Source: a virus
Length of the DNA stretch: 64,000 nt
Virus record (IMG/VR): IMGVR_UViG_3300025818_000017
Strand: one strand, 5' to 3'
Shown here: one piece after another, positions 1-64,000 of the stretch
Layout: each line of letters begins with the position of its first letter
How positions within the stretch are numbered: the stretch's first letter is position 1
Notes under the pieces: model-generated
The model's input: the letters and a program-made list of their open reading frames with translations, nothing else
What the model was told of the DNA's origin: nothing
Databases searched by the model: none
Translations under genes and position numbers: made by a program

Positions 1-43
1 ACTATTTTTAGAAACATTTGTAAAAAGACATTATGTTCCAGTT

Positions 44-2395
44 ATGGAAAGTCATGTTCGTAATACGCTTTTCATTGCGGAACATTTCAATCCTGTATCA
101 AAAGGTGGTAAACTATATCTAATGGAGCGCGATGCTGATGCTCTTAAAACAGCAAGAAAAACTTCTGCGCCAGGTGATACAGATAATATTGGTCTATATG
201 GAAAAACAGCCGAAGAAGAAACAGAAGAAAAAGCAAACGGTGCGATTAATGCAATTGCTAAAACTGCTAAAACAGACAAAGGATTCAATCTTGATAAGGT
301 AGTTGGATATCTAAAGCAAGACGGTGTTAGCCTTGATGTTATTAAAGCCGCATTGGATGCTGCTAAACTAACTATTTCCGATGTATCATTCTCTGGTAAA
401 GGTGGTGATCCAAAAGCTGCCAATACTGATGCATCTATTAAAAACTTTGCTTCTCAAATTGCCAAACTAAAGAAAGATAATCAGGGGCTGAAAGCGGTTC
501 AAACTGCAAAGGCTATGGTTGCTTGGGCAGAAGATTTTAATGATCCAGAACTTATGAAAAAAGTTAGAGCCGTTGTCAAGCAGTTCAAACTCGAAGATAA
601 AGAGATGAACAATAAGATGACAAAAATGAAGCGTGATAGTGAAAACAAAGCCAAACAAGACGCTCATTTCAAAGCCGGGCAAAAGGCTGATAAAGAGGCT
701 CAATCTAAATTAAAGGCTGAACTGTTAGCCAAACGTGGCAAAGCAGCAGAGGCAATGTATCGTGCTTTTGGAAATATTCTTAAAGAAGCACTACGTAAAA
801 ACAAACAGCGCATGCTAAAAGAATCTAAGTTGATGGAGCGTGATATTACTGTTGATCAGCTACGTGCCATTGTTCGTACTGCATACAATGTTGGTGGTCA
901 AGGCGCTATTGGTTCAGGTGCTGAACAAGCATCTAATGTAAAAGCAGACCCAGAATCAGCAAAGAATGCTCTAAACAACCTATCTGGTGAAGCAAAACAA
1001 CAGATTAAGAAAACTAACCAAGAACGCAACGAAGAGTTCAAAAACCTAGCCAACTCTTCCGAATCATATAAGTTTGCTCAGTCCTTGAAAGACGCAAACA
1101 AAAGAAAAGCAGCCGAAGACGCCTTAGAAAAAATGGCTAAAGAAGCAGCACAAGAAAGCCCAGAATCTAAAAACGCTGTTGCTAAAATCTTGGACCATGT
1201 AAAGCGCAATAAAGGCACATATGCTCTTGCTGCTGGTGTTGCTGCTCTAACAGCATTCCACGCTATGACTGACCCAACAAAACTAGCAAGAATGGGTCTA
1301 GGTGCGGCTGTTGGTGGCGGTGGTAAAGCGTTATTCAGTGGTATTGCTGGTGCCGCCAAAGGATGGAAAGGCACACAGGGTAATATCTTCAAGAAAATCG
1401 GTGGCGCACTAAAAGGCGGCGGTAAGAATATTTGGGATGAGAAACAGAAAATCCTACAAGGCGCACTTGCTGGTGCTGGCTTGGCTGGTATCTTTGGTGC
1501 GTTTGAAACCGCAATGAGTGATGCCCCGGCTGGCGGCGAAGTTGACTTACCGGGCGAACCAACTGGTGATGCTGCATCCCGTGATTATACTGGACAAAGC
1601 TTTGGTCAAGAAGGCGGCGAGTATGATATGGGAAAGATTGATACCACGGGACAGGAAATGGGCGATGGTTCAGAGTTCGCTGATCCAAATGCTATGACTT
1701 CAAGTATGGCTGATTATTCAGTTCAGAGCGGCGATACACTAGGTGATATTGCCGTCCAGAATAAGACAACAGTTCAGGCAATCGTTGATGCAAACCCAGA
1801 CATCACAAACCCAGACATGATTCAACCTGGACAAGAACTGAAAATCCCACAGAACACTATCGAAACAGGTGATTCAATATGGCAAGATTTCGAAGGTGGT
1901 AAGTCAGATGTACCATCAGGTCAAGAAAACCTAACGGCAGGCAGTGAAGCACCAGCAGCACCTGAACCACCAGCACAAAATGCTTCAGGTGTCGATGTGA
2001 AACAAGCGGCAGATAGTGCCAAAGAAGCGGCGATGAATAACGGCGGCATGGAAGGATTCAGAAACCTTGTTGATTCTGGTAGCACGAACCTCTTTGATCA
2101 AACGAAGCAAGCACTTGAACTAACAGGTGGTTCACAGAAAGATGCGGCTATCTCTCAGCTTCTTGCTATGTCCAAAGCCGAAGCAAGTCAGTTGCCACCA
2201 GATTTTGTGGATATCATTGGTAAATTGGCTGAAAAAGGTAGAAGTACATCATCTATTGTTGACACAGCCACTAATGGTATGCTCAATATGTGGCAAAAAG
2301 CTGGTATTAGCTTTGAGGGTTCTGTTGAACAAGAAGAAATGAAACAGATCACTCGAATGATTATGCGTAAAGTGGTTCCCAACATTCTTCAGTAA
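44..2395 (+). CDS. Large Ala/Lys-rich probable virion protein with LysM domain (probably 5'-truncated by the window edge)
   Basis: Frame is open from position 2. LysM motif YSVQSGDTLGDIA..NPDITNPDMIQPGQELKIP at ~1714-1850; Gly/Ala-rich hydrophobic segments in the middle. Confidence 0.75.
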   Translation: MESHVRNTLFIAEHFNPVSKGGKLYLMERDADALKTARKTSAPGDTDNIGLYGKTAEEETEEKANGAINAIAKTAKTDKGFNLDKVVGYLKQDGVSLDVIKAALDAAKLTISDVSFSGKGGDPKAANTDASIKNFASQIAKLKKDNQGLKAVQTAKAMVAWAEDFNDPELMKKVRAVVKQFKLEDKEMNNKMTKMKRDSENKAKQDAHFKAGQKADKEAQSKLKAELLAKRGKAAEAMYRAFGNILKEALRKNKQRMLKESKLMERDITVDQLRAIVRTAYNVGGQGAIGSGAEQASNVKADPESAKNALNNLSGEAKQQIKKTNQERNEEFKNLANSSESYKFAQSLKDANKRKAAEDALEKMAKEAAQESPESKNAVAKILDHVKRNKGTYALAAGVAALTAFHAMTDPTKLARMGLGAAVGGGGKALFSGIAGAAKGWKGTQGNIFKKIGGALKGGGKNIWDEKQKILQGALAGAGLAGIFGAFETAMSDAPAGGEVDLPGEPTGDAASRDYTGQSFGQEGGEYDMGKIDTTGQEMGDGSEFADPNAMTSSMADYSVQSGDTLGDIAVQNKTTVQAIVDANPDITNPDMIQPGQELKIPQNTIETGDSIWQDFEGGKSDVPSGQENLTAGSEAPAAPEPPAQNASGVDVKQAADSAKEAAMNNGGMEGFRNLVDSGSTNLFDQTKQALELTGGSQKDAAISQLLAMSKAEASQLPPDFVDIIGKLAEKGRSTSSIVDTATNGMLNMWQKAGISFEGSVEQEEMKQITRMIMRKVVPNILQ

Positions 2396-2407
2396 GATAA
2401 ATACCAT

Positions 2408-2662
2408 ATGAAGATTGATTACACGCAAAAGCGTTTGACCACTCTACAGATTTATTACTATATGCCTGACCACCAATCGGTTATTCAGGAGTTTGTTTGG
2501 CAATACGAAGACCTAAAGCCAACTTTTCCACGAACACATAAGTTTCTACAACACTGGCACGAGAATATTGAGGCAGTTATCCAAGAAATATTACTTGCTC
2601 ATATCAACCGTTATGGACAACAACAAGTGAGAAAAGTTGATTGGTCAAAGGGATTATTTTAG
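2408..2662 (+). CDS. usg: Usg-family protein
   Basis: LTTLQIYYYMPDH..IQEFVWQYEDLKPTFP..HKFLQHW..IEAVI matches the recalled alphaproteobacterial Usg pattern (TTAEILYRMPDHP..QTYVWQDYD.AP.FP). Confidence 0.75.
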   Translation: MKIDYTQKRLTTLQIYYYMPDHQSVIQEFVWQYEDLKPTFPRTHKFLQHWHENIEAVIQEILLAHINRYGQQQVRKVDWSKGLF

Positions 2663-3583
2663 GTGTTCCCAAACAACACCCTTTTCCATTTCTTCGTTTA
2701 GCCACATAGAGTAAGATACATCATTGACCCACTGTTGCCTATCAAACAGTTCTGGGTCAAGCAATCTACTAATATCTTTATTGGCGACAGGATAAGCCCA
2801 ACACCTTTCATCATCTACGAATGTAGGAACCCCAGACAAAGCACTATCACAGGCAATCGTTGAGTTATAGGTGACGAGAGCATATGCTTTATTGATAGAT
2901 TCCAAAGGAGAAACCTCCTTATTTTCCTCAACCCTTATACCACGATAATCCTGTAATCCTTTCATTATCATACGAACCTGATTATCACTATTGGCTCTAT
3001 GCCGTCTTATGACAATGGGCATATCAGTTATACCCCGTATTTGTTTGACCTTATCTATACACCAATCTACCGTGGGCATGCCAGCCATAGACCAACCAGA
3101 GGATGTTTGGAGACACACCAGAATATACTCACCCTCTGTCTTCCACGGTTTTATACTACAATCGTTTCCTGTGTAATCTTCCAGCCATTTTTCCATCCAT
3201 TTCCATCTGTTTTCTGGGCTACCGCTGTTTCTAAAATCGCCAGTATAATATGGAGAACCATACCCACACCTCCAAAAAGCATTATTACCGTGAGAACGAA
3301 ACACACCGCCATCTATACAAATGACCTTTTCATAATAATCCAATATCTTCTGTCTGGCTTCCATACCTGTCTTTCCGCTGGTTTCATCAGTCCATTCCAG
3401 AGGTACGTAACCATATATTACCGCTACATCTGCTGGTATAGGTTCTGGTATATGACGCTTATTTTCCTGGTCAATAAGCAAGATTTCGTCACCATGAGCC
3501 TTGATTCCATTGGAAAATGCTAATAAAGTGGGATAACTTAGCTTTTTAGCGTTAGCAGTATTGAGAAAAATCGCTACTTTCAT
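2654..3583 (-). CDS. KpsS/KpsC-like GT-B glycosyltransferase paralogue 1
   Basis: LVCLQ, IRRH, LVTYNSTIACDSALSGVP and DRQQW..SYSMW..EEM..G motifs. Start moved to MKVAIF at 3583, 5 nt after TAAATA. Confidence 0.6.
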   Translation of the reverse strand: MKVAIFLNTANAKKLSYPTLLAFSNGIKAHGDEILLIDQENKRHIPEPIPADVAVIYGYVPLEWTDETSGKTGMEARQKILDYYEKVICIDGGVFRSHGNNAFWRCGYGSPYYTGDFRNSGSPENRWKWMEKWLEDYTGNDCSIKPWKTEGEYILVCLQTSSGWSMAGMPTVDWCIDKVKQIRGITDMPIVIRRHRANSDNQVRMIMKGLQDYRGIRVEENKEVSPLESINKAYALVTYNSTIACDSALSGVPTFVDDERCWAYPVANKDISRLLDPELFDRQQWVNDVSYSMWLNEEMEKGVVWEHLK

Positions 3584-3588
3584 AGTTT

Positions 3589-3601
3589 TATTTACTAAAT
3601 A
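3589..3601. promoter_or_regulatory. Back-to-back late-type promoters (TATTTA-C-TAAATA palindrome)
   Basis: Perfect inverted repeat; each TAAATA is 5 nt upstream of an ATG (3607 on +, 3583 on -). Resembles the T4 late consensus TATAAATA. Confidence 0.75.
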
Positions 3602-3606
3602 TCCAT

Positions 3607-5175
3607 ATGATACCCGAAAATACACTCGTCAAGAAGCCTAATAAGCCGCAAAAGATGAGTAACGAAGAGTTGCTTGAGTTTGCTAGATGCGCCGACCCAA
3701 AAACTGGGTATGAATACTTTATGAAAAACTACTTCTACATTCAACACCCTACGAAGGGACAGTTGAAGTATGACCCATTTGAATATCAAGAGCGACTTAT
3801 TCAAACCTACCACGAAAATCGTTTTAGTATTGCGCTGATGCCCAGACAGACAGGCAAAACAACATCCGCCGCTGGATATCTATTGTGGTATTCTATGTTT
3901 GTCCCTGACGCCATTATTCTTATTGCCGCCCATAAACAATCTGGTGCTTCTGAGATTATGACTCGTGTTCGTTATGCTTACGAACTATGTCCAGACTTTA
4001 TTCGTTGTGGTGCAGTAACATACAACAAAAACTCTATTGAGTTTGATAACGGTTCCCGTCTTGTAGCCCAAGCAACCACCGAAAATACAGGTCGTGGTAT
4101 GTCTATTACACTACTATACCTTGACGAGTTTGCATTCGTTAGAAACACTATTGCCGAAGAGTTCTGGACCTCTATGCGTCCTACATTGGCAACTGGTGGT
4201 AAATGTATTATCACCTCAACGCCGAACTCAGATGAAGACCAGTTTGCTCGTATCTGGAAACAAGCTAATAAGACACAGGATGAGTACGGCAACGAGAACC
4301 CACTTGGTATCGGCGTAAATGGTTTCAAACCGTTCCGTTCATACTGGGAAGAGCATCCAGAACGAGATCAAGCGTGGGCCGATGAAGAACGAGAGGCTAT
4401 TGGCGAAGAACGTTTCCGCCGAGAACATGGTTGTGAGTTCTTGATTTTTGAAGAAACCCTTATCAACTCTATCAAACTGCTTGATATGGAAGGTATTGAC
4501 CCTGTTGAAAAACACGGGCAAGTAAGATGGTATAAGAAACCGTCAAAAGGTCATGTATATATGGTTGGTCTTGACCCTTCTATGGGAACAGGCGGCGATA
4601 ATGCAGCTATTCAGATATATGAACTACCTGACATGGTGCAGATAGGTGAATGGATGCACAATAAAACAGATATCCCGAACCAAATCAAGATTCTTCAGGG
4701 TATCTGTGAATATCTAACTGAAATAACGGAGAGCAGAAATGATGTCTACTATAGTGTCGAGAATAATTCATTGGGTGAAGCCGCCCTTATTAGCATTTTT
4801 GAGATGGGCGAAGAGAACATCGACGGTATATTCTTATCTGAGCCTAAGAGAAATGGTAATGTACGGAAATTCAGGAAGGGATTCAACACTACTGAAACCT
4901 CAAAGGTGTCTGCGTGTGCTAAGTGGAAAGTCTTGGTCGAAAGCGGCAGAACGAAGATAAACAGTAAACCCCTCATCTCTGAGATGAAGAACTTTGTGGC
5001 TAAAGGTCGTTCTTATGCTGCTAAAGAAGGCGAAACTGATGATTTGGTTATGGCTTCCCTTCTGGTTGTTAGAATGGCTAGTGTGCTAAAGGATTATGAC
5101 CCTAAACTAGAGAAGCATTTACGGGATCACACAGACGAACTAATAACCCCAATGCCTTTCATCATGATAACTTAG
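3607..5175 (+). CDS. terL: Terminase large subunit (T4 gp17-like)
   Basis: Walker A MPRQTGKTT, GRGMSITLLYLDEFAFV, IITSTPN, nuclease VGLDPSMG..D, C-terminal DDLVMA. Confidence 0.97.
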   Translation: MIPENTLVKKPNKPQKMSNEELLEFARCADPKTGYEYFMKNYFYIQHPTKGQLKYDPFEYQERLIQTYHENRFSIALMPRQTGKTTSAAGYLLWYSMFVPDAIILIAAHKQSGASEIMTRVRYAYELCPDFIRCGAVTYNKNSIEFDNGSRLVAQATTENTGRGMSITLLYLDEFAFVRNTIAEEFWTSMRPTLATGGKCIITSTPNSDEDQFARIWKQANKTQDEYGNENPLGIGVNGFKPFRSYWEEHPERDQAWADEEREAIGEERFRREHGCEFLIFEETLINSIKLLDMEGIDPVEKHGQVRWYKKPSKGHVYMVGLDPSMGTGGDNAAIQIYELPDMVQIGEWMHNKTDIPNQIKILQGICEYLTEITESRNDVYYSVENNSLGEAALISIFEMGEENIDGIFLSEPKRNGNVRKFRKGFNTTETSKVSACAKWKVLVESGRTKINSKPLISEMKNFVAKGRSYAAKEGETDDLVMASLLVVRMASVLKDYDPKLEKHLRDHTDELITPMPFIMIT

Positions 5176-5215
5176 CCATTTGCATAAATACCATATACAA
5201 TAGTAAAGGTGTATT

Positions 5216-7645
5216 ATGAAAGATAAAGAAACGATTGCTGACGAACTTTATTATAAGATTTCTAAGTATTCTGATGTTCAGATGTATGATGCTGAAGGCA
5301 ACGATACATCCGAGATTGATACTGCGGTATTATTCCAAATCAACTACGGTTCAGAAACCTCCCCAAAAATCATCACATTCAATATCTTCGATCCAGAAGA
5401 GATGGAGATGATTTTCAGTAAGAACCTTACTGATGAGATGGATAACCACGAGAAGGAAAAATGGTATAAGTTTGTTGACGAAATGCGTGATTTCTCCACC
5501 ACACGAATGATGGCTTGGAAAGTTCATGATATTACAAAGTCTCGATTTGATAAGAACGATTTTGACTTTATCCGTAAAAACACCAACTATACACACAAAG
5601 ACGCAACTATGGAGAGTAGAATGTATGGATCAAGAAGAAGTTCTTACACAGAACAGGCAAATACACGGTTGATTGTTCGCCACACCCAACCGATTGACGA
5701 AGAAGTAAGAGGCTCACGTTCTCGTAATATCAAGGCGATTTATATTGAGAATGCTAATAGAGAGCGTTTCTTAGTCCCAAGAAATCATCTACCAACAGCC
5801 CGTGCTTTAGCAAGACACGTAGCAAACGAAGGTAGTATCACCGATGATATTGGTACAACAATCGTTGAGATGCACGATGAGATGAAGGCTCTAAGTAAGT
5901 TTACTCGTAAAGTTCGTTCCACTGATAATATGATGGAAGGTGCTGACCGTATCCTAGAAGCAGCAAAATCCCGTTATGGTAAAGTAAAGAAAGCCCTAGA
6001 ATCTCTCCAAAAACAAAAGGGTTACACTGCTTTTGCTGAAACATTTGAGCGTTCAGAACTATCCGAAGATGGTGACTTTGATACTCTTCGTTCTACATTA
6101 ACAAGACATATCTATAATGAAGAGTTTGATGATATACTACCATATCTAAATCGTGCTATCCAAGAAGCCGATGATGAAGCAGCAGATAAGAAATCATTGA
6201 ATGCTCGTGGTACAGAACCAGTTGAGGCTTGGTTATCATCTGGTGAACCACTAACACTCTTTGTTCACGACGATGACGAGCAACTAGCAGTCCACCGTTC
6301 AAGCGACACTATGCAAAAAATCGCTCTTGTACTGGCTAACATTGCACAGAACCTAACACCACAGTTACCAGATGAACTATTCCAGTTCTCTCTGAATGTT
6401 TCTGATACCATCGGTAACGGCATGCAGTTCTTCGGAACACCAGAAGAAAAAGCCAAAATGAAAGCAGAGTTTGATAACAAACTAAGAACTGCTATCAAGC
6501 TTGTAAAACGCTACCTTGACGATATTACCAAGATAAACGATAATCCTGGTTACAAAGAAGAAGTTCGTATAGAGCGTGGTGCTAAGAAAGATAATAAGGT
6601 AAAAGAATCTGACCTAGAAATGTTCGAGAACTGGGTAAATGACTTGACCGAAAACGCAATGAAAGATGAGTTGATTGACGCATCCGATAGCATTATGCAG
6701 TATGCGTATGAACTCGGTAATACCCATATGGACTATGATTCATTTATGCAAGCAGCAGAACTACTTGACGACAATAACTTTGATGAGCTAAAAGAGCTTA
6801 TGTTGGGTATGGACACTGACCCAAAAGAAAAACTATATGAACTAATGATGGACGCTGGTCCAGCACTTGCTGATATGGTTGATGGATGGATGAATGAACC
6901 AGCAGAAGAACCAGATATGGATGAAGAACCAGCGGATGAGTTCAATATGGATGCTATGGATGACGAAGCCGATATGGACGAGCCAGACCAATACCAAGAG
7001 GAGTCATTAGAAGAAATCGCTAAACTTGCTGGTGTAGAACTAGCAGAACATGGCGAAGCATCATACAGTGAAGAAGCACAGGAATGGGCATCCAAGTATC
7101 CTGGTTATTGGGCACAGATGGAAGAACTAATGAAGAAAGACTATGGTGCCGATGCTATTTATGACTTTGCTTTTGAAGAGTTTGATAACGAAATGGATGA
7201 ATATGATATCAATGCTATGGTCACCGCTTTCTGCGAACAGTATGGTATTGACTATGATACCGAATGGGACTATGACCAAGGTGAAGACTATGACCGTGAT
7301 GAAGTCTATGCCGATGACGAACCACGCTGGATGGAAAGTGCCGAAGATATCACTATGGAAGATGATGAATATGGTTTCCAGCGTTGGGAAGATGAAGACG
7401 AAGATTGGGAACAAGACGAAGAATATGAGTTTGCTAAAAAAGTCCAAGCAGACAACGCTCGTCAAAGTAAGTTCTTCCAAGACCGTGAAGACCAACCAGA
7501 CTATTGCCCAGCCTGTGGCGCATATCCTTGTGAATGTGATGATGAACATGGTGATTGGAATGATAAAGGTAGAGTATCTAAACTTCCACAAGATCAAATG
7601 GAAAACACAGACCTTGACGATATGAAGAAACTGGCGGGACTATAA
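5216..7645 (+). CDS. Large acidic probable head/internal virion protein
   Basis: 809 aa, very Asp/Glu-rich C-terminal half, two KLAG motifs (IAKLAGV, MKKLAGL), CPACG.YPCEC motif; TAAATA at 5185 and SD AAGGTG upstream. Confidence 0.6.
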   Translation: MKDKETIADELYYKISKYSDVQMYDAEGNDTSEIDTAVLFQINYGSETSPKIITFNIFDPEEMEMIFSKNLTDEMDNHEKEKWYKFVDEMRDFSTTRMMAWKVHDITKSRFDKNDFDFIRKNTNYTHKDATMESRMYGSRRSSYTEQANTRLIVRHTQPIDEEVRGSRSRNIKAIYIENANRERFLVPRNHLPTARALARHVANEGSITDDIGTTIVEMHDEMKALSKFTRKVRSTDNMMEGADRILEAAKSRYGKVKKALESLQKQKGYTAFAETFERSELSEDGDFDTLRSTLTRHIYNEEFDDILPYLNRAIQEADDEAADKKSLNARGTEPVEAWLSSGEPLTLFVHDDDEQLAVHRSSDTMQKIALVLANIAQNLTPQLPDELFQFSLNVSDTIGNGMQFFGTPEEKAKMKAEFDNKLRTAIKLVKRYLDDITKINDNPGYKEEVRIERGAKKDNKVKESDLEMFENWVNDLTENAMKDELIDASDSIMQYAYELGNTHMDYDSFMQAAELLDDNNFDELKELMLGMDTDPKEKLYELMMDAGPALADMVDGWMNEPAEEPDMDEEPADEFNMDAMDDEADMDEPDQYQEESLEEIAKLAGVELAEHGEASYSEEAQEWASKYPGYWAQMEELMKKDYGADAIYDFAFEEFDNEMDEYDINAMVTAFCEQYGIDYDTEWDYDQGEDYDRDEVYADDEPRWMESAEDITMEDDEYGFQRWEDEDEDWEQDEEYEFAKKVQADNARQSKFFQDREDQPDYCPACGAYPCECDDEHGDWNDKGRVSKLPQDQMENTDLDDMKKLAGL

Positions 7646-7647
7646 AA

Positions 7648-8490
7648 ATGGATATCAACGAACTAAAAAAACTATCTGGTATTACAGCAGAACGCAAGCG
7701 CCAAGAAATCAAGGAAGGCAAGTATTTTGTATCTGGTTTCCCAAACAAAAGAGGGAAGTTCAAAATTACTAGCGTAGAGGATAATGGCGACGGTTCCTTT
7801 GATATTGAAATGGGCCAAAACGGCGTAACGTATAATCCAGACAATACGGCTCAACCATTGACGTTCAAAAACCACCAAGGTATGCCAGTTTCGATTAGGC
7901 AAATTCATGCGTCAATGAATCCTAGTCAATTAAACAAAGGACTCGAAGAAGGTGATCTAACCGATATCATCAACCCAATCATTAGCATCGATGAGTACAA
8001 GTCAAAAGTGCTTGACGATGACGAAGGAAACTGGGAAGAGTTTGGGGAAAGTTATTCCTATCTCCGCACACCCGTAAAGAAGCGTGTTGATGAAGCACAC
8101 CCAAATCAACAAGCGGCAAGATATAATCCAGATGGAGAAACATATAGAGGGTCTGCAAATAAGATGCCGACCCTACCGGATGATCCCGCTATTGATAACT
8201 CTGTTCCTATTGATTCTATTATGAATATGTCCGATGATGGTAGAATTAGTGATATTATTGATAAAGATCACATAGATAAACTAAAATCTGCTATTAGAGA
8301 AGTACTTTTGACATTAACACCTAGAGAAGAAAGAGTTATTCGCTCACGTTTCTTTCATGACAAGACACTGAAAGAAATAGGTGATGAATTTAGTGTCAGT
8401 AAGGATCGTATTCGACAGATTGAAGCAAAAGCATTGCGAAAAATGAAGAATACTAGCAGGAGGAACAAAATACAGGGATTTCTATCTTAG
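7648..8490 (+). CDS. Protein with C-terminal sigma-70 region 4 (RpoD-like HTH) and N-terminal LKKLSGI leader
   Basis: LTPREERVIRSRF..TLKEIGDEFSVSKDRIRQIEAKALRKMK closely mirrors RpoD region 4.1-4.2; no region 2 is recognisable. Confidence 0.8.
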   Translation: MDINELKKLSGITAERKRQEIKEGKYFVSGFPNKRGKFKITSVEDNGDGSFDIEMGQNGVTYNPDNTAQPLTFKNHQGMPVSIRQIHASMNPSQLNKGLEEGDLTDIINPIISIDEYKSKVLDDDEGNWEEFGESYSYLRTPVKKRVDEAHPNQQAARYNPDGETYRGSANKMPTLPDDPAIDNSVPIDSIMNMSDDGRISDIIDKDHIDKLKSAIREVLLTLTPREERVIRSRFFHDKTLKEIGDEFSVSKDRIRQIEAKALRKMKNTSRRNKIQGFLS

Positions 8491-8493
8491 AAG

Positions 8494-8520
8494 AAAAAGT
8501 GGCTTTTTAGCCACTTTTTT
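8494..8520. terminator. Bidirectional intrinsic terminator
   Basis: AAAAAGTGGCT-TTTT-AGCCACTTTTT hairpin with T-tracts on both strands, directly after a stop codon. Confidence 0.85.
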
Positions 8521-8531
8521 ATATTTTTATA

Positions 8532-8561
8532 TTGCAATGATAAATAAGAGTGCGTTATAAT
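8532..8561 (+). promoter_or_regulatory. sigma70-type promoter (TTGCAA-N18-TATAAT) with an embedded late TAAATA, upstream of the SSB gene
   Basis: TTGCAA 8532-8537, TATAAT 8556-8561, TAAATA 8541-8546. Confidence 0.65.
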
Positions 8562-8658
8562 AGTATCACAGTCGTTGAGATACTTGATTGACGATTAGGC
8601 AAAAAAGAAGACACCCTTGGGTGTCGTGGCATAATAGGCATAAAAAGGAGGCATAAAC

Positions 8659-9690
8659 ATGGCACGTAAATCTTTAGCGGAAATCCGCGCACAACTAAAA
8701 GAAGAAGCAAAAAACGAAGGTAAATCTACCTTCCAAGGTGATAACGCAAGTTACCCTTTCTGGAATATCCCCCTAGACAGCACAGCAGTAGTAAGGTTCC
8801 TACCAGATGGTGATACATCAAACACCGAAGGTTTCTGGGTAGAACGTCTTATGATTAATCTGGAATTCTCTGGTGTCGTTGGTGACCCAAGCAAAGACTT
8901 CGTAAAGATGCAAGTACCTTGTGTGGAAATGTACAACGATGGTACAACCTGTCCAGTACAGGCTGAAATCAAGCCTTGGTACAAAGATTCTTCTATGGAA
9001 GAAATGGCTAACAAGTACTGGAAGAAGCGTTCATATATCTATCAGGGCTTCGTCCTTGATCACCCTGGTTTTGTAGACCGCAACGGTAACACTCTGGAAG
9101 ATGACACACCAGAAAACCCAATTCGTCGGTTTGTTATCAATCCAAACCTTCACAAACAAATCAAGTCAATCTTGCTTGACCCAGACCTAGAAGCATGGCC
9201 AGATGATTACGAAGCTGGTTTGAACTTCAACATCCGCAAGACACAGGATGGTAAGTGGGCATCTTATGACCAATCTTCTTGGGCACGTAAAGAATCCGCC
9301 CTTGACGAAGATCAGCTTGCAGCTATCGAAGAGCATGGTCTATTCACACTGAAAGACTATCTACCACGTAAACCAAGTGATGCGGAACTAAAAGTCATCT
9401 TTGAAATGTTTGAAGCATCTGTTGATGGTGAGAAGTATGACCCAGAACGTTGGGGTGCATACTACCGTCCATTCGGCGTAGATAAGCCAGAAGGTGCTGA
9501 GAAAGCGACAGAAGATAGTGCGCCAGCACCTAAGAAAGAAACTCCAAAAAAGGAAGAAGTTGACGAGGACACTCCACCTTTTGATACTGATGACGAACCA
9601 CAGGCAGAAAGCAAAGCCGAGGAATCATCAAGCTCAGATCGTGCTGCTGACATTCTCAACAAGATTCGTTCACGTCAGAAGCAAGCCTAA
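8659..9690 (+). CDS. 32: Single-stranded DNA-binding protein (T4 gp32-like)
   Basis: YPFWN..AVVRFLPDG, CPVQ..ANKYWKKRSYIYQGFV, GLNFNIRKT..YDQSSWARKES, acidic tail; SD AGGAGG. Confidence 0.9.
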   Translation: MARKSLAEIRAQLKEEAKNEGKSTFQGDNASYPFWNIPLDSTAVVRFLPDGDTSNTEGFWVERLMINLEFSGVVGDPSKDFVKMQVPCVEMYNDGTTCPVQAEIKPWYKDSSMEEMANKYWKKRSYIYQGFVLDHPGFVDRNGNTLEDDTPENPIRRFVINPNLHKQIKSILLDPDLEAWPDDYEAGLNFNIRKTQDGKWASYDQSSWARKESALDEDQLAAIEEHGLFTLKDYLPRKPSDAELKVIFEMFEASVDGEKYDPERWGAYYRPFGVDKPEGAEKATEDSAPAPKKETPKKEEVDEDTPPFDTDDEPQAESKAEESSSSDRAADILNKIRSRQKQA

Positions 9691-9830
9691 ATCAAATCGT
9701 GGTTGTGACGATTTAGGAAGTATGTGGAACTCAACGAGACTAATATCTCGTCCATATAGTGATGCGAGGGTTGAGGTAGTATCACATTTTTTCGTAAAAA
9801 AATGGTGGAAACAAAGAAAAGGAGAATGAT

Positions 9831-10883
9831 GTGACACGCCCCTTCGATGTGAGTAAATTTCGTAAAGACCTAACCAAATCTATTGACGGTATTAGTTTTG
9901 GTTTCAATGACCCAACTGATTGGGTTTCAACAGGTAACTACCTACTAAACTACCGTATTAGTGGAGACTTCAACAAAGGTGTTCCGCTTGGCAAAGTAAC
10001 CGTTCTTGCTGGTGAATCTGGCGCTGGTAAATCATATATCGCCGCTGGTAACCTTGTCCGTAACGCACAAGAGCAAGATATCTATGTTGTTCTAATCGAC
10101 TCAGAAAACGCCCTTGATGAAAAATGGCTACATGACTTGGGCGTAGATACCGATGAAGACAAACTACTTCGTCTATCTATGAGTAAGGTTGATGATGTAG
10201 CAAAAACCATTTCATCGTTTATGAAAGACTACAAGACTATGGATGAAGCAGAACGACCAAAAGTTCTATTCATCATTGATAGTCTCGGTGCCCTTCTAAC
10301 TGATGTTCAGGTTGACCAGTTTGACGCTGGTAACATGAAAGGTGATTTCGGTCATAAACCCCGTGCCCTAAAATCCCTTGTTATGAACTGCGTCAATATG
10401 TTCGGTAACTATAACGTTGGTATGGTATGTACCAACCACACATACGCATCACAGGATATGTTTGACCCTGACGATAAGATTGCTGGTGGTTCTGGTCCAA
10501 TCTATGCCGCTTCAATCGTTATCGCTATGAAGAAACTAAAACTGAAAACAGATGCCGATGGTAATAAAACCAGCAAGGTTCATGGTATTCGTGCCAAGTG
10601 TAAGATTATGAAGACACGATACAACAAACCGTTTGAGGAAGCTGAAATCCAAATCCCATACGAAACGGGAATGGACCCTTATAGCGGTTTGATTGATATG
10701 TTTGAGGAAAAGGGTATTCTAGTAAAGACAGGAAACCGTCTACGTTATGAAACCAAAGATGGCGAGGAAATCATTGAGTTCCGTAAAAACTGGACCAGCG
10801 ACAAACTTGATATCGTAATGGAAGAGTTTGGTGCTATTGATATTACTGTACCAGAAGCAGAAGAAACTGCTGACGAAGAATAA
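9831..10883 (+). CDS. uvsX: RecA-like recombinase UvsX
   Basis: STGNYLLN..ISG..KGVPLGK, Walker A GESGAGKS, LIDSENA, IIDSLGAL, TNHTY, KTRYNKPF. Confidence 0.95.
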   Translation: MTRPFDVSKFRKDLTKSIDGISFGFNDPTDWVSTGNYLLNYRISGDFNKGVPLGKVTVLAGESGAGKSYIAAGNLVRNAQEQDIYVVLIDSENALDEKWLHDLGVDTDEDKLLRLSMSKVDDVAKTISSFMKDYKTMDEAERPKVLFIIDSLGALLTDVQVDQFDAGNMKGDFGHKPRALKSLVMNCVNMFGNYNVGMVCTNHTYASQDMFDPDDKIAGGSGPIYAASIVIAMKKLKLKTDADGNKTSKVHGIRAKCKIMKTRYNKPFEEAEIQIPYETGMDPYSGLIDMFEEKGILVKTGNRLRYETKDGEEIIEFRKNWTSDKLDIVMEEFGAIDITVPEAEETADEE

Positions 10884-10910
10884 ATAAATCCAAGTTGGGG
10901 AGAACACCAT

Positions 10911-11141
10911 ATGGATAATGAAATGCTTATTCTTCTTTGGGAAACTGTACGTGAGTACATTCCAGCCAAAGACCGACAAACAGCAGCAGACCATGTTATT
11001 GATAACCTCGTTGATAATGGGTTGGACGATGAAGACCTAAAACTATTTAACGGCGTTGATAAGTATATGTCTGCTACTGTGAAAGAGTTTTTGGAAGATG
11101 AAGATGAAGAAGAAGATGATGAGTGGGAAGAAGATTACTAA
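10911..11141 (+). CDS. Hypothetical acidic protein
   Basis: ORF with SD GGGAG, located between uvsX and uvsY. Confidence 0.7.
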   Translation: MDNEMLILLWETVREYIPAKDRQTAADHVIDNLVDNGLDDEDLKLFNGVDKYMSATVKEFLEDEDEEEDDEWEEDY

Positions 11142-11164
11142 AGACCGAAATTGGATGGTAAGTA

Positions 11165-11614
11165 ATGTGGTATGGTAAGATTACCGAAGATATGGGCCAA
11201 ATCCCATCCTTCATCAACTACTACGAAAAAGAACTGGAACAGGCACGATACGAAGTGGCTGTGAAGGGGAATGTTGAGAAGAATCTAAAAGAACTTCCAG
11301 CAAATACCGAAGTAAGATTTAGCCAGCTTCAAGAGATTGAGGCTGTGCTAAACTTTCTAAATATCCAAATGCGAAAGCTTCGCAAAGAAAAGTTCGTTGA
11401 GTATGAACGATACCAGAAAGCATTATCGTCCCGTGAAGTAGAAAAATATGTGGATGGTGAGGATGATGTGGTTGATTTGGAAATGATAATCAACGAAGTA
11501 GCCTTACTACGCAACCGTTATCTGGCGGTTATGAAGGGTTTTGATAGTAAGAACTGGATGCTAGGACACGTTGTTCGCCTTCGTTCAGTCGGTCTTGAGG
11601 ACGTTGAGCTTTAA
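11165..11614 (+). CDS. uvsY: Recombination mediator UvsY-like
   Basis: Helical ~150 aa protein (LSSREVEKYVDGEDDV..RNRYLAVMKGFDSKNW) next to uvsX. Confidence 0.75.
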   Translation: MWYGKITEDMGQIPSFINYYEKELEQARYEVAVKGNVEKNLKELPANTEVRFSQLQEIEAVLNFLNIQMRKLRKEKFVEYERYQKALSSREVEKYVDGEDDVVDLEMIINEVALLRNRYLAVMKGFDSKNWMLGHVVRLRSVGLEDVEL

Positions 11615-12324
11615 TGGAATATGAACATATATACATTAATGGAGACAGTTATACTGCCCTTGCTGACAACAACGTATATAGTGATTTTTTACAAGAGTAC
11701 TTCCCTAATACTTCCATAAGAAATGCTGCGATTAGGGGTAGTAATAACGACAGGATTTTTCGTAGCAGTGTGGAACATATTTCATCACTTGGCGGAAAGT
11801 CTCTCGTTATAATTGGGTTTAGTTTCCTTACTAGACAAGAACTCTGGTACGATGGTAATAGAAAAGACATCATTGCGACTGCCAATGACGAAACGATACG
11901 GGATTATCCAATAGTGAGGGATTTACCATTTCCTATACCTATGATTACCCTTGATAAAGTATATAAAAAAGAAAATACAGAGTTGTATAAAATGTTGATG
12001 GTTTCTGAAAATATCGTAAAGAAACTCATTGACTATTATACTAATTTGGTTATGCTCCGTGGGTTCTTGAGAGACAGAGGTATCGACTATATTATATTTT
12101 CTGCCGCTAATAATTCAGACCTTGGTTATGAAAATGAGTTTATATATAAAACGAATGTTTATAAAACAGTACAACAAGATAAAAGAATAAAAGATGTTGA
12201 GGAATTTAGTATTCCGTTTTTTGCGGCTAATCATGAACTGCGAACAACAAGCACGGGACATTTACTAGAAGATGGGCATAAGGAATTTGCCAAATATCTT
12301 CACGGATGGATCAATAACACTTGA
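11614..12324 (+). CDS. SGNH/GDSL-like hydrolase or acyltransferase, paralogue 1
   Basis: IYINGDSYT (block I), NAAIRGSNNDRIFR, C-terminal GHLLEDGH. Confidence 0.6.
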   Translation: MEYEHIYINGDSYTALADNNVYSDFLQEYFPNTSIRNAAIRGSNNDRIFRSSVEHISSLGGKSLVIIGFSFLTRQELWYDGNRKDIIATANDETIRDYPIVRDLPFPIPMITLDKVYKKENTELYKMLMVSENIVKKLIDYYTNLVMLRGFLRDRGIDYIIFSAANNSDLGYENEFIYKTNVYKTVQQDKRIKDVEEFSIPFFAANHELRTTSTGHLLEDGHKEFAKYLHGWINNT

Positions 12325-12348
12325 CAAATCCCCAGTTTATGCTATAAT
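12321..12348 (+). promoter_or_regulatory. sigma70-type promoter TTGACA-N16-TATAAT with extended -10 TG
   Basis: Near-consensus hexamers; ATG 12355 lies 6 nt after the -10. Confidence 0.8.
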
Positions 12349-12354
12349 ACATAT

Positions 12355-12648
12355 ATGAATGAGCAAGTATCAAGTAAAACAATAGCAGAAGGTCCAGGCA
12401 TCGTTGATTACAGCGATTGGCAGAACTTCTATTATGAAACCCGTGAGAAAATCTCTTTACTGGACGAACCAGCAAAGACAGACATCACGAAGTTTTTTGA
12501 GAACACTCAAATGGCGTGGATAGAATACTCAAGGAAATCCTTGCAGTATAAGAAGCACCAACAGCGAGAATACGACAAATATATGGAAGCCCGTAAGACA
12601 ACAGAGAAATACATTACTTGGGCTGGGTTAGCAGGAATGACGAAATGA
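12355..12648 (+). CDS. Hypothetical early/middle protein
   Basis: ORF directly behind the sigma70 promoter. Confidence 0.65.
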   Translation: MNEQVSSKTIAEGPGIVDYSDWQNFYYETREKISLLDEPAKTDITKFFENTQMAWIEYSRKSLQYKKHQQREYDKYMEARKTTEKYITWAGLAGMTK

Positions 12649-13055
12649 AACTTATCAAAGCACTATATGAAAGCGACTGCGGTAACTATCGGCGTAGGGT
12701 AGAAGAAACCAACAAAGGTAAGGTCACTATTTATCTTCAGAAGATAGAAGCCCAACCTTGGTCATATTATAATCGCAGAAGTTTGTCTGCTACTTCATGG
12801 CAAAAACATCGCACTGACGGTCCCGCGCATATATTAGAAAAGCCTGATGGAACTGTTGTGGAGAAATATTATCAGCATAATGTTCTTCACCGTGAAGATG
12901 GTCCAGCGTCTTACCGTGAGCATGGTAAGGACAAAGGCAAGCCAATGTATCGTCTAAAAGGGCAGAAGGTTTCTGCGTATGATGTTCTTGGAGAAGATTC
13001 CAAGGAAGCATTTGCACACGCCTTACAATACGAAGATGGAAAAACCGTTATCTAA
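12645..13055 (+). CDS. Hypothetical protein with HR(T/E)DGPA repeats
   Basis: KHRTDGPA and LHREDGPA repeats; start at ATGA overlap with the upstream stop. Confidence 0.6.
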   Translation: MKLIKALYESDCGNYRRRVEETNKGKVTIYLQKIEAQPWSYYNRRSLSATSWQKHRTDGPAHILEKPDGTVVEKYYQHNVLHREDGPASYREHGKDKGKPMYRLKGQKVSAYDVLGEDSKEAFAHALQYEDGKTVI

Positions 13056-13296
13056 ACAAGAATTTTGGGATGCTTTGACTAAACCTACTGACTACCGTAA
13101 GACTTGTCGGTGGTGTAAGCATTATACTGGAAAGGTAAGGATACAAGGCGCGAAGCAAAAGTTCCATGCATTCGACAGACCAGCAACAAATAATGTTGCG
13201 TCAAATGGTAACTGCTCTTATCCTAACATTCATCCAGGGTTTTCTTGTATTATGGAAGGTCATAAATATTTTGAGTATGATGATACACGAACTTGA
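13036..13296 (+). CDS. Hypothetical protein with CxxC motif
   Basis: MEKPLSK..CRWCKHY; start re-called at 13036. Confidence 0.5.
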   Translation: MEKPLSKQEFWDALTKPTDYRKTCRWCKHYTGKVRIQGAKQKFHAFDRPATNNVASNGNCSYPNIHPGFSCIMEGHKYFEYDDTRT

Positions 13297-13975
13297 GGAA
13301 TACCCCGAAACCCTTTCCAGTATAAAATCTCTCGCAATCCTTGGTGTGGATCGTGGCGATATCATTGATACCTTTTCACAGTTCAGAAATCAATATGATA
13401 AACCGTATAACTACAAAATATATGCGGTGGACGATAAAAGCGGCATTATGGGAAAATACCGTAAGATAAAACGTGTTCAGTTTGTTGGTGTCGATTTTTA
13501 TAATGATTTGCATCTACCAGAACAGGTAGATTTCATTTATACAGAAAAGTTTGATTTAGCATATCGCCCATACGATATGGTGCGAAGTATAAACACTTGC
13601 CTAACGGATGGTGGAATATTTTGTTTTACTGCACAGAGTGGTATATCAAATGAATACAACAGAACAACCTCGTCGTTGAATGAAGGTTTATATAACTGGA
13701 CTATTCCCTCGCTGACGTATCTTCTAGCAACGAATGGATTTGAGTGTGTACACTTTAGAAAGCGTGGATCACTAATTGATGTGTTTGTATATAAGAAATG
13801 TGAACCATTGGATAACCCTACTTGGTATGATATACAAGAAAGAGGGTTACTAACTAAATCAATGAGTGAAAATGTGTTGAAATATGGTTATCTAACTGAT
13901 AACGATTTGGTTATTACCTGGATTGATGGGCATAACAGTTTAGTGTCTGCGTTTCTTCCAAAGACGCATCGCTAA
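13277..13975 (+). CDS. Class I SAM-dependent methyltransferase-like protein
   Basis: LAILGVD, VDFIY, CLTDGGIFCF pattern; start re-called at MMIHEL. Confidence 0.5.
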   Translation: MMIHELEEYPETLSSIKSLAILGVDRGDIIDTFSQFRNQYDKPYNYKIYAVDDKSGIMGKYRKIKRVQFVGVDFYNDLHLPEQVDFIYTEKFDLAYRPYDMVRSINTCLTDGGIFCFTAQSGISNEYNRTTSSLNEGLYNWTIPSLTYLLATNGFECVHFRKRGSLIDVFVYKKCEPLDNPTWYDIQERGLLTKSMSENVLKYGYLTDNDLVITWIDGHNSLVSAFLPKTHR

Positions 13976-14010
13976 CCATTTCCAATAACAAGCCTTATTT
14001 TACGGCGTTT

Positions 14011-14601
14011 TTACCACTTTCTACAACTCCAATAGCCAGCAGTTGTTTTGTCTTTTTTCTGATCACAGTTGTGTCTAGCACGGAAACTCTTACGGCGTTC
14101 TGGGTTATTTTTCTTGATTTTTACACCCTTCTGTCCGAAGTTGACCTTCTTTACATTGCCTGTCTTTGGGTCTTTTACATATACTTTGAACTTTTTCACA
14201 TCGCCAGCCATAGGCTTGTTTAGTTTTACTTTGCGACCTTGGTATTCAGCTTCCATAACATCTGTATCATAACCACTTTCTGCTAAGTGTGCTAAAACTG
14301 CTTCTTCTAGGCTTTCGTTTTTAGAACCTTTTTTACGGCAAGAACCTTTGCTGTATGCTTTCTTTCCAGGTACTGGTTCGTAACCATCCCAGCATCGACC
14401 TTCTTCTACTTTATCACCCCAAATCCATCCGTTGCCGTCGCATGTATCGCATTCTGCTTCGGTTGGATCGCCATCATAATGACCAGTTCCGTCACAATCA
14501 TAGCAAGTTATTTTTTCGTCTTCATCAAGTTCAATAACACTTTCATATACTTCTTCTTCAATGCGGTCAATGTTCTCTAAAAGTTTTCTAATATCACTCA
14601 T
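14011..14601 (-). CDS. Modular probable head protein: SDIRKLL leader, CxxCxGxG zinc finger, CWDGY module, DUF6321-like basic C-terminus
   Basis: CYDCDGTG..CDTCDGNG; CWDGYEPVPGKKAYSKGSC; KKVNFG..NPERRKSFRARHNC..TTAGYWSCRKW; SD AAGGA. Confidence 0.65.
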   Translation of the reverse strand: MSDIRKLLENIDRIEEEVYESVIELDEDEKITCYDCDGTGHYDGDPTEAECDTCDGNGWIWGDKVEEGRCWDGYEPVPGKKAYSKGSCRKKGSKNESLEEAVLAHLAESGYDTDVMEAEYQGRKVKLNKPMAGDVKKFKVYVKDPKTGNVKKVNFGQKGVKIKKNNPERRKSFRARHNCDQKKDKTTAGYWSCRKW

Positions 14602-15446
14602 ATATTTTCCTTTAATCTTTCCCAAACAATACCAGATGATATTTCATCAATGGTCCATTCGGTATAACTTATAGTATTTATCCAATCTTCACGATTTGGG
14701 TATACTGGGTCTTCTATTCTGTCCAGATTATCCAGCCCAAGCCCGACATCATAAGCAAGAGAATGAGGACTGACGAATACGGGTACGCCCGACATAACAG
14801 CAGTAATAGCAGGACCAGAGCTATGATTGACCACTGCCCAACATTTCGCCAATGCTGTTTCAAAATCGAAATCATCATATGTCCCTTCAATCTGTCGTGG
14901 TTTTGCGATAAGAACATTAGAAAACTCTTTTACATAGTCTGGGCTAACTGGAAACCTTGGATGTGGGCGAAGAATGATTCTTCTCTTACTATGCGCCCGT
15001 ATCTTACGGCATATACTTAGCATCCATTGGTCCATTGGCATCATACCTTTCCACTGTTCCGAAAGACCATGCTGACCGCATACAATAATATGTTCGCCAT
15101 CTTTTTTCCACGGTTTTAACGAAAGGTTATGGCGTGTTTCGCCATATGGTTCTATCCATGTTGCATCGCGGTTTATACCACCGATGCCTACTTTCCAAGT
15201 TTCATTTCTTTTTAGTGCCCCTACCTCAAGGACAATGACTGGCTTATTTTGTTCTTTATGTACATTCCAAATATATTGGTTATGTTTCATACGACCTGAC
15301 CATAGGACAGACCAAATAACAGCAATATCCCCGCCAATAGAGTCTACGATGAGATCGTAACCATCTCGCCGCAGTGCTTCCATAAACGCTTCCATTACAG
15401 GGCGTCCGGCCAAACTACAGAACTCAGGAAATACAGATATTTTCAT
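14598..15446 (-). CDS. KpsS/KpsC-like GT-B glycosyltransferase paralogue 2
   Basis: LRPHPR, VVNHSSGPAITAVMSGVP, YPNREDWI..SYTEW..EI..G; TATAAATA 5 nt before the ATG. Confidence 0.6.
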   Translation of the reverse strand: MKISVFPEFCSLAGRPVMEAFMEALRRDGYDLIVDSIGGDIAVIWSVLWSGRMKHNQYIWNVHKEQNKPVIVLEVGALKRNETWKVGIGGINRDATWIEPYGETRHNLSLKPWKKDGEHIIVCGQHGLSEQWKGMMPMDQWMLSICRKIRAHSKRRIILRPHPRFPVSPDYVKEFSNVLIAKPRQIEGTYDDFDFETALAKCWAVVNHSSGPAITAVMSGVPVFVSPHSLAYDVGLGLDNLDRIEDPVYPNREDWINTISYTEWTIDEISSGIVWERLKENI

Positions 15447-15450
15447 ATCG

Positions 15451-16080
15451 TTATTTATAATCGCCCCACGCAATATCTTCCGCAAAATGATTTGCTATGA
15501 AATCTCTGGTAGTTTTAGTGTGAAAGCTATCATATTCACTGTGATTAGAATTAACATTCAGGGGCTGTGGTAGTTTTACTGTATGACCGATTAACTCAGA
15601 AATAGTCTTATCGTTTAGCTCTTCAAACTTCAATAGTTTCTTGTTAGAACACCCTTCAAACCATTTCAGTTGTGGAAGTTTAGTTAGATACTTGTCGGCA
15701 CAATGTTGGGTATTCAATAACCAAGCCTCAAACCCTTGGGCAAGTAAAGCACTATCTTCTGGTGTATTATATTTCTGCTTCGTCTTTCTCAACCTATGCT
15801 TATATAGGGAAACCATTCTATCCCACGGATTTCTAATCAACCCGAAAAACACCATATCTTTTTTATATCGGATATTGAGTGTATCAAATGTTTCTATTAC
15901 TTGTTCATAGGTGTAATGATTGTCCGACCAACCATTTCTTGGAAGGTTATTCTCGTCTCTTACTTTCTGAACCTGTATAATATCTGCGACATTATTATAC
16001 ACAACTGTCGTAATACTTACGCCAGCAGTCTTGGGAACGTGGATAAAACACTTATTTTCGGTCAAAGAATAATGCGCCAT
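15451..16080 (-). CDS. Sulfotransferase family 2-like protein
   Basis: 5'-PSB-like FIHVPKTAG.SI and 3'-PB-like IRNPWDRMVSLY. Confidence 0.8.
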   Translation of the reverse strand: MAHYSLTENKCFIHVPKTAGVSITTVVYNNVADIIQVQKVRDENNLPRNGWSDNHYTYEQVIETFDTLNIRYKKDMVFFGLIRNPWDRMVSLYKHRLRKTKQKYNTPEDSALLAQGFEAWLLNTQHCADKYLTKLPQLKWFEGCSNKKLLKFEELNDKTISELIGHTVKLPQPLNVNSNHSEYDSFHTKTTRDFIANHFAEDIAWGDYK

Positions 16081-16836
16081 TTATTTTCCTACAAACAAGA
16101 AATCCCCATCATGTAAATGATGTAGTTTATCTACGGCATTCACACCACCAACAATACCAGCAACTTCTATCATTCTATTCTGTTCGCAATCGTAGTAATA
16201 GCATTTGAAATCACGCTGCATGAACCAGATGAAATAGTTATCAACGCCGTTCCCCGTCTTTTCTGCCCACGGTTTATAAATCTCTACCATAACATTTGGA
16301 CGCTCGTTTTCAATAAGGTTCTTTGCACCATATACCACATCCATTTCAAAACCTTCTACATCAATCTTGATAAACCCAACATCCTTATGTCCTTCACCAT
16401 CAAGGGAAACCATTGGAACCTTTCTTTCTTCTGACTCTACCAATGGAACTTGGCTAGTCATACTCAACCGACGAGTATCAATAAAGAGTGTGAGTTCACC
16501 TTCGTCTTTACTGACAGCAGCGTTACGAAAATCAACATTAGTCAAACCAAACTGACCGATGTTTTGTTTTTGAACTTCGTGTAGTTCTTTTACTGGTTCA
16601 TATGTAACAACATTCTTGGCGTGTTCGGCAAAGTATCGGCAATGGTAACCGCTATTACCACCAACATCAATAACTGTTTTATTTGGGTCAATATATTTGT
16701 CTAACTCTTTTAGGATGGAACTGGTGGTCAAACGGTTCCATAACTTTTCACGCCATCCACGCCTTTTCAAACTCTTTTCGCTAATCATTATTACCTCATC
16801 AAAATCTGTAGATTTACTCTGTTCTTTGTTTTGCAT
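16081..16836 (-). CDS. FkbM-family methyltransferase
   Basis: VIDVGGNSG, YEP, NAAVS, IKIDVEGFE.DV..GA, VMVE. Confidence 0.88.
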   Translation of the reverse strand: MQNKEQSKSTDFDEVIMISEKSLKRRGWREKLWNRLTTSSILKELDKYIDPNKTVIDVGGNSGYHCRYFAEHAKNVVTYEPVKELHEVQKQNIGQFGLTNVDFRNAAVSKDEGELTLFIDTRRLSMTSQVPLVESEERKVPMVSLDGEGHKDVGFIKIDVEGFEMDVVYGAKNLIENERPNVMVEIYKPWAEKTGNGVDNYFIWFMQRDFKCYYYDCEQNRMIEVAGIVGGVNAVDKLHHLHDGDFLFVGK

Positions 16837-17873
16837 AACCCGCCACGATGGAATGTTTGTGTTGGGTCAAATATAATACAATCTGCTTTATCACTAGTCC
16901 AAGGATATAACAAACTCAATAGTTTGTCACTCATCGGTGTTCCATCCAAAATGTATCTACCGATAATCACATTCTTGCGAAACTCTCTTGGAAAGAAACG
17001 CATGACACGACGAGCGGTAGGCGTGTCCAAATAGTTACCTGTGCTATTTCCGCAAGCAACCATTCTTTCCAACTGATCGTATTGCCAGCGATTGGATGTC
17101 GGGATGGTTGTAAATGGTCCCGTATCCTCATCCACCTCATTTAGATATAGAATGCTTTTCATTAGATTATACTTTGGGTCCATATGTAATGAGATCAACT
17201 TGGATGTGGTTTTCATATCCCGTAGGGTCATATAGTGATGTGTATCGGTGGGCGTGGCAACGTGTAGGGCAATCGTGTTTAAATCCATATTGCCTTCCAT
17301 GCGGTTATATTTGCTGATTGCTTGGAATACTTGGTTCTCGTCAAAATAAGCACGAACTAACCTAAACAACTCAGGATTATTTTCTTCATTATACACTTTG
17401 AAACGGTCATAGGCGTGTGCGGCAGCAGTATGGTCATCAACATTAGATAGTTGGGCAATCTCTTTACTGAGTAGGTCGTTCATTTGATTGGTTAGTTCTT
17501 TATTACCGTGGAAGCCAGCACACCCATCTCTATCAAGTGTTTTGTAGAACTCTGTTTCTGGTAAATCATTTCGTTCCACTTGCCTCTCGCAAGACTCAAA
17601 CCATAACCTAACAGAATTCTCAATGTATTTGTTCTGACCTGCTAAAATAGCCTTCTCTTCATCGTTGAAGTTAGCATACTTAGAAATCTCTTGTACCATA
17701 TTGGACCAAGCGGCTTTGAAAGCTGGAAACTTGCGACTGTCAAATGTCTTACGGATATTCGCTACATGGTCAAAGTTGATTTCTCTTGGGTATAGACTAT
17801 CACCAGCGCCTGGAAAGTCGCATAGGTCGGGTAGCTCTAAACCGTGGTCTGTAATCATATCGTCTCTAATCAT
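16791..17873 (-). CDS. 2OG-Fe(II)/PhyH-like dioxygenase
   Basis: LHMD (HxD), ILYLNEVDEDTGPF, IIFD..TFHRGG..R. Confidence 0.65.
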   Translation of the reverse strand: MIRDDMITDHGLELPDLCDFPGAGDSLYPREINFDHVANIRKTFDSRKFPAFKAAWSNMVQEISKYANFNDEEKAILAGQNKYIENSVRLWFESCERQVERNDLPETEFYKTLDRDGCAGFHGNKELTNQMNDLLSKEIAQLSNVDDHTAAAHAYDRFKVYNEENNPELFRLVRAYFDENQVFQAISKYNRMEGNMDLNTIALHVATPTDTHHYMTLRDMKTTSKLISLHMDPKYNLMKSILYLNEVDEDTGPFTTIPTSNRWQYDQLERMVACGNSTGNYLDTPTARRVMRFFPREFRKNVIIGRYILDGTPMSDKLLSLLYPWTSDKADCIIFDPTQTFHRGGLCKTKNRVNLQILMR

Positions 17874-18379
17874 TTCACTGCCTTCACGTGTAGATTTTTC
17901 TTAGAAGATTTCACCTGTTCAACATTACGAAACCCGTGTTTTTCAAGTGTGTCCTTCAATAATGGATAATCGTACCCTGTTTTATGAATATCCCAAATCT
18001 CTTGCTTTTCTGTTTCACGTTGCCATCCCCAGAAGCCAGCCAATGCCCATTCTTCATCGGTCATACCATTATTATTCATTGTTGTTTTGCGATCTGGGTT
18101 CATCCATTGCTGAATATGGAAAAGCATATCAGGGACAATCATTTCCATAACGCCATTCGGTTGAAGAACAGTTTTCCAAGCATTTAGCGTCCAAGTTGCT
18201 TGGGCAAAAGTAAGATGCTCAAAGAAATGTCGTGAGTAGATTGCTTCTACTGTTTGTGGTTCAACATACTTGTCTATTTCCCAAGCATTACATACATACT
18301 TCACATGCTTGAACTGACGAACATCAACACCTACATATCCTTTTGTAATCTTTGGTCCACAACCGAACTCAAGTTTCAT
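17870..18379 (-). CDS. SAM-dependent methyltransferase (type 11-like)
   Basis: KLEFGCG, GVDV, IYSRHFFEHL, LQPNG.MEMIVPD. Confidence 0.85.
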   Translation of the reverse strand: MKLEFGCGPKITKGYVGVDVRQFKHVKYVCNAWEIDKYVEPQTVEAIYSRHFFEHLTFAQATWTLNAWKTVLQPNGVMEMIVPDMLFHIQQWMNPDRKTTMNNNGMTDEEWALAGFWGWQRETEKQEIWDIHKTGYDYPLLKDTLEKHGFRNVEQVKSSKKNLHVKAVK

Positions 18380-19299
18380 TCTTCTTCTTTTTCCTTGTTG
18401 AATACGTTGTTATGTAAGTGTTTCCACGTTAAACCTTCACGCATTTCTTCTGGTGTCCATTGTGAATATGCAAGATTGTTCAATACATTTGTTCTGTCGG
18501 GTTTCGGTGGGTCATTGATATCTTCGATGCTGTGTCCTGATATTGGATAAACCATACTACCAGGATGCATAGCGATATGCGGGACGCCAGCCAGAACAGC
18601 GTCAATACCAGAACCGCTAGTGTATGTAACCATACAATGAGCATTCGCTAGGTCTTCTTCGAGTGTAGCTCCTTGTGAAATCATAATACGATCTTCATTG
18701 AAAAAGCGCCTTACATCCATATGCTTGGGCCAACGTTTTTCATCAGTCAACGGATGTAATCTAATCTTAATTTTCTTATCAGTCTTCTCCAAGATTTCTT
18801 CCAGAATGTTATTTGTCCACGTGTAATAGTCAAGACCAAACAAGCTTGCGTCATTCAAGAGTTGAAGGCCGAGTAATACATAATCACCTCCATCATTCCA
18901 AGGTTTGACTGTTAGACCTAGTTCATCAAATCTATCACTTGGGCAGTCATCACGCCAACCAAAGTCTCCTTCGTGTAACATAAAATGATCTACGCCGACA
19001 CGCCAATGACTATTTTTGGCTGGATGCGCTATTCTACCGAGCAGACAAGATTCCAAAAATATAACTGTTCCATTGTGGTATTTGAGAACTTCTTTCTTGA
19101 ACATATGATAATCTTTGGCATCCTTCTCTTCACGGCAACTACCAAAAATTACTGCGATATCTGACTTCTTATAAATAAAAGTGGGATCAAAAATAGGTAA
19201 GTAACCGTCGAACAGTTTTATACCTCTATAGAAATTATGCATAATTCTGGAATATTTTGAACGACCACCAGACGAGCCATATATGATTACTTTTTTCAT
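18376..19299 (-). CDS. KpsS/KpsC-like GT-B glycosyltransferase paralogue 3
   Basis: LLGLQLLND, IRLHPL, VTYTSGSGIDAVLAGVP, PDRT..NNLAYSQWT.EEM..G; start MKK at 19299, 5 nt after TAAATA. Confidence 0.62.
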   Translation of the reverse strand: MKKVIIYGSSGGRSKYSRIMHNFYRGIKLFDGYLPIFDPTFIYKKSDIAVIFGSCREEKDAKDYHMFKKEVLKYHNGTVIFLESCLLGRIAHPAKNSHWRVGVDHFMLHEGDFGWRDDCPSDRFDELGLTVKPWNDGGDYVLLGLQLLNDASLFGLDYYTWTNNILEEILEKTDKKIKIRLHPLTDEKRWPKHMDVRRFFNEDRIMISQGATLEEDLANAHCMVTYTSGSGIDAVLAGVPHIAMHPGSMVYPISGHSIEDINDPPKPDRTNVLNNLAYSQWTPEEMREGLTWKHLHNNVFNKEKEEE

Positions 19300-19323
19300 A
19301 AACATATTTATAAGGATTTTATA

Positions 19324-20130
19324 GTGGATACAGAAATAAAGAGAGTTCTAGATAAGGACAGAAAATATCAAAACCTAAAACGCCGTAAAGATAACTTAGT
19401 CAATGCGTTGCGGAACCCCCCAAACGAAGAGCAAAGAAGAGCGTGGGATGTAGAGTTAGCTACAGTAACCAAAGAGCATGATATTAGATTTTATAAACTT
19501 GGCGGTGGTCTTGGGAAAGGACCAAATAAAGCATTCTGTGATTTCCTTTCACGCCGTCTAAACAAGTTCAAGCCGCGATACCTAAAACTACTGGATACCG
19601 TGAAGGAGGTAAAGCCGCAAACCATTGTTGAAATCGGCACTTGGAAAGGTAAAACTGGTAAGGCACTTATCAACGAAGCACTACGCTACCAGAACCATGT
19701 TTCATATGTAGGTTATGACTTATTTGAGGACGCTACTAACACAAACGACCAAGAAGAATGGAATGGTAAAGCAGAATGTACCCTAAAAGAAACCGCCCGT
19801 GGCTTTGAGATTATGAAGCAAGGATGCGACCTAAACTTTGATTATAGATTGGTTCAAGGCAATACACTGGAAGTATTAGAAGACCACGCAGTAGATTTTG
19901 TTTGGCTTGACGGTGGGCATAGTATTGAAACTATCCGTAGTGACTTTGACCATGTAAAGAACTCCAAACTTGTAGTATTTGATGATTATTATGTCCCAGA
20001 GAAATACCCAGACCCGATTGATATTACCCAAGTTGGATGTAACGCTTTGGTAGCCGAACTTGATAATGTAGAAATATTTGTTCCTGATGGCGATTATGTT
20101 GGTATTGCTATTTGGAGAGGCAATCTATGA
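19324..20130 (+). CDS. SAM-dependent methyltransferase (Methyltransf_24-like) with helical N-terminus
   Basis: IVEIGTWKG, YVGYDLFE, FVWLDGGHS, VVFDDY. Confidence 0.8.
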   Translation: MDTEIKRVLDKDRKYQNLKRRKDNLVNALRNPPNEEQRRAWDVELATVTKEHDIRFYKLGGGLGKGPNKAFCDFLSRRLNKFKPRYLKLLDTVKEVKPQTIVEIGTWKGKTGKALINEALRYQNHVSYVGYDLFEDATNTNDQEEWNGKAECTLKETARGFEIMKQGCDLNFDYRLVQGNTLEVLEDHAVDFVWLDGGHSIETIRSDFDHVKNSKLVVFDDYYVPEKYPDPIDITQVGCNALVAELDNVEIFVPDGDYVGIAIWRGNL

Positions 20131-20966
20131 AATACGCATTAGTTACCACATTCGCCGCAAAGCACTATGACCTATACGGTAAGAATATGATTGAAACCTT
20201 CAACAAGCATTGGCCCCAAGATGTTGAAATCCATATCTATCACGAAGGTAATATCCCGCACCCTGTAGAAAGCCCACGATTATTCTATAAAGACCTTGAG
20301 GTAGAAAATCCTGACTTGGTTGCTTTCAAGACACGATGGAAGAATGATCCGGTAGCAAATGGTATGCCCAATAATCAAGGTATCCCAGGTGGTGTTCGCC
20401 GCCCAGAAACCATCAAAGACCGATGGAAAGAAAGCCCATCTTATCTTTGGGATGCTATTAGATTTTCACATAAGGTATATGCCCAAACGCACCTTGCGGC
20501 AAATACCGATGTCGATGTGATGTATTGGGTGGATGCCGACAGCATTACCTTTCGTGATGTTGGTGATGCTCATAAATCTTGGTTACCAGAAGGCATGTTC
20601 TGTTCGTATCTTGGTAGAAATACTTATACCGAATGTGGTTTCATTGCCTTCAATCTAAAACATCAATATAGTACTGAATATATGACGAGATACCGTGATA
20701 TGTATAATAAGGACGAGTTATTTAAGATGGGGCAATGGACTGATTGCCATGCTTTTGATAAGGTGAGGGTAGATATGGAAAATGAAGGCAAAATCAAAAA
20801 CCACAATCTGAATCCAACACTTATGAAAGGTCATCCATTTATCAATACTGAACTTGGTGATTATATGGACCATCTAAAAGGCAGACGTAAGGATGCGGGA
20901 CATTCACGCCCCGGTGAAAGACAAGACGCAAAAGGTGTGGATTACTGGAATAATATCAAAAAATGA
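20127..20966 (+). CDS. GT-A fold glycosyltransferase
   Basis: KVYAQ..MYWVDADS (DxD), ECGF..FNL, HLKG.RK. Confidence 0.7.
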   Translation: MKYALVTTFAAKHYDLYGKNMIETFNKHWPQDVEIHIYHEGNIPHPVESPRLFYKDLEVENPDLVAFKTRWKNDPVANGMPNNQGIPGGVRRPETIKDRWKESPSYLWDAIRFSHKVYAQTHLAANTDVDVMYWVDADSITFRDVGDAHKSWLPEGMFCSYLGRNTYTECGFIAFNLKHQYSTEYMTRYRDMYNKDELFKMGQWTDCHAFDKVRVDMENEGKIKNHNLNPTLMKGHPFINTELGDYMDHLKGRRKDAGHSRPGERQDAKGVDYWNNIKK

Positions 20967-21982
20967 AACTACAAGTAGAAATCTTTAGAGGAACAGCAAA
21001 GATTCGAAATGAAACCCCTATGAAACTAAACATAGGGATGAACCTTGAGCGTAAAAAGATTTTCAAACCAAGTGTTATAGTAGATGATATTTTTGAGGCA
21101 CTTGCTGAAGGTATGCTGAAGAATGGCGATGAACCTATTTGGAACAGACTACCTAAACGGGATTATCAACTACCAAAATATCGTCATGGTGTAATCTTTG
21201 GATATGGAAGAAGTTTATCTCCCGAACCAAAGGCAAAGGTCCAGAACTATCGTTACGAGGTGTTGGAACAGCAACGCAAGATGAAAGGACATACCGTTTG
21301 TTTTGACGGGGGTTATTTCAAGTCTCTGGGAAACTATGAATACTATCGTGTGGGTATTGATAGTCCTCTGGGGAATGGAACATTCTGTAATGAAAACTCC
21401 CCAGATGATAGATGGAAAAAGATTCAAGCAGAATATGGTGTGCCTTGGAATGATTGGCGACCGAACGCTGGTAAGTATGTGACTATCTTTATTCAGCCAG
21501 ACCCAGGGTTTTCTATGGGTGGTCAAAGCACACTAAAACTATTACAGGAATGGGTTCCTAAAATCCGTTCTCTAACTGATAAAGAAGTTGTAATCAAAGC
21601 ACACCCGAAATGCCACAAGCTAGGACAAATCACCACTGATATTTGGAAGTATGCCGAACAGAACAATGTCCGTATCTTTGATCATACTGTTCCAATCTAT
21701 CAGGTTCTAAAAGATACGAACCGAGCCGTCACTTGGAACTCCACAGTTGCTGTAGAAGCGGTTGCTTACGGTATTCCTACTATCTGTTTCCATGATTTCT
21801 GTATGGCGTGGGATGTTTGCGACCATACGCTTGACGCAATCGTAAATCCAACTATGCCCGATAGAACACAGTGGATTAATAATCTACATTATGGTTGCTG
21901 GACTTCACAGGAGCTTGCTACAGGGGAACTATGGTCTAAGTTGCGTGAAGAAATGATTAAGCGTGACGAGGCTAGAGCCTAG
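20963..21982 (+). CDS. KpsS/KpsC-like GT-B glycosyltransferase paralogue 4
   Basis: IFIQPD, IKAHPK, VTWNSTVAVEAVAYGIP, PDRTQWINNLHY..W..QEL..G. Confidence 0.65.
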   Translation: MKLQVEIFRGTAKIRNETPMKLNIGMNLERKKIFKPSVIVDDIFEALAEGMLKNGDEPIWNRLPKRDYQLPKYRHGVIFGYGRSLSPEPKAKVQNYRYEVLEQQRKMKGHTVCFDGGYFKSLGNYEYYRVGIDSPLGNGTFCNENSPDDRWKKIQAEYGVPWNDWRPNAGKYVTIFIQPDPGFSMGGQSTLKLLQEWVPKIRSLTDKEVVIKAHPKCHKLGQITTDIWKYAEQNNVRIFDHTVPIYQVLKDTNRAVTWNSTVAVEAVAYGIPTICFHDFCMAWDVCDHTLDAIVNPTMPDRTQWINNLHYGCWTSQELATGELWSKLREEMIKRDEARA

Positions 21983-22910
21983 CAATCTTATTATTATATT
22001 CAATCCGTGCTTGTGAAAGGTTTGATTCTGTTGCTTCTGGAACATACCCATAAACCTCTTGGAATCTTGGCTCAAGACCTTCTACCCAAGCTTGACCTGA
22101 ACGGATTTCTGCTGTATTCCACATATCATATGAAAGACTTCTAATCCATTCTTCGCGGTCTGGGTAGATGGGATTTTCAATATTTCTAAAATCTGTCTCG
22201 CATACTGGTGCCGCCGCATTTGTTGGATGAACGAAACAAGGAATACCCCGTAGAACACATTCGGGAGCAACACAACCGCTCAAAGAAATAACCGCAAAGA
22301 TACTATGATTATCTAAGTAGTTTGCTAATGTATCGCCTCTACCAGACCTTTCTTTGATACCTGGTTTAGACCTTAGAACAATATTTCTATCAGTATGTTC
22401 GCGCAAGAGTGCTATAGTATCTTGTTGCCAGGTACTGAGTTGCGATGGTAGAAGACTTTTCTGTTGTGTTTCTCTTGGAACGAACCCAGCCATAGTCTTA
22501 GTTGTCGGTGGGCAGATAAGAATATCTCTGCCACCTTTCTGCCACGGTTCCATCTTCAATCCCATCTTTTGGAACATTTTCCATCTATCATCTGGGCGTG
22601 GAATAACTGTATAGTTCTGGAAATCCATAACACTTAGGCGATGATATTCTTTTGGTCGTGGAACGAAGAAACCTGTATCAACATAGACAAATGGTTGTTT
22701 GCGTTCTTGGTAAAGGCGCATAGAACGGGTTGCCCACATACTTCTGCTACGAAAGATAGGCATAACATCTTCACGATACGCCATATCCTTTGGTCCACCA
22801 TCGTGGTTCTTATGTCCTATGTTGTAGATTTCGGCACCGATGGACTGTGAGAAAGCATCCATGATGCTGCTATTTGTTTTAGTCCCGTGTGTTATACAAA
22901 CTTTTTTCAT
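21972..22910 (-). CDS. KpsS/KpsC-like GT-B glycosyltransferase paralogue 5
   Basis: YVDTGFF, LRSKPG, ISLSG..APECVLRGIP, YPDREEWIRSLSYDMW..EI.SG; start re-called at MKKVCI. Confidence 0.58.
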   Translation of the reverse strand: MKKVCITHGTKTNSSIMDAFSQSIGAEIYNIGHKNHDGGPKDMAYREDVMPIFRSRSMWATRSMRLYQERKQPFVYVDTGFFVPRPKEYHRLSVMDFQNYTVIPRPDDRWKMFQKMGLKMEPWQKGGRDILICPPTTKTMAGFVPRETQQKSLLPSQLSTWQQDTIALLREHTDRNIVLRSKPGIKERSGRGDTLANYLDNHSIFAVISLSGCVAPECVLRGIPCFVHPTNAAAPVCETDFRNIENPIYPDREEWIRSLSYDMWNTAEIRSGQAWVEGLEPRFQEVYGYVPEATESNLSQARIEYNNKIARL

Positions 22911-23454
22911 TGATAAAGAACTTTCCTGTCTGGGCAATCCAGTTTTTCTTGTTTTTCCCAGAAACATCTTTTGGTAATGACCGTAGAACACTTGTAATCT
23001 TTTCATCATAAGCAAACCCATAATGAGCAAACTTATCAACCCAATATTCGTGTGGTTTACAGTTCACGTGGTGATGCCCTTCGTGTCCAGGCAATGCGGC
23101 TGTACAAATAACATACTTACACTGTTGGAAGATGCTGAAATAGTTATCCATATATTCTTCGTAAACGTGTTCCAAAAACTCTACACTCCAAGCCAAATCT
23201 CGTGGCTCAATCTCATACGGACCTTTGGTAAAATCGTGGATAATGACTTCAATATTTCTTTCTACGGTCCAATCGCCGTCAATACCTATAGCATCTAGAC
23301 CACGCTCTCTAGCAAGTTCTACCATTCCAGCGGGACCACAACCAACGTCGATCATGGTCTTGATATCAAATGTTTCAATGAGGTAGTCTAGTGCTACGGG
23401 GAATAAGTGTGTCTTTCCGGCGTGACCACCTAAATGTTCTGGTAAATCATTCAT
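22879..23454 (-). CDS. SAM-dependent methyltransferase
   Basis: MIDVGCGPAG, GIDG, HDFT, SVEFLEHV, HHVNC. Confidence 0.85.
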   Translation of the reverse strand: MNDLPEHLGGHAGKTHLFPVALDYLIETFDIKTMIDVGCGPAGMVELARERGLDAIGIDGDWTVERNIEVIIHDFTKGPYEIEPRDLAWSVEFLEHVYEEYMDNYFSIFQQCKYVICTAALPGHEGHHHVNCKPHEYWVDKFAHYGFAYDEKITSVLRSLPKDVSGKNKKNWIAQTGKFFINEKSLYNTRD

Positions 23455-23516
23455 AGATGTATTTAGGTGTCGGATTTTTTGATGAAAAACTTCTCAACAA
23501 TGTTGGTAAATATGAT

Positions 23517-24431
23517 ATGAATATTGTAATCTTTACGGAAATGAGTGGTGTTGAAAAGGCCCGTAATCTAAAAAATATGGTTGAATCCGGAGGCGACAAG
23601 TTTATGGAGATTTCCATAAATGATGAAAATGACTTTGATTTTGTTATTCAATCTGGTATGGAAAAACCAAAGAAGAAGCACGAAGATAGAAATGCGATTT
23701 TGCAGAAGATTAAAAGTATGGGAAAATCGATACTTGTACTTGACGGTCCTGCTATCCGATTGATAAGCGATGGCTGGGATTATAAGAACATAGAAGGCCA
23801 GTGGGTAAAAATGGCGTGGCATAGTTTTTTTGCTGACGAAGCAGTTTTTCCATATGACCCCAGCTATAATAGATGGAAAGAACTACAAAAGGAACACGAT
23901 ATAAACGTCAATGAATGGAAACATAGGGGAGATCATATTCTCGTATGTTTACAGAAACGTTATGATGCAGCAGTAAAAAGAATATATGACAATGGCGATA
24001 CGTATATTGGTTATATCTCTGATGTCGTAGAGCAACTAAAGAAAAAAACGGACAGACCCATACTTATAAGGTCACATCCAACCGATAAGAGTGTGGGTGA
24101 TTTACTACGACAAAAATTACCTTATGTAAAAATTAGTACCAACGATAATCTTTATGATGACTTCAATATGACACACACGATGGTTACATACAACAGTCAT
24201 AGTGCAGTAGAAGCAGTACTTTATGGTTTGCCGACTGTTACGCTGGATAGCAGTGCTATTGCTTGGGATGTATCTGGTAAAAAGGTAACAGATATTTGTA
24301 ATGCTCCGCAACCAGATAGAACAGAATGGCTAAAAAGACTTGCTTTTATGCAATGGAGCGTGAAAGAATTGAATGATGGTTATGTTTGGAACTTACTAAA
24401 GAAATGTCTGACCGAACACAGTGGTAAATAA
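23517..24431 (+). CDS. KpsS/KpsC-like GT-B glycosyltransferase paralogue 6
   Basis: LVCLQKRYD, IRSHPT, VTYNSHSAVEAVLYGLP, PDRTEWL..LAF.QW..EL..G; start MNIVIF 4 nt after TAAATA. Confidence 0.65.
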   Translation: MNIVIFTEMSGVEKARNLKNMVESGGDKFMEISINDENDFDFVIQSGMEKPKKKHEDRNAILQKIKSMGKSILVLDGPAIRLISDGWDYKNIEGQWVKMAWHSFFADEAVFPYDPSYNRWKELQKEHDINVNEWKHRGDHILVCLQKRYDAAVKRIYDNGDTYIGYISDVVEQLKKKTDRPILIRSHPTDKSVGDLLRQKLPYVKISTNDNLYDDFNMTHTMVTYNSHSAVEAVLYGLPTVTLDSSAIAWDVSGKKVTDICNAPQPDRTEWLKRLAFMQWSVKELNDGYVWNLLKKCLTEHSGK

Positions 24432-24435
24432 ACTC

Positions 24436-25260
24436 ATGAAAATATTGTTTCTAAATGATACATCCCACGTTCATTCTGGTTGTGTAAAAGTTGTTGAGTT
24501 CTTTATGAAACAGTTTGAAGGACACGATGTAGATATTCTTCCACGCAAGACCATCATAGAAGATACGAGCCAGTATGACCTTATCGTTGCTAATGGTGAA
24601 GGAACCATGCACGATGATGCGAAACGGGCATATGAAATAATGAATATCCTTGCTTCTGCTAAATGTAAAACGATGATTGTGAATAGCGTGTGGCAGAATA
24701 ACTCACCCGAACTTACCGAAATGTTGATGGAAGTGGATTATGTAGCAGTTAGAGAAGTCCTTTCCAAGCGTGAAATATTATCTGTTATTGATAGACCCGT
24801 GGATATATATCTTGATTTCAGTTATTTTCATGATGTTCCTGAAACCCCAATAGAAGTAAAGCACGGTCTTGTTACTGGTAATCGTATGGGGTCCATAAAG
24901 GATAAACCAAAAGTTAGTGGTATTGGTGAGAAGCATACCGTGGATATTTTCACACAGTCTTGGGATGAGTTGGTACAACAACTTCGCCAACACCGGATAT
25001 TGGTTACTGGACGGCACCACGAGTTATATGCGGCGTGTAAGGCGAAATGTAACTTTGTTATACTGGAAGGAAACACTCATAAAAACTCTGGTCTATTTGA
25101 GACAGCGGGACTACAAATACCTTGTCTTCATGTGGATGCGACAATAGAAGAAATACAGCAAGCAGTGGATGATGTTGGTATGTATCAGTTATACCAACAA
25201 GAACTGTTGTTTGACTATATGAGAAAGCAGAAGCCGCCGAGGTTACTGGATTATGCGTGA
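24436..25260 (+). CDS. Polysaccharide pyruvyl transferase-like protein
   Basis: H.GC, NGEGTMH, VAVRE..S, DFS, LVTGRHH pattern. Confidence 0.7.
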   Translation: MKILFLNDTSHVHSGCVKVVEFFMKQFEGHDVDILPRKTIIEDTSQYDLIVANGEGTMHDDAKRAYEIMNILASAKCKTMIVNSVWQNNSPELTEMLMEVDYVAVREVLSKREILSVIDRPVDIYLDFSYFHDVPETPIEVKHGLVTGNRMGSIKDKPKVSGIGEKHTVDIFTQSWDELVQQLRQHRILVTGRHHELYAACKAKCNFVILEGNTHKNSGLFETAGLQIPCLHVDATIEEIQQAVDDVGMYQLYQQELLFDYMRKQKPPRLLDYA

Positions 25261-25915
25261 ATGGTTTGCTGGTAAAAGTGTTTGTATTGTTGGTGGTGCC
25301 CAAGCTTTATTTGACCAAGCACTTGGCGAAGAAATAGATAGTTATGATGTCGTGTGCCGACTAAATGGTGGTGCGGAGATAGTAAAGCCTGAAAGCCAAG
25401 GAACCAGAAATGATGTATGGGGTATTGGTAAATGGTGGACCGTTGACCATCTATTTGCGAAATGTTCGTGGGGTAAAGCTATTCATCTTTCGCCCAAAGG
25501 TGAATATATGCGATATTGTAGCACTTGCGGTGATATATATCGTAAAGGGATGAAAAAATGGTATGTGGAAACTGACGAAGTTCATCCCGTTTATGATATT
25601 GTAATGCCCAAAACTGTATATCAGCAAATGGGCGAACTATATGTAAAAAATACCGACGAAAAAAAGGTTAAGTATTCACACATGAATAGTGATATGAAGG
25701 CACCAAGAAAGGTAATAAAGGCAAGCACTGGTTTGTTGATGGCTTACTACACATCAATCAACCTTCCAAAATCTATAACACTTTACGGGTTTGATTGGAA
25801 GCGAACCCCAACCTGGTATTTTGATGAAAAAGAGTATAATAAGGCACACCAACCCCACGATTGGGAATGGGAAGAATGGTTTATAAAAGAAGTGCTTGAT
25901 GTGAGAATAAAGTAG
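25253..25915 (+). CDS. GT29 (sialyl/ulosonyl-transferase)-like protein
   Basis: L-motif-like KSVCIVGG..EIDSYDVVCRLN..G.RND; S-motif-like ASTGL; ITLYGFD; H.W..E. Confidence 0.65.
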   Translation: MREWFAGKSVCIVGGAQALFDQALGEEIDSYDVVCRLNGGAEIVKPESQGTRNDVWGIGKWWTVDHLFAKCSWGKAIHLSPKGEYMRYCSTCGDIYRKGMKKWYVETDEVHPVYDIVMPKTVYQQMGELYVKNTDEKKVKYSHMNSDMKAPRKVIKASTGLLMAYYTSINLPKSITLYGFDWKRTPTWYFDEKEYNKAHQPHDWEWEEWFIKEVLDVRIK

Positions 25916-25922
25916 GTACGAT

Positions 25923-26144
25923 ATGGAAATTGAAACATTTAGAAATATACACACAATTACAGATACTCTAGAAAGCCGTTTCAGAGAATTTGATTATTGT
26001 ATACCGATGTGTTCCGACGAAGGATTTTTTCTTGAATTCGGTGTATGGAAAGCATTAAATGAGTGGATACAAGAGTGTGATAGAGAGGTGCAACCCTTAT
26101 GGCGAACCACTCAGTATTCAGCAGGGGTTAAAGTACTACGATGA
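25923..26144 (+). pseudogene. Probable internally deleted TylF-like methyltransferase remnant
   Basis: SAM motif I FLEFGVWK is followed at once by a C-terminal-like KALNEW segment; only 73 aa. Confidence 0.4.
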
Positions 26145-26680
26145 TTATTGAGAGATTGGAAAATTATAATAGGCACGATATTATTAACCTATTAGATGGT
26201 AATAATATTCTAGGTGTTGAACTTGGTATAGCGGCTGGTATATTTTCCGAGAGAATGTTGTCCACTGGTAAATTTGCTAGTTATGTTGGTGTTGATATGT
26301 ATACGGATCGTGGGCATGATATTGAAGAATACAAAACAGCTATTCGAAGAAACGGAATTTTTTCAAACTACAAGATATTGAAAATGTCTTTTGACGATGC
26401 CTTAGATTTATTTGATGACGAAAGCATCGATTTTCTATATATTGATGGATATGCACATACGGGGCAGAATGATGGGAAAACCTTATCTGATTGGTATCCT
26501 AAAGTCAAAACTGGTGGTCTTTTTGCTGGTGATGACTACAATAAAAAGAAATGGCCCAAAGTAGTGAAGGAAGTAAATGCCTTTCTTGAAACACATGGGT
26601 ATGATAAAGTATATATCACTGATACGAGGGAGAAAACTAGTTATTGTAAACATCCAAGTTGGGCTGTGAAGAAGAAATGA
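26141..26680 (+). CDS. SAM-dependent methyltransferase (Methyltransf_24-like)
   Basis: GVELGIAAG, GVD, IDFLYIDGYAH, KVKTGGLFAGDDY. Confidence 0.88.
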   Translation: MIIERLENYNRHDIINLLDGNNILGVELGIAAGIFSERMLSTGKFASYVGVDMYTDRGHDIEEYKTAIRRNGIFSNYKILKMSFDDALDLFDDESIDFLYIDGYAHTGQNDGKTLSDWYPKVKTGGLFAGDDYNKKKWPKVVKEVNAFLETHGYDKVYITDTREKTSYCKHPSWAVKKK

Positions 26681-27669
26681 ACAAAATATTTTGGTTTGAA
26701 GAATGGGGCGAAGGTTTTAAGTCTTATCCGTTTCCAACAAAAGCACCATTTGAAAAAGTTTCCTTTTATGATGAGGAAAAATTGAAAGAAGCAGATGCAT
26801 TCGTTCAAATTGATATTAAACCACGAAGACCAAATGAACACAGAAGAAATCAATTCTTTGATTACATCAGTAGTACTGGGAAACCGAAGTTGGTTTTTGA
26901 AAGTCATATATTCAGACAAGTAATATTGACGCAGCATTACTGTAGATTTGCGTGGAACAGTTACTTTAATAATGTGGGTTATTTTGGTAAACTTCGTAAC
27001 AACCCCGATAGATGGAAAAAGTTTATAGAGGAAGAAGAGATAGACATAAGAGAACCGACACAGAAGAAAGGTGACTACATACTGATTCTGACACAACCGA
27101 CATATGGAAGTTGTCTTAACGATCTATTTGATTTATATGCGGATACCGCTAGAACCGATGCACTACATTATGACAGAGTATATGCGAAGTGGTTGCATCG
27201 TTTGATACAATATATCCAGCAGTATTCTGAGCTTCCTATCATTATCAGAAAACATCCAGCACAGAGAGATATTAAATTCTTTGATATAAAATACTTTGAC
27301 AATGTTTATTATTCTGAAGACTCCAAAGGTATAAAGATAAAATACGCGAATTTATATATTAGATCGGGGGGAAAAGCTTTAACGGAAGAGATTCTAAACT
27401 CACAAGCGGTTGTTAGTTGGAATAGTACTGGATTGGTTGAGGCAGTCTGCTTGGGTATACCAACTTTTCCTCTTTCACCTTCGTCCCAATGTTATCCCGT
27501 TGGTTTCAGAGATTTGCACGATATCGATGCGATACATAGGAAAAAATATCCGAAACGTGATGAATGGTTTAATAATATGGCTTACTGTCAATGGACAGAC
27601 AAGGAAGTTATGCGCGGAACAGCTTTCCGATTTATAAATGACGGGTATAAATCTTTTTTAGGATACTAG
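26677..27669 (+). CDS. KpsS/KpsC-like GT-B glycosyltransferase paralogue 7
   Basis: LILTQ, IRKHPA, VSWNSTGLVEAVCLGIP, RDEWFNNMAYCQWT..EV..G. Confidence 0.62.
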   Translation: MNKIFWFEEWGEGFKSYPFPTKAPFEKVSFYDEEKLKEADAFVQIDIKPRRPNEHRRNQFFDYISSTGKPKLVFESHIFRQVILTQHYCRFAWNSYFNNVGYFGKLRNNPDRWKKFIEEEEIDIREPTQKKGDYILILTQPTYGSCLNDLFDLYADTARTDALHYDRVYAKWLHRLIQYIQQYSELPIIIRKHPAQRDIKFFDIKYFDNVYYSEDSKGIKIKYANLYIRSGGKALTEEILNSQAVVSWNSTGLVEAVCLGIPTFPLSPSSQCYPVGFRDLHDIDAIHRKKYPKRDEWFNNMAYCQWTDKEVMRGTAFRFINDGYKSFLGY

Positions 27670-27698
27670 TTGACGTAACCATAAAAGAATGATATAAT
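27670..27698 (+). promoter_or_regulatory. sigma70-type promoter TTGACG-N17-TATAAT
   Basis: Near consensus with extended TG; ATG 27705 lies 6 nt after the -10. Confidence 0.75.
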
Positions 27699-27704
27699 CA
27701 CTGT

Positions 27705-28565
27705 ATGACCGAACTGAATATATATGTACCCAGAAACAAAGAAGACAGTAAATGCTGGCAAGTCTTCAATCCATTTATGTTGGGTTGGGATGATGAAACT
27801 CACGTTGAGTATGATTATGTTCAGCACGGCGGCATTAGTATGTTTTGGGGCTTGGTCGGTAAAAACTCAGAAATGATAAAGAAACACGAGGCTGAGTTCA
27901 GACCGTATCTCTTTTCGGATATGCCATACTTTGGTAGATGGTCTGGTCTAAAGGAAGCACTTGACCCCGATAGTGATTTCTATTGGCGCATATGTCCAAA
28001 CAGAATGCATTCACACTTTCAAAAAACTGAAGCACAAACACTTTCTTCCGATAGGTTTGATAGACACAATACCCCCATCAAAGAAAAGAAGAAAAGAGGG
28101 CACGAGATTATTCTGTGTCCAAGTTCAGAAAGCGTGACGAGACACCTATGTAACTGTAGCGTAGAAACTTGGATAAACGATACAACGGCAGCAATAAGAG
28201 AGTATACAGACCGTCCTATTCGTGTTCGTCATAAACCAAGACGAAACGGAACATCGGGACCAGCCGCCGCTCTTATCCCGTTTGCCGAAGATATAAAAGA
28301 TGCGTGGTGTGTGATAACTCTTATTAGTATGAGTGGTACGGAAGCATTACTAAATGGTGTCCCTATGATGGAGACAGAACATATAAACGGGTACAGTAAC
28401 TTTCGTTTTCAGCCCGATAAAATAGAAAGCGTAGAGTGGTCTGGGTATGGAACACAAGTTCTTATGAACTGGCTTGCCTACCAACAGTTCACACCAAAAG
28501 AAATGTATACAGGCGAAGCATTAGCAATCCTAAAAGAAACTAATCCATACTTCTTTAGCGAATGA
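27705..28565 (+). CDS. KpsS/KpsC-like GT-B glycosyltransferase paralogue 8
   Basis: SDMPYF, VRHKPR, ITLISMSGTEALLNGVP, WLAYQQFT..EM.TG. Confidence 0.58.
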   Translation: MTELNIYVPRNKEDSKCWQVFNPFMLGWDDETHVEYDYVQHGGISMFWGLVGKNSEMIKKHEAEFRPYLFSDMPYFGRWSGLKEALDPDSDFYWRICPNRMHSHFQKTEAQTLSSDRFDRHNTPIKEKKKRGHEIILCPSSESVTRHLCNCSVETWINDTTAAIREYTDRPIRVRHKPRRNGTSGPAAALIPFAEDIKDAWCVITLISMSGTEALLNGVPMMETEHINGYSNFRFQPDKIESVEWSGYGTQVLMNWLAYQQFTPKEMYTGEALAILKETNPYFFSE

Positions 28566-29304
28566 TATCTTTGTCGGGATCAAAGTCCCTACCAAATGTG
28601 GCTTTGAACTCATCAAACCATAAGTCTTTATAATCAACATCACTCTCGTATTGCTCACGCCATACCATCGGTCCCAAAGTATGGTGAATGTTGAATGGTA
28701 GCGTGTCTGGCTTATCGTATTCACCAGCAAGGAAGTTGAACTCTGTTGGAAGTCCACCAATCAGTTCATCCTTTACCCACATAAACCTGTGTAGAAACTT
28801 TGGTTCTGCTGTTTCAACGAGTTCTTTGGTGAGGTTGTGGTTTTCTGGATGGTCGCAATTATAGATAACGGTGCTTGACCAGTTTTTGCGTGGATATGTT
28901 GTCTGTGGCAATCCTCCCATCTTTGGATCGGCTTTTGGTTGATAATCGTGCTTCACACATTGGAGTGCTTTGGAAGGATCAAACAGATCAAACATTTCTT
29001 TGATATCACGGGTGATAATCATGTCACAGTCAAAGAAGATACCAACACCATTGTAATCCATTAAATGTGGAACCATAAAGCGTGTAATACTAAACTGCGT
29101 GGACCCACGTGGATCAATAGGACGAGTACATAGATCATATGCCAACAGTTCGTCACGAATGATTGGAACGATAACCAGATCATTCATTGTAGTCCTTGAG
29201 CGAATACTGTGTGCTAACATCTTGGCACAAGCATCTTCTGCTGGATCGTAACCTATGAATACTACTTGTTGTGCTTCTCTTGCGTCTTCTAGTCTGTTAA
29301 ACAT
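28555..29304 (-). CDS. GT-A glycosyltransferase (GT8/CDI-like)
   Basis: VFIGYD, STQFSITRF.VP, FFDCDM (DxD), YPRKNWSS, EFNFLAGEY, HHTLGP. Confidence 0.8.
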   Translation of the reverse strand: MFNRLEDAREAQQVVFIGYDPAEDACAKMLAHSIRSRTTMNDLVIVPIIRDELLAYDLCTRPIDPRGSTQFSITRFMVPHLMDYNGVGIFFDCDMIITRDIKEMFDLFDPSKALQCVKHDYQPKADPKMGGLPQTTYPRKNWSSTVIYNCDHPENHNLTKELVETAEPKFLHRFMWVKDELIGGLPTEFNFLAGEYDKPDTLPFNIHHTLGPMVWREQYESDVDYKDLWFDEFKATFGRDFDPDKDIIR

Positions 29305-29338
29305 TTCTTCTCAATTATATGCGTATATAAATATATTT

Positions 29339-29818
29339 ATGCGTGATGATATAGAAAATTGGATTCTCAATTTTGTAGAAGACCCAACCATTTGTCCTTA
29401 TGCAAAAAAAGCCAGACTTGATAATCAAATAAAAATAGTTGAAATAAAAGATTTATTAGAACTAATAGAACTGGCGGACACATTAGACGTTGATGTTTGC
29501 ATTGCCTATACAGATAAAGTATCGGTAAATGTGACCAGTGTTTTGCGAGATATAAACGCCGAGCTTATGAAAAGAAACTTGGTCGTGCTTGAAGACATAG
29601 CCCCGGAAATAATAAATGGGCGTGATATGAGTTTTGGTAAATGTCCATTGTTCTTCATTCAGAAATTGAGTTTCCTAAATGACAAAGCCCTAAAACTTAT
29701 TCATACTGGATACTATGACAACTGGACTATGGAAAATTTGGAAGATGTTGTATTATGGCGCTTCCATAATCCCGACGATTTTTTGAAAAGACTTAGACTT
29801 CGAATCCCGAATGCATAA
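29339..29818 (+). CDS. Hypothetical protein (weakly DUF1415-like)
   Basis: W..NFV..ICPYAK; TATAAATA 5 nt before ATG 29339. Confidence 0.5.
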   Translation: MRDDIENWILNFVEDPTICPYAKKARLDNQIKIVEIKDLLELIELADTLDVDVCIAYTDKVSVNVTSVLRDINAELMKRNLVVLEDIAPEIINGRDMSFGKCPLFFIQKLSFLNDKALKLIHTGYYDNWTMENLEDVVLWRFHNPDDFLKRLRLRIPNA

Positions 29819-30421
29819 CTTTTCATAAAGGGTTTTATCGGTAGACCATTCTGATCCTGTCCACCATTCAAATCCATCAAAATCTTTTTTATAGATACTT
29901 GACTTTTCGTATCCAGGCCCTATATATAAATACTTCGCACCGCGCCGTGCGCCATACTCCATTTCAAGATATATCGTTCTTATACCAAGTTTTAGTTTTG
30001 GGTTTTTATAGTCCCAACAAAACATGGCAGACTCGAAATCATTATTATCATAATGGCGTAGTTTACTAAAGGCAACGGTTTTACCGTTTACTGCAAAACC
30101 CAAGAATTTATCTTCATCAAGTATATTCTTGATTGGGTTGTATAAATCCTTGAAATTCTTTTTTGTGATGTAGGCTTGGTAAATGTCATTTACTTCTTCA
30201 AATGAGATATCAACTATATGAATATCGTGGCATGACGGTATATTGTGTGGTATTTTTATACGAGTAGAACGGGATTGATACCATAAATCTTGTGTGTATT
30301 TTAGCCAACCGTGTGACAACGCATATTCTGTTTCATCATCTTCAAATCTGGCCATTACCTCTGATATGAATACATCTTGGTTTTCTTGCCACCCCAATCT
30401 GTGATCAAATAATATTTCCAT
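29753..30421 (-). CDS. ATE/Bpt-like aminoacyl-tRNA-protein transferase (GNAT fold)
   Basis: ALSHGW..QSRSTRI; SAMFCWDY..KLGIRTIYLEM..A..GAKYLYIG.GY..YK..F...E.W parallels the ATE_C pattern. Confidence 0.55.
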   Translation of the reverse strand: MEILFDHRLGWQENQDVFISEVMARFEDDETEYALSHGWLKYTQDLWYQSRSTRIKIPHNIPSCHDIHIVDISFEEVNDIYQAYITKKNFKDLYNPIKNILDEDKFLGFAVNGKTVAFSKLRHYDNNDFESAMFCWDYKNPKLKLGIRTIYLEMEYGARRGAKYLYIGPGYEKSSIYKKDFDGFEWWTGSEWSTDKTLYEKLCIRDSKSKSFQKIVGIMEAP

Positions 30422-30425
30422 ACAG

Positions 30426-30442
30426 TATTTACAATCTAAATA
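30426..30442. promoter_or_regulatory. Divergent late-type promoter pair (TATTTA-N5-TAAATA)
   Basis: Each TAAATA is 4 nt upstream of an ATG (30447 on +, 30421 on -). Confidence 0.72.
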
Positions 30443-30446
30443 TCAT

Positions 30447-31262
30447 ATGATTAAAATAAGAGACATTACTATTTCAAATGACCTACCGTTTACACTTATT
30501 GCTGGTCCTTGTGCTATGGAAAGCCGTGATCACGCATTGATGATGCAAACAGAAATAAAGAAAATCACAGATCGTCTTGGTATTCCATTCATCTTCAAAA
30601 CATCATTTGATAAAGCAAATAGAACATCTGTTGATAGTAAGCGCGGTGTTGGTCTTGGCGATGCGGTCCTAGTCTTTGAAGAGCTTAGTAAAAAGACATC
30701 TGTCCTCACTGATGTCCACGAACCTTACCAATGCGACATTTTAAAAGATGTCGTTGATGTCTTACAAATACCAGCGTTCCTATGTCGCCAAACAGACTTG
30801 TTGGTTGAAGCTGGTGATACTGGATTGGCTATCAACGTGAAGAAAGGTCAGTTTGTTGCGCCGGAAGATATGGTGAATGTGGTGAAGAAGATTGAAAGCA
30901 CAGGTAATAAGAACATTATGCTTACTGAACGTGGGACATTCTTTGGTTATGGAAATCTTGTCGTTGATTACAGAGGATTAGAGATAATGAAAGAAACTGG
31001 CTATCCAGTTTGTATGGATGCCACACACGCCGTGCAGAAACCATCTGGTCTTGGTGGTGTATCTGGTGGTGATAGAAAGTATGTGCCAGTTATGGCGAAG
31101 GCTGGATTGGTACAAGGTATTGGTGCGTTATTTGTTGAGACACACGATGACCCAGACAACGCATTCAGTGATGGTCCAAATATGATTCCATTGGATAAGC
31201 TGGAAGAATTTTTGAAGCATATGAAAGAAATAGACGAGGTAATAAAAAATGGAAGAAACTAA
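30447..31262 (+). CDS. kdsA: 3-deoxy-8-phosphooctulonate (Kdo-8-P) synthase
   Basis: AGPCAMES, KTSFDKANRTS, LTDVHE, QIPAFLCRQTDL, NVKKGQF, TERG, DATHAVQKP, FVETH..PDNA.SDGP. Confidence 0.97.
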   Translation: MIKIRDITISNDLPFTLIAGPCAMESRDHALMMQTEIKKITDRLGIPFIFKTSFDKANRTSVDSKRGVGLGDAVLVFEELSKKTSVLTDVHEPYQCDILKDVVDVLQIPAFLCRQTDLLVEAGDTGLAINVKKGQFVAPEDMVNVVKKIESTGNKNIMLTERGTFFGYGNLVVDYRGLEIMKETGYPVCMDATHAVQKPSGLGGVSGGDRKYVPVMAKAGLVQGIGALFVETHDDPDNAFSDGPNMIPLDKLEEFLKHMKEIDEVIKNGRN

Positions 31263-31455
31263 CGAAGTTATCGACGGCGTATCTGTCAGAACGTACCTGG
31301 ACGGCGGCGATATTATTGTTGAATATTCGTATGATGATAGAAATGCTCGCACTGTCATTGAGAAGAATACAAACGAAAGTATCAAGAAGTTCGATTACGA
31401 TTCATTAGAGCAAATGAAAACGCTGACTATACAAATTCTAAAGGAGAATAACTAA
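31249..31455 (+). CDS. Small hypothetical protein
   Basis: Translationally coupled ORF ending KENN. Confidence 0.6.
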   Translation: MEETNEVIDGVSVRTYLDGGDIIVEYSYDDRNARTVIEKNTNESIKKFDYDSLEQMKTLTIQILKENN

Positions 31456-31702
31456 TGGAAAAGATTGAGTTACCAGGCATTACAGATAATATCTACACAG
31501 AAAAAAGTCAATCAGGTAATGAAATAGTTACAACATTTTTTACAGAAGTTGATGGCGAGACAAAGAAGTTATCAGCAACATACACAACCGCTGTGGAATC
31601 CGATTTGCGTAATATAAGTATTGATGTTGAAAAAGAATTAATGTCTGTATTAGCAGCAGAAATTCAAGCAGAATTGAATATTATAAAGGAGAATAACTAA
31701 TG
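31440..31702 (+). repeat. 18-bp direct repeat AAAGGAGAATAACTAATG (31440-31457 and 31685-31702)
   Basis: Identical RBS/stop/start junctions flanking one small gene. Confidence 0.8.
31455..31700 (+). CDS. Small hypothetical protein
   Basis: SD AAGGAG, TAATG coupling, ends KENN. Confidence 0.65.
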   Translation: MEKIELPGITDNIYTEKSQSGNEIVTTFFTEVDGETKKLSATYTTAVESDLRNISIDVEKELMSVLAAEIQAELNIIKENN

Positions 31703-32041
31703 AAATCTGGTAAGGTATGGGGTCAAACAGAACCCCTATTACAAACTCCATTTGTGGAGTTTCACAGGATTGATATTAAGAAAGGTGGCTATTGTTCCCT
31801 TCATAAACATACATATAAGTATAACGCTTTTTACGTGGTTGAAGGCGAGCTAGAGATTGAGGTTCACAAGAATGATTATGACCTTGTTGATACGACATTA
31901 TTGAAAGCGGGTGATATGACTGTCTGTAAACCTGGTGAATATCATAAGTTCCACGCTCTAACAGATGTTGTATGTTTTGAGTTATATTATCCTGAACCGC
32001 TGAGTGAGGATATTCAACGAAAGAATGTTGGCGGAACCTAA
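31700..32041 (+). CDS. Cupin (sugar isomerase / MPI type-II-like)
   Basis: KVWG, GYCSLHKH..KYNAFYVVEG, LKAGD..PGEYHKF. Confidence 0.8.
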   Translation: MKSGKVWGQTEPLLQTPFVEFHRIDIKKGGYCSLHKHTYKYNAFYVVEGELEIEVHKNDYDLVDTTLLKAGDMTVCKPGEYHKFHALTDVVCFELYYPEPLSEDIQRKNVGGT

Positions 32042-32147
32042 ATTATTTACATAGACTTTGGTGCCGTTTGATATTATTTGCACCTATTTCTCTTTCGCAT
32101 ATATCACAAGTAACTTTCTTATATGTGATACCTTTGTTCCAAGGAGT

Positions 32148-32897
32148 ATGAAGATTTTGTATGACGTTTGTTGTGTCTGGGTAGGAGACAAGTATTCAAG
32201 AGAGTATGTTATCAATCTTTACAACGGCGTGAAGAAACATACAACCCTACCCTTTCGATTCAATGTTATCACAGACAAACCAGAGATAGCAAACGCAATC
32301 CCTTGTAGAACTATACCTATTCCTAAATGGCAAATCGATGGGGTAAATCTGCTGGATCATCGTAAGGCGTGGTGGTATAAAATGGCGATGTTCCGGCCAA
32401 ACAACGGCTTCGACAAGTATGTTATGTATTTTGATTTGGATATGATAATCATAAAGAACATAGATCATTTCTATACATATCACCCAAAGCAGTTCTGTAT
32501 TTTACAAGACTTTAACCGTCAATATATTCATGACTATCACGTTAGTAATAGTTCCATAATGCGATGGCAAACAAAGCGTTATTCACAATCTATCTGGGAA
32601 GCATTCACCAAAGACATTCCGTATAATGTAAATACCTTCCGTGGCGACCAAGACTTCATGACTTTTTATTTTAACACTCACAAGAAAAATAAAACTTGGT
32701 GGCCTCGTGAATGGGCAATGTCTTGGAAATGGGAACTTGAGAAAGGTGGCAAACGAAATAATGGCAATGATAGAAACTCTTATCACGAACCAGATAGGGA
32801 CTTTGTTTTGCCAGATGATTGTGCTATCGTGGTATGCCACGGTGACCCAAAACCACACGAAATACATAAGAAGATTATGGCTCATTGGAATAAATAA
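32148..32897 (+). CDS. GT-A glycosyltransferase
   Basis: CVWVGDKY..YV, WWYKM.MF, YFDLDM (DxD), NSSIM, GDQDF, CHGDPKPH; SD AAGGAG. Confidence 0.8.
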   Translation: MKILYDVCCVWVGDKYSREYVINLYNGVKKHTTLPFRFNVITDKPEIANAIPCRTIPIPKWQIDGVNLLDHRKAWWYKMAMFRPNNGFDKYVMYFDLDMIIIKNIDHFYTYHPKQFCILQDFNRQYIHDYHVSNSSIMRWQTKRYSQSIWEAFTKDIPYNVNTFRGDQDFMTFYFNTHKKNKTWWPREWAMSWKWELEKGGKRNNGNDRNSYHEPDRDFVLPDDCAIVVCHGDPKPHEIHKKIMAHWNK

Positions 32898-32919
32898 TAC
32901 TGTCAGAAAGGAATAAAAA

Positions 32920-33321
32920 ATGGCGAAATATACAATTGAATTAGACTTTTACCAAGATCAATACGGTGAGGAAAATGCCCTTGCTTCCGTGAAATTTGAT
33001 GGCGAAATGCAGACAGAAAGCTTTGAGGTATCATCAGCAGACATAAACACACCGAATACATTTGAGTTCGTAACTGACAAGCCAGATGGTGTTTACACTT
33101 TGGAAGTTAGGTTTTTGAATGACTCTTATGCCGACGAAGCAGGTGATAGGAACCTGAACTGGTGCAATACACGTATCAATGGAGTTGAAATTCCGTGGGA
33201 TTCTATGGATAGCGGTTCATTAACTTTTCCAAAAAGTGAAGATAGTGTATACATTGATACTTGGGAAGACTTTCAGATTCCATACGAAACATTTGCAAGA
33301 ACTGATATAAGTCTACCATAG
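32920..33321 (+). CDS. Small acidic protein with Ca-dependent carbohydrate-binding (CBM60-like) motif
   Basis: LEVRFLND..GDRNL motif; TAAATA at ~32891 and SD AAGGA. Confidence 0.5.
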   Translation: MAKYTIELDFYQDQYGEENALASVKFDGEMQTESFEVSSADINTPNTFEFVTDKPDGVYTLEVRFLNDSYADEAGDRNLNWCNTRINGVEIPWDSMDSGSLTFPKSEDSVYIDTWEDFQIPYETFARTDISLP

Positions 33322-34302
33322 TTCCAATAACTGTCTCCGTAGATTATCTATAAGAACATCCCCGAACTCATTAAAAAAGAAATCACGATTGTGATCAATC
33401 GTTTCACTACAAAAGTCTCTCAACTCATACATAGATTTGGGAGACATTTTTATTCCCATGAAGTTCCAGTTCTCTTCCAGTGCCTTTATCAATCTATTGT
33501 CGTACTCTAAGTTATCATATTCTTCGTTGAACATAAGCGAGAACGTCTTGAAACCATAATCCCGAACATCCTGTAATGCCCCTTGATGACCCACTATAAT
33601 AAACGGATGACCCGCAACTATTGCGTTGAATGTTTTTTCTGTTATTATTCCATACTTTTCGTAATACTGGCTTTCAGTGACGATGCTAAAGAAACTGGTA
33701 TTGAAGTTTTTCTTTAGGGTAAGAAAGTTCATTAGATTATCATAATGCTGGTCATATTCTCTGTATGTAAACCCTCTATACTTTAGCTCAACACCCGATT
33801 GTTGGTAACTAAGATTACCGTGGCAGTTTTTCAATGCTTCGTATGTAGCACGTCTATGGTGCTTGTCAATACGGTTCATACAGAGAAAGTTGTCTTCGTA
33901 ATCTTTGTGATTGAACTCTTCTCGTAATACATTTTCGGCTTGTTTATAGCTCTGCCATGTTTCATACTGATGGGGGCTGAACTCAACTACTTTGAAACTG
34001 CTTGTCTTGTTCCAATCATTACTCAACTGTCTGGGCCAAACCACCACGATAATCTGGTCCAAGTCTACACGGTCTTTGTAATAGTCATTGATACGCAGTA
34101 GTTCAGTTGGAAATATATCGTCGGGAGCCATCGTCAGTATATCTTGTAGAATGAGAACCAAGCGAAAATCTTTTTGGTGAAATCGGCAGTCATCCCAATC
34201 TGGAAACTCTATTTCCCACCCGTCTTTAGTGATTGGATATTTGAGGGCAGCATCCACGATATGACTATTGGGGAAAACTGCTCTAATCGTTTCCATAAAC
34301 AT
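33313..34302 (-). CDS. GT-like (exostosin/GT10-like C-terminus) protein, paralogue A
   Basis: FLCMNR..HR, FSIVTES, ITEKTF.AI..HPFI.VG, GFKTF..FNEEYD; true start 34302, 4 nt after TAAATA. Confidence 0.55.
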   Translation of the reverse strand: MFMETIRAVFPNSHIVDAALKYPITKDGWEIEFPDWDDCRFHQKDFRLVLILQDILTMAPDDIFPTELLRINDYYKDRVDLDQIIVVVWPRQLSNDWNKTSSFKVVEFSPHQYETWQSYKQAENVLREEFNHKDYEDNFLCMNRIDKHHRRATYEALKNCHGNLSYQQSGVELKYRGFTYREYDQHYDNLMNFLTLKKNFNTSFFSIVTESQYYEKYGIITEKTFNAIVAGHPFIIVGHQGALQDVRDYGFKTFSLMFNEEYDNLEYDNRLIKALEENWNFMGIKMSPKSMYELRDFCSETIDHNRDFFFNEFGDVLIDNLRRQLLELW

Positions 34303-34327
34303 AAAATATTTATTGTGAAAAAAGTGC

Positions 34328-34355
34328 TTGACATAATATGAAAGTATGCTATACT
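34328..34355 (+). promoter_or_regulatory. Early promoter GCTTGACA-N16-TATACT (copy 1)
   Basis: A-tract followed by TTGACA 34328-33, TG, TATACT 34350-55. Confidence 0.85.
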
Positions 34356-34389
34356 GTTTATACAAGTTGAGAGAAACAGGAGTTCCAAA

Positions 34390-34788
34390 ATGGCTTATAT
34401 TGATAACACCGATGTCAAAGCAATCCGCACTGAACTGAAAAAAGCTTTCCCGAAGATGAAGTTCTCTGTTCGTAAAGAGCATCACTCGTCTGTTCATATC
34501 TCCATTGTAAAGGGTCCGGCTGCTCTTGAGAGCATCTTCGAAGGTGACGAGTACGCCGCCAAGAACCGTTATTCGCAACTGAACCACTTCCACCCGCACT
34601 TCTATGGTGAGCATGAAGCACTGGTTCGCAAGATCAGCGAGATTGCTCACACTGCCCCCGCTGGCGCTGGTGGTGCCAATAACAAAGGCTACTACGATAA
34701 CAGCGATGCGATGACCGACTACTTTGACACCGCATACTATGTCAATCTGGCAATCGGTAAGTGGGACAAGCCCTACGAGGCAGTCTAA
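34390..34788 (+). CDS. LPD29-like early protein
   Basis: IRTELKKAFP.MKFSVR..HHSSV.ISI..GP..YDNSDAMTDYFD..YY pattern; SD CAGGAG. Confidence 0.65.
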   Translation: MAYIDNTDVKAIRTELKKAFPKMKFSVRKEHHSSVHISIVKGPAALESIFEGDEYAAKNRYSQLNHFHPHFYGEHEALVRKISEIAHTAPAGAGGANNKGYYDNSDAMTDYFDTAYYVNLAIGKWDKPYEAV

Positions 34789-34796
34789 AAAACCGC

Positions 34797-34824
34797 TTGA
34801 CAATATCGTAATCCATGCTATACT
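34797..34824 (+). promoter_or_regulatory. Early promoter GCTTGACA-N16-TATACT (copy 2)
   Basis: TTGACA 34797-802, TGCTATACT ending 34824. Confidence 0.85.
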
Positions 34825-34857
34825 GTATGTAGAGATTGAGAGAGAAAGGTTTTCCAA

Positions 34858-35160
34858 ATGAAAGTTTTCAAGTGTAAAGACGGCAACAATCGGGTTTTCT
34901 CCAAGCGTGAGAAAGCGTTTTCGTCCTACGACCTCGCTGTGTATCTCATTTCGGACGCTCATTATGAAATGAACGACGAAGATTGTATGGCTAAAATCAA
35001 GAGCAAAGCCAAGTCCAAGACCTCGATTCTGGATACCGCTTGGGATGTTATCTTCTCGTATGGCACCGAAGTTCCGCACTACCATGTTGGCGATTGCGGC
35101 TTCGATAACCTTCTCCCCGAAGTTGAAGAACTGGTCAAAAAAGTTTTCAAAGACCTGTAA
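34858..35160 (+). CDS. Hypothetical early protein
   Basis: Has its own promoter and SD AAAGG; GC-richer codon use. Confidence 0.75.
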   Translation: MKVFKCKDGNNRVFSKREKAFSSYDLAVYLISDAHYEMNDEDCMAKIKSKAKSKTSILDTAWDVIFSYGTEVPHYHVGDCGFDNLLPEVEELVKKVFKDL

Positions 35161-35167
35161 AAAACGC

Positions 35168-35195
35168 TTGACATACCACTCAAATGTGGTATACT
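35168..35195 (+). promoter_or_regulatory. Early promoter GCTTGACA-N16-TATACT (copy 3)
   Basis: TTGACA 35168-73, TGGTATACT ending 35195. Confidence 0.85.
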
Positions 35196-35239
35196 GTAAG
35201 AGTAAGTTGGTTGAAACAGTCAAATAGATGGAGCGATAA

Positions 35240-36283
35240 ATGACTGCTTATGTAAATATCAAATCTGGTAAAGTTCGCGGCAAGACTATCAAGAACACGA
35301 TTTTCCCTGTTGTGAAAAACTTCTCAACTGGTAAGAACGGCACCTTCATCACTGTTGATGGTTCCAAGGTTCTTGGCGGCAACGTAAAGAATGTCCGTGT
35401 TGCGGTTGACCCCGAAATGGTTTCGTGGGTTGAAGAAGCTGACTACACCAAACAGTGCATCGCCTACGGTGCCATTGAGGCAAACAACGAAGTCAAAGTT
35501 GAAATGTCCGAAGAAGAGCGGATGACCGAAATCGAAGAACGCTTCGACATTCTCCACGATATGACCAAGGCGATGATGCGCCAGAAAATCCGTGGTATGA
35601 TTGTCTCTGGTCCTCCGGGCGTCGGCAAGTCTTTTGGTGTCGAGCGTGAACTCGACAAAATGAACACCTTTACCGACTTGGGTGCTAACGGTGGTGTCCG
35701 TAAGACCGAAGTGGTCAAGGGTGCTATGTCTGCCTTGGGTCTGTACTGCAAGTTGCACGAGTTTCGCAACGCTGGTGATGTGCTGGTGTTCGATGACTGC
35801 GATAGCGTCCTGATGGATGACCTGTCACTGAACCTTCTCAAAGCCGCTCTGGACAGTGGTCGTACCCGTAAAATCTACTGGAACGCCGACAGCGCCAAGC
35901 TTCGTGCCGAAGGCATTGAGAACAGCTTTGAGTTCAAAGGCTCCGTCATCTTCATCACCAACATCAACTTTGAGCATGTCCGCTCCAAGAAGCTGCAAGA
36001 CCACCTGCAAGCCCTTATGTCCCGTTGCCACTATCTGGACCTGACACTGCACACGATGAAAGACAAGATGCTGCGTGTCAAGCAGATCGCTCGTAAGGGT
36101 GCCCTCTTCACTTCTTACAAGTTTAAGAAGGAAGAAGAAGCTGAAATCCTCGACTTTATGTTTAAGAATGTCGATATTTTGCGAGAAGTTAGCCTCCGGA
36201 TGGCTCTGAAAATCGCTGACTGTAAAGTGGTCAACGGTGACCGTTGGAAAGTCTTCGCTAAAGCCACTTGTATGAAAAACTAA
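35240..36283 (+). CDS. P-loop AAA-type ATPase with extra N-terminal domain
   Basis: Walker A SGPPGVGKS, Walker B VLVFDDCD, IFITN, ALMSRC. Confidence 0.8.
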   Translation: MTAYVNIKSGKVRGKTIKNTIFPVVKNFSTGKNGTFITVDGSKVLGGNVKNVRVAVDPEMVSWVEEADYTKQCIAYGAIEANNEVKVEMSEEERMTEIEERFDILHDMTKAMMRQKIRGMIVSGPPGVGKSFGVERELDKMNTFTDLGANGGVRKTEVVKGAMSALGLYCKLHEFRNAGDVLVFDDCDSVLMDDLSLNLLKAALDSGRTRKIYWNADSAKLRAEGIENSFEFKGSVIFITNINFEHVRSKKLQDHLQALMSRCHYLDLTLHTMKDKMLRVKQIARKGALFTSYKFKKEEEAEILDFMFKNVDILREVSLRMALKIADCKVVNGDRWKVFAKATCMKN

Positions 36284-36320
36284 GCAAGCGTAACGCTCCA
36301 TCAACTTACAAACGCTTGCG

Positions 36321-36352
36321 GAGAGGGGGAGAAATCCCCCTCTCTCTCTTTT
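36321..36352 (+). terminator. Intrinsic terminator closing the early cassette
   Basis: GAGAGGGGGA-GAAA-TCCCCCTCTC then TCTCTTTT; preceded by a second inverted repeat GCAAGCGT/ACGCTTGC (36284-36319). Confidence 0.85.
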
Positions 36353-36369
36353 AATTATGTAAATACACT

Positions 36370-37410
36370 GTGTATACCGTACCAGATATCCAAGTCGTAA
36401 ATCTAGAGATTTCCACACGATGCCAAGCCGCCTGTCCTTTCTGTCCAAGAAACTATAACGGCTATGGTATCCGTGACGGTTTTCCGTTGATGGATATGTC
36501 ACTAGACGAATACAAACATATCCTACGCCAGTTCCTTCCAAACGATGACTTGCTACTTGATTTCTGTGGAACCTACGGTGATCCTTGTATATCATCAAAC
36601 TTTATGGATATCATAGAGTATACACGCTCTGTCTGTGATAATCCCATAACTATTCATACCAATGGATCAATGCATAAACCAGAATGGTGGAAAAACTTAG
36701 CCAAGTATGATATTGAGATTGAGTTCGGGCTGGACGGGCTTGGCGACACACATAAGATATACCGTCAAAACACTAGTTGGACAAAGATATTAGAGAATGC
36801 TGGTGCGTTTATAGATGCTGGTGGATATGCAGTATGGCAGTTTATTGAGTTTGCTCATAATAAACACCAGAAGGAAGCATGTAGAGAACTGGCAAAAGAA
36901 CTTGGGTTCAAAGAGTTCAAGGTATTCTATGATAATCGCAATGATGGACAAGCATATACGCCAAAAGGTGAACCATACTGGATAGGTGATAATCCACCAG
37001 AAACTATGCCGCCGATTGAGCAGCACGTGGATTTAGAAAGTTTCTTACAGAAAGAATATGAGAATAATAGGCAAGTTATATTGGATGAACCAGATATGCC
37101 AGAAGAAATCGTATGCAAATCCATCAGGGATAAAGTTATGTATGTTGCGGTAAATGGTGATGCTTGGCCCTGTTGTTGGCTTGGCGGGTCTTTCCCTATG
37201 ACCTACGATACATCATACGGATATCAACTAAAAGCATTGAACCTTGACATAAACATTCTACAACGCCCATTACAAGATGTTATGGATGAATGGTCCAAGA
37301 TATCTAACACATGGACAGACAAACCATTAGGTACTTGCATAGAACAATGCGGTAAATGTGATGGTGTCGGTGGAATGGAGACATTTGGCAAAAATGAAAA
37401 TCTTGACTAA
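36370..37410 (+). CDS. Radical SAM enzyme with SPASM/twitch-like C-terminus
   Basis: CQAACPFC (CxxxCxxC), GTYGDP, HTNGS, FGLDG, C..GDAWPCC..C...CG.C. Confidence 0.9.
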   Translation: MYTVPDIQVVNLEISTRCQAACPFCPRNYNGYGIRDGFPLMDMSLDEYKHILRQFLPNDDLLLDFCGTYGDPCISSNFMDIIEYTRSVCDNPITIHTNGSMHKPEWWKNLAKYDIEIEFGLDGLGDTHKIYRQNTSWTKILENAGAFIDAGGYAVWQFIEFAHNKHQKEACRELAKELGFKEFKVFYDNRNDGQAYTPKGEPYWIGDNPPETMPPIEQHVDLESFLQKEYENNRQVILDEPDMPEEIVCKSIRDKVMYVAVNGDAWPCCWLGGSFPMTYDTSYGYQLKALNLDINILQRPLQDVMDEWSKISNTWTDKPLGTCIEQCGKCDGVGGMETFGKNENLD

Positions 37411-38038
37411 CGGTTGTTCCTTCACACAAGGCATATACGATAACCATGATGAAAAAGATACTTGGCCTTATCTGCTTGGACACGATGTAGTAAATCTTGC
37501 CGAAGGTGGTGGTTCTAATCACCGCATCTTTCGCACAACTATGGAATACCTTTTAGACAACACTGTTGATCTGGTTATTATAGGATGGACGGGACCAGAA
37601 CGAATAGAGTTGCCATATTACAAGAATGATTGGCTACGAGTATCGCATAGTTTCGTTCTACCAGAAAACGACGATTACCAGAATGATAAGTTTGACCAGA
37701 ATGAATACTGGTATAGACACTGCCATAACGATATAAAGAGCATAGAACAAACAGTATTCTATATCCGTGTGCTACAACAGTTACCAGTTAGAATGATTAT
37801 GTTTAATGCCCTCCAATGTGATTTCCTATGGCAGATAGAACAAGAACACAGTATGGCTAAACAGTTCGGGATGGATCATCTAAAAGAACAAGTGGATAAA
37901 ATAGATAAGACAGATTGGATACTATGGGGATCAAGTATGGAGCAACACTTACGAGGTTATCCCAAGGCAGACGATTATGGACACCCTGACAAAACAGGAC
38001 AACAACAGTGGGCAAGTATTATATTGCAAAATCTGTAG
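37394..38038 (+). CDS. SGNH/GDSL-like protein, paralogue 2
   Basis: LTNGCSFT, NLAEGGGSN.RIFR, IGWT..R, GHP. Confidence 0.65.
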   Translation: MKILTNGCSFTQGIYDNHDEKDTWPYLLGHDVVNLAEGGGSNHRIFRTTMEYLLDNTVDLVIIGWTGPERIELPYYKNDWLRVSHSFVLPENDDYQNDKFDQNEYWYRHCHNDIKSIEQTVFYIRVLQQLPVRMIMFNALQCDFLWQIEQEHSMAKQFGMDHLKEQVDKIDKTDWILWGSSMEQHLRGYPKADDYGHPDKTGQQQWASIILQNL

Positions 38039-38052
38039 GCTTTTAGTATAAT
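38024..38052 (+). promoter_or_regulatory. sigma70-type promoter TTGCAA-N17-TATAAT for uvsW
   Basis: ATG 38059 lies 6 nt after TATAAT. Confidence 0.7.
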
Positions 38053-38058
38053 AATAGA

Positions 38059-39519
38059 ATGCCGAAAGCAACGATCAAAGTGTTTGATGAATGTAACTGT
38101 AAGATTGAAGGGTTAGATTCATCAACTAGAAAAATGTTAGTGAATAGATTCAAGTATGAAGTGCCTGGTGCTAGATTCATGCCAGCGGTTCGTCTTGGTA
38201 GATGGGATGGTAAGGTATCATTCTTTCAGATGGGCGGCAAGACCTATATCAACCTTCTCCCTGATATTATCCCAATCTTGGAGAAGGAAGGATATACACT
38301 TGACTTAGAAGATAACCGTACATATTCACACGATATCAAACTTATTCCAGTGGATGAATATTCCTATGAGGATTTCATTTGGCCCGAAGGACACCCGGTA
38401 GCTGGACAACCCGTAAAACTCCGTGACTATCAAGTAGAGGTTATCAACGGTTTCCTACAGGACCAGCAGAGCATCCAAGAGGTTGCTACTGGTGCTGGTA
38501 AGACAATCATTACAGCCGTTCTATCCCATCGTTGTGAAGAATACGGTAGAACCCTCGTCGTTGTCCCTAATAAATCTCTTGTAACACAAACAGAAGAAGA
38601 TTATATCAATATGGGGTTGGATGTCGGTGTGTTCTATGGTGACCGCAAGGAATACGATAAGACACATACTATCTGTACGTGGCAGTCTCTTGGTAGTATG
38701 ATGAAGAAGACCCGTGCCAAAGAGCTAGGGTTTACCATTGACGAGTTTGCATCAGATGTTGTTGCAGTGATCGTTGACGAAGCACATGGTGCCAAGGCAG
38801 ACCTACTAAAAGAACTATTGACGGGACCATTAGCTCACGTTCCCGTGAGGTGGGGGTTGACGGGCACTATCCCCAAAGAGGAAATGGACAGGCAGAGCCT
38901 ACTTATTGGTATTGGCCCGGTTACGAATGATGTTTCATCCAAGGTTTTACAGGACAAAGGTGTTCTGGCTAACTGTCATGTAAACATCGTGCAGATGATT
39001 GATATCAAAGAATACCAGAACTACCAGAGCGAACTGAAATATCTTCTTGCTGACGAAGACCGTCAAGACTATATGGCGAGGCTAATCAACCAGATTTCGG
39101 ACAGTGGCAATACATTAGTTTTGATTGATCGTGTCAAAGCTGGTAAGGAACTGACTGCCAAGATTGGACCTGATGCGGTATTCGTTAGCGGTAATATGAA
39201 GAACGATAAGAGAAAGGAACATTACGATGAAATTAAAACAGAGGATGGAAAGGTTATTGTTGCCACCTATGGCGTTGCTGCTGTGGGTATCAATATCCCT
39301 CGTATCTTTAATTTGGTTCTTATTGAACCTGGTAAATCCTTTGTCCGTGTGGTCCAGAGTATCGGGCGTGGTGTACGTAAGGCGGAAGATAAGGACTTCG
39401 TGCAAGTGTGGGACATCACCTCAACAGCGAAGTTTGCGAAGCGGCATCTTACCCAGCGCAAGAAGTTTTACAAAGAGAAAAGCTTTCCGTTTACAATAGA
39501 AAAGGTTGACTGGAAATGA
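38059..39519 (+). CDS. uvsW: SF2 DNA helicase UvsW
   Basis: LRDYQ, ATGAGKT, TWQSL, VDEAHG, GLTGT, GINIP, QSIGRG.R. Confidence 0.95.
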   Translation: MPKATIKVFDECNCKIEGLDSSTRKMLVNRFKYEVPGARFMPAVRLGRWDGKVSFFQMGGKTYINLLPDIIPILEKEGYTLDLEDNRTYSHDIKLIPVDEYSYEDFIWPEGHPVAGQPVKLRDYQVEVINGFLQDQQSIQEVATGAGKTIITAVLSHRCEEYGRTLVVVPNKSLVTQTEEDYINMGLDVGVFYGDRKEYDKTHTICTWQSLGSMMKKTRAKELGFTIDEFASDVVAVIVDEAHGAKADLLKELLTGPLAHVPVRWGLTGTIPKEEMDRQSLLIGIGPVTNDVSSKVLQDKGVLANCHVNIVQMIDIKEYQNYQSELKYLLADEDRQDYMARLINQISDSGNTLVLIDRVKAGKELTAKIGPDAVFVSGNMKNDKRKEHYDEIKTEDGKVIVATYGVAAVGINIPRIFNLVLIEPGKSFVRVVQSIGRGVRKAEDKDFVQVWDITSTAKFAKRHLTQRKKFYKEKSFPFTIEKVDWK

Positions 39520-39716
39520 CGAAAAGAATACAATACTTACCGCCAGGTTCTCCTAGTAACGAGTTAGTTGCACATTACAATGATGTCTGCGATGCTATCA
39601 ACGAGCTATACGAAGACTATTATGCGGAGAAAAAAATGAGAGAAAAATACCCAGCCCTACAAAAAGCGTGGGAACATTATCAGTTCACAAAGAACCTAGT
39701 ATCGGAACCAGACTAA
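39516..39716 (+). CDS. Hypothetical protein
   Basis: Coupled ORF in the operon. Confidence 0.6.
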   Translation: MTKRIQYLPPGSPSNELVAHYNDVCDAINELYEDYYAEKKMREKYPALQKAWEHYQFTKNLVSEPD

Positions 39717-40216
39717 TGAGAATACTAACAGCAGAAAACCAAACATTTGAGCTTGACGAACTACCAGAAGAAATAGATGACATGCGTTTTGCAGTCCTTG
39801 ATAACAGTGACCCGACAGACCCTGATTATTTCTTCATTCCACTAATCTTTCTGGAAAGCTTCAATGCCCCAGCATTGGTTATGAAAGTAGGCAATAGACA
39901 TATTAGGATGCCTGTTGATTGGCAAATCCTAATCGGCGAACCTGATTTTGGTGACCTTGAGGTTGTTCCGTTGACAAGTGTAAATGACCGTGGGTTCAAA
40001 GCATTCACGTTCAATCCCATTGGGAACAAAACGCCTGAGTACCATCCAATAGAACTTGCTGACGTATATACAGAGGTTCGTTGGTTTTTCCCTAAACTGA
40101 AACCCGGTCAACTACTGGCTATCCCGCTAGAAGACGGCGATAGTCCAGATTGTGTTTTCTTTGTGAAGGATATTACGAGACAATGCGAAGTTGTTGATAT
40201 CAGCAAAGTCTGGTAA
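39716..40216 (+). CDS. Conserved hypothetical phage protein
   Basis: TAATG coupling; starts MRILTAEN. Confidence 0.7.
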   Translation: MRILTAENQTFELDELPEEIDDMRFAVLDNSDPTDPDYFFIPLIFLESFNAPALVMKVGNRHIRMPVDWQILIGEPDFGDLEVVPLTSVNDRGFKAFTFNPIGNKTPEYHPIELADVYTEVRWFFPKLKPGQLLAIPLEDGDSPDCVFFVKDITRQCEVVDISKVW

Positions 40217-40497
40217 TGGATGTAATAGGTGACGTATTGGGAGCGCCAGTGGAACAGATAGTCAAAGAAGAACCGAGGCTGTACCGTGTTGATGCACGAA
40301 CAAAAGTATCTAGTGAAGTCATTGAGTTTCTAAAAAATCAAACCAAAATGTACCCTGATAGAGTAGATATTCAGCAAGAGATATTACTTGAAATGGTCCC
40401 TTCATATGTGATACAATTTAAAACAGTCACCGATGCGTTTGCGTTTGACCTAACCTTTGGACACTGTATAAAACAGGTATATGATAACTATGGCTAA
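40216..40497 (+). CDS. Hypothetical protein
   Basis: TAATG coupling. Confidence 0.6.
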   Translation: MDVIGDVLGAPVEQIVKEEPRLYRVDARTKVSSEVIEFLKNQTKMYPDRVDIQQEILLEMVPSYVIQFKTVTDAFAFDLTFGHCIKQVYDNYG

Positions 40498-40951
40498 ACT
40501 CGCACTATCAAGAGTTCTAAACGCTCTTGACCGTAAAGACAGAAACTTCTATAAGAACCTTCCTGATAACGAAAAGAAGGAAATCCAGCCGTATGTTCTT
40601 ATGCGTTATCTAAGCACATCCAAGGGACCACAGGAGCTACGTGAATGGTATCTCCGTGCTACTAATGAGTATGTAAATAAAGGTTATTGGAATATTCCTT
40701 CTACAAAGCATCAGGAACTTCTATGGCTACTTCTAACCACGGTCAGTCCTAATATGGGTAATCAATACCACGAATGGATTCCGATGAAGAAGGGAAAGAA
40801 GAACAAGAAACTGGAAGTATTAGAAGAACTGTTCCCAGAAGCTGGCGATATGGAACTAGAGACTTTGGATATGGTCTACGATACAAAAGCTGTAAAACAA
40901 ATGCTAAGAGATAGGGGATACGATGACAAGCACATCAAATCCGTCCTTTAA
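40490..40951 (+). CDS. Clamp-loader small subunit (gp62-like)
   Basis: PYVLMRYLS..NEYVN..HQELLWLLL..HEWI pattern in a replication operon. Confidence 0.6.
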   Translation: MAKLALSRVLNALDRKDRNFYKNLPDNEKKEIQPYVLMRYLSTSKGPQELREWYLRATNEYVNKGYWNIPSTKHQELLWLLLTTVSPNMGNQYHEWIPMKKGKKNKKLEVLEELFPEAGDMELETLDMVYDTKAVKQMLRDRGYDDKHIKSVL

Positions 40952-41615
40952 ATGTGAGTTTTGCGGTAAGTCGTTCCGTAGAGAAAAGTCACTTATGGCT
41001 CACGCTTGTGAGCAGAAGCGCAGACATCAACAAGAGAAAGAGATTGGTGTCCAGTTTGGCTATCGTGCTTACAAACGATTCTATGAAATGACACAAAACA
41101 AGAAAGTGCCACCATCATATGATGAGTTTTGTAAGTCTCAGTATTATTTGGCGTTTGTGAAGTTTGGGCGTCATATCAAAATGATAAGGGCGCTGAAACC
41201 AGAACGTTTTATTGATTGGGTTATCAAGGAAAACAAAAAACTGGACAAGTGGTGTACCGATAAGGTTTACGAGGACTACTTACACGATACGATACGAAAA
41301 GAGAACCCTAACGATACATTGCAGCGAGCGTTCACGGAAATGATTGATTGGGGAGACAAGGAAGGTGCGGAGTGGAACCATTACTTCAAATATGCAGCAC
41401 CTAACAGAGTTGTCCAGTCTATCATCAGGGGTTCTATATCACCGTGGGTTCTTTATAACTGTGATAGTGGTTTGGAGTTCTTGGGAAAACTAAATGAAGA
41501 ACAGTTGGGTTTTATCTTTGAGTACATTGACCCTGATTACTGGACTTCACGTTTCGGTAACTATGTAGCCGATGCAGAATACATAAAAGACACACTGAAA
41601 GAGGCTGGATTATGA
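40923..41615 (+). CDS. Hypothetical protein with N-terminal C2H2-like zinc finger
   Basis: FKCEFCGKSF..LMAHAC. Confidence 0.7.
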   Translation: MTSTSNPSFKCEFCGKSFRREKSLMAHACEQKRRHQQEKEIGVQFGYRAYKRFYEMTQNKKVPPSYDEFCKSQYYLAFVKFGRHIKMIRALKPERFIDWVIKENKKLDKWCTDKVYEDYLHDTIRKENPNDTLQRAFTEMIDWGDKEGAEWNHYFKYAAPNRVVQSIIRGSISPWVLYNCDSGLEFLGKLNEEQLGFIFEYIDPDYWTSRFGNYVADAEYIKDTLKEAGL

Positions 41616-42202
41616 AATACGATTTACCTGATGTAGACATAGATTGTGCCGACAGGGATAAAGTGTTGGCAGTGCTAGATGGTTATACTAATGCTACCAT
41701 CGTCAAGAATGATGAGCATACCAAGCATAACACTGGTATCTATGTATGTGATATTCCTACTGACCCCCGAACCAATAACTGTACCTTTGACTATAAGGAA
41801 GCAGAAGACCGTGGTTTTGTAAAACTGGATATTCTAAATGTTCATGTTTATGAACTGGTGCGTGATGAGGAACACCTAAACGAACTGATAAGTAAAGAAC
41901 CTAACTGGGAACGGCTATGGACTGACCGTGAGTTTTGTGAAAAGATTATTCATATCAACAACTACTATGACTTATTGGGTAAGATGAAACCAGATAGTAT
42001 TCCACGAATGGCGATGTTCATTTCCATTATCCGTCCAGGTAAGAAACATCTTATCGGCAAACCATGGAAAGAGATTGCGGAGACTGTCTGGGAACGCCCA
42101 GATGAAGGTTACTTCTTCAAGATGTCACATTCCATATCTTATTCACACCTCGTAGCAATCCATATGAACATCATTGAAGAAAAGGAGCATCAAGTATTAT
42201 GA
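41612..42202 (+). CDS. Minimal DNA polymerase III alpha (DnaE)-like nucleotidyltransferase core
   Basis: PDVDID, KHNTG, VKLDIL, AMFISIIRPG, FKMSHSISY correspond to DnaE PDIDxD, H.AG, KxDxL, ALxRPG, FNKSH..AY. Confidence 0.8.
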   Translation: MKYDLPDVDIDCADRDKVLAVLDGYTNATIVKNDEHTKHNTGIYVCDIPTDPRTNNCTFDYKEAEDRGFVKLDILNVHVYELVRDEEHLNELISKEPNWERLWTDREFCEKIIHINNYYDLLGKMKPDSIPRMAMFISIIRPGKKHLIGKPWKEIAETVWERPDEGYFFKMSHSISYSHLVAIHMNIIEEKEHQVL

Positions 42203-42235
42203 GTGTTGAGCAGTTGGTAGAGGAACTGCAAGAAA

Positions 42236-42451
42236 ATGACCAAGCATAACTATGAGATTGTATGGTTGCCCATCGGTGATGATGAATATATAGAGAAGTG
42301 TACTAAATGCGATACTCTTAGAACTTATGATGGTGCGTTTGGATTGAGGGAAATACCTAGCTCTTCGGTTTCACCCTGCGAACCAGTTGTATGTTCGTTC
42401 TCTTTATCCTTTTGGCTGAAATCTCTGCTAGGCTTACATAAGGACCGCTAA
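42236..42451 (+). CDS. Small Cys-containing hypothetical protein
   Basis: CTKC motif; overlaps the 3' end of the convergent gene. Confidence 0.35.
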   Translation: MTKHNYEIVWLPIGDDEYIEKCTKCDTLRTYDGAFGLREIPSSSVSPCEPVVCSFSLSFWLKSLLGLHKDR

Positions 42452-42746
42452 CGATATCACAGTCTTTACTGTTTAATGTTGTAAGACAATGCTTTACTGG
42501 TTCCCAGTTTTCTTTGAGGAAGATATTGATGGGAATCATTCTATTACTTTCCCACCACCAAGTATCCCCTAGTTCTAGGAACAAGCGTTTTTCCTCCAAG
42601 CTTTTCAACTTAGAATAATCATATAGGCTGGTAATCATTTTATCCTTATTTTGGATAATACCAACGTATTCCCCGCCCCCATATGTCAAATGAGATATAA
42701 AAGGGTATCGCTCTGCGATTTTAGCAAAAAGGTCTTCATCTTCCAT
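42357..42746 (-). CDS. Hypothetical late protein
   Basis: TATAAATA 5 nt before the ATG. Confidence 0.75.
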   Translation of the reverse strand: MEDEDLFAKIAERYPFISHLTYGGGEYVGIIQNKDKMITSLYDYSKLKSLEEKRLFLELGDTWWWESNRMIPINIFLKENWEPVKHCLTTLNSKDCDIVSGPYVSLAEISAKRIKRTNIQLVRRVKPKS

Positions 42747-42787
42747 CTTGGTATTTATAAGTTGGGAATGAGGGGATAAATAATAAC

Positions 42788-43546
42788 ATGATCAAACAGG
42801 ACGTATTTTTATATAAGCAGACAATGAAAGTCAACTTGACCGAGAGCGTCCTCGTGCCAGGGAGAGATGAAATGTTTTATGCTAGACCAATGCAACTTTA
42901 TAGAGGCGTTGATAATACGGTACATTTTCAGTTCCGTAATAATGACCAGAAGAAAGTGGCAATCCACCAAAAAACAATCACTTTTAACATTATTGATAAC
43001 GCTGACCACACAACCCACCTAACCAGAACAATGACGATTGAGGATGGCAATAATGGTATTGCTAAACTGGTTATTTCAGAAGCAGATTTACTAGATATCA
43101 AGGAACAGTATTACACTTGGAGCGTAAAGGTTGTGAATGGTGAAGGTGATGAATATGTAGCCTACACTGATGATAACTTTGGTGCGAGAGGCGAGCTACA
43201 AGTCAAGCATGGTGTATACCCAGAGTTTATGGAAAGCGTAAGTGTTGGTTTCCGTGGTGGTAATACCACAGCCGCTATTGATGCGAAACCACGCCTAAAC
43301 AATAACGCAGCACTTCATACCGCACAGTTTTATTTTGACCAAGCATATACAGGCACCATCACCGTTCAAGGCACGATGGACAATGTTGCTAACCAAGTAT
43401 CCGCTAACTGGTTTGATATCAAGACAGTCACTTATACAGCCGACAGTAGCCCACAATATACCACTTGGAATGGTGTGTTTAGTGCTGTTAGGTTTGTAAA
43501 AGCCGACACAACAGGAACAGTGAGTTCAGTACTGTATAGACACTAA
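42788..43546 (+). CDS. Probable virion structural (beta-rich) protein
   Basis: Thr/Asn-rich beta-type sequence; TAAATA 5 nt before the ATG. Confidence 0.6.
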   Translation: MIKQDVFLYKQTMKVNLTESVLVPGRDEMFYARPMQLYRGVDNTVHFQFRNNDQKKVAIHQKTITFNIIDNADHTTHLTRTMTIEDGNNGIAKLVISEADLLDIKEQYYTWSVKVVNGEGDEYVAYTDDNFGARGELQVKHGVYPEFMESVSVGFRGGNTTAAIDAKPRLNNNAALHTAQFYFDQAYTGTITVQGTMDNVANQVSANWFDIKTVTYTADSSPQYTTWNGVFSAVRFVKADTTGTVSSVLYRH

Positions 43547-44133
43547 TGAGAGCAACAGAGTTCATCGCCGAATATCGCAACACAGATGACCCCGCTCTCC
43601 GAAAATGGTTTGCTGGTTCAAAGGTTGTGGATAAAGATAGAAAGCCGTTGATTGTATATCACGGCACATTGTTCAACGATGAAATCAAGTCGTTCCACGA
43701 TTTATCACATTTTGGAACACAAGGTGCTGCTAATGCTCGTATTGAAGACTTACTAAATCTTCACCCGTCAGCACGTGGATATAATCAACCATCTCCTGGC
43801 GAAGAAAAACCGCACATTTATCCCGTATATCTAAAAATCGTCAATCCAATACAACTACCAGATTTGGCCGAATGGCATTGGAGTGATATGTGGATGGAAC
43901 TTATAAAGACACACGAAGATGAGATTGGTAAACTCCTAAAAGATGACTATGGCGATGAATACGAAAGCACTTGGGATATGCTTGATGCTCTACAAACGTA
44001 TGATGAAAACCCATGGGAGTTTTTGAAGTCGTTGGGGCACGATGGTGTTTACTATGTGAATGCCCACGAAGATAAAGGCAAGATAAGTTGGATTCCATTT
44101 AGCGGCAAACAAGTGATGAGTGCGTTTGGATGA
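43546..44133 (+). CDS. ADP-ribosyltransferase-like (polyvalent ART) protein
   Basis: WFAGSKVVD..PLIVYHGT, HFGT..AA, IYPVYLKI.NP, L..LGHDGV.Y pattern; N-terminal MRATEFIAE leader. Confidence 0.7.
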   Translation: MRATEFIAEYRNTDDPALRKWFAGSKVVDKDRKPLIVYHGTLFNDEIKSFHDLSHFGTQGAANARIEDLLNLHPSARGYNQPSPGEEKPHIYPVYLKIVNPIQLPDLAEWHWSDMWMELIKTHEDEIGKLLKDDYGDEYESTWDMLDALQTYDENPWEFLKSLGHDGVYYVNAHEDKGKISWIPFSGKQVMSAFG

Positions 44134-44762
44134 GATTTGTAGGCTTCGGCTGTTCTTGGATGTACGGTTCAGAACTGGAACATTCAGTTGATCCATCGTT
44201 ATCATGGCACGAAAAGATAAAATATCAACACCAGAACTGTTTCCTTGGGTTATTGGGCGACAACGAAAATCTTTCTGACCCTGGTGGTTCTCTGAAATCT
44301 ATGTTCTATAAGTTTATGAATCATCAGGCAACAGCCGATACGGATGAAGTTTTTTATATCTTTGCCTTTACCACACCATCCCGTGAAAGTTGGTATGATA
44401 GCGACAAAAAAGAATGGAAGCATAGTTCTTGGATAAGCGACACAACATTGTTTGAAAACTCTTATAAAGACTATGTAACCCATACATGGTCGCCAGAATA
44501 CGAAAAGATACAATATACCGCAATGGTATCTGCTATGCTGAATACAGCAAGAGCCAAAGGTTTTAGATATATAGGGTTCAACGCTTTGAAGTCACCATAT
44601 ATCGTAAAAGACCCTAATATGTTTTGGGCTGGAACGAGTATGGAAGAACATATGAAACCAGAACAACTATGTGACGGTGGGCACCCGAATGAAGATGGGC
44701 ATAAATGGATTGCGGGTAGGATCAAGGAATTTATAGACACAGCCTATCCAGGTTTGCTATAA
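44130..44762 (+). CDS. SGNH/GDSL-like protein, paralogue 3
   Basis: VGFGCSW.YG, N...GGS, GGHPNEDGH. Confidence 0.6.
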   Translation: MRFVGFGCSWMYGSELEHSVDPSLSWHEKIKYQHQNCFLGLLGDNENLSDPGGSLKSMFYKFMNHQATADTDEVFYIFAFTTPSRESWYDSDKKEWKHSSWISDTTLFENSYKDYVTHTWSPEYEKIQYTAMVSAMLNTARAKGFRYIGFNALKSPYIVKDPNMFWAGTSMEEHMKPEQLCDGGHPNEDGHKWIAGRIKEFIDTAYPGLL

Positions 44763-44769
44763 TAACTCT

Positions 44770-45804
44770 ATGAATATCATCCAGCAGACCGTCCACGATG
44801 CGTGGGTTTTTGGTCGTAGAACGAAAAAAGCATCCAAAGGATGGCTTACAGGTAATGCTGTGTGCTGTATTCATAATGGTGAGACACAAGATACTCGTGG
44901 TCGCGGTGGTATCATCATGGAAAACGACACGATATCTTATCATTGTTTTAATTGCGGTTTCAAAACTGGCTGGAAACCTGGTTGGCATCTATCATATAAG
45001 ATGCGTAAGCTTATGGGATGGATGGGTGTTGACGAGAGTACAGTCAAACGGATGGTATTTGAGAGTATGCGTGTCCGTGATGAAATCGGTATCGTTGAGG
45101 AAACAGAAGAGTTCAAACCAAAGCTTGATTTCAAGGTGCATGACCTACCCGACAAAGCCAAGCGGATAGGCGATACACTACTATGGTACGCAGTCGGTGA
45201 TGAGAACCTTGAGAACGTCGATGAGAACCTAACGGAAGTTATTGAGTATGCCCATGACCGTGGTCTTAGTCCCGCACAGATAGAAGATATGTACTGGACA
45301 CCAGACCCAATAAACAAGTTAAAAAAGATGAATAGACGCTTGATTATACCGATGACTTGGGAAAACCAGATTGTCGGGTATACGGCTAGGTCTATTGAGA
45401 ATAACAAAGTAAAGTATCTCAATGAGTACGACAGTGATTATGTATATAACATTGACAGACAGTTACCAGATGCTAAGTTTGCTATACTTGTAGAGGGACC
45501 GCTAGATGCACAATCCATAGGCGGCGTTGGTATACTGGGGAGCGAGATATCAGAAGTCAAAGCTGATATCATTGATAGATTGGGCAGAGAGATTATCCTA
45601 GTGCCTGACCGTGATAGCAAAGGTCAGAAACTGGTTGACTTGGCGCTTGAGTATGGATGGAGTGTATCGTTTCCAGATTGGGAAGCTCACGATGTGAACG
45701 ATGCAGTACAACTATATGGTAAAGTATACACACTCAAAAAAATTCTAGAGTGTAAATACGACACACGGTTAAAGATTGAATTGATGAGGAAAAAATACGT
45801 ATGA
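44770..45804 (+). CDS. 61: DNA primase (T4 gp61-like)
   Basis: Zn-binding C..H..YHCFNC, RLIIP..GYTAR, TOPRIM VEGPLDA, PDRD..G..DVND. Confidence 0.9.
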   Translation: MNIIQQTVHDAWVFGRRTKKASKGWLTGNAVCCIHNGETQDTRGRGGIIMENDTISYHCFNCGFKTGWKPGWHLSYKMRKLMGWMGVDESTVKRMVFESMRVRDEIGIVEETEEFKPKLDFKVHDLPDKAKRIGDTLLWYAVGDENLENVDENLTEVIEYAHDRGLSPAQIEDMYWTPDPINKLKKMNRRLIIPMTWENQIVGYTARSIENNKVKYLNEYDSDYVYNIDRQLPDAKFAILVEGPLDAQSIGGVGILGSEISEVKADIIDRLGREIILVPDRDSKGQKLVDLALEYGWSVSFPDWEAHDVNDAVQLYGKVYTLKKILECKYDTRLKIELMRKKYV

Positions 45805-47183
45805 ACTATTCACCAGACTTACAAAAGCTATTTCTAGAAATGATGGTTGAGAACCCTGAGAGCTTTGTGCGAGTACAGGATATCTACAACGTAGCTAACT
45901 TTGATAAGTCTTTGAAAAAACCCGCAACTTTTATTTCCGATCATGTCAAAGACCATTCTATAATGCCGACACGACAGCAAATCAAAGCTGCAACCGGTGT
46001 AGAACTGCAAGAAGTCCCTGATGTTGGGGAAGACCATTATGATTGGTTCTATAAAGAGTTTGAAGGTTTCACCAAACAACAAGAGCTAAATCGTGCTATT
46101 CTACTGGCGGCAGACCTTATTGAAAAACAAGAATATGACCCAGTTGAGAAGATTATCAAAGATGCTGTACAAATCAGTCTAACCAAAGACTTGGGTACTG
46201 ACTACTTTGAAGACCCACGCTCACGACTTCTTTCATTGAAGGATAGCAACGGTCAAGTAAGTACTGGCTGGCCTACACTGGATAAGAGGTTGTTCGGTGG
46301 TTTCAATCGTGGTGAGTTGAACATCTTTGCTGGTGGTTCTGGTTCTGGTAAGTCATTGTTTATGCAAAACCTAGCTGTAAACTGGGTAACAAAAGGTCTA
46401 AATGGTGTTTACCTAACATTAGAACTGTCAGAAGAACTATGCTCTATGCGTCTTGATAGTATGGTGGCTAACCATAGCTCAAAGGAGATATTCAAGAAGC
46501 TTGACGATGTTGAGATGAAAGTCAAGATGGTTGGGAAGAAGTCCGGGCATATGCGTATCAAGTATATGCCAGCGCAGAGTAATGTCAACCATATTAGAGC
46601 ATATCTAAAAGAGCTACAGGTAAAGACAGGGAAGAAAGTAGACTTCCTGTGCGTCGATTACTTAGACCTATTGATGCCAGTTGGTGTGAAGGTAAACCCA
46701 AGTGACCAGTTTATCAAAGACAAATATGTATCGGAAGAACTACGTAACCTAGCTAAAGAGCTTGATGTACTTTTCGTCACAGCATCACAGCTAAACCGTT
46801 CAGCAGTTGAAGAGATTGAGTTTGACCATTCACATATCTCTGGTGGTATTTCTAAAATCAATACAGCAGATAATCTTATTGGTATCTTCACGAGCCGTAC
46901 TCACCGTGAGCGTGGTATCTATCAAATCCAGTTGATGAAAACACGTAGTAGTTCAGGCGTAGGACAAAAGATCGATCTAGGGTTTGATATAGATACTCTA
47001 AGGATTACGGATATAGGAGAGGATGCCCAGGATCATGGTAGTGAACCACCTTCTGACATTATGAAGAAGATAAAAGATAGGCAGACTAGCGAAGATGATG
47101 CGGAACAGGGAGAACCTATACACGTGAAAGCGGATATTCAGTCAGCAAAACTGAAAGATATGCTGAGTAGGCTGAGTAACTAA
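45801..47183 (+). CDS. 41: Replicative DNA helicase (T4 gp41/DnaB-like)
   Basis: STGWP.LD..GG, GGSGSGKS, TLELS, VDYLDL, TASQLNR, MKTR. Confidence 0.95.
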   Translation: MNYSPDLQKLFLEMMVENPESFVRVQDIYNVANFDKSLKKPATFISDHVKDHSIMPTRQQIKAATGVELQEVPDVGEDHYDWFYKEFEGFTKQQELNRAILLAADLIEKQEYDPVEKIIKDAVQISLTKDLGTDYFEDPRSRLLSLKDSNGQVSTGWPTLDKRLFGGFNRGELNIFAGGSGSGKSLFMQNLAVNWVTKGLNGVYLTLELSEELCSMRLDSMVANHSSKEIFKKLDDVEMKVKMVGKKSGHMRIKYMPAQSNVNHIRAYLKELQVKTGKKVDFLCVDYLDLLMPVGVKVNPSDQFIKDKYVSEELRNLAKELDVLFVTASQLNRSAVEEIEFDHSHISGGISKINTADNLIGIFTSRTHRERGIYQIQLMKTRSSSGVGQKIDLGFDIDTLRITDIGEDAQDHGSEPPSDIMKKIKDRQTSEDDAEQGEPIHVKADIQSAKLKDMLSRLSN

Positions 47184-47995
47184 GCACGTTTTATATACTT
47201 GATCGTGTTGCTTCTACGGTACTGATCTTCTAAGAGGTCAATATCCAACACTTTACCTATGCATATTGTATCTGTATAATCACTGTGATCATATGAGTTT
47301 AGGTTCCAGTGTTTCATCCATTCGCTTTCGTACTCTTTCCACCATTCTAGCATTTCTGGGTTATCGGAGTTTTGCACGTATCCGTCTTCTAGCAACACAT
47401 TCGTATTTACGAAGATGTCGGTGAACGGTTTGATGAGTTCATTGACCCTAGATTGGAGGTTTGGTTCATTGTTTCTGAAGTATGAGCTAGGCGTTTTTCC
47501 CAACTCTGTCCATGTTATAAGTATACTTCCTCTTCTGTGGTTTAATTTTTGTAGCTTTCTGTCTTCTGCGGTTATTTTTCTTGATAACAACCCAGTTTTC
47601 GAGAAATAATCAATGATTATGCGCTTGAGCGGTTTATTTCTTGTTTTTAGTAAACCCTCTATCTTATGGATACACATATGTATAATTTGAAGGTCTGTGT
47701 CTTTACAGTACTTTACACAATTCACTTCATAAATCTGGTGAGCGTAGTTACACCATTCCTGGTTGATATTTCTTTCTATATCAATACCAAGAGAAAACTT
47801 ATCTGAATACTTCTTCACCTCCGAGACGTAAAAAGATATATCTTCGGTAGAATAAGGGTTGTACATTGGATGTTGTAATGCTTCAAGATGCTGAAAATGC
47901 TTGGACTGTTTATACCACCAGTTTGCGGTATAGTTGTCGTATATTTCGCATGGAATAGTCATACCATCTTGAAGAACAAGATTGACTGTTTTCAT
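47180..47995 (-). CDS. Hypothetical late protein
   Basis: 271-aa ORF; TAAATA 4 nt before the ATG. Confidence 0.65.
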   Translation of the reverse strand: MKTVNLVLQDGMTIPCEIYDNYTANWWYKQSKHFQHLEALQHPMYNPYSTEDISFYVSEVKKYSDKFSLGIDIERNINQEWCNYAHQIYEVNCVKYCKDTDLQIIHMCIHKIEGLLKTRNKPLKRIIIDYFSKTGLLSRKITAEDRKLQKLNHRRGSILITWTELGKTPSSYFRNNEPNLQSRVNELIKPFTDIFVNTNVLLEDGYVQNSDNPEMLEWWKEYESEWMKHWNLNSYDHSDYTDTICIGKVLDIDLLEDQYRRSNTIKYIKRA

Positions 47996-48002
47996 ACGGT
48001 AT

Positions 48003-48488
48003 TTATTTGTTGAAAGTCATTCCGCCAAACATTCTTACAGAGTTATAGCACACGGATATTTTCCAAGGTGCGGCTGGTGGTTCTGCTGCTTCCATACCTT
48101 TTTTAAATATATCATCACAAACCTTGCGTGATACTTGCCAATCTGCTACATCTACTCTACGTAGTGTTTGATATAAAAGATCGTGGATAACTGCTGCTCT
48201 TGCGATATCCCACGGCGAAATAACAACCCAAGCCCCTCTTGGAATACTTGCTAAATCGGTAATGAAGCCTTCATTACAAGTGAGTGTGATGGTTCTTACA
48301 CCTTTGACTTTTCTGCTACGAAGGTTCTTGGTTTTAGTAAGACCCATTTCTTTTAGGATTTCATATTCTTCATCAGTGCCTTCCCAAGTGAAAGATAGTG
48401 CTTCACTTAGTTCCCAGCGATATTTTACCTTTTTTTCGTATGGTCCGGGACCGAGAAAGTTTGCTTTTAGAAGACCGTTAAAGCCCAT
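48003..48488 (-). CDS. DUF1353-family protein
   Basis: GFITDLASIPR..W..AAVIHDLLY..CDDIF..M..VRMFG. Confidence 0.8.
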   Translation of the reverse strand: MGFNGLLKANFLGPGPYEKKVKYRWELSEALSFTWEGTDEEYEILKEMGLTKTKNLRSRKVKGVRTITLTCNEGFITDLASIPRGAWVVISPWDIARAAVIHDLLYQTLRRVDVADWQVSRKVCDDIFKKGMEAAEPPAAPWKISVCYNSVRMFGGMTFNK

Positions 48489-48539
48489 GATTGTTCTCCA
48501 ATTCTTTTATGTATTTATTTTACAAGGGCTAAATATAGT

Positions 48540-48788
48540 ATGATGAAACGCAAAACCCGTAGCATTCTAGAAGAACTAGACAGTATAGTAATAGAGCGTG
48601 ATAGAGTTCACGTTCTAGAGAATCGTGGTAATAATATTATCGATTCTGCTATGAATCTTATATCAATGATTCACGAGAGTTATGATCAAGAGACAGCAGC
48701 AGATTTGGAAAAACGACTTATCAACGCTATCCGTACTAAAGACCCTAGAAAGTTTATCAGGGGTGTGAAGAAGTTGAGGGACTACTAA
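48540..48788 (+). CDS. Hypothetical late protein
   Basis: TAAATA 4 nt before the ATG. Confidence 0.7.
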   Translation: MMKRKTRSILEELDSIVIERDRVHVLENRGNNIIDSAMNLISMIHESYDQETAADLEKRLINAIRTKDPRKFIRGVKKLRDY

Positions 48789-49033
48789 TGGCTGATATTA
48801 AGAAACTTATGGACACAATCACCGAAATAGAACGCAGCACAGAACTAGATGATTTTGCTGCTGGGAAGACGGATGATTTTAAGAAAAAATGGGCAAGAGC
48901 AAATGCTGAAATGAGAAAGCTTATTGGTCTATATATACAGTACAAGCATAATATGAATCTGGCTGATATTAATGACGAGATTTATGCCTTGGATTCTATT
49001 ATAGCTAAAATTAACGATAAGATGTACGGGTAA
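48788..49033 (+). CDS. Small protein with ADIKKLM leader
   Basis: N-terminus resembles MSDIRKLL of 14011-14601; TAATG coupling. Confidence 0.6.
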   Translation: MADIKKLMDTITEIERSTELDDFAAGKTDDFKKKWARANAEMRKLIGLYIQYKHNMNLADINDEIYALDSIIAKINDKMYG

Positions 49034-49041
49034 AATAACTA

Positions 49042-49827
49042 ATGACTGAATACACTTTTTGGAAAGACGATATTTTTGAGAATGAAGAAGACAAATGGCT
49101 TGAAGAGAGACAGTGGATTAGTATTCCTGTTTCTGAGAGTTCTGAGAAGTATTCCTTTCTAAAAGGCGAACTACAGGAAGCCCGTTATATTCGTATTCCA
49201 CGCAACGCCGCTGGACATACGATGGCGGATATCGGTGAAACCTTTTTTGAGCATATGATTATGCTACAGCAACTACGCCACGAAAACCCAGAAGCCGCTG
49301 CAAAATACGCCAAAGACACACTAAAGTTCTATGACTTTAGTAATGTCCGTTCTGGTGCTACCGACCTACATAACCTTGCTTCTATCATTATGAATCCAAG
49401 CAAGTTTAAGGATGAGGTTGGCGCTGATAGCGGTATTCGTATTCCAGAACTACAGTTTAAGCGTTGGTTACGAGATATCAAGGCGGGTAATATGAATACA
49501 TCTGTTGATAGGCAGTTTCTATATAAGCTAGAGAAAGAACTTGGTATCAAAAACAGTATTCTTCGTAATATGAGAAGAATCGTTCAGGACTATTCTATGG
49601 CTTCCCCCAATGAACGCAAAATGATATCAACAAGACTAATGCTACATTTCCGTCAGGATCGTCGTTTTATGAGTGATATCTTCAAGCCTTGGGCAAGTAC
49701 CACAAAAGGTATGGTTCCTAATCCTGAAGATATGGAAAAAGCACAGGATAAGGGTTTCAAAGTACCATTATGGGCGAAGGCTGCTGGGGCATTTGCCGCT
49801 GGATATTGGTTAGGTACTAAAATATAG
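49042..49827 (+). CDS. Probable head-associated protein with hydrophobic C-terminus
   Basis: ORF in the late block ending AAGAFAAGYWLG. Confidence 0.7.
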   Translation: MTEYTFWKDDIFENEEDKWLEERQWISIPVSESSEKYSFLKGELQEARYIRIPRNAAGHTMADIGETFFEHMIMLQQLRHENPEAAAKYAKDTLKFYDFSNVRSGATDLHNLASIIMNPSKFKDEVGADSGIRIPELQFKRWLRDIKAGNMNTSVDRQFLYKLEKELGIKNSILRNMRRIVQDYSMASPNERKMISTRLMLHFRQDRRFMSDIFKPWASTTKGMVPNPEDMEKAQDKGFKVPLWAKAAGAFAAGYWLGTKI

Positions 49828-49921
49828 AGTTATTATAGGTATTTTTTCAACGAAAATGATAAATAAAAGTAAGGAAGTAGTTTATCTACGACCATTACAT
49901 TTTAGATAAAGGAATAGTAAA

Positions 49922-50329
49922 ATGGCAACAGTAACAAGAACAAATGGTAGTGCATTTGGTGTACCACACGTTGACCGTGCCACAGCAGGTAGCGGTGCAA
50001 TCACAGCAGACGAAGCAGTAATCCTAGACGGACCACAGCTTGACTTCTTCTCAATCGTCGTTCAGACACCATCTGACGACAACGTTGACCTACGCAACGA
50101 ACTAGATGCTGGCGAAGCAGTTGAAGGAATTCTAACAGAAATCCAAACTCGCGGCACAATCGCTATGTATCAAGTTGAAGGTGATAACACAGGTCACATT
50201 TCCGTAGCTGTTTACCCAGCAGGCGTTTGGACAGCAGCAACACTACAAACTGCACTTCGTGCAATCTCACCAAACTCACTAGAAATTGGTGGCACAGACG
50301 TAACAGACTCAGGCTTCGAACTAGTCTAA
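49922..50329 (+). CDS. Probable abundant virion structural protein
   Basis: TAAATA at ~49860 with a leader, SD AAGGA, optimal codon use, own terminator. Confidence 0.7.
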   Translation: MATVTRTNGSAFGVPHVDRATAGSGAITADEAVILDGPQLDFFSIVVQTPSDDNVDLRNELDAGEAVEGILTEIQTRGTIAMYQVEGDNTGHISVAVYPAGVWTAATLQTALRAISPNSLEIGGTDVTDSGFELV

Positions 50330-50352
50330 GGTTAGTTACTAACTGATTTGGG

Positions 50353-50383
50353 AAAGCCCGGCTTTTAGTCGGGCTTTTTCTTT
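50353..50383 (+). terminator. Intrinsic terminator
   Basis: AAAGCCCG..CGGGCTTT stem followed by TTCTTT. Confidence 0.85.
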
Positions 50384-50399
50384 GCCTATAAATATCCCT

Positions 50400-50807
50400 A
50401 TGAATAACCTTGAGTGTTTGTATAGGAAACATCCTAACATAAAACCTACCCCCTTACATAAACTATCTCCGACAACATATCATATGGATGGTCGATGGGA
50501 ATGGCGGGACTTACCTAGTCTTCAAAAAGATGGATTGATATACCCAATACTTTACCGTAAAGTCACACCAGAATGGTGGAATAAAACATTTACAAACGCT
50601 TTTAAACACCTAGAATGCTGGGACAAAATAAAAGACCCAAAGATAAACGAAGATGGTATGATATGGTCTATTTCTCTTGGGAACAATCGTATTATATGTG
50701 CGGAACATCTTGGGTATGACCATATTGACGCTATATTCTTTGATAATCTACCAAAACTAGTCAAGTACACCCATTTCATAAAAGAACAGAATCCCTACAA
50801 GGCATAA
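50400..50807 (+). CDS. Hypothetical protein (weak ParB-N-like)
   Basis: Start re-called at 50400, 5 nt after TATAAATA; SL.KDG..YPI..GNNR. Confidence 0.5.
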   Translation: MNNLECLYRKHPNIKPTPLHKLSPTTYHMDGRWEWRDLPSLQKDGLIYPILYRKVTPEWWNKTFTNAFKHLECWDKIKDPKINEDGMIWSISLGNNRIICAEHLGYDHIDAIFFDNLPKLVKYTHFIKEQNPYKA

Positions 50808-50814
50808 ATACCAT

Positions 50815-51285
50815 ATGCGACTATTTGATTTATTTGAGACACGCACCGACGAATCCCTAAAGGACTTCAGCTATGATATGGTAAAAACTGTCATGGATAT
50901 GTTTGATATTGGGCAAGAGTTGGCTATTGAGGTAGTTGATAGAGTTCAGGATTATGATGCCGCCGCATTGGCTCAAACATTAGAGCGTGGTGACCGTAGA
51001 GGTTTCGCACAACTGTATACCGATGCTAAAGCATCACTTGACGAAGGTATGGCGTGGGGAAGAAGCGGTAATAAGGTCGTAAAGAAGTTTCGTTGTACAG
51101 GTGGTCCAAGAAACGGTAGAGTAGTATCCAAGCCAGCACAATGTTTTGCTCCACCCGACATCAAAAAGCGTATGACTCTAAAGCGCACAAAAGCGAAAAT
51201 GGGCAAGAAAATGGCTCGTAAGCGTAAAAAGACAATGCGTACAAATGCGGCATCAAAGCGTGTCCAAGCAATGAATAAAAGGTAA
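50815..51285 (+). CDS. Probable head protein (MRLFDLFE leader, basic C-terminus)
   Basis: ATAAATACCATATG start context; LDEG then a K/R-rich tail. Confidence 0.7.
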   Translation: MRLFDLFETRTDESLKDFSYDMVKTVMDMFDIGQELAIEVVDRVQDYDAAALAQTLERGDRRGFAQLYTDAKASLDEGMAWGRSGNKVVKKFRCTGGPRNGRVVSKPAQCFAPPDIKKRMTLKRTKAKMGKKMARKRKKTMRTNAASKRVQAMNKR

Positions 51286-51289
51286 AAAA

Positions 51290-52186
51290 ATGAAAATCAA
51301 CCAGATTATCACCGAAAAATCAAGTAGTAAGAAACAGGCTAAGACAATGACAGCAGCTTGTAAATCTGCAAAGTTCCGCAAGAAGGTAGATATTCCTAAG
51401 AAAGTTGCTTGTGATTATCACGAGAAAGATAAAGGAACGTTTCATGAATCAATGGGACCAGACAGAAGCCAAACATCAAAGTTATTTTATAGTCGTGTCA
51501 TAAACCATTTGAAATATTGGATTGATGCTGTTCGCCACGAATATATTCTTCATTGGCCTAAACTAGAAAGTTATATGCATGATTTGCTTACCGATAACGA
51601 ATATTGGACTTGGAAAAACAACTTCAATGGGCGATTCCCGACAAGACTAAAAGTTCAACTTGACCTGTTGGGAAATATTACGAAGAATTATTATGATAGT
51701 ATTAGAAATATCCCCGGTAAGGTTCCAAGTAGAGAACAAAAAAATGCCGCATATCAGCAATTCAAAGAAGATTATACTGAAGCTATGATCAAATTTGCCG
51801 AACATATGCAAAAGTATTATAACGCTGAAATCAAGCCGTATATTGGCGGTGTGACTGAAGACATCAATGATATAGAATTCCAACAACAGAATAACATTGT
51901 TATGAAAACAAAAGACGGCCAGGATGTGAATACCAATATGGATGATCCAGCAACACCAACTCTTGTTCGTAACAAACAAACCAAGAAGCTTGAAGTAAAA
52001 CCGGCTGGCGAAAATCTAAACAAAGCTGAATACGATGCCGTTGATGATACTGACCCAAATAAAGCTAAGAAAGTTCAGCAAGAACTAGAAAAACAGAAAA
52101 AAGAACAGGAGCGTGAAGCCCGTAAAGCACAACTACAGGCACAACGTCAGCAAACAACCACAGGCACAGGAGCAACCGGAGCCTAA
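51290..52186 (+). CDS. Modular probable head protein (MKINQIITE leader)
   Basis: SD AAGG; modules bounded by FHES and VTED. Confidence 0.65.
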   Translation: MKINQIITEKSSSKKQAKTMTAACKSAKFRKKVDIPKKVACDYHEKDKGTFHESMGPDRSQTSKLFYSRVINHLKYWIDAVRHEYILHWPKLESYMHDLLTDNEYWTWKNNFNGRFPTRLKVQLDLLGNITKNYYDSIRNIPGKVPSREQKNAAYQQFKEDYTEAMIKFAEHMQKYYNAEIKPYIGGVTEDINDIEFQQQNNIVMKTKDGQDVNTNMDDPATPTLVRNKQTKKLEVKPAGENLNKAEYDAVDDTDPNKAKKVQQELEKQKKEQEREARKAQLQAQRQQTTTGTGATGA

Positions 52187-52187
52187 A

Positions 52188-52424
52188 ATGAAACTGGCAG
52201 AAATTTTAAACAGCGTCCCAACTTTCATAACTAATGATGAGGCATCTCTTGCTAACCGTATCAAACACGAGGGGAAAGTCAACAAGAAAGACTTGACCGA
52301 GCAAGATTTGGTTATTGCTGATACGTTAGTTAATAAGAATGTGTTGAAGAGACGGAGAAATGGAAAGGAAGTCTATTTTGTCAGAAACGATGATAAACAA
52401 GATAATCAACCGATTACTGATTGA
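52188..52424 (+). CDS. Small late protein (MKLAEIL leader)
   Basis: Start re-called at 52188. Confidence 0.6.
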   Translation: MKLAEILNSVPTFITNDEASLANRIKHEGKVNKKDLTEQDLVIADTLVNKNVLKRRRNGKEVYFVRNDDKQDNQPITD

Positions 52425-52806
52425 AGCCAAGGATAAACTTCTTATTGCTGATTTGGGCAACAAAATCAAAGTTGGTCCATATGATATCATTCAACACGGT
52501 AATGTGTTTAGAATAATGCGTGAAGATGTTGATATTGATGAGTTCAACAGTAAGAAAGCAGTAATAGCATATGCTATATCACTATTCAACCGATTACCAA
52601 CTAAAACAATCAAAGACCAAGATATGAAGATTGGTAAGTATCGTGACGATATCCGTTTCTATCGTCGTTCTTTGCTTATCGCACAGAAGAAACATGATTA
52701 TACCAGAGAAGAAGTTATGATGTGTCGTATTGATGCTGCTTTCCGTGACCTAAATATTACTAAACATAGACTTTTAGAAGAAATAAAAAATATCAAAATA
52801 GCATAA
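52390..52806 (+). CDS. Hypothetical late protein
   Basis: Start re-called at MINK. Confidence 0.6.
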   Translation: MINKIINRLLIEAKDKLLIADLGNKIKVGPYDIIQHGNVFRIMREDVDIDEFNSKKAVIAYAISLFNRLPTKTIKDQDMKIGKYRDDIRFYRRSLLIAQKKHDYTREEVMMCRIDAAFRDLNITKHRLLEEIKNIKIA

Positions 52807-52829
52807 ATAGTATAAACGAGGACTCTTAA

Positions 52830-53585
52830 ATGAAACTTACAAACTTTAACGAAACGCTATCAAGCAGCAAACTAAACAACGCCCTAAAGGATAAGTTTGG
52901 TTACCGTCTAAACCTTGACGAACTACCACTTGACCGTGCCCAGAAAATGCTTATTTCTGTAAATCACACATTGAAAGAAGCAGTATCCAAGGCTGGTGAA
53001 AAGGCTCGTTCTTCCAAGGTATATGCTGAAAAGAAACTTATCGCTGAAACATTAGAAAAGTTCGTAGCAGAGAAAACTAAAATCATTGCTATGGAAAAAC
53101 GCCGTGCAATCCTGAAGCGTAAGCTAAACGAAGCAGAGCAACAGGAAGCAGAAGTTGTTCTAGCAGCAAAAGATATGGTTGACCGTATGCAGAAAATGGT
53201 TGAAGACCTTGGCGAAATGCAGAACGAACAGATTCTACCATTGGTTGATCAAATCCGTCAAACACTCGGCGACGAAACAGCAACATCATTTGAAAGTGCA
53301 ATGACCGCAGCAGTTACATCTGCTATGGACGCAGTTCGCCAAGCTCGCACAGATGCAGACGGCGCAGCACGTATCCTATCTGGCGGTGAAGCACCAGACA
53401 ATATGATGGGTGGTGAAACTGATGAACTAGATGCTGGCGGTGAAGAACCGATGGCTGATATTCCAGCAGATGCCGAAGAACCAGCAGCAGAGCCAGAAAC
53501 GGATGCCGCACCAGAAGATGATGGTGAGGTTGACATGGGGCGTGAAAAGCGTGATGAAGTTGAACTAGACCTATCTGGTCTATAA
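52830..53585 (+). CDS. Coiled-coil acidic probable prohead scaffold/core protein
   Basis: TAAATA and SD GAGGA; helical body with acidic tail. Confidence 0.65.
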   Translation: MKLTNFNETLSSSKLNNALKDKFGYRLNLDELPLDRAQKMLISVNHTLKEAVSKAGEKARSSKVYAEKKLIAETLEKFVAEKTKIIAMEKRRAILKRKLNEAEQQEAEVVLAAKDMVDRMQKMVEDLGEMQNEQILPLVDQIRQTLGDETATSFESAMTAAVTSAMDAVRQARTDADGAARILSGGEAPDNMMGGETDELDAGGEEPMADIPADAEEPAAEPETDAAPEDDGEVDMGREKRDEVELDLSGL

Positions 53586-53597
53586 GAGGCGTCTTCT

Positions 53598-54071
53598 ATG
53601 AGATTAGTTGAGTTCAATAATTCTATCCCAACTCTAGTCGGGTTAGTATCACATCTGAAAAGAAAGGCTGAAGGCAAAGAGTCCGCTAGAGTCCGTACAA
53701 AATCTTTTCTGAAGATGCTACATAACCTTGGCGTGAGCATGGATGTGAATGCTCTCAACAATCTTTTAGGTGGTGGCGCTGTATCTAATCTAATATCAAG
53801 CGCAGATGATGAGTGGGTAGAACTCAACATGACAGGTGATGCACCTTTAGATGATGAACCTTTGGACCTTGGTATGGATGATACGGGAGGTGAAGAAGAC
53901 ATGGACCTTGACCTCGGTGGTGACGAAGATATGGGAATGGGTGCCGAAGAACCCGCTGGTGCTACAACCGATGAGTTTGAGCAACCAGAAATGGGTGGTG
54001 CCCCAGCCGCACAATCACCACAACAAAAAGTACAGAATATGGCGAAGTCAGCTTTGTCTAGGAGACAATAA
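53598..54071 (+). CDS. Acidic probable head protein
   Basis: SD GAGG; MRLVEF leader; D/E/G-rich. Confidence 0.65.
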   Translation: MRLVEFNNSIPTLVGLVSHLKRKAEGKESARVRTKSFLKMLHNLGVSMDVNALNNLLGGGAVSNLISSADDEWVELNMTGDAPLDDEPLDLGMDDTGGEEDMDLDLGGDEDMGMGAEEPAGATTDEFEQPEMGGAPAAQSPQQKVQNMAKSALSRRQ

Positions 54072-54507
54072 TGAGTGATTTAGAACGTATACTAAAACTA
54101 GCAGGAATGAACGGTCTATACGAAACCGATGTGGAACAAGCACAAGTCCGTGAAATTGATAGTATTCAAGAATCAAAAGGTAAATCCTATACTCCTGTTA
54201 TGATAGCAGACAATGTTCGTGCGAGAGCAGATCATTGGAGTGAATCCTTTGGTGAGAAAGAACTATGGTGGGAGCTAGAAATTAATATTGATGGACAATG
54301 GCAAAGTGTTCAGGGTGGTCCTTCTGATTCTGACCTTTGGCGCAAAATGGGCGTTGCCAAGGAAATCAAGGCACAGGAGCGGTAATGAGCAAATCAAGCA
54401 CCACAACAAAAAGTACAGAATATGGCGAAGTCAGCTTTGTCTAGGAGACAATAATGAGTGATTTAGATAGAATACTGAAACTGGCTGGAATGAACGGTCT
54501 ATACGAA
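54016..54507 (+). repeat. 109-bp imperfect direct repeat (54016-54124 and 54399-54507)
   Basis: First 69 bp identical; the rest differs almost only at synonymous positions of MSDL(E/D)RILKLAGMNGLYE. Confidence 0.92.
54071..54385 (+). CDS. Small protein with SDLERILKLAGM leader
   Basis: SD AGGAG, TAATG coupling. Confidence 0.7.
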   Translation: MSDLERILKLAGMNGLYETDVEQAQVREIDSIQESKGKSYTPVMIADNVRARADHWSESFGEKELWWELEINIDGQWQSVQGGPSDSDLWRKMGVAKEIKAQER

Positions 54508-54555
54508 TCAGCACTAAACAGCTTCCTAGAAGTATCTATGGGGGATGACGAATAA
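54454..54555 (+). CDS. 33-aa mini-ORF MSDLDRILKLAGMNGLYESALNSFLEVSMGDDE (not in the ORF track)
   Basis: Has a duplicated SD AGGAG; its TAA overlaps the ATG of the next gene. Confidence 0.6.
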   Translation: MSDLDRILKLAGMNGLYESALNSFLEVSMGDDE

Positions 54556-54920
54556 TGGCTAACTTTCCAACAGCAGCACAGGCAAGAGAACGAGGACAAG
54601 GCAACCGTATCATTACGGAAGAGATTATGCTATTGGAACTTGCTATCCTTGACGCAGTTTCTAGTGGTGCTTTGGAAGTTGAGTTTGGTGATTCACTTAG
54701 TGACTCCACACAATCCACAATATTGGTAAATGGAACAACAGTCACGGCATCCCCAATGACCGACGATGCTACATATTACAATGTATGGAAAGAAACTTCT
54801 ACAGACGCCGCAAAGACCGAACAGATGAAAGAAGTTATTGACCATTTCCAAGCAAAGGGATATACAATCTCCCGTAGGTCTTCTAATAACACCACACTTT
54901 ATTGGTTAATCTCTTGGTGA
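54555..54920 (+). CDS. Hypothetical late protein
   Basis: TAATG coupling. Confidence 0.7.
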   Translation: MANFPTAAQARERGQGNRIITEEIMLLELAILDAVSSGALEVEFGDSLSDSTQSTILVNGTTVTASPMTDDATYYNVWKETSTDAAKTEQMKEVIDHFQAKGYTISRRSSNNTTLYWLISW

Positions 54921-55803
54921 TTCTTTCATCAATATCAATACTATAAAGTAACTCTCTATTGTGACGAAGGACATCTTTCATTTCGTCTAGTATTATTTTC
55001 CAATCATCAAGTGAATAACCTTGTAGTTTTGATATGACATCACCAATCATCGTCAAACGTTTGCCATCACTAGCAACATCATCGTAACTTTCATCCCACC
55101 ATTCACTAAATGTGATATAACCTTCATCATGCAACTGACGCAATCTTCCAACAGGCGCTGCTAATACAAATGGATGATTATTCGCTAATGCTGAATATGT
55201 TTTTTCGGTAAGAAACCCTTTTACGGCGGTTTTGTATTCTGTTTGATACGCTGTTTCTCCAATCACACTATAACAAGTTTTATGGAATATGTCATCTGGT
55301 AAGTTTCGAATAAGATTTGTACTGTCAAATGGCCTAACTGGATTGCATAGAGTATTTGCTTGTTTTAGCTGTTCTTTTGTGAAACCCAACTCGCCTTTGA
55401 AAAAATAATCCATGTCCTTGATTTCCAAGTATGTAAGTATTCCCGTATCATTTAGCAGAGAAGCAATATACCGTCTATGTCCTATATCCTTGCCATTTAG
55501 ACAAAGATGCGTGTGCGTTTTCTTGTCAATGTTTAGCGGAATGTTATCCCATATGCGAGTAGCGGCATAGTCGTGTATCGGAAAGTAAATCAACTCCAAG
55601 TTGTTTGTGCGATGTAAGTGATAGTTGCTGTCGCCAGTTATATAATACCCGTTATATCTCCTATCAAAAAACTCTAGTTCTTCCCTGATAAGAAACTCGG
55701 CAGCATGCCAAAAAACAACTGGTAAGGTATCATCTACTGTATATTCTTTCGGGTCAAACACTTGAATGTAAGTGAAATCTAAATCGATATGATTGTCTGT
55801 CAT
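54883..55803 (-). CDS. GT-like (exostosin/GT10-like C-terminus) protein, paralogue B
   Basis: LCLNG..HR, YSVIGET, FLTEKTY.AL..HPFV, GYITF..DESYD; clear paralogue of 33313-34302. Confidence 0.55.
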   Translation of the reverse strand: MTDNHIDLDFTYIQVFDPKEYTVDDTLPVVFWHAAEFLIREELEFFDRRYNGYYITGDSNYHLHRTNNLELIYFPIHDYAATRIWDNIPLNIDKKTHTHLCLNGKDIGHRRYIASLLNDTGILTYLEIKDMDYFFKGELGFTKEQLKQANTLCNPVRPFDSTNLIRNLPDDIFHKTCYSVIGETAYQTEYKTAVKGFLTEKTYSALANNHPFVLAAPVGRLRQLHDEGYITFSEWWDESYDDVASDGKRLTMIGDVISKLQGYSLDDWKIILDEMKDVLRHNRELLYSIDIDERITKRLTNKVWCY

Positions 55804-55847
55804 GTGAAACCAGCATTTTTCACGACTAAAACTATCAACAAAAAATA

Positions 55848-55876
55848 TTGACATATCGTATTTATTGATATATAAT
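55848..55876 (+). promoter_or_regulatory. sigma70 promoter TTGACA-N17-TATAAT
   Basis: Perfect consensus; ATG 55883 lies 6 nt after the -10. Confidence 0.88.
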
Positions 55877-55882
55877 AGTGAT

Positions 55883-56602
55883 ATGCTAATCTCAAAATAT
55901 AACTACAAACCTATTAGTAGGAAAAACATAAACCATAAGCGTCATTACGTTACACCAGATGGCTCACCCGTAGCCTCTGTTACTACCATTCTATCCGCTA
56001 CAAAGCCGCAGAAAGATATTGATAGTCTAAATCGTTGGAAGCGAAACTTTGATAGACAGCACGGTAAAGGTGCGGCACAGAAACACACACAGGAAGCCGC
56101 AGACCGTGGAACCAAGATGCATGCGTATCTTGAGGAATACTGTAAGTCAGATACGATTGAACCTATTATGGAACGCCAAAAGATTCCTCGTGAGAGCATT
56201 CTTGAGTCACAGGGATATAAGATGGCGAATATCGTTATTGATGAAGGTCTAAAGCACCTTGACGAATGTTGGGCAGTAGAAGCACCATTGTATTACACTG
56301 GATTGTATGCGGGAACAACAGATTGCGTTGGTGTATTTGAGGGTCAAGAATCCATCGTTGATTTCAAGCAGACCAATAAGCCAAAGAAGCGTGAGTGGAT
56401 TGATGAATATTTCATGCAACTATGCGCCTATGCCGAAGCCCATAATAATATGTTTGGAACGAACATCAAGAATGGCGTAATCCTAATGTGTTCTAAAGAT
56501 TTACAGTTCCAACGTTTTGACCTATTCGGTCCCGATTATGATAAGTATATGCATATGTGGTGGGACAGGGTAGATGAATATTTCACAAAGATTGCTGCTT
56601 GA
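55883..56602 (+). CDS. PD-(D/E)XK exonuclease (Exo5/MGME1/RecB-like)
   Basis: SVTTILS, RGT.MH..LE, E..LY..YAGTTD, IVDFKQT, QL.AYA. Confidence 0.9.
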   Translation: MLISKYNYKPISRKNINHKRHYVTPDGSPVASVTTILSATKPQKDIDSLNRWKRNFDRQHGKGAAQKHTQEAADRGTKMHAYLEEYCKSDTIEPIMERQKIPRESILESQGYKMANIVIDEGLKHLDECWAVEAPLYYTGLYAGTTDCVGVFEGQESIVDFKQTNKPKKREWIDEYFMQLCAYAEAHNNMFGTNIKNGVILMCSKDLQFQRFDLFGPDYDKYMHMWWDRVDEYFTKIAA

Positions 56603-57230
56603 TTGGCGTGAGAAATGGCTGCATAACGGTCATTTGATTGGTCGTGATTTTATGTACAGCCCTGATGGTAAGTTTGTACACGTACTCATCCCCAAAAATG
56701 CATCAGGTTTCGTGCGCGGCTGTTTTATAAACGCTGGATGGAATGAATCGATGGCAAATAATAAGCACATATACAAAGAACACGCTATTATTGTATATCG
56801 TGATCCATTTGATAGATGGTTTAGCGGTATGGCACAATATTTGTACAATCTATATGGAAAACAGCCAAAGTTATTAGATGATGAAAATTTAGTGAAACAT
56901 CTGTTTGCTGTGCCCGTGGTAGATGATCACACTGAAAAACAGATATATTATATCCAAAACATTGATTTGAATAACGCAACTTTTATATTACTAGGTAAAA
57001 ATATCAACAGTACTCTGGCGAACTGGTTCTCTAGTAATGGGTACAATGGTAAGATAGGCGAAAACGATAGAGGGCACGACAGTGCCGAAATACCTGTGAA
57101 ACTTTCGTATAAACAAAGGTTGCACAATCTGATGAAAGATGATATGCTGCAAACTCTATTTTATAAAGCATATGAAGACGAACTAAACTTTTACAAGTAT
57201 TTACAAGGTAATAATCTTTTCTACAAATGA
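56574..57230 (+). CDS. Sulfotransferase family 2-like protein (start uncertain)
   Basis: VLIPKNASG, YRDPFDRWFSG, DDHT..Q, Y..D. Confidence 0.55.
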   Translation: MNISQRLLLDWREKWLHNGHLIGRDFMYSPDGKFVHVLIPKNASGFVRGCFINAGWNESMANNKHIYKEHAIIVYRDPFDRWFSGMAQYLYNLYGKQPKLLDDENLVKHLFAVPVVDDHTEKQIYYIQNIDLNNATFILLGKNINSTLANWFSSNGYNGKIGENDRGHDSAEIPVKLSYKQRLHNLMKDDMLQTLFYKAYEDELNFYKYLQGNNLFYK

Positions 57231-57262
57231 TAAATACTAATAATACTTGAGGGAGAACTCCA

Positions 57263-58819
57263 ATCGCTATAACTCAGATCAGCCGCATAACCCACCGCAA
57301 AGGTACTCAAGAAAACCTACCGCAGCTTGCCGTTGGTGAGTTTGGTTGGTCCGTTGACCAAAGAAGACTATTCATTGGTAATGGTGGTAGTGATGCGCCA
57401 TCTATTGAAAACGTGGAAATCCTAACCGAAAACTCAAGTATTGGTGAAACTACTAACTACACTTATGCTGATAATGATATTGGATATACTGCTGTTACTG
57501 GTGTTAGTTCCAGTTCCCCAACAGTTCGTACCCTACAAGCAAAGATTGACGATTATGTGAGTGTCCGTGATTACGGCGCGAAAGGCGACAGTGCTACTGA
57601 TGACACAGCCGCTATTAATCGTGCGCTAACTGATCTATTCGTAACACAAACATTCCAAGCCACACGCAGAGCATTATTATTCCCCGCTGGAACATATATC
57701 GTTTCGTCAAGTGCTATCAAAATCCCCGCCCATGCTACAATCGTAGGTGAAGGCACAAAGGGTAGCATTATCAAACGCAGTGAAACATCTGTTACAAATG
57801 TGGCGCAAACCGCCGATAGCAAGAACCAGATTGGTGCTAACATTGCTACATCCGGTGGTATCGTTCCATCTAATATTTCCGTAATCAATATGGTATTCCA
57901 AGCTGGCGCAGAGATTGACGCATTCTTGGTTGACCAAGCAGACAATATGTATTTTGAAAACTGCACATTCCTTGGTAACAAAACATCCCTTCCAACTGGT
58001 ATTGGTTCTGGTAAGGCTTGTGTTGTTGTTGAAAGTGTTGGTGCGAAATATTCCACAAACATCAAGTTCAACAACTGTATCTTCCAAGACCACACTTATG
58101 GTGTGAAGATTGATGATGAAGTTCGTTCAGTTGTATTTGATAACTGCCGCTTTGAGAACCTATGGAAAGGTGCTGTTATCGGTCAAGATGATAGTTCAAC
58201 ATCCCCAACTGGTGTGAAGATTATTGGTAGCCTATTTGATAACATTTATGACCGTGGTATTCACGTGTATGATGGCACATTCTCATCAGCGTTCAACCAT
58301 TTCCAAGATGTCGGTAATGCTGGTTCTGGTAGTGGGTCACCTAATGTACCTGTTATTGAATATGTAGTAGGTGGTTGCTACAGCATTGGCGATACATTCA
58401 ACCGTCCAGATGCTGACGATGCTACCCAGCCACGAGTTGAGGTTGGTTCAACTGCATCATTCGGTATGGATAGTGAGCGTGTAAAGCACGGTCAGTATTC
58501 CCGCACAAGAGGAACACGAGTAACCCTAACCGACACGGCATCTGCTGTTGCTACAACTGGACTAACATTCAGCGACACAGACGAAACTTATGTAGAGATT
58601 GAGTATAGTTTGGTAAATGGCACAACAGTTCGTAATGGTGTTATTAGCATTACGCACGATAGTGGTAACCAAGTGATGAGCGAAGAATACGATGAAAACA
58701 ACGGTCATGTTGGCGTTCATTTCAGTATTGCTAACTCTGCTGGCGTAACCACATTATATTATTACACCGACACAGGCGTTGCTCCTACTTTTACATACAC
58801 CATCCGTACACTAGTCTAA
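57263..58819 (+). CDS. Tailspike/tail-fibre-like protein with pectate-lyase-3-type beta-helix; probable ATC start
   Basis: Frame open from ATC 57263 (AITQISRITHRKG..LPQLAVGEFGW.VDQRRLFIGNG); VSVRDYGAKGD..DDTAAINRA..LLFPAGTY; TAAATA 57231 and SD GAGGGAG upstream. Confidence 0.75.
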   Translation: MAITQISRITHRKGTQENLPQLAVGEFGWSVDQRRLFIGNGGSDAPSIENVEILTENSSIGETTNYTYADNDIGYTAVTGVSSSSPTVRTLQAKIDDYVSVRDYGAKGDSATDDTAAINRALTDLFVTQTFQATRRALLFPAGTYIVSSSAIKIPAHATIVGEGTKGSIIKRSETSVTNVAQTADSKNQIGANIATSGGIVPSNISVINMVFQAGAEIDAFLVDQADNMYFENCTFLGNKTSLPTGIGSGKACVVVESVGAKYSTNIKFNNCIFQDHTYGVKIDDEVRSVVFDNCRFENLWKGAVIGQDDSSTSPTGVKIIGSLFDNIYDRGIHVYDGTFSSAFNHFQDVGNAGSGSGSPNVPVIEYVVGGCYSIGDTFNRPDADDATQPRVEVGSTASFGMDSERVKHGQYSRTRGTRVTLTDTASAVATTGLTFSDTDETYVEIEYSLVNGTTVRNGVISITHDSGNQVMSEEYDENNGHVGVHFSIANSAGVTTLYYYTDTGVAPTFTYTIRTLV

Positions 58820-58826
58820 ATAATGT

Positions 58827-59249
58827 ATGTTCAACCTATCCGCAGAAGATAGAATAATCTATTGGCGACGATTCCGTATTGACTTACCTAAACAAAATAC
58901 GTTACAATGTTTAGAGAGTGTTGCTCAACTATGGGCGACTGCTCCTATGAGTGGTCAGTTTTTAGCACCTGATTTACCTGAGACTTGGCCCACAGCCTGG
59001 GAACTTCTTAGTGATAACTACTATGATGATGTGGGTCTTGCTTTGGGTATGTATTACACGCTATATTACAGTGAAATATTTTCACCAGATGATATTATAT
59101 ATACAGTTTATAAACAAAACACGGAGATAATTAATACTGTGAATATTCATACGTATGTTCTCAACTTTAATCACGGAGCGGTGGTAGATAGAAAACATAT
59201 TGAACTTTCACCTATTTTTCAGTATAATAGTGAAGACATAAAAACTTAG
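58827..59249 (+). CDS. Hypothetical protein
   Basis: TAAATA 4 nt before the ATG. Confidence 0.7.
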   Translation: MFNLSAEDRIIYWRRFRIDLPKQNTLQCLESVAQLWATAPMSGQFLAPDLPETWPTAWELLSDNYYDDVGLALGMYYTLYYSEIFSPDDIIYTVYKQNTEIINTVNIHTYVLNFNHGAVVDRKHIELSPIFQYNSEDIKT

Positions 59250-59259
59250 AGGATCAATA

Positions 59260-61563
59260 ATGACAGAAATAACTGTTGTCAAACGGGATGGCAATAAAGA
59301 ACCATTAGATATCGAGAAATTACATAAAGTCGTATTTTATGCCTGTGAAGGTATCACAGGTGTATCAGCATCAGAAGTAGAGATTCGTTCCCAGATTCAG
59401 TTCTACAGTGGTATCAAGTCAACCGATATTCAAGAGACATTAATTAAATCCGCCGCTGACCTGATTACAGAAGACACCCCAAACTATCAGTATGTGGGCG
59501 GAAGACTAATCAACTATCATCTACGCAAACAAGTCTACGGACAGTTTGAACCATGGCATCTAAAGGAACTAGTGAAGAAGAATGTAGAACAAGGTTTTTA
59601 TGACCCATCTCTTCTAGAAGATTACGATGATGAGGAATATAGCCTACTAAACAGCTACATTCGTCATGACCGTGATAATAACCTTACCTATGCTGCTATG
59701 GAACAGTTTAGAGGTAAGTATCTTGTCCAAAACCGTGTAACCAAAGAAATCTTTGAGACACCACAGGTATGTTACATGCTGGTGGCTATGAGTCTATTCA
59801 GTCATTATGATAAGAAAGACCGTCTTCGTTGGGTCCGTGATTACTACGATGCTATCTCCAACTTTGATATATCTCTACCGACACCTATTATGGCTGGCGT
59901 AAGAACTCCCCAGCGTCAGTTCTCATCTTGTGTTTTGATTGAGACAGATGACTCATTGGATTCTATGAATGCATCTTCATCTGCTATCGTCAAGTATGTC
60001 TCACAAAAAGCTGGGATTGGTATTGGTGCTGGCGCAATCCGTGCTATTGGTTCCCCCATCCGTAACGGTGATGCATACCACACTGGTGTTATTCCGTTCT
60101 TCAAACACTTCCAAACGGCAGTAAAATCATGCTCACAAGGCGGTGTGCGTGGTGGTGCTGCTACGCTCCATTATCCTATCTGGCATTATGAAGTAGAAGA
60201 CCTTCTCGTTCTCAAAAACAACAAAGGCACAGACGATAACCGTGTTCGCCATATTGATTACTCAGTCCAGTTCAACAAACTTTTCTATGAGCGTCTAATC
60301 AAAGGCGAAGATATTACTCTATTCTCACCAAGTGATGTACCTGGTCTTTACGAGTCTTTCTTCAATGACTACGATAAGTTCAAGGAACTATACGAGACAG
60401 CAGAGCGTAATACCAGACTACGGAAGAAGACAGTAAAAGCACAAGAACTGTTCTCATCGTTTATGGAAGAGCGCAAGAACACTGGGCGTATCTACTTGAT
60501 GAACGTGGATAATGTAAACGACCATTCACCGTACAAACCTGATGTTGCGCCAGTTCGTATGAGTAACCTCTGCCAAGAGATTGCTCTGCCAACTAAACCA
60601 TTGGAGCATATCTTTGACGAAGAAGGGCGTATTGCTCTTTGTACACTTAGTGCTATCAACTGGGGTAATGTAAGTGACCCGGATCAGTTCAAAAAGCCAT
60701 GTGAGCTTGCTGTTCGTGGCTTGGATGCGCTATTGGATTACCAGAAGTATCCAGTGGTTGCTGCTCAACTACATTCAAGTGATTATCGTCCTCTTGGTAT
60801 TGGTATTATCAACTTGGCATATTTCCTCGCCAAGAATGGCTCAACATACAGCGAACCAGACCTAGAGTTGGTTGATGAATATGCGGAAGCTTGGTCATAT
60901 TACTTGATCAAAGCATCAGCAGACTTAGCCAAAGAGAAAGGTGCGTGTGACCGTCTTGACCACACACGTTATGGTGATGGTATTCTTCCTATTGATACCT
61001 ACAAGAAAGACATTGATGAACTCGTAAAGCACAAAGAGCGCATGCCTTGGAAAGAGTTGCGTAAGCAGTTGAAAGAAACAGGCATCCGTAACTCCACATT
61101 GATGGCTCTAATGCCAGCAGAAACATCAGCACAGATTAGTAACAGTACAAATGGCATTGAGCCACCACGCTCGTATGTATCTGTCAAGCAGTCCAAAGAT
61201 GGTGTCTTGAAGCAAGTTGTTCCTGGTTATCCACGATTGAAGAACAAGTATGAACTACTATGGGATCAAAAGTCGCCAGAGGGTTATTTGAAGATTATGG
61301 CTGTATTACAGAAATATATTGACCAGACTATTTCCACAAACACAAGCTATAATCCAGCCCATTATGATGACGAGAAGATTCCAATGAGTGAGTTGTTGAA
61401 GCACCTGTTGATGTGGTATAAGTGGGGCGGAAAGACCCTGTATTATTTCAACACAATGGATGGACAGGGTGAGATTGAAGTGAAAGAGCCAGAGAAGACA
61501 GACTTTGATGATGAGAATAACGCACAGTTTGATGACGCAGACTGTGATGCATGCGTGATCTAG
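59260..61563 (+). CDS. nrdA: Class Ia ribonucleotide reductase alpha subunit with ATP cone
   Basis: VVKRDG ATP cone, PTPIMAG, SSCVL, SCSQGGVRGGA, SNLCQEI, CTLSA, MPAETS, KTLYY. Confidence 0.98.
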   Translation: MTEITVVKRDGNKEPLDIEKLHKVVFYACEGITGVSASEVEIRSQIQFYSGIKSTDIQETLIKSAADLITEDTPNYQYVGGRLINYHLRKQVYGQFEPWHLKELVKKNVEQGFYDPSLLEDYDDEEYSLLNSYIRHDRDNNLTYAAMEQFRGKYLVQNRVTKEIFETPQVCYMLVAMSLFSHYDKKDRLRWVRDYYDAISNFDISLPTPIMAGVRTPQRQFSSCVLIETDDSLDSMNASSSAIVKYVSQKAGIGIGAGAIRAIGSPIRNGDAYHTGVIPFFKHFQTAVKSCSQGGVRGGAATLHYPIWHYEVEDLLVLKNNKGTDDNRVRHIDYSVQFNKLFYERLIKGEDITLFSPSDVPGLYESFFNDYDKFKELYETAERNTRLRKKTVKAQELFSSFMEERKNTGRIYLMNVDNVNDHSPYKPDVAPVRMSNLCQEIALPTKPLEHIFDEEGRIALCTLSAINWGNVSDPDQFKKPCELAVRGLDALLDYQKYPVVAAQLHSSDYRPLGIGIINLAYFLAKNGSTYSEPDLELVDEYAEAWSYYLIKASADLAKEKGACDRLDHTRYGDGILPIDTYKKDIDELVKHKERMPWKELRKQLKETGIRNSTLMALMPAETSAQISNSTNGIEPPRSYVSVKQSKDGVLKQVVPGYPRLKNKYELLWDQKSPEGYLKIMAVLQKYIDQTISTNTSYNPAHYDDEKIPMSELLKHLLMWYKWGGKTLYYFNTMDGQGEIEVKEPEKTDFDDENNAQFDDADCDACVI

Positions 61564-61571
61564 AGGAAGAT

Positions 61572-62660
61572 ATGACAGTATTCAATAAGAAACAGAAAGA
61601 CCATACGAAGTCCAAGATTTTCTTGGATGAGCCAATGGGTATGCAACGCTACGAGAGTGTGAAGTATCCCGCCTTTGAAAAACTGACAGAGAAGCAGATT
61701 GGTTTCTTCTGGACGCCACAAGAGGTTGATATTACACGTGACGCCAAAGACTTCAAAGAGCTTAGTGAGTATGAACAGCACATCTTCACATCCAACTTGA
61801 AGCGTCAAATCATTTTGGATAGTGTACAAGGTCGTTCACCTAACTTGGCGTTCTTGCCTATTGTATCATTGCCTGAACTGGAAGCGTTCATTGAAACTTG
61901 GTCGTTCAACGAAACAATCCATAGTCGTTCTTACACATACATTATTCGTAACGTATATCCAAACCCAAGCAAGGTATTTGACGCTATCCACGACAACCAA
62001 GAAGTAATGGCTTGTGCCGATGCTATCAGTAAGTATTACGATGATTTGATTCAATATAATAGACAGCATCCTTATGGTGGTAAAAACCAGCAATATGAAC
62101 ACAAGAAAAAGATTTGGCTTGCTATCAATGCTGTGAACGCATTGGAAGGTGTTCGTTTCTACGTATCGTTTGCTTGTGCTTGGGCGTTTGCTGAACTTAA
62201 AAAGATGGAAGGCAATGCCAAAATCATCAAGCTAATCTGCCGCGATGAAAATGTTCACCTTGGCGCAACGCAACAACTAATCAAACTACTACCAGAAGAT
62301 GATAAAGACTTCAAAAAGATTGCAGAAGAAACACAAGAAGAATGCCTAAAAATCTTTACTGATGTTGTTGAGCAAGAAAAAGCTTGGGCGCACTATCTAT
62401 TCAAAGACGGTAGTATGATCGGTCTAAACGAAAAACTATTGGTAAACTATGTTGAGTGGATTGCAAACAAACGCTTACAAGCAATCAAGTTGCCATCCCC
62501 GTATAAAGTTCCACAAGCTAACCCACTCCCATGGACACAGAAATGGATTGCTGGCGCAGAAGTCCAAGTCGCGCCACAAGAAACGGAAATAATTTCATAT
62601 ATTTCTGGTGGAACTATTCAGGACTTAGATGAAAACACTTTTAAAGACATTGAACTATGA
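61572..62660 (+). CDS. nrdB: Class Ia ribonucleotide reductase beta subunit
   Basis: FFWTPQEV, DSVQGR, ETIHSRSY, LEG.RFYVSFA, RDENVH, APQETEI.SY; start MTVF at 61572. Confidence 0.98.
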   Translation: MTVFNKKQKDHTKSKIFLDEPMGMQRYESVKYPAFEKLTEKQIGFFWTPQEVDITRDAKDFKELSEYEQHIFTSNLKRQIILDSVQGRSPNLAFLPIVSLPELEAFIETWSFNETIHSRSYTYIIRNVYPNPSKVFDAIHDNQEVMACADAISKYYDDLIQYNRQHPYGGKNQQYEHKKKIWLAINAVNALEGVRFYVSFACAWAFAELKKMEGNAKIIKLICRDENVHLGATQQLIKLLPEDDKDFKKIAEETQEECLKIFTDVVEQEKAWAHYLFKDGSMIGLNEKLLVNYVEWIANKRLQAIKLPSPYKVPQANPLPWTQKWIAGAEVQVAPQETEIISYISGGTIQDLDENTFKDIEL

Positions 62661-62896
62661 TTAAAGTATATACAAAAACAACATGCCCACACTGTGTAGA
62701 GACTAAGCATAAGCTTCAAGCGATGGGCATTGATTATGAAGAAGTGAATATTGAGAACTTACCCGAAGAACGGGAGTTCTTGATTAGTGAAGGTCATAAG
62801 TCTGTCCCGCAGATTTACATTAACGGCAAGGTAGTTCCTGGCGGCAACCAGACATTTCAAACTATGACGGAACGCCAAATCAAAGAGTGGAAATAA
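62657..62896 (+). CDS. grx: Glutaredoxin
   Basis: CPHC, SVPQIYI.G..GG. Confidence 0.92.
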   Translation: MIKVYTKTTCPHCVETKHKLQAMGIDYEEVNIENLPEEREFLISEGHKSVPQIYINGKVVPGGNQTFQTMTERQIKEWK

Positions 62897-62903
62897 ATAA
62901 TGG

Positions 62904-63134
62904 ATGAAGTTTATGACGTTGTTGTTTCTGTTGAGCGGGTGTATACCCGCTCCACTTTCATATATGAGTTATGGGAAAACAGGACTTGATGCCATTAGTA
63001 TTATGAATGGGAACAAGACTACAACGGATGCGTTCATATCTGGAATAACCGACAAGGACTGCAATACACACCATTTATTGGATGGTGAAGATTATTGTGA
63101 AGATTTATATCTAGAAAGCATAGGAGAAGAATAA
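62904..63134 (+). CDS. Small probable lipoprotein
   Basis: MKFMTLLFLLSG-C lipobox-like signal. Confidence 0.5.
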   Translation: MKFMTLLFLLSGCIPAPLSYMSYGKTGLDAISIMNGNKTTTDAFISGITDKDCNTHHLLDGEDYCEDLYLESIGEE

Positions 63135-63135
63135 A

Positions 63136-63471
63136 GTGTTAGTTCAAAAATATAAAGAAGGCGATATTCTTGTCTTCAAAATGCCAACAGGCGAAGAGAT
63201 TATTGCTAAACTAAAAGAAGAAAATATGGTGTCGTATGTCGTTACTAAACCGGCGACACTTATGGTTGGTGATGCTGGTAATGGGCAGATTGGTGTAGAT
63301 ATGCAACCAAGCCTATTCTGTATGGACATAAATAATACTGTAGAGATTATGAAATCAGGTGTCCTTATGGTAACAAAAGTTCGTAAAGAACTACAAGACG
63401 CATATATCAAAAGTACATCTGGTATCCAAGTAGCAGGAGCAGGTGCATTAGATGGCCTCAAAAGCAGTTAG
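63136..63471 (+). CDS. Hypothetical protein
   Basis: SD AGGAG, GTG start. Confidence 0.7.
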   Translation: MLVQKYKEGDILVFKMPTGEEIIAKLKEENMVSYVVTKPATLMVGDAGNGQIGVDMQPSLFCMDINNTVEIMKSGVLMVTKVRKELQDAYIKSTSGIQVAGAGALDGLKSS

Positions 63472-63739
63472 AAGAGGTGATGTAAATTCAGCAGGTGGAG
63501 CAACTACCACTGGTTCTAAGAAAGTCACTGTGAATGGAAGACCATTATGCTATCCGGGAATTCGGGTAACACCGCATCCTTGTTGTGGTAGGCCTGGATG
63601 TGGTATTCACTGTTCGGCATCAACATCGGGCGGCAGTAAGAAGGTTACTGTTGAGGGAAAGCCTGTTATTCGGGTTGTCGATGTTGATACTTGTGGGCAT
63701 CCTCGTGCTACTGGTAGTCATAACGTGATTATAGCGTAG
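63452..63739 (+). CDS. PAAR-domain spike-tip protein (gp5.4-like)
   Basis: AVRRGD, GSKKVTVNG.P, PHPCC..H, SKKV.VEGKP..R..D...CGH..GS..V. Confidence 0.9.
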   Translation: MASKAVRRGDVNSAGGATTTGSKKVTVNGRPLCYPGIRVTPHPCCGRPGCGIHCSASTSGGSKKVTVEGKPVIRVVDVDTCGHPRATGSHNVIIA

Positions 63740-63748
63740 GAGTAGAAG

Positions 63749-64000
63749 ATGGCGTGTCCTGGTGTAGGAATGACTGCTGCTGGTTTTGGTTTTGCCGCTG
63801 GTGCTATGAGCGGTGGTGGTGGTATGTTTAGTAAAATGACATCGATTGCTACTAATGCCGGCGGTTCCCTAAGTCCAACAGCAGCATTGGGGGGTATTGC
63901 TAAAGCAGCAGCATCTGTCGGTGATCATGTTGGTGATCCTTTGCAATATATTCCGGCAAGCGCCGCAGCCGCTGTTGCTGCTATTCCTGGTGCTAACGCT
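63749..64000 (+). CDS. Gly/Ala-rich protein, 3'-truncated (probable baseplate/tail gene)
   Basis: SD AGGAG; frame open to the window end (MACPGVGMTAAG...). Confidence 0.6.
   Translation, partial: MACPGVGMTAAGFGFAAGAMSGGGGMFSKMTSIATNAGGSLSPTAALGGIAKAAASVGDHVGDPLQYIPASAAAAVAAIPGANA

Follow-up and report, generated by a model that had tools for sequence, protein, structure and literature searches.

A 90.5-kb record from an uncultured giant bacteriophage carries eight intact homologous genes whose products, about 280 to 340 residues each, are deduced, with a probability of roughly 70%, to be soluble two-domain GT-B-type transferases with the Kdo-transferase fold that jointly build an acidic, decorated glycan. 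The fold and the nucleotide-binding motifs are common to this family and to KpsC/KpsS, WbbB, and KrkA, and the phage probably makes its own decorated sugar chain. The window was the whole stretch of 64,000 nucleotides analyzed, and the genes concerned are listed in Table 1.

Eight homologous genes and their relatives

The first-pass annotation had proposed eight paralogues, and this number was confirmed by the intact ORFs found at all eight places, by full-length alignment, by BLASTP, and by a profile search. Identity in the full-length alignment was 19 to 29%. In an all-against-all BLASTP comparison, every copy matched four or more of the others at E values of ≤4e-7; the top pair gave 2e-35, and the most divergent and weakest copy, 27705, reached 1e-11. 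A profile of the eight copies searched against the whole 90.5-kb record returned the same eight places and no others, the two "internal stops" that it reported being the stop codons of the genes themselves. Two unannotated neighbors compared by hhalign as candidates for a ninth copy did not belong to the family.

Table 1. Family copies and neighboring genes in the window
Feature	Coordinates	Strand	Motifs or supporting data
Paralogue 1 (2654)	ORF 2654-3625; probable gene 2654..3583	-	Class II; QTSSGWSM, RRHR; ORF begins GTG 3625, probable start ATG 3583 (309 aa)
Paralogue 2 (14598)	ORF 14598-15485; probable gene 14598..15446	-	Class III; QHGLSEQW, RPHPR; ORF begins TTG 15485, probable start ATG 15446
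Sulfotransferase	15451..16080	-	PF03567, 35.8 vs cut-off 22
FkbM-type methyltransferase	16081..16836	-	Homologue in 34/86 loci; frequent family partner in other phages
Paralogue 3 (18376)	18376..19305	-	Class I; QLLND (QxxxD), RLHP
Methyltransferase	19324..20130	+	Methyltransf_24
GT-A glycosyltransferase (conserved partner 1)	20112..20966	+	284 aa; invariant W-M-D-A-D, read as DxD
Paralogue 4 (20963)	20963..21982	+	Class II; QPDPGFSM, KAHP; structure modeled
Paralogue 5 (21972)	ORF 21972-23039; probable gene 21972..22910	-	Class IV; no Gln, RSKP; ORF begins TTG 23039, probable start ATG 22910
Possible methyltransferase	22879..23454	-	Weak Pfam matches under cut-off
Paralogue 6 (23457)	23457..24431	+	Class I; QKRYD (Q166/D170), RSHP; alternative start ATG 23517
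Polysaccharide pyruvyl transferase	24421..25260	+	PF04230, 26.8 vs cut-off 25.3
GT29 (sialyltransferase)-like protein	25253..25915	+	PF00777, 39 bits vs cut-off 23
Methyltransferase	26141..26680	+	Methyltransf_24; weaker TylF O-methyltransferase match just under cut-off
Paralogue 7 (26677)	ORF 26659-27669; gene 26677..27669	+	Gln and RKHP; Gly at Q+4 (QPTYG)
Paralogue 8 (27705)	27705..28565	+	Class IV; no Gln, RHKP; structure modeled
GT8-like glycosyltransferase (conserved partner 2)	28555..29304	-	35% identity, E 3e-43, to N-terminal half of P0043
KdsA, 3-deoxy-8-phosphooctulonate (Kdo-8-phosphate) synthase	30447..31262	+	NF003543, 389.8 bits vs 242; TIGR01362, 369 vs 314
Small cupin protein	31700..32041	+	Frequent family neighbor elsewhere (30/86 loci)

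The earlier positions stood as places, while two of the starts, 23517 and 26677, were found to be internal ATGs of longer ORFs. For the latter gene, the product expected from ATG 26677 has the length of P0058 (330 aa), which lies 0.11 changes per column from it in the tree. The lone copy at 2654 and the terminase gene (3607-5175) are divergently oriented, in the head-to-head arrangement described before; the apparent overlap of the two disappears because the probable start is the internal ATG, and the resulting protein is identical to a database entry of the same length, P0001. The start of copy 20963 overlaps the stop codon of the upstream GT-A gene (ATGA).

The family comprises 5,839 cluster representatives, and its best-sampled subfamily is almost exclusively found in phages. 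Other large phage records hold two to six copies each, and at least two copies were present in 85 of 86 related loci. Each of the eight copies was closer to genes of other phages than to any sibling, and the eight are therefore old, specialized enzymes rather than recent duplicates. This does not fit one of the two evolutionary readings put forward earlier, diversifying selection, when taken as acting on recent duplicates, and fits the other, stepwise assembly by specialized enzymes.

Fold of the family proteins

AlphaFold models were obtained for a typical copy (20963, pLDDT 86.7) and for the most divergent one (27705, pLDDT 90.3). The top Foldseek matches of the 20963 model were KpsC, KrkA, and WbbB. 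An exhaustive VIA structure search of 48,161 chains, independent of Foldseek, placed the same four structures first for both models, namely, the two KpsC modules (GT107), WbbB (GT99), and KrkA (GT140), all of which are retaining β-Kdo transferases. For 20963, the Z scores were 14.1 for both KpsC 2,4 and KpsC 2,7, 13.8 for WbbB, and 13.0 for KrkA, with the next GT-B enzyme at only 10.7; for 27705, they were 11.1 and 10.4 for KpsC, 9.6 for WbbB, and 8.1 for KrkA, with all others at ≤7.7. Both models thus match GT-B-type Kdo transferases best.

Motif classes

The ordered motifs previously described for the eight copies were all kept in a formal alignment and across 199 family sequences. With residues numbered as in copy 20963, the Gln following the hydrophobic strand was present in 172 of the 199, R212 in 190, H214 in 166, P215 in 175, S260 in 189, G270 in all 199, and P272 in 196, while the C-terminal motif comprised D300 (133/199), R301 (168/199), W304 (166/199), Y310 (154/199), W313 (173/199), E317 (195/199), and G321 (197/199). 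The substitution of KP for HP in 21972 and 27705 and of HR in 2654 was also as first read. What that reading had missed was that just two of the eight copies have the Asp of QxxxD and that the KP copies have lost the Gln as well.

The defining motifs of retaining β-Kdo transferases were taken from PMC12887879: in QxxxD, the Gln binds the Kdo carboxylate and the Asp, absolutely conserved in GT99, GT107, and GT140, is the covalent nucleophile, while (K/R)xHP binds CMP and is common also to sialyltransferase families. By these motifs the eight copies form four classes. QxxxD and RxHP occur together in 18376, which has the complete retaining-Kdo-transferase signature, and in 23457, where Q166 and D170 are both invariant across the class-I alignment. 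Gln and His are kept without the Asp in four copies: 20963; 14598, with Gln and HP but no Asp at Q+4; 2654, with His retained and Arg in place of Pro; and 26677, which adjoins the class-I sequences in the tree. Both Gln and His are missing from the two KP copies. The CMP-binding motif is RxHP or KxHP in five copies, RRHR in one, and RxKP in two. The conserved Ser, phosphate binding in Kdo transferases, is present in all eight, and the acidic residue, ribose binding in Kdo transferases, is present in seven, with Thr instead in 14598. QxxxD, which typifies the three characterized families, is lacking in six of the eight copies (four with Gln but no Asp and two with neither), and most of the eight may not be rightly called "Kdo transferases."

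It could be argued that only the two QxxxD copies are active, the other six being catalytically dead and serving a complex as scaffolds, to bind acceptors, or to regulate chain length, as the six lack a nucleophile that is absolutely conserved in three characterized families and two of them also lack Gln and His. This was considered quite improbable. Family wide, QxxxD was found in 83 of the 199 sequences, and the classes without the Asp, which make up more than half, show strong conservation of motifs of their own in the corresponding position (QrxxGWSMxG, QxxxSxqW, and RxKPR/SMxGxEA). Ser and G.P are kept in all classes and Arg-x-His-Pro in classes I to III. Such conservation suggests that a functional nucleotide-sugar site is under selection.

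Relation to known Kdo transferases

A resemblance of the HP and NST..EA..G.P elements to the Rossmann domain of GT107/GT99 had been suggested, and it was supported by the models and by the class-I profile, which matched KpsC (6mgd) at an E value of 9e-4 with QxxxD, HP, and S..E..G.P aligned. The Q..D of class I falls on QVESD in KpsC, QVEDD (D232) in WbbB, and QTFND (D160) in the N-terminal module of E. coli KpsC; HP falls on HP, and S..(D/E)..G.P falls on the matching KpsC and WbbB residues. This is the best value obtained, and the likeness to the solved Kdo transferases is marginal at the level of sequence; the eight-copy profile found nothing among them. Matches to PF05159 (Capsule_synth; cut-off 20 bits) were limited to the C-terminal domain and were weak in three copies, of which one exceeded the cut-off (20963, 25.4; 18376, 19.9; 23457, 18.1); the other five gave no match. 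The best score against PF20471 (DUF6716, putative glycosyltransferase; cut-off 27 bits) was 26.6, from 20963, and a database homologue, P0042, carries this domain. TIGR04396 and NF046086 matched the family weakly. The link to GT107/GT99 holds for fold and motifs and not for actual membership: judged by their sequences, the eight proteins belong to neither and form a separate, largely phage-borne family.

KpsC/KpsS (GT107, PF05159) are retaining β-Kdo transferases responsible for the poly-Kdo linker in group 2/3 capsules. As the best structural match of both models, they share with the phage proteins a reduced GT-B architecture, the aligned RxHP, Ser, and acidic residue, and in class I a consensus of QxPxDASL compared to QVESDASI in KpsC. 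They are likewise soluble or peripheral, act in multienzyme glycan assembly, and occur as tandem or fused modules. They differ in that the phage-borne family has its own C-terminal DR..W...Y..W...E...G motif, has only marginal sequence similarity, lacks the nucleophilic Asp in 6/8 copies, and is accompanied by no lipid acceptor or kps export genes.

The N-terminal module of WbbB (GT99), a retaining β-Kdo transferase that caps an O-antigen, aligns with the class-I profile at Q228xxxD232, H265-P, and NSS..E, and members of the phage family too occur fused to other glycosyltransferase modules; however, the sequence match was insignificant (E 0.12), and the WbbB N-terminal domain is much larger and elaborated. 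The N-terminal module of KrkA (GT140; PMC12887879), which acts as the retaining Kdo transferase for the E. coli K13 capsule, is a precedent for deeply divergent families with a common fold, QxxxD, and HP, and is also part of a bifunctional glycan synthase. It has no detectable sequence similarity to the phage family and carries Ser at the K/R position of (K/R)xHP, where the phage family keeps Arg. Moreover, the Asp and Gln are absolutely conserved in KrkA homologues, whereas in the phage family they define one class only.

Neighboring genes and the nature of the donor

The best-sampled subfamily usually occurs as clusters of two to six copies with GT-A and GT8-like partners. Homologues of the GT-A partner, which had no Pfam match, were found in 71/86 loci, and homologues of the GT8-like partner were found in 80/86. 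Elsewhere, the conserved order is a GT8-like gene, family copies, FkbM, a family copy, a GT-A gene, and a family copy. The family domain is also found joined to GT8, GT25, and GT-D/TPR modules, including 577-aa proteins in which a GT8-like domain is fused to a family member; P0043 carries PF01501. The member in Pelagibacter phage Mosig is surrounded by the same mix of sulfotransferase, methyltransferases, and glycosyltransferases, and that in Caulobacter phage CcrColossus comes after a large tail protein and a sialyltransferase-like gene. Cultured phages carry members under the annotation "hypothetical protein."

KdsA is encoded 1.9 kb from the last family copy. No KdsB, KdsD-type SIS protein, NeuB, or CMP-sugar synthetase was found in the record, which covers about 25% of the genome. 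Since KdsA and KdsB were absent from five other large records with two to six family copies, and only 1/86 loci had KdsA at a distance of 10 kb or less from the family, the Kdo link is local to this phage and not general. Large lytic aquatic phages with cell-wall/LPS islands are comparable in their many sugar genes, including Kdo synthesis, and in the surface modification proposed for them; cyanophage S-SCSM2R has 13 glycosyltransferases with kdsA and kdsB. Such reports (e.g., PMC12801897) do not include this family, its fold, or its motif classes.

The absence of KdsA and KdsB from those five records would also suit enzymes that transfer, in place of Kdo, CMP-activated acidic sugars of nine carbons (sialic, pseudaminic, or legionaminic acid or Kdn), with KdsA there for a different reason, e.g., to aid LPS synthesis in the host. 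The same can be said of the GT29-like gene inside the island, GT29 enzymes using CMP-sugar donors, and of the sialyltransferase-like gene beside the CcrColossus member. The (K/R)xHP motif is shared with sialyltransferases, and a related retaining pseudaminic acid transferase, KpsS1, is mentioned with KrkA (PMC12887879). These donors were nevertheless deemed unlikely. KdsA is the sole sugar-acid synthesis gene present, no NeuB-type or CMP-activating enzyme accompanies it, and the four best structural matches are all Kdo enzymes, with polysialyltransferase 5wc6 lower (Z of 9.8 for 20963 and 6.2 for 27705). No sequence match to sialyltransferases (GT38, GT52, GT80, and similar) was found.

Proposed mechanism and acceptor

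We infer the donor sugar, the chemistry of each class, the joint action, and the acceptor as follows. The C-terminal Rossmann domain would bind an acidic keto-sugar activated with CMP, CMP-Kdo being the most likely, with the CMP held by RxHP, the conserved Ser, and the acidic residue and the sugar carboxylate by the conserved Gln. In class I, attack on the sugar by the QxxxD Asp would give a covalent enzyme-sugar adduct, from which an acceptor hydroxyl would displace the enzyme with net retention, as in KpsC, WbbB, and KrkA. This route would be closed to the four copies with Gln and His that lack the Asp, which probably either proceed by direct displacement, with the opposite anomer as the product, or take another CMP-sugar. 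For the two KP copies, a different donor or a nonstandard role is probable. KdsA would boost the supply of Kdo, with the remaining CMP-Kdo pathway coming from the host. The eight copies and the GT-A, GT8-like, GT29-like, methyl-, sulfo-, and pyruvyl-transferases are proposed to act sequentially in the cytoplasm, since no hydrophobic segment was found in any island protein; nor was a membrane or export protein found alongside the island. The glycan so made would be branched, acidic, and decorated.

The island lies among replication and nucleotide-metabolism genes and encodes only soluble proteins, and the T4 α- and β-glucosyltransferases (AGT and BGT), GT-B enzymes that glycosylate phage DNA, were weak structural matches of the 27705 model (Z of 7.0 for BGT and 6.6 for AGT). 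Glycosylation of hypermodified bases in the phage DNA, rather than of protein or lipid, was therefore weighed and judged highly improbable. The DNA glucosyltransferases scored well under the Kdo transferases, and the sulfo-, pyruvyl-, and O-methyl-transferases, the GT8- and GT29-like genes, and KdsA point to a polysaccharide. Furthermore, a DNA modification requiring at least 11 glycosyltransferases is not known to us.

A virion protein was rated the likeliest acceptor of the polysaccharide, at about 45%, ahead of a lipid or glycan of the host envelope (about 35%) and other targets (about 20%). Mycobacteriophages have glycosyltransferases that glycosylate virions. No candidate acceptor, such as a Ser/Thr-rich fiber protein, was found within the window. 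It is proposed only tentatively, and with some doubt, that this is a new phage glycosyltransferase family with retaining and Asp-less lineages on one scaffold, and that giant aquatic phages combine up to eight members with GT-A, GT8, and decorating enzymes to make, within the cytoplasm, a phage-specific acidic coat containing Kdo on their virion proteins. If true, such a coat would be the phage equivalent of the glycan coats that giant eukaryotic viruses make for themselves.

Significance

To our knowledge, few retaining Kdo transferases have been characterized, all from bacterial capsule or O-antigen pathways, and this family would extend them by thousands of relatives, most of them phage-borne. 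Its natural variants without the catalytic Asp would provide a ready series for how one scaffold switches mechanism, linkage, or donor. The question can be tested in the cultured carriers, CcrColossus and its relatives and Pelagibacter phage Mosig. The findings suggest that lytic jumbo phages, pelagiphages, and Caulobacter phages assemble complex glycans. A glycan placed on the virion would affect recognition, adsorption, or decay resistance of aquatic phages; one placed on the host surface would amount to a form of superinfection exclusion.

Eight intact paralogues of separate, ancient descent

The first-pass annotation had claimed eight divergent paralogues of a KpsS/KpsC-like transferase family, and all eight ORFs, named here by their coordinates, were found to be present and intact. 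Their shared homology was borne out by an end-to-end alignment at 19-29% identity and by all-against-all BLASTP, in which each copy had four or more partners at E <= 4e-7 (top pair, 2e-35). A profile of the eight matched exactly eight places in the whole record, and no ninth copy was found when two unannotated neighbours were compared by hhalign, both being unrelated. Alignment with database proteins indicated likely shorter true starts for four copies, at 3583, 15446, 22910, and 26677. The isolated 2654 copy does lie beside the terminase gene, the two being divergent, as had been noted. It is convergent with a gene whose 783-residue product has a LysM domain and transglycosylase/endolysin-like matches; the 3' ends of the two genes lie 259 bases apart.

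The ordered motifs proposed earlier were kept in a formal alignment, both among the eight copies and in the 199 family sequences formed by adding 191 representatives from the database. The Gln was present in 172 of the 199, the Arg in 190, the His in 166, the Pro in 175, and the Ser in 189; the G.P motif retained its Gly in 199 and its Pro in 196, and the C-terminal D/R/W/Y/W/E/G residues were each found in 133-197. The variants described at the HP site, KP in 21972 and 27705 and HR in 2654, were likewise observed.

In the 199-sequence tree, built with FastTree and weakly resolved at many deep branches so that coarse statements alone are safe, the motif classes were strongly clustered (13 changes versus 88 with shuffled labels), class IV formed a single group, and every window copy was nearer to outside sequences than to any sibling, the nearest sibling ranking 9th to 110th. 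Since even the nearest outside relatives were only ~46-49% identical for the copies with a tree-reported value (14598, 18376, and 20963), the eight were deduced to be ancient, separately maintained lineages. Two explanations had been offered for so many paralogues. The sibling ranks argue against recent duplication under diversifying selection, while stepwise glycan assembly fits, ancient separate lineages being what distinct specificities in one pathway would look like.

Fold and family assignment

Pfam and NCBIfam matches were weak and limited to the C-terminal domain, and were to capsule and surface-carbohydrate families. PF05159 was matched by one copy above the cut-off and by two just below it, PF20471, TIGR04396, and NF046086 were also matched weakly, and none of the eight copies had a match in PHROGs. 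Structure was more informative. The AlphaFold model of 20963 (pLDDT 86.7, pTM 0.86) gave KpsC, KrkA, and WbbB as the top ranks in Foldseek. An exhaustive comparison with 48,161 chains, independent of Foldseek, gave the KpsC beta-2,4 domain first (Z 14.1, 253 residues aligned), followed by KpsC beta-2,7 (Z 14.1), WbbB (Z 13.8), and KrkA (Z 13.0), versus Z 10.7 for the best generic GT-B enzyme. The model of 27705, the most divergent copy (pLDDT 90.3), returned the same four in identical order as its sole matches at Z >= 8. The top ranks of both models thus single out the retaining beta-Kdo transferases, in all three of their families with characterised structures (GT107, GT99, and GT140), and nothing else, which upholds the earlier suggestion of a GT-B fold with a GT107/GT99-like Rossmann domain.

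Catalytic motifs define four classes

In the KrkA study, the retaining beta-Kdo transferases were defined as a class by a QxxxD motif, in which the Gln binds the Kdo carboxylate and the Asp is the absolutely conserved covalent nucleophile, together with a (K/R)xHP CMP-binding motif (PMC12887879). In the family alignment QxxxD was found in 83 sequences, 78 of which also kept the His, and four motif classes could be distinguished (see table). Against PDB sequences, no Kdo enzyme was found with the eight-copy profile, a 47-sequence profile reached WbbB and KpsC only at E 0.2-1.4, and the 79-sequence class-I profile, in which Q166 and D170 are invariant, was the only one to reach significance, matching KpsC (6mgd) at E = 9e-4. 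Its Q..D aligned with QVESD of the 6mgd KpsC module, with QVEDD (D232) of WbbB, and with QTFND (D160) of E. coli KpsC-N, while its HP fell on HP and its S..(D/E)..G.P on the equivalent residues of KpsC and WbbB. On every sequence test applied, copies 18376 and 23457 have the character of retaining Kdo transferases. The other six of the eight lack the nucleophile; because the motifs that replace it are strongly conserved, the sequences argue for altered rather than lost function in the classes without Asp.

A probable glycan island and its proposed link to Kdo

Seven copies lie within 14.6-28.6 kb. Alongside them are encoded one sulfotransferase and one pyruvyl transferase, three methyltransferases (with a weaker candidate for a fourth), a GT29-like protein, and two partner proteins, GT-A-like and GT8-like. 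The most economical interpretation is an assembly line in the cytoplasm, which would produce an acidic glycan with methyl, sulfate, and pyruvate substituents; at least the class-I enzymes would add Kdo or a related CMP-activated sugar acid to it. No membrane-spanning segment was predicted in any island protein, and no flippase, polymerase, ABC exporter, or initiating phosphoglycosyl transferase was found in the island.

A gene for KdsA (Kdo-8-phosphate synthase) lies close by. No kdsB, kdsD-type SIS isomerase, or neuB was found in the 90.5-kb record, outside which about three quarters of the genome lies. Both kdsA and kdsB were absent from five other family-bearing records, so the link to Kdo rests on the fold, the motifs, and one KdsA adjacency. 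A search for a Ser/Thr-rich acceptor near any copy gave no candidate, the maximum being 38% in a 40-residue stretch.

The two partners were the most constant neighbours of the family, the GT-A-like gene being found in 71 and the GT8-like gene in 80 of 86 loci; neither product had a Pfam match. The GT8-like protein shared 35% identity with the GT8 half of fusion proteins of 577 residues, the other half of which is a family member. For the GT-A-like protein, a Maf/MptE-like assignment was considered and set aside, since the invariant WMDAD motif indicates a DxD enzyme of the GT-A type. In further fusions the family domain is joined to GT25 or to GT-D/TPR modules; three such database proteins of 773-1,143 residues (P0148, P0205, and P0158), carrying TPR repeats/GT-D-like modules or GT25, may hold clues to acceptors.

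Several other genes in or near the island were recorded. For the 220-residue GT29-like protein, the match is to the C-terminal portion of GT29 sialyltransferases of the eukaryote type (39 bits versus a Pfam cut-off of 23), an unusual family in a bacteriophage. A 204-residue protein with below-cut-off matches to DUF5754 and to zinc-binding Anti-TRAP ends the minus-strand part of the island. A gene for a small CBM60-like carbohydrate-binding protein adjoins one for a 636-residue protein with two hydrophobic segments and no family match, the only membrane-like protein near the island. A radical SAM protein is encoded just past the island.

Features of the window and motif classes of the family copies
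Feature	Position	Strand	Detail
Class I copies	18376, 23457		QxPxDASL with RpHP
Class II copies	2654 (HR), 20963, loosely 26659		QrxxGWSMxG with HP
Class III copy	14598		QxxxSxqW with RpHPR
Class IV copies	21972, 27705		without Gln; RxKPR, SMxGxEA
LysM protein	44-2395	+	
Large terminase subunit	3607-5175		T4-type
Octamer ATAAATAC (examples)	5183-5191, 50803-50811		
DUF5754/Anti-TRAP-like protein	14011-14625	-	
GT-A-like partner	20112-20966	+	
GT29-like protein	25253-25915	+	
GT8-like partner	28555-29304	-	
KdsA	30447-31262	+	390 bits versus cut-off 242; 1.9 kb beyond island copies
CBM60-like protein	32920-33321	+	
Membrane-like protein	33313-35223	-	
Radical SAM protein	36370-37410	+	
Maximum Ser/Thr content	54555-54920		

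Phage setting and distribution of the family

The window corresponds to bases 2948-66947 of a linear 90.5-kb IMG/VR virus record. As its completeness is ~25% (CheckV), the full genome is probably in the 300-400 kb range. The terminase large subunit was 53% identical to that of the Pseudomonas jumbo phage PA5oct and showed 43-51% identity to its counterparts in other phages of 350-470 kb. Also encoded are a single-strand-binding protein, a RecA/UvsX-like protein, helicases, ribonucleotide reductase, a sigma-70 region-4 protein, and a tail-spike-like protein. The source is a jumbo phage whose host is Gram-negative. The first 20 kb gave no megablast match among 50,697 phage records, and related-locus searches with single copies as query found no close relatives. 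The T4-type late promoter TATAAATA was not enriched (7 found versus 5.3 expected). The octamer ATAAATAC was enriched upstream of genes, 8 of its 10 occurrences lying at most 80 bases before an ORF start, and by its placement may be a promoter element.

Among 1.84 billion sequences, the family profile matched 5,839 cluster representatives at E <= 1e-3, of which 1,277 also reached E <= 1e-30; none has an informative name. One subfamily alone had more than 595 matching stretches in IMG/VR; 185,579 prokaryote species, represented by one genome each, yielded only four contigs: a SAR11 single-cell genome (Pelagibacterales SAG-MED31, L081) and three MAG contigs. The MAG contigs are short, and L082 and L084 are archaeal. 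These few "cellular" matches may stem from phage DNA in infected cells or from errors in binning.

A count of paralogues in other phages, as the first-pass annotation had advised, gave two to six copies in each of five other large records. At least two copies lay within 10 kb in 85 of the 86 fetched loci, with a conserved order of GT8-like gene, two to four family copies, FkbM methyltransferase, family copy, GT-A, family copy, and cupin. Matches of 1,357 bases in many related loci were considered as insertions and rejected, being two adjacent paralogues joined by tblastn.

Members in cultured phages, all annotated "hypothetical protein," were found in giant Caulobacter phages, among them CcrColossus, CcrBL9, and their relatives, and, as Mosig_00185, in Pelagibacter phage Mosig; another lies in the uncultured Caudoviricetes record MW202713, in a stretch annotated as a putative pyridoxal-phosphate-dependent enzyme. 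The gene for the CcrColossus member (gp128; hhalign probability, 99.8%) comes after those for a tail protein of 1,666 residues and a sialyltransferase-like protein (gp126), to which the GT29-like protein of the window showed no significant similarity by BLAST. The Mosig member is surrounded by genes for two methyltransferases, one sulfotransferase, and two glycosyltransferases, a combination also present in the window. Three tblastn searches found no member in the nearest cultured terminase relatives of the window phage, from which the island is deduced to be accessory.

Relation to known Kdo transferases

Numerous glycosyltransferases together with kdsA/kdsB have already been reported in large phages (PMC12801897). 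No paper on the present family was found in the literature. The window is a rich example of it, with the most copies in the sample examined and all four classes present. The family looks functionally similar to KpsC, WbbB, and KrkA but by sequence is a member of none of their families, since the similarity is barely detectable and most members lack the defining Asp. By CAZy practice, and by analogy with KrkA for GT140, a member, once characterised, would probably become the founder of a new CAZy family.

Follow-up and report, generated by a model that had tools for sequence, protein, structure and literature searches.

A synthesis island for a decorated, probably Kdo-containing glycan in a T4-like jumbo phage

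Why does a phage carry about 30 sugar-handling genes side by side, what might they build, and on what? The island that raises this question spans 21 kb (13.1-34.3 kb) of the window, the 64,000-nucleotide stretch of viral DNA analyzed here, which belongs to a fragment (about 25% complete) of a T4-like jumbo-phage genome. The carrier of the island is a large freshwater phage. A preliminary description had proposed that these genes make and decorate a Kdo-containing glycan late in infection, for the virion or the host surface. Its gene inventory stands nearly item by item after profile, motif, and structure checks, and the observation itself, an island packed with such genes, is confirmed. Every gene tested is under purifying selection, with dN/dS of 0.03-0.26, and the same genomic site holds variant islands in relatives.

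Gene content of the island

The predicted decoration enzymes are as follows. Here and below, several ORF starts were shifted to the ATG downstream of a TAAATA motif.

13166-13975 (+): methyltransferase-like candidate at the left island edge, 269 aa; one N-terminal membrane helix, class-I methyltransferase-like motifs
15451-16080 (-): sulfotransferase (Sulfotransfer_2); Pfam 35.8 bits (cut-off 22)
16081-16836 (-): FkbM-family SAM methyltransferase; Pfam 61 bits, TIGR01444 90.6 bits
16791-17873 (-): PhyH-type Fe(II)/2-oxoglutarate dioxygenase; invariant HxD...H and R
17870-18379 (-): small methyltransferase-like protein (weak); phrog_6636 at 1e-4, Pfam below cut-off
19324-20130 (+): Methyltransf_24 methyltransferase; Pfam 33.6 bits (cut-off 26.3)
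22879-23454 (-): methyltransferase-like protein (weak); Pfam below cut-off; TAAATA-N5-ATG
24436-25260 (+): polysaccharide pyruvyl transferase; Pfam 26.8 bits (cut-off 25.3); own TAAATA-N5-ATG
26141-26680 (+): Methyltransf_24/TylF-like O-methyltransferase; Pfam 43.1 bits (cut-off 26.3)

The sulfotransferase and pyruvyltransferase claimed earlier exceed their Pfam cut-offs, and the dioxygenase is supported by its conserved residues and by its AlphaFold model (pLDDT 92.5), whose top Foldseek matches are all Fe/2OG dioxygenases (MysH, SnoN, AviO1, EctD, and KanJ; E about 1e-6). While six or more methyltransferases had been counted, three (16081, 19324, and 26141) are above cut-off and three (17870, 22879, and 13166) are weak or motif-only, the last giving no match in Pfam, PHROG, and NCBIfam searches. 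The 17870-18379 gene is conserved in L033 and L034, and 19324-20130 is paired with the next gene, 20127-20966, also in L033 and L035.

A second set comprises predicted glycosyltransferases and a carbohydrate-binding protein.

20127-20966 (+): GT-A-like protein, invariant DAD; Atlas features NDP-sugar transferase 0.96
25253-25915 (+): GT29-like (sialyltransferase-family) protein; Pfam 39 bits (cut-off 23)
28555-29304 (-): GT8-like GT-A, DCD motif; TAAATA 30 nt upstream; Atlas GT8-like 0.98
32148-32897 (+): GT8-like GT-A, invariant DLD; phrog_1962 at 1e-20, weak GT8 match to 3tzt
32920-33321 (+): CBM60-like carbohydrate-binding protein; Pfam 35 bits (cut-off 28.2); TAAATA 24 nt upstream
33313-34302 (-): GT10-like TEK/HP motif protein at the right island edge, 329 aa; TAAATA-N4-ATG
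54883-55854 (-): paralogue of 33313-34302, not far from a tail-spike-like gene; TAAATA-N4-ATG

A sialyl-motif-L-like match to ST6Gal1 adds to the Pfam evidence for the GT29-like gene, and candidates were found for all three DxD GT-A genes described. The motif is aligned in 28555-29304 (phrog_28018 at 2e-39) and in 20127-20966, for which a PDB profile search gave no match. Homologues of 28555-29304 adjoin KdsA in the giant-virus MAG L016, and those of 32148-32897 come after KdsA in L002-L005. The gene at 33313-34302, described as GT-like, shows only the GT10-like motif; Pfam and PDB profile searches with it gave no match. A 636-aa ORF at 33313-35223 was rejected as a gene, being an over-extension.

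The remaining genes, apart from the family described below, include the one for Kdo synthesis.

14011-14625 (-): zinc-ribbon/DUF5754-like protein, 204 aa; last gene of a predicted late unit
29339-29818 (+): 159-aa protein; TAAATA-N5-ATG; phrog_28122 at 6e-12, called as a gene on L023
29753-30421 (-): 222-aa protein; TAAATA-N4-ATG; only a weak ATE_C hint
30447-31262 (+): KdsA (Kdo-8-phosphate synthase); opens a predicted late unit, TAAATA-N4-ATG
31249-31700 (+): two small ORFs, 68 and 81 aa
31700-32041 (+): Cupin_2 protein; Pfam 41.7 bits

The first of these has weak Pfam matches to DUF5754 and Anti-TRAP and matches phrog_7595 at 7e-18; the second small ORF matches part of the Pfam Gp23 profile. 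KdsA is genuine, scoring above both NCBIfam equivalog cut-offs (NF003543, 390 bits against 242; TIGR01362, 369 bits against 314). By its distribution it is an accessory cassette, absent from the otherwise kept islands of relatives L029 and L034 and lying within the replication module in L001/L007. KdsB and KdsD, which it was proposed to seek elsewhere in the genome, are not encoded in the 90 kb examined, and neither is an APS kinase. The cupin and CBM-like claims hold at the scores listed. Weak WbuC-cupin and mannose-6-phosphate isomerase hints make the cupin a candidate sugar(-phosphate) isomerase or epimerase; it is linked to KdsA in several phages, and the two are adjacent also in L031 and L028. 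By hydropathy and sequence, the island encodes no multi-pass membrane protein. It has no polymerase, and an initiating phosphoglycosyl transferase, ligase, flippase, or ABC exporter was found neither in the island nor in the 90 kb.

Promoters of the island

Late expression had been proposed from TAAATA promoters. Each of the 22 TAAATA-N4-6-ATG sites in the window opens an ORF of at least 76 aa, while about 0.1 occurrences of TAAATA-N4-6 before a start codon are expected by chance. The motif stands directly before the terminase gene and virion genes recognized by PHROG and, with a leader, before further virion genes and a tail chaperone gene. Since it also directly heads nine island genes (and two more with a leader), late timing of most island units is supported, the late class of these promoters being suggested by this association. 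TAAATA control does not extend to the whole island, however, because one paralogue has the following promoter.

27670-27698 (+): sigma70-type promoter; TTGACG, 17-nt spacer, TG-TATAAT; 6 nt separate it from the ATG of 27705

This site, with 11 of 12 consensus positions, is the sole strong one of its type in the island. No recognizable promoter was found for the unit 19324-21982 or, after 26141, for 26659.

The Kdo-transferase fold and its active sites

All-against-all BLASTP and a profile search of the contig identified eight paralogues of one GT-B family, seven of them inside the island, as had been counted.

2654-3583 (-): QxxxG + HR; the one copy not in the island, transcribed divergently from the terminase gene; TAAATA-N5-ATG
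14598-15446 (-): QxxxS + HP type; own TAAATA-N5-ATG at 15446
18376-19299 (-): canonical QxxxD + HP; heads a predicted five-gene late unit, TAAATA-N5-ATG at 19299
20963-21982 (+): QxxxG + HP type; Pfam Capsule_synth 25.4 bits (cut-off 20)
21972-22862 (-): CPPT + KP type (Gln and His both absent); dN/dS 0.07
23517-24431 (+): canonical QxxxD + HP; TAAATA-N4-ATG
26659-27669 (+): QxxxG + HP type; dN/dS 0.16 against L026
27705-28565 (+): CPSSxxVTxH + KP type; dN/dS 0.11; sigma70-type promoter upstream

Orthologues of 14598-15446 occur in L029 and L034 (59-60%), 20963-21982 has a dN/dS of 0.03 against L028, and 23517-24431 falls slightly under the Capsule_synth cut-off at 18.1 bits. The expected GT-B fold was seen in the AlphaFold model of 18376-19299 (pLDDT 93.7), whose top 20 Foldseek matches are exclusively the retaining beta-Kdo transferases KrkA, KpsC, or WbbB. 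In VIA-align, KpsC gave a Z of 15.1 (rmsd 3.7, 240 aligned), WbbB 13.2, and KrkA 12.7; unrelated GT-B rows followed with Z of at most 11.5, those covering the whole model having rmsd of at least 7. The local signature Q-x-x-N-D-x-S equals QTFNDMS around the nucleophile Asp160 of KpsC. Much of the island belongs to a large branch, unnamed and rich in phage members, of the Kdo-transferase fold known from bacterial capsule synthesis. At the sequence level the family matched only Pfam Capsule_synth and TIGR04396 (surface carbohydrate biosynthesis). In fused relatives, TPR is combined with GT-D or GT25 domains, as in polysaccharide-building enzymes.

The HP motif is nearly invariant across the family, but the QxxxD plus HP pair is intact in only two of the eight paralogues, 18376-19299 and 23517-24431. 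Because the other six, with four other active-site types, lack the Asp nucleophile or the HP His, the name KpsS/KpsC-like Kdo transferase, given earlier to all, is arguable only for those two copies.

What the island may build, and on what

The island probably makes a Kdo-containing decorated glycan: the link to CMP-Kdo transferases is backed by the fold, the motifs, and recurrent neighborhoods shared with KdsA and, in one case, with KdsB. That a late-expressed island of a jumbo T4-like phage builds this glycan on a virion component is, taken whole, our tentative explanation. The island would be a late-expressed cytoplasmic assembly line in which KdsA would raise Kdo-8-phosphate supply, while arabinose-5-phosphate, dephosphorylation, and activation with CMP would come from the host or the rest of the genome. 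The two canonical paralogues would add beta-Kdo from CMP-Kdo via a covalent Asp-Kdo intermediate, like KpsC, WbbB, and KrkA; the GT29-like enzyme might add another CMP-activated ulosonic acid, the three GT8-like/GT-A enzymes neutral NDP-sugars, and the other six paralogues would elongate the chain, perhaps with other donors or mechanisms. Methyltransferases, sulfotransferase, pyruvyltransferase, and PhyH-type dioxygenase would then decorate the chain, and the acceptor would be a phage-made virion component, yielding an acidic glycan coat. Against this explanation count 1) the six altered active sites, the KdsA-less islands of L029 and L034, and the missing KdsB, KdsD, and APS kinase, and 2) the sigma70-type promoter and the two units with no recognizable one.

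A virion acceptor appears most likely because most island genes seem to share their transcription with the terminase and virion genes and because a flippase, polymerase, and exporter are lacking. It is also favored by the extra copies that lie amid late structural genes, namely 2654-3583 next to the terminase gene and 54883-55854 close to the tail-spike-like gene. Less likely, the enzymes modify host lipid-linked intermediates (lipid A-core, undecaprenyl-linked O-antigen, or the lyso-PG Kdo linker) at the cytoplasmic face, and host exporters carry altered LPS or capsule outward; masked receptors would then spare progeny from loss on debris or block superinfection, and masking before lysis also fits late expression. 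Since the known beta-Kdo transferases need no membrane helices of their own to work at the inner membrane on acceptors linked to lipid, the missing export genes are compatible with host glycolipids. Bacterial polysaccharides are typically capped with sulfate, pyruvate ketal, and O-methyl groups; the two sequence-level matches point the same way, and the fused relatives resemble O-antigen or capsule polymerases. The characterized relatives of the fold, KpsC, KpsS, WbbB, and KrkA, all have lipid-linked glycans of the bacterial surface as their substrates (PMC10148158, PMC9587256, PMC12887879), and cyanophage genes for cell-wall synthesis or modification, including kdsA and kdsB, have been read as host-envelope remodeling (PMC12801897). 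However, initiation, ligation, and export genes are lacking, at least 13 transferases are a very large outlay for a lytic phage shortly before lysis, and gene copies sit among structural genes.

Whatever the target, it is rather improbable that Kdo is marginal, with most, perhaps all, eight paralogues using a different CMP-ulosonic acid or, for the KP-type copies, a donor that carries no CMP, and with a movable KdsA topping up host LPS precursors. Besides the six altered copies and the absence or other placement of KdsA in relatives, this would fit the absence of the Asp from half of the family members sampled, among which QxxxG and QxxxS are common, and the recurrence of the CPPT + KP and CPSSxxVTxH + KP types in the distant Pelagibacter phage Mosig (CPSS signature in Mosig_185). 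Moreover, five KdsA-bearing viral contigs have no family member, and CMP-sialic-acid transferases share the HP motif (PMC10148158). Yet the two canonical copies closely match the Kdo-transferase signature, KdsA is the sole ulosonic-acid synthase found (no NeuB), and KdsA, once KdsB, lies less than 10 kb from family members in independent phages. Distant phages repeat a module of KdsA, cupin, GT8-like GT-A, and Kdo-transferase-fold genes (as in L031), once with KdsB; one unrelated phage contig combines family members with KdsA, a KdsB-type cytidylyltransferase, sulfotransferase, FkbM, and a dioxygenase homologue.

Late timing had been held to argue against DNA modification, which is a weak argument because post-replicative glycosylation could be late too and because both a phage glycosyltransferase attaching what was assigned as Kdo to 5hmC of DNA and DNA glycans with as many as three sugars have been reported (bioRxiv 10.1101/2023.12.21.572611; PMC13326640). 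Even so, and although the phage is T4-like and the island has methyltransferases, a 2OG dioxygenase, and glycosyltransferases, it is very unlikely that these glycosylate a modified pyrimidine, Kdo included, as in T4, RB69/DLP3, or metagenomic 5hmC-glycan clusters: the PhyH-type dioxygenase best matches small-molecule/sugar-modifying enzymes rather than TET/JBP, the methyltransferases belong to FkbM/TylF-like O-methyltransferase families, the reported Kdo-DNA enzyme is T4-beta-GT-like rather than of the KpsC fold (bioRxiv 10.1101/2023.12.21.572611), at least 13 glycosyltransferases plus sulfation and pyruvylation go far beyond any known DNA glycan, the locus includes a CBM-like protein, and the 90 kb hold no Tet_JBP, C5 DNA methyltransferase, or thymidylate-synthase homologue, which is weak evidence because the genome is incomplete.

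Phage-encoded virion glycosylation is described for mycobacteriophages (Freeman 2023, as cited in PMC11256854). Caulobacter phage CcrColossus has the same set of genes directly after the tail protein gene and before the lysis genes, an order that, by analogy, may speak for a virion target here.

The GT-B paralogue family and its active sites

The preliminary description had counted eight KpsS/KpsC-like GT-B genes. Exactly eight paralogues of one family emerged from all-against-all BLASTP and from profile searching of the contig, seven in the island of sugar-handling genes (14598, 18376, 20963, 21972, 23517, 26659, and 27705; genes are named by start coordinate) and one, 2654, beside the terminase gene. 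The Pfam Capsule_synth model (PF05159, gathering cut-off 20 bits) scored 25.4 bits on 20963, 19.9 on 18376, and 18.1 on 23457 (the copy at 23517) and had no hit in the other five paralogues. A profile of all eight gave chance matches only among PDB sequences, with no solved member reached significantly. Since sequence profiles reach no solved structure, a fold search was needed. We modelled one paralogue, 18376-19305, from an alignment of 63 relatives (AlphaFold-type model, pLDDT 93.7), the other copies being tied to it by sequence. The 20 best Foldseek matches in the PDB were all KrkA (GT140), KpsC (GT107), or WbbB (GT99). Using VIA-align, the model scored Z 15.1 against KpsC (rmsd 3.7, 240 residues), 13.2 against WbbB, and 12.7 against KrkA, while unrelated GT-B enzymes reached at most 11.5, those spanning the whole model with an rmsd of at least 7. 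The model (18376-19299) thus has the modified GT-B architecture of KpsC, WbbB, and KrkA.

The family extends well beyond this phage. A profile search of 1.84 billion representatives returned 5,775 relatives at E ≤1e-3 and 1,219 at ≤1e-30, and the predicted structures in the ESM Atlas that are nearest to the 18376 model are viral clusters, mostly unnamed. In fused relatives, bacterial or viral, the fold is joined to TPR and GT-D domains or to GT25 domains. A locus search with a single paralogue as query found one distant locus.

Retaining β-Kdo transferases are defined by an invariant QXXXD motif, the Asp of which forms a covalent Kdo adduct, together with an HP motif, the His of which protonates the CMP phosphate, and a Glu that is the base (PMC10148158, PMC9587256, and PMC12887879). 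In KpsC, WbbB, and KrkA, intact-mass spectrometry showed this adduct as +220 Da. The family consensus is Q-x-x-x-D-x-S plus H-P, and the modelled copy reads Q-L-L-N-D-A-S where KpsC reads Q-T-F-N-D-M-S. The assignment of the paralogues to KpsS/KpsC-like Kdo transferases is arguable for 18376 and 23517, which have both QxxxD and HP, but not for the other six, which do not have both. The Asp is replaced by Gly in 20963, 2654, and 26659 and by Ser in 14598, and neither the Gln nor the His is present in 21972 and 27705, which are of types CPPT/KP and CPSSxxVTxH/KP, respectively. The second motif is HP in five copies, HR in 2654, and KP in 21972 and 27705. We nevertheless found that these six copies are not decaying, because their dN/dS against orthologues is 0.03-0.16, because the odd signatures CPSSxxVTxH with KP and CPPT with K are repeated in the Pelagibacter phage Mosig, and because a conserved acidic column at position 85 (E in 40/63 family sequences), a candidate counterpart of the N-terminal-domain general base Glu66 in KpsC, covaries with the nucleophile position, the Asp type being paired with Glu and the Gly type with Asp across the 63-sequence alignment. 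On the strength of these motifs, we read the family as five active-site types on one fold, of which the QxxxD plus HP type alone is probably a retaining Kdo transferase.

Other island enzymes and the proposed supply of Kdo

Scores above the Pfam gathering thresholds bore out the genes proposed earlier as Sulfotransfer_2, FkbM, polysaccharide pyruvyl transferase, GT29-like, Cupin_2, and CBM60-like. The GT29-like protein belongs to its family by PF00777 (39 bits, cut-off 23), with two stretches covering the S/VS end, and its L-motif region aligns weakly to ST6Gal1. For the six or more methyltransferases reported, FkbM and two Methyltransf_24/TylF-like proteins stand above cut-off, while 17870, 22879, and 13166 are weak or motif-only. 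The 2OG dioxygenase is 16791-17873, with H230, D232, and H342 (HxD...H) and R352 invariant across its family. Its AlphaFold model (pLDDT 92.5) matches MysH, SnoN, AviO1, and EctD in Foldseek (E ~5e-7). These matches are to Fe/2OG dioxygenases of the PhyH superfamily, where SnoN, AviO1, and KanJ (E ~1e-6) act on sugar moieties, and 16791-17873 has the features of an Fe(II)/2OG enzyme of this superfamily, with a Pfam PhyH match at E 0.11 only.

The three DxD GT-A genes were also found:

Candidate GT-A glycosyltransferase genes of the island
32148-32897: invariant DLD, phrog_1962, weak GT8 match
28555-29304: DCD, GT8-like in the ESM Atlas at 0.98
20127-20966: invariant DAD, NDP-sugar transferase in the ESM Atlas at 0.96

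For the last of these, we rejected as evidence an Atlas structural match of 20112-20966 to an MptE-like (Maf-type) cluster, which spans 256 residues of a 764-aa multidomain protein with a row TM of 0.32; the invariant DAD motif of the phage protein itself points to GT-A. The "GT-like" gene 33313-34302 shows a GT10-like TEK/HP motif by eye and has no Pfam or PDB profile hit. A 636-aa minus-strand ORF at 33313-35223 is an over-extension in the ORF listing, the real gene being 33313-34302 with its start ATG at 34302 behind a TAAATA. PDB profile searches with the alignments of the GT-A, dioxygenase, and GT10-motif families (A4, A6, and A5) gave nothing meaningful. Each island protein has one membrane helix at most, and exporters, flippases, and initiating transferases are absent from the set.

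The gene at 30447-31262 is a genuine KdsA, scoring 389.8 bits with NF003543 (cut-off 242) and 369 with TIGR01362 (cut-off 314), which makes it a KdsA equivalog, while DAHP synthase models score far under their own cut-offs. It is the only ulosonic-acid synthase seen in the 90-kb record, and KdsB, SIS/KdsD, APS kinase, and NeuB were not found in this record (~25% of the genome). The cupin 31700-32041 offers weak WbuC-cupin and mannose-6-phosphate isomerase hints only, and that it replaces KdsD is a guess. In two related viral loci (L001:3051-3854 and L007:1497-2300), KdsA is found outside the glycan island, in the replication module, where homologues of 39668-40216 and 40481-40951 flank it, which indicates that it travels as a cassette of one gene. 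The paralogue family has no member on five further viral contigs with KdsA, all of them fragments. Four contigs of giant-virus MAGs (L013, L016, L017, and L018) encode KdsA at 42-45% identity, and such MAGs have homologues of 28555-29304 (40%) and 20112-20966 no more than a few kb from KdsA, so glycan genes are common to different virus realms.

Promoters, source record, and variant islands

T4-type late promoters have a TATAAATA-like −10 element and no −35 element and precede late (structural) genes. The full octamer is not enriched (7 found vs 7.2 expected). All 22 occurrences of TAAATA-N4-6-ATG in the window, which lie between 2398 and 62906, open ORFs of 76-522 aa, with these examples:

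Examples of TAAATA-N4-6-ATG
3596-3609
30437-30449
55854-55866

When the hexamer was permuted, an ATG bias was seen in overlapping shifts of TAAATA only (e.g., TATAAA, 3/10). The motif corrected the ORF starts 3583, 15446, 19299, 23517, 24436, and 34302, and its distance from the ATG suggests that late mRNAs are leaderless or nearly so. TAAATA directly heads the terminase gene and the PHROG virion genes 42788 and 48540, and precedes, with a longer leader, the tail chaperone gene 48003 and two more virion genes, 5216 and 52830. In replication genes, the ATG follows a Shine-Dalgarno leader or, at a distance of 6-7 nt, a TTGACA/TATAAT promoter. In the island, where most transcription units had previously been noted to start at TAAATA, the motif directly heads 15446(-), 19299(-), 23454(-), 23517(+), 24436(+), 29339(+), 30421(-), 30447(+), and 34302(-), with a leader in addition before 29304(-) and 32920(+). 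A single strong σ70-type promoter in the island stands upstream of 27705. The promoter motifs therefore argue for an island that is mostly late but not for one that is all late, as 27705 has a σ70-type promoter. No RNA run with this phage's sequence is listed among public runs. Sites of the TTGACx/TATAAT type occur at 12320-12354, 27670-27704, 38030-38058, and 44740-44769, 6-7 nt before the ATG of 12355, 27705, 38059, and 44770, and resemble promoters of the early class that share the leaderless geometry of the late motif.

The window comes from a linear IMG/VR phage record of 90,574 bp, of which it covers bases 2948-66947. Since the completeness of the record is ~25% (CheckV), the genome would be of jumbo size. 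T4-like replication and packaging genes include terminase, gp32-type SSB, UvsX, DnaB-like and other helicases, and ribonucleotide reductase. Freshwater metagenomes of several studies contain near-identical DNA, and the island is present in two other assemblies (L023 and L024) at 99.5-100% protein identity; it is therefore not an assembly artefact. Megablast with the island gave no match among GenBank phages.

In relatives, variant islands fill the corresponding site, which is flanked by homologues of 12355/12618 and 35240, with protein identities of 70-90% in one contig (L028) and 50-65% in two others (L029 and L034). The following units form the shared core:

Core units shared by variant islands
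GT14598, sulfotransferase, FkbM, dioxygenase, small methyltransferase, GT18376
Methyltransf_24, GT-A, GT20963
each by itself: GT21972; GT27705; GT8-like 28555; GT10-motif gene
cupin, GT8-like 32148, CBM60-like

The segment of GT23517, pyruvyltransferase, GT29-like gene, MT26141, and GT26659 is variable among relatives, as is KdsA. At this fixed site the island differs from one close relative to another, in the manner of surface-antigen loci. In an unrelated 43-kb phage contig, KdsA adjoins a KdsB-type cytidylyltransferase, and a family member, a sulfotransferase, FkbM, and a dioxygenase homologue lie within 6 kb of this pair. Among further unrelated phages, L031 combines KdsA, cupin, GT8-like, and GT-A genes with two family members, and L033 and L035 have several family members with the same methyltransferase and GT-A partners. 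Phage Mosig has, among genes 183-191, a reduced set of two methyltransferases, GT-A, GT8-like, two family members, sulfotransferase, and a second GT8-like gene. That of CcrColossus, among gp126-gp131 and between a tail protein gene and the lysis cassette, comprises a sialyltransferase-like gene, two family members, an NDP-sugar transferase, and a GT9 gene; a TROVE-like gene (L037, 107047-108456) lies near this small cluster.

Several further features were seen around the islands. Just right of the island, a radical SAM gene and a DUF6071 homologue (Pfam mark on L029) at 36370-38038 are kept in relatives, with the late motif heading the radical SAM gene and a weak AAA_16 gene (35240-36283) preceding it. 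An ORF at 34390-34788 (+), the homologue of which in L023 is marked LPD29, occupies a GC-richer stretch together with 34858-35160 (+). At L029:15689-18481, a 290-aa TnsA-like endonuclease ORF interrupts the homologue of helicase 38059-39519, leaving separate ResIII and Helicase_C halves; this ORF could represent a homing element or an insertion of the intein type. Tiny ORFs matching part of the Pfam Gp23 model (or Portal_T4) adjoin the paralogue family in three different phages and could be remnants or small structural-protein-like peptides:

Tiny ORFs with Gp23 or Portal_T4 matches
31455-31700, in the window
L033:1309-1743
L029:9539-9676

Candidate acceptors and comparison with known systems

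In the pathway that we propose, KdsA would raise Kdo-8-P, and CMP-Kdo would be supplied by host KdsB or by a gene beyond the 90-kb record. Copies with canonical QxxxD and HP would add β-Kdo by double displacement, the GT29-like enzyme would add a CMP-ulosonic acid, and the GT8-like enzymes neutral sugars. The chain might then be decorated by O-methylation, sulfation, pyruvate ketal formation, and an oxidative step.

Where the glycan would sit had been left between virion and host envelope. Tentatively, we favor a phage-made acceptor, that is, a virion coat, because the island is predicted to be co-expressed with virion genes, extra copies of the family lie among structural genes, and CcrColossus shows the arrangement described. 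A serious competitor, if a somewhat doubtful one, is that the enzymes remodel lipid-linked glycans of the host: the characterized relatives of the fold all act on lipid-linked acceptors and have no membrane helices of their own, and late receptor masking would make sense. Whatever the target, it is unlikely that Kdo is only a minor ingredient of the glycan. Glycosylation of DNA by the island enzymes is highly improbable: phage DNA hypermodification clusters (5hmC or 5hoC plus GTs) likewise group GTs with methyltransferase and dioxygenase genes, and a Kdo adduct on phage DNA has precedent there (bioRxiv 10.1101/2023.12.21.572611), but these clusters rest on a C5-methyltransferase plus TET-like, or a thymidylate-synthase-like, activation and on T4-β-GT-like transferases, none of which was found here (PF12851, PF00145, and PF00303, the base-activating functions, are unmatched in the 90-kb record, about three quarters of the genome lying outside it), and the dioxygenase is PhyH-type, the wrong class. 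Returning to the virion coat, it is conceivable, although we would not count on it, that the family together with KdsA, GT29-like, and GT8-like enzymes builds a sulfated, pyruvylated, methylated, Kdo-rich coat on jumbo-phage virions, as part of a phage-dominated radiation of the fold. If so, the phage particle would wear a bacterial-capsule-like glycocalyx, diversified between close relatives like an O-antigen locus. The role of such an acidic capsule-like glycan is directly testable at the bench, since reduced versions exist in cultured CcrColossus-type Caulobacter phages and in Mosig.

Glycosylation of phage virions and sets of phage glycan genes are already known. To our knowledge, retaining β-Kdo transferases are limited to three small bacterial CAZy families, which make capsule linkers, O-antigen caps, and the K13 capsule. 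Here the fold recurs in a very large family whose members are for the most part viral and for the most part annotated as "hypothetical." The family has multiplied within single phage genomes and split into active-site types, widening the catalytic range of the fold and marking many "hypothetical" phage proteins as glycan-building enzymes. In the literature, we found no description of a phage radiation of this fold, of its multiplication within one genome, of its conserved non-canonical active sites, or of its packaging with sulfation, pyruvylation, and GT29-like chemistry in a late hypervariable island. From the literature examined, the island is the largest and most decorated phage glycan locus that can be documented.

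The phage proteins share the modified GT-B fold of KpsC/KpsS (GT107) and of the N-domains of WbbB (GT99) and KrkA (GT140), and resemble β-Kdo transferases in the QxxxD nucleophile and HP of two copies, in borderline Capsule_synth scores, and in the genomic company of KdsA/KdsB. Unlike KpsC, WbbB, and KrkA, they are phage-encoded single modules of ~300 aa, without coiled-coil or second GT modules, in eight copies, six with QxxxG, QxxxS, CPPT/KP, or CPSSxxVTxH/KP. In Mimivirus fibrils, glycosylation is virus-encoded by clade-specific, variable glycogene clusters (PMC9614988). According to PMC11256854, citing Freeman 2023, cytoplasmic GTs of mycobacteriophages (Che8 and others) decorate virion proteins. 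Those phages use one to three GTs and neutral sugars, whereas glycosylation of a virion protein by the island enzymes is a proposal.

Viral Kdo genes are already known in CroV and Fadolivirus, where, as in the island, a Kdo-8-P synthase lies within a large cluster of GTs and sugar methyltransferases (38 kb in CroV) (PMC9614988), and, since 2025, in one cyanophage (PMC12801897). CroV has the whole Kdo pathway (isomerase, phosphatase, and cytidylyltransferase), whereas KdsA alone is seen in our record, and expansion of a Kdo-GT fold is not described for CroV; unlike the CroV host, the host here is a bacterium already making Kdo. The T4-like cyanophages S-SCSM2R, S-SCSM1, and P-SSM2 exceed 200 kb and have many GTs; S-SCSM2R has kdsA and kdsB, and its 13 GTs have been described as possibly the largest number for a marine phage (PMC12801897). 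The S-SCSM2R KdsA is 43% identical to that of the island. Reports on these phages mention neither a paralogue family nor a late-promoter architecture nor a sulfation/pyruvylation set. Unlike those of the island, their cell-wall genes are dispersed, and they have been read as host-surface modification (PMC12801897).
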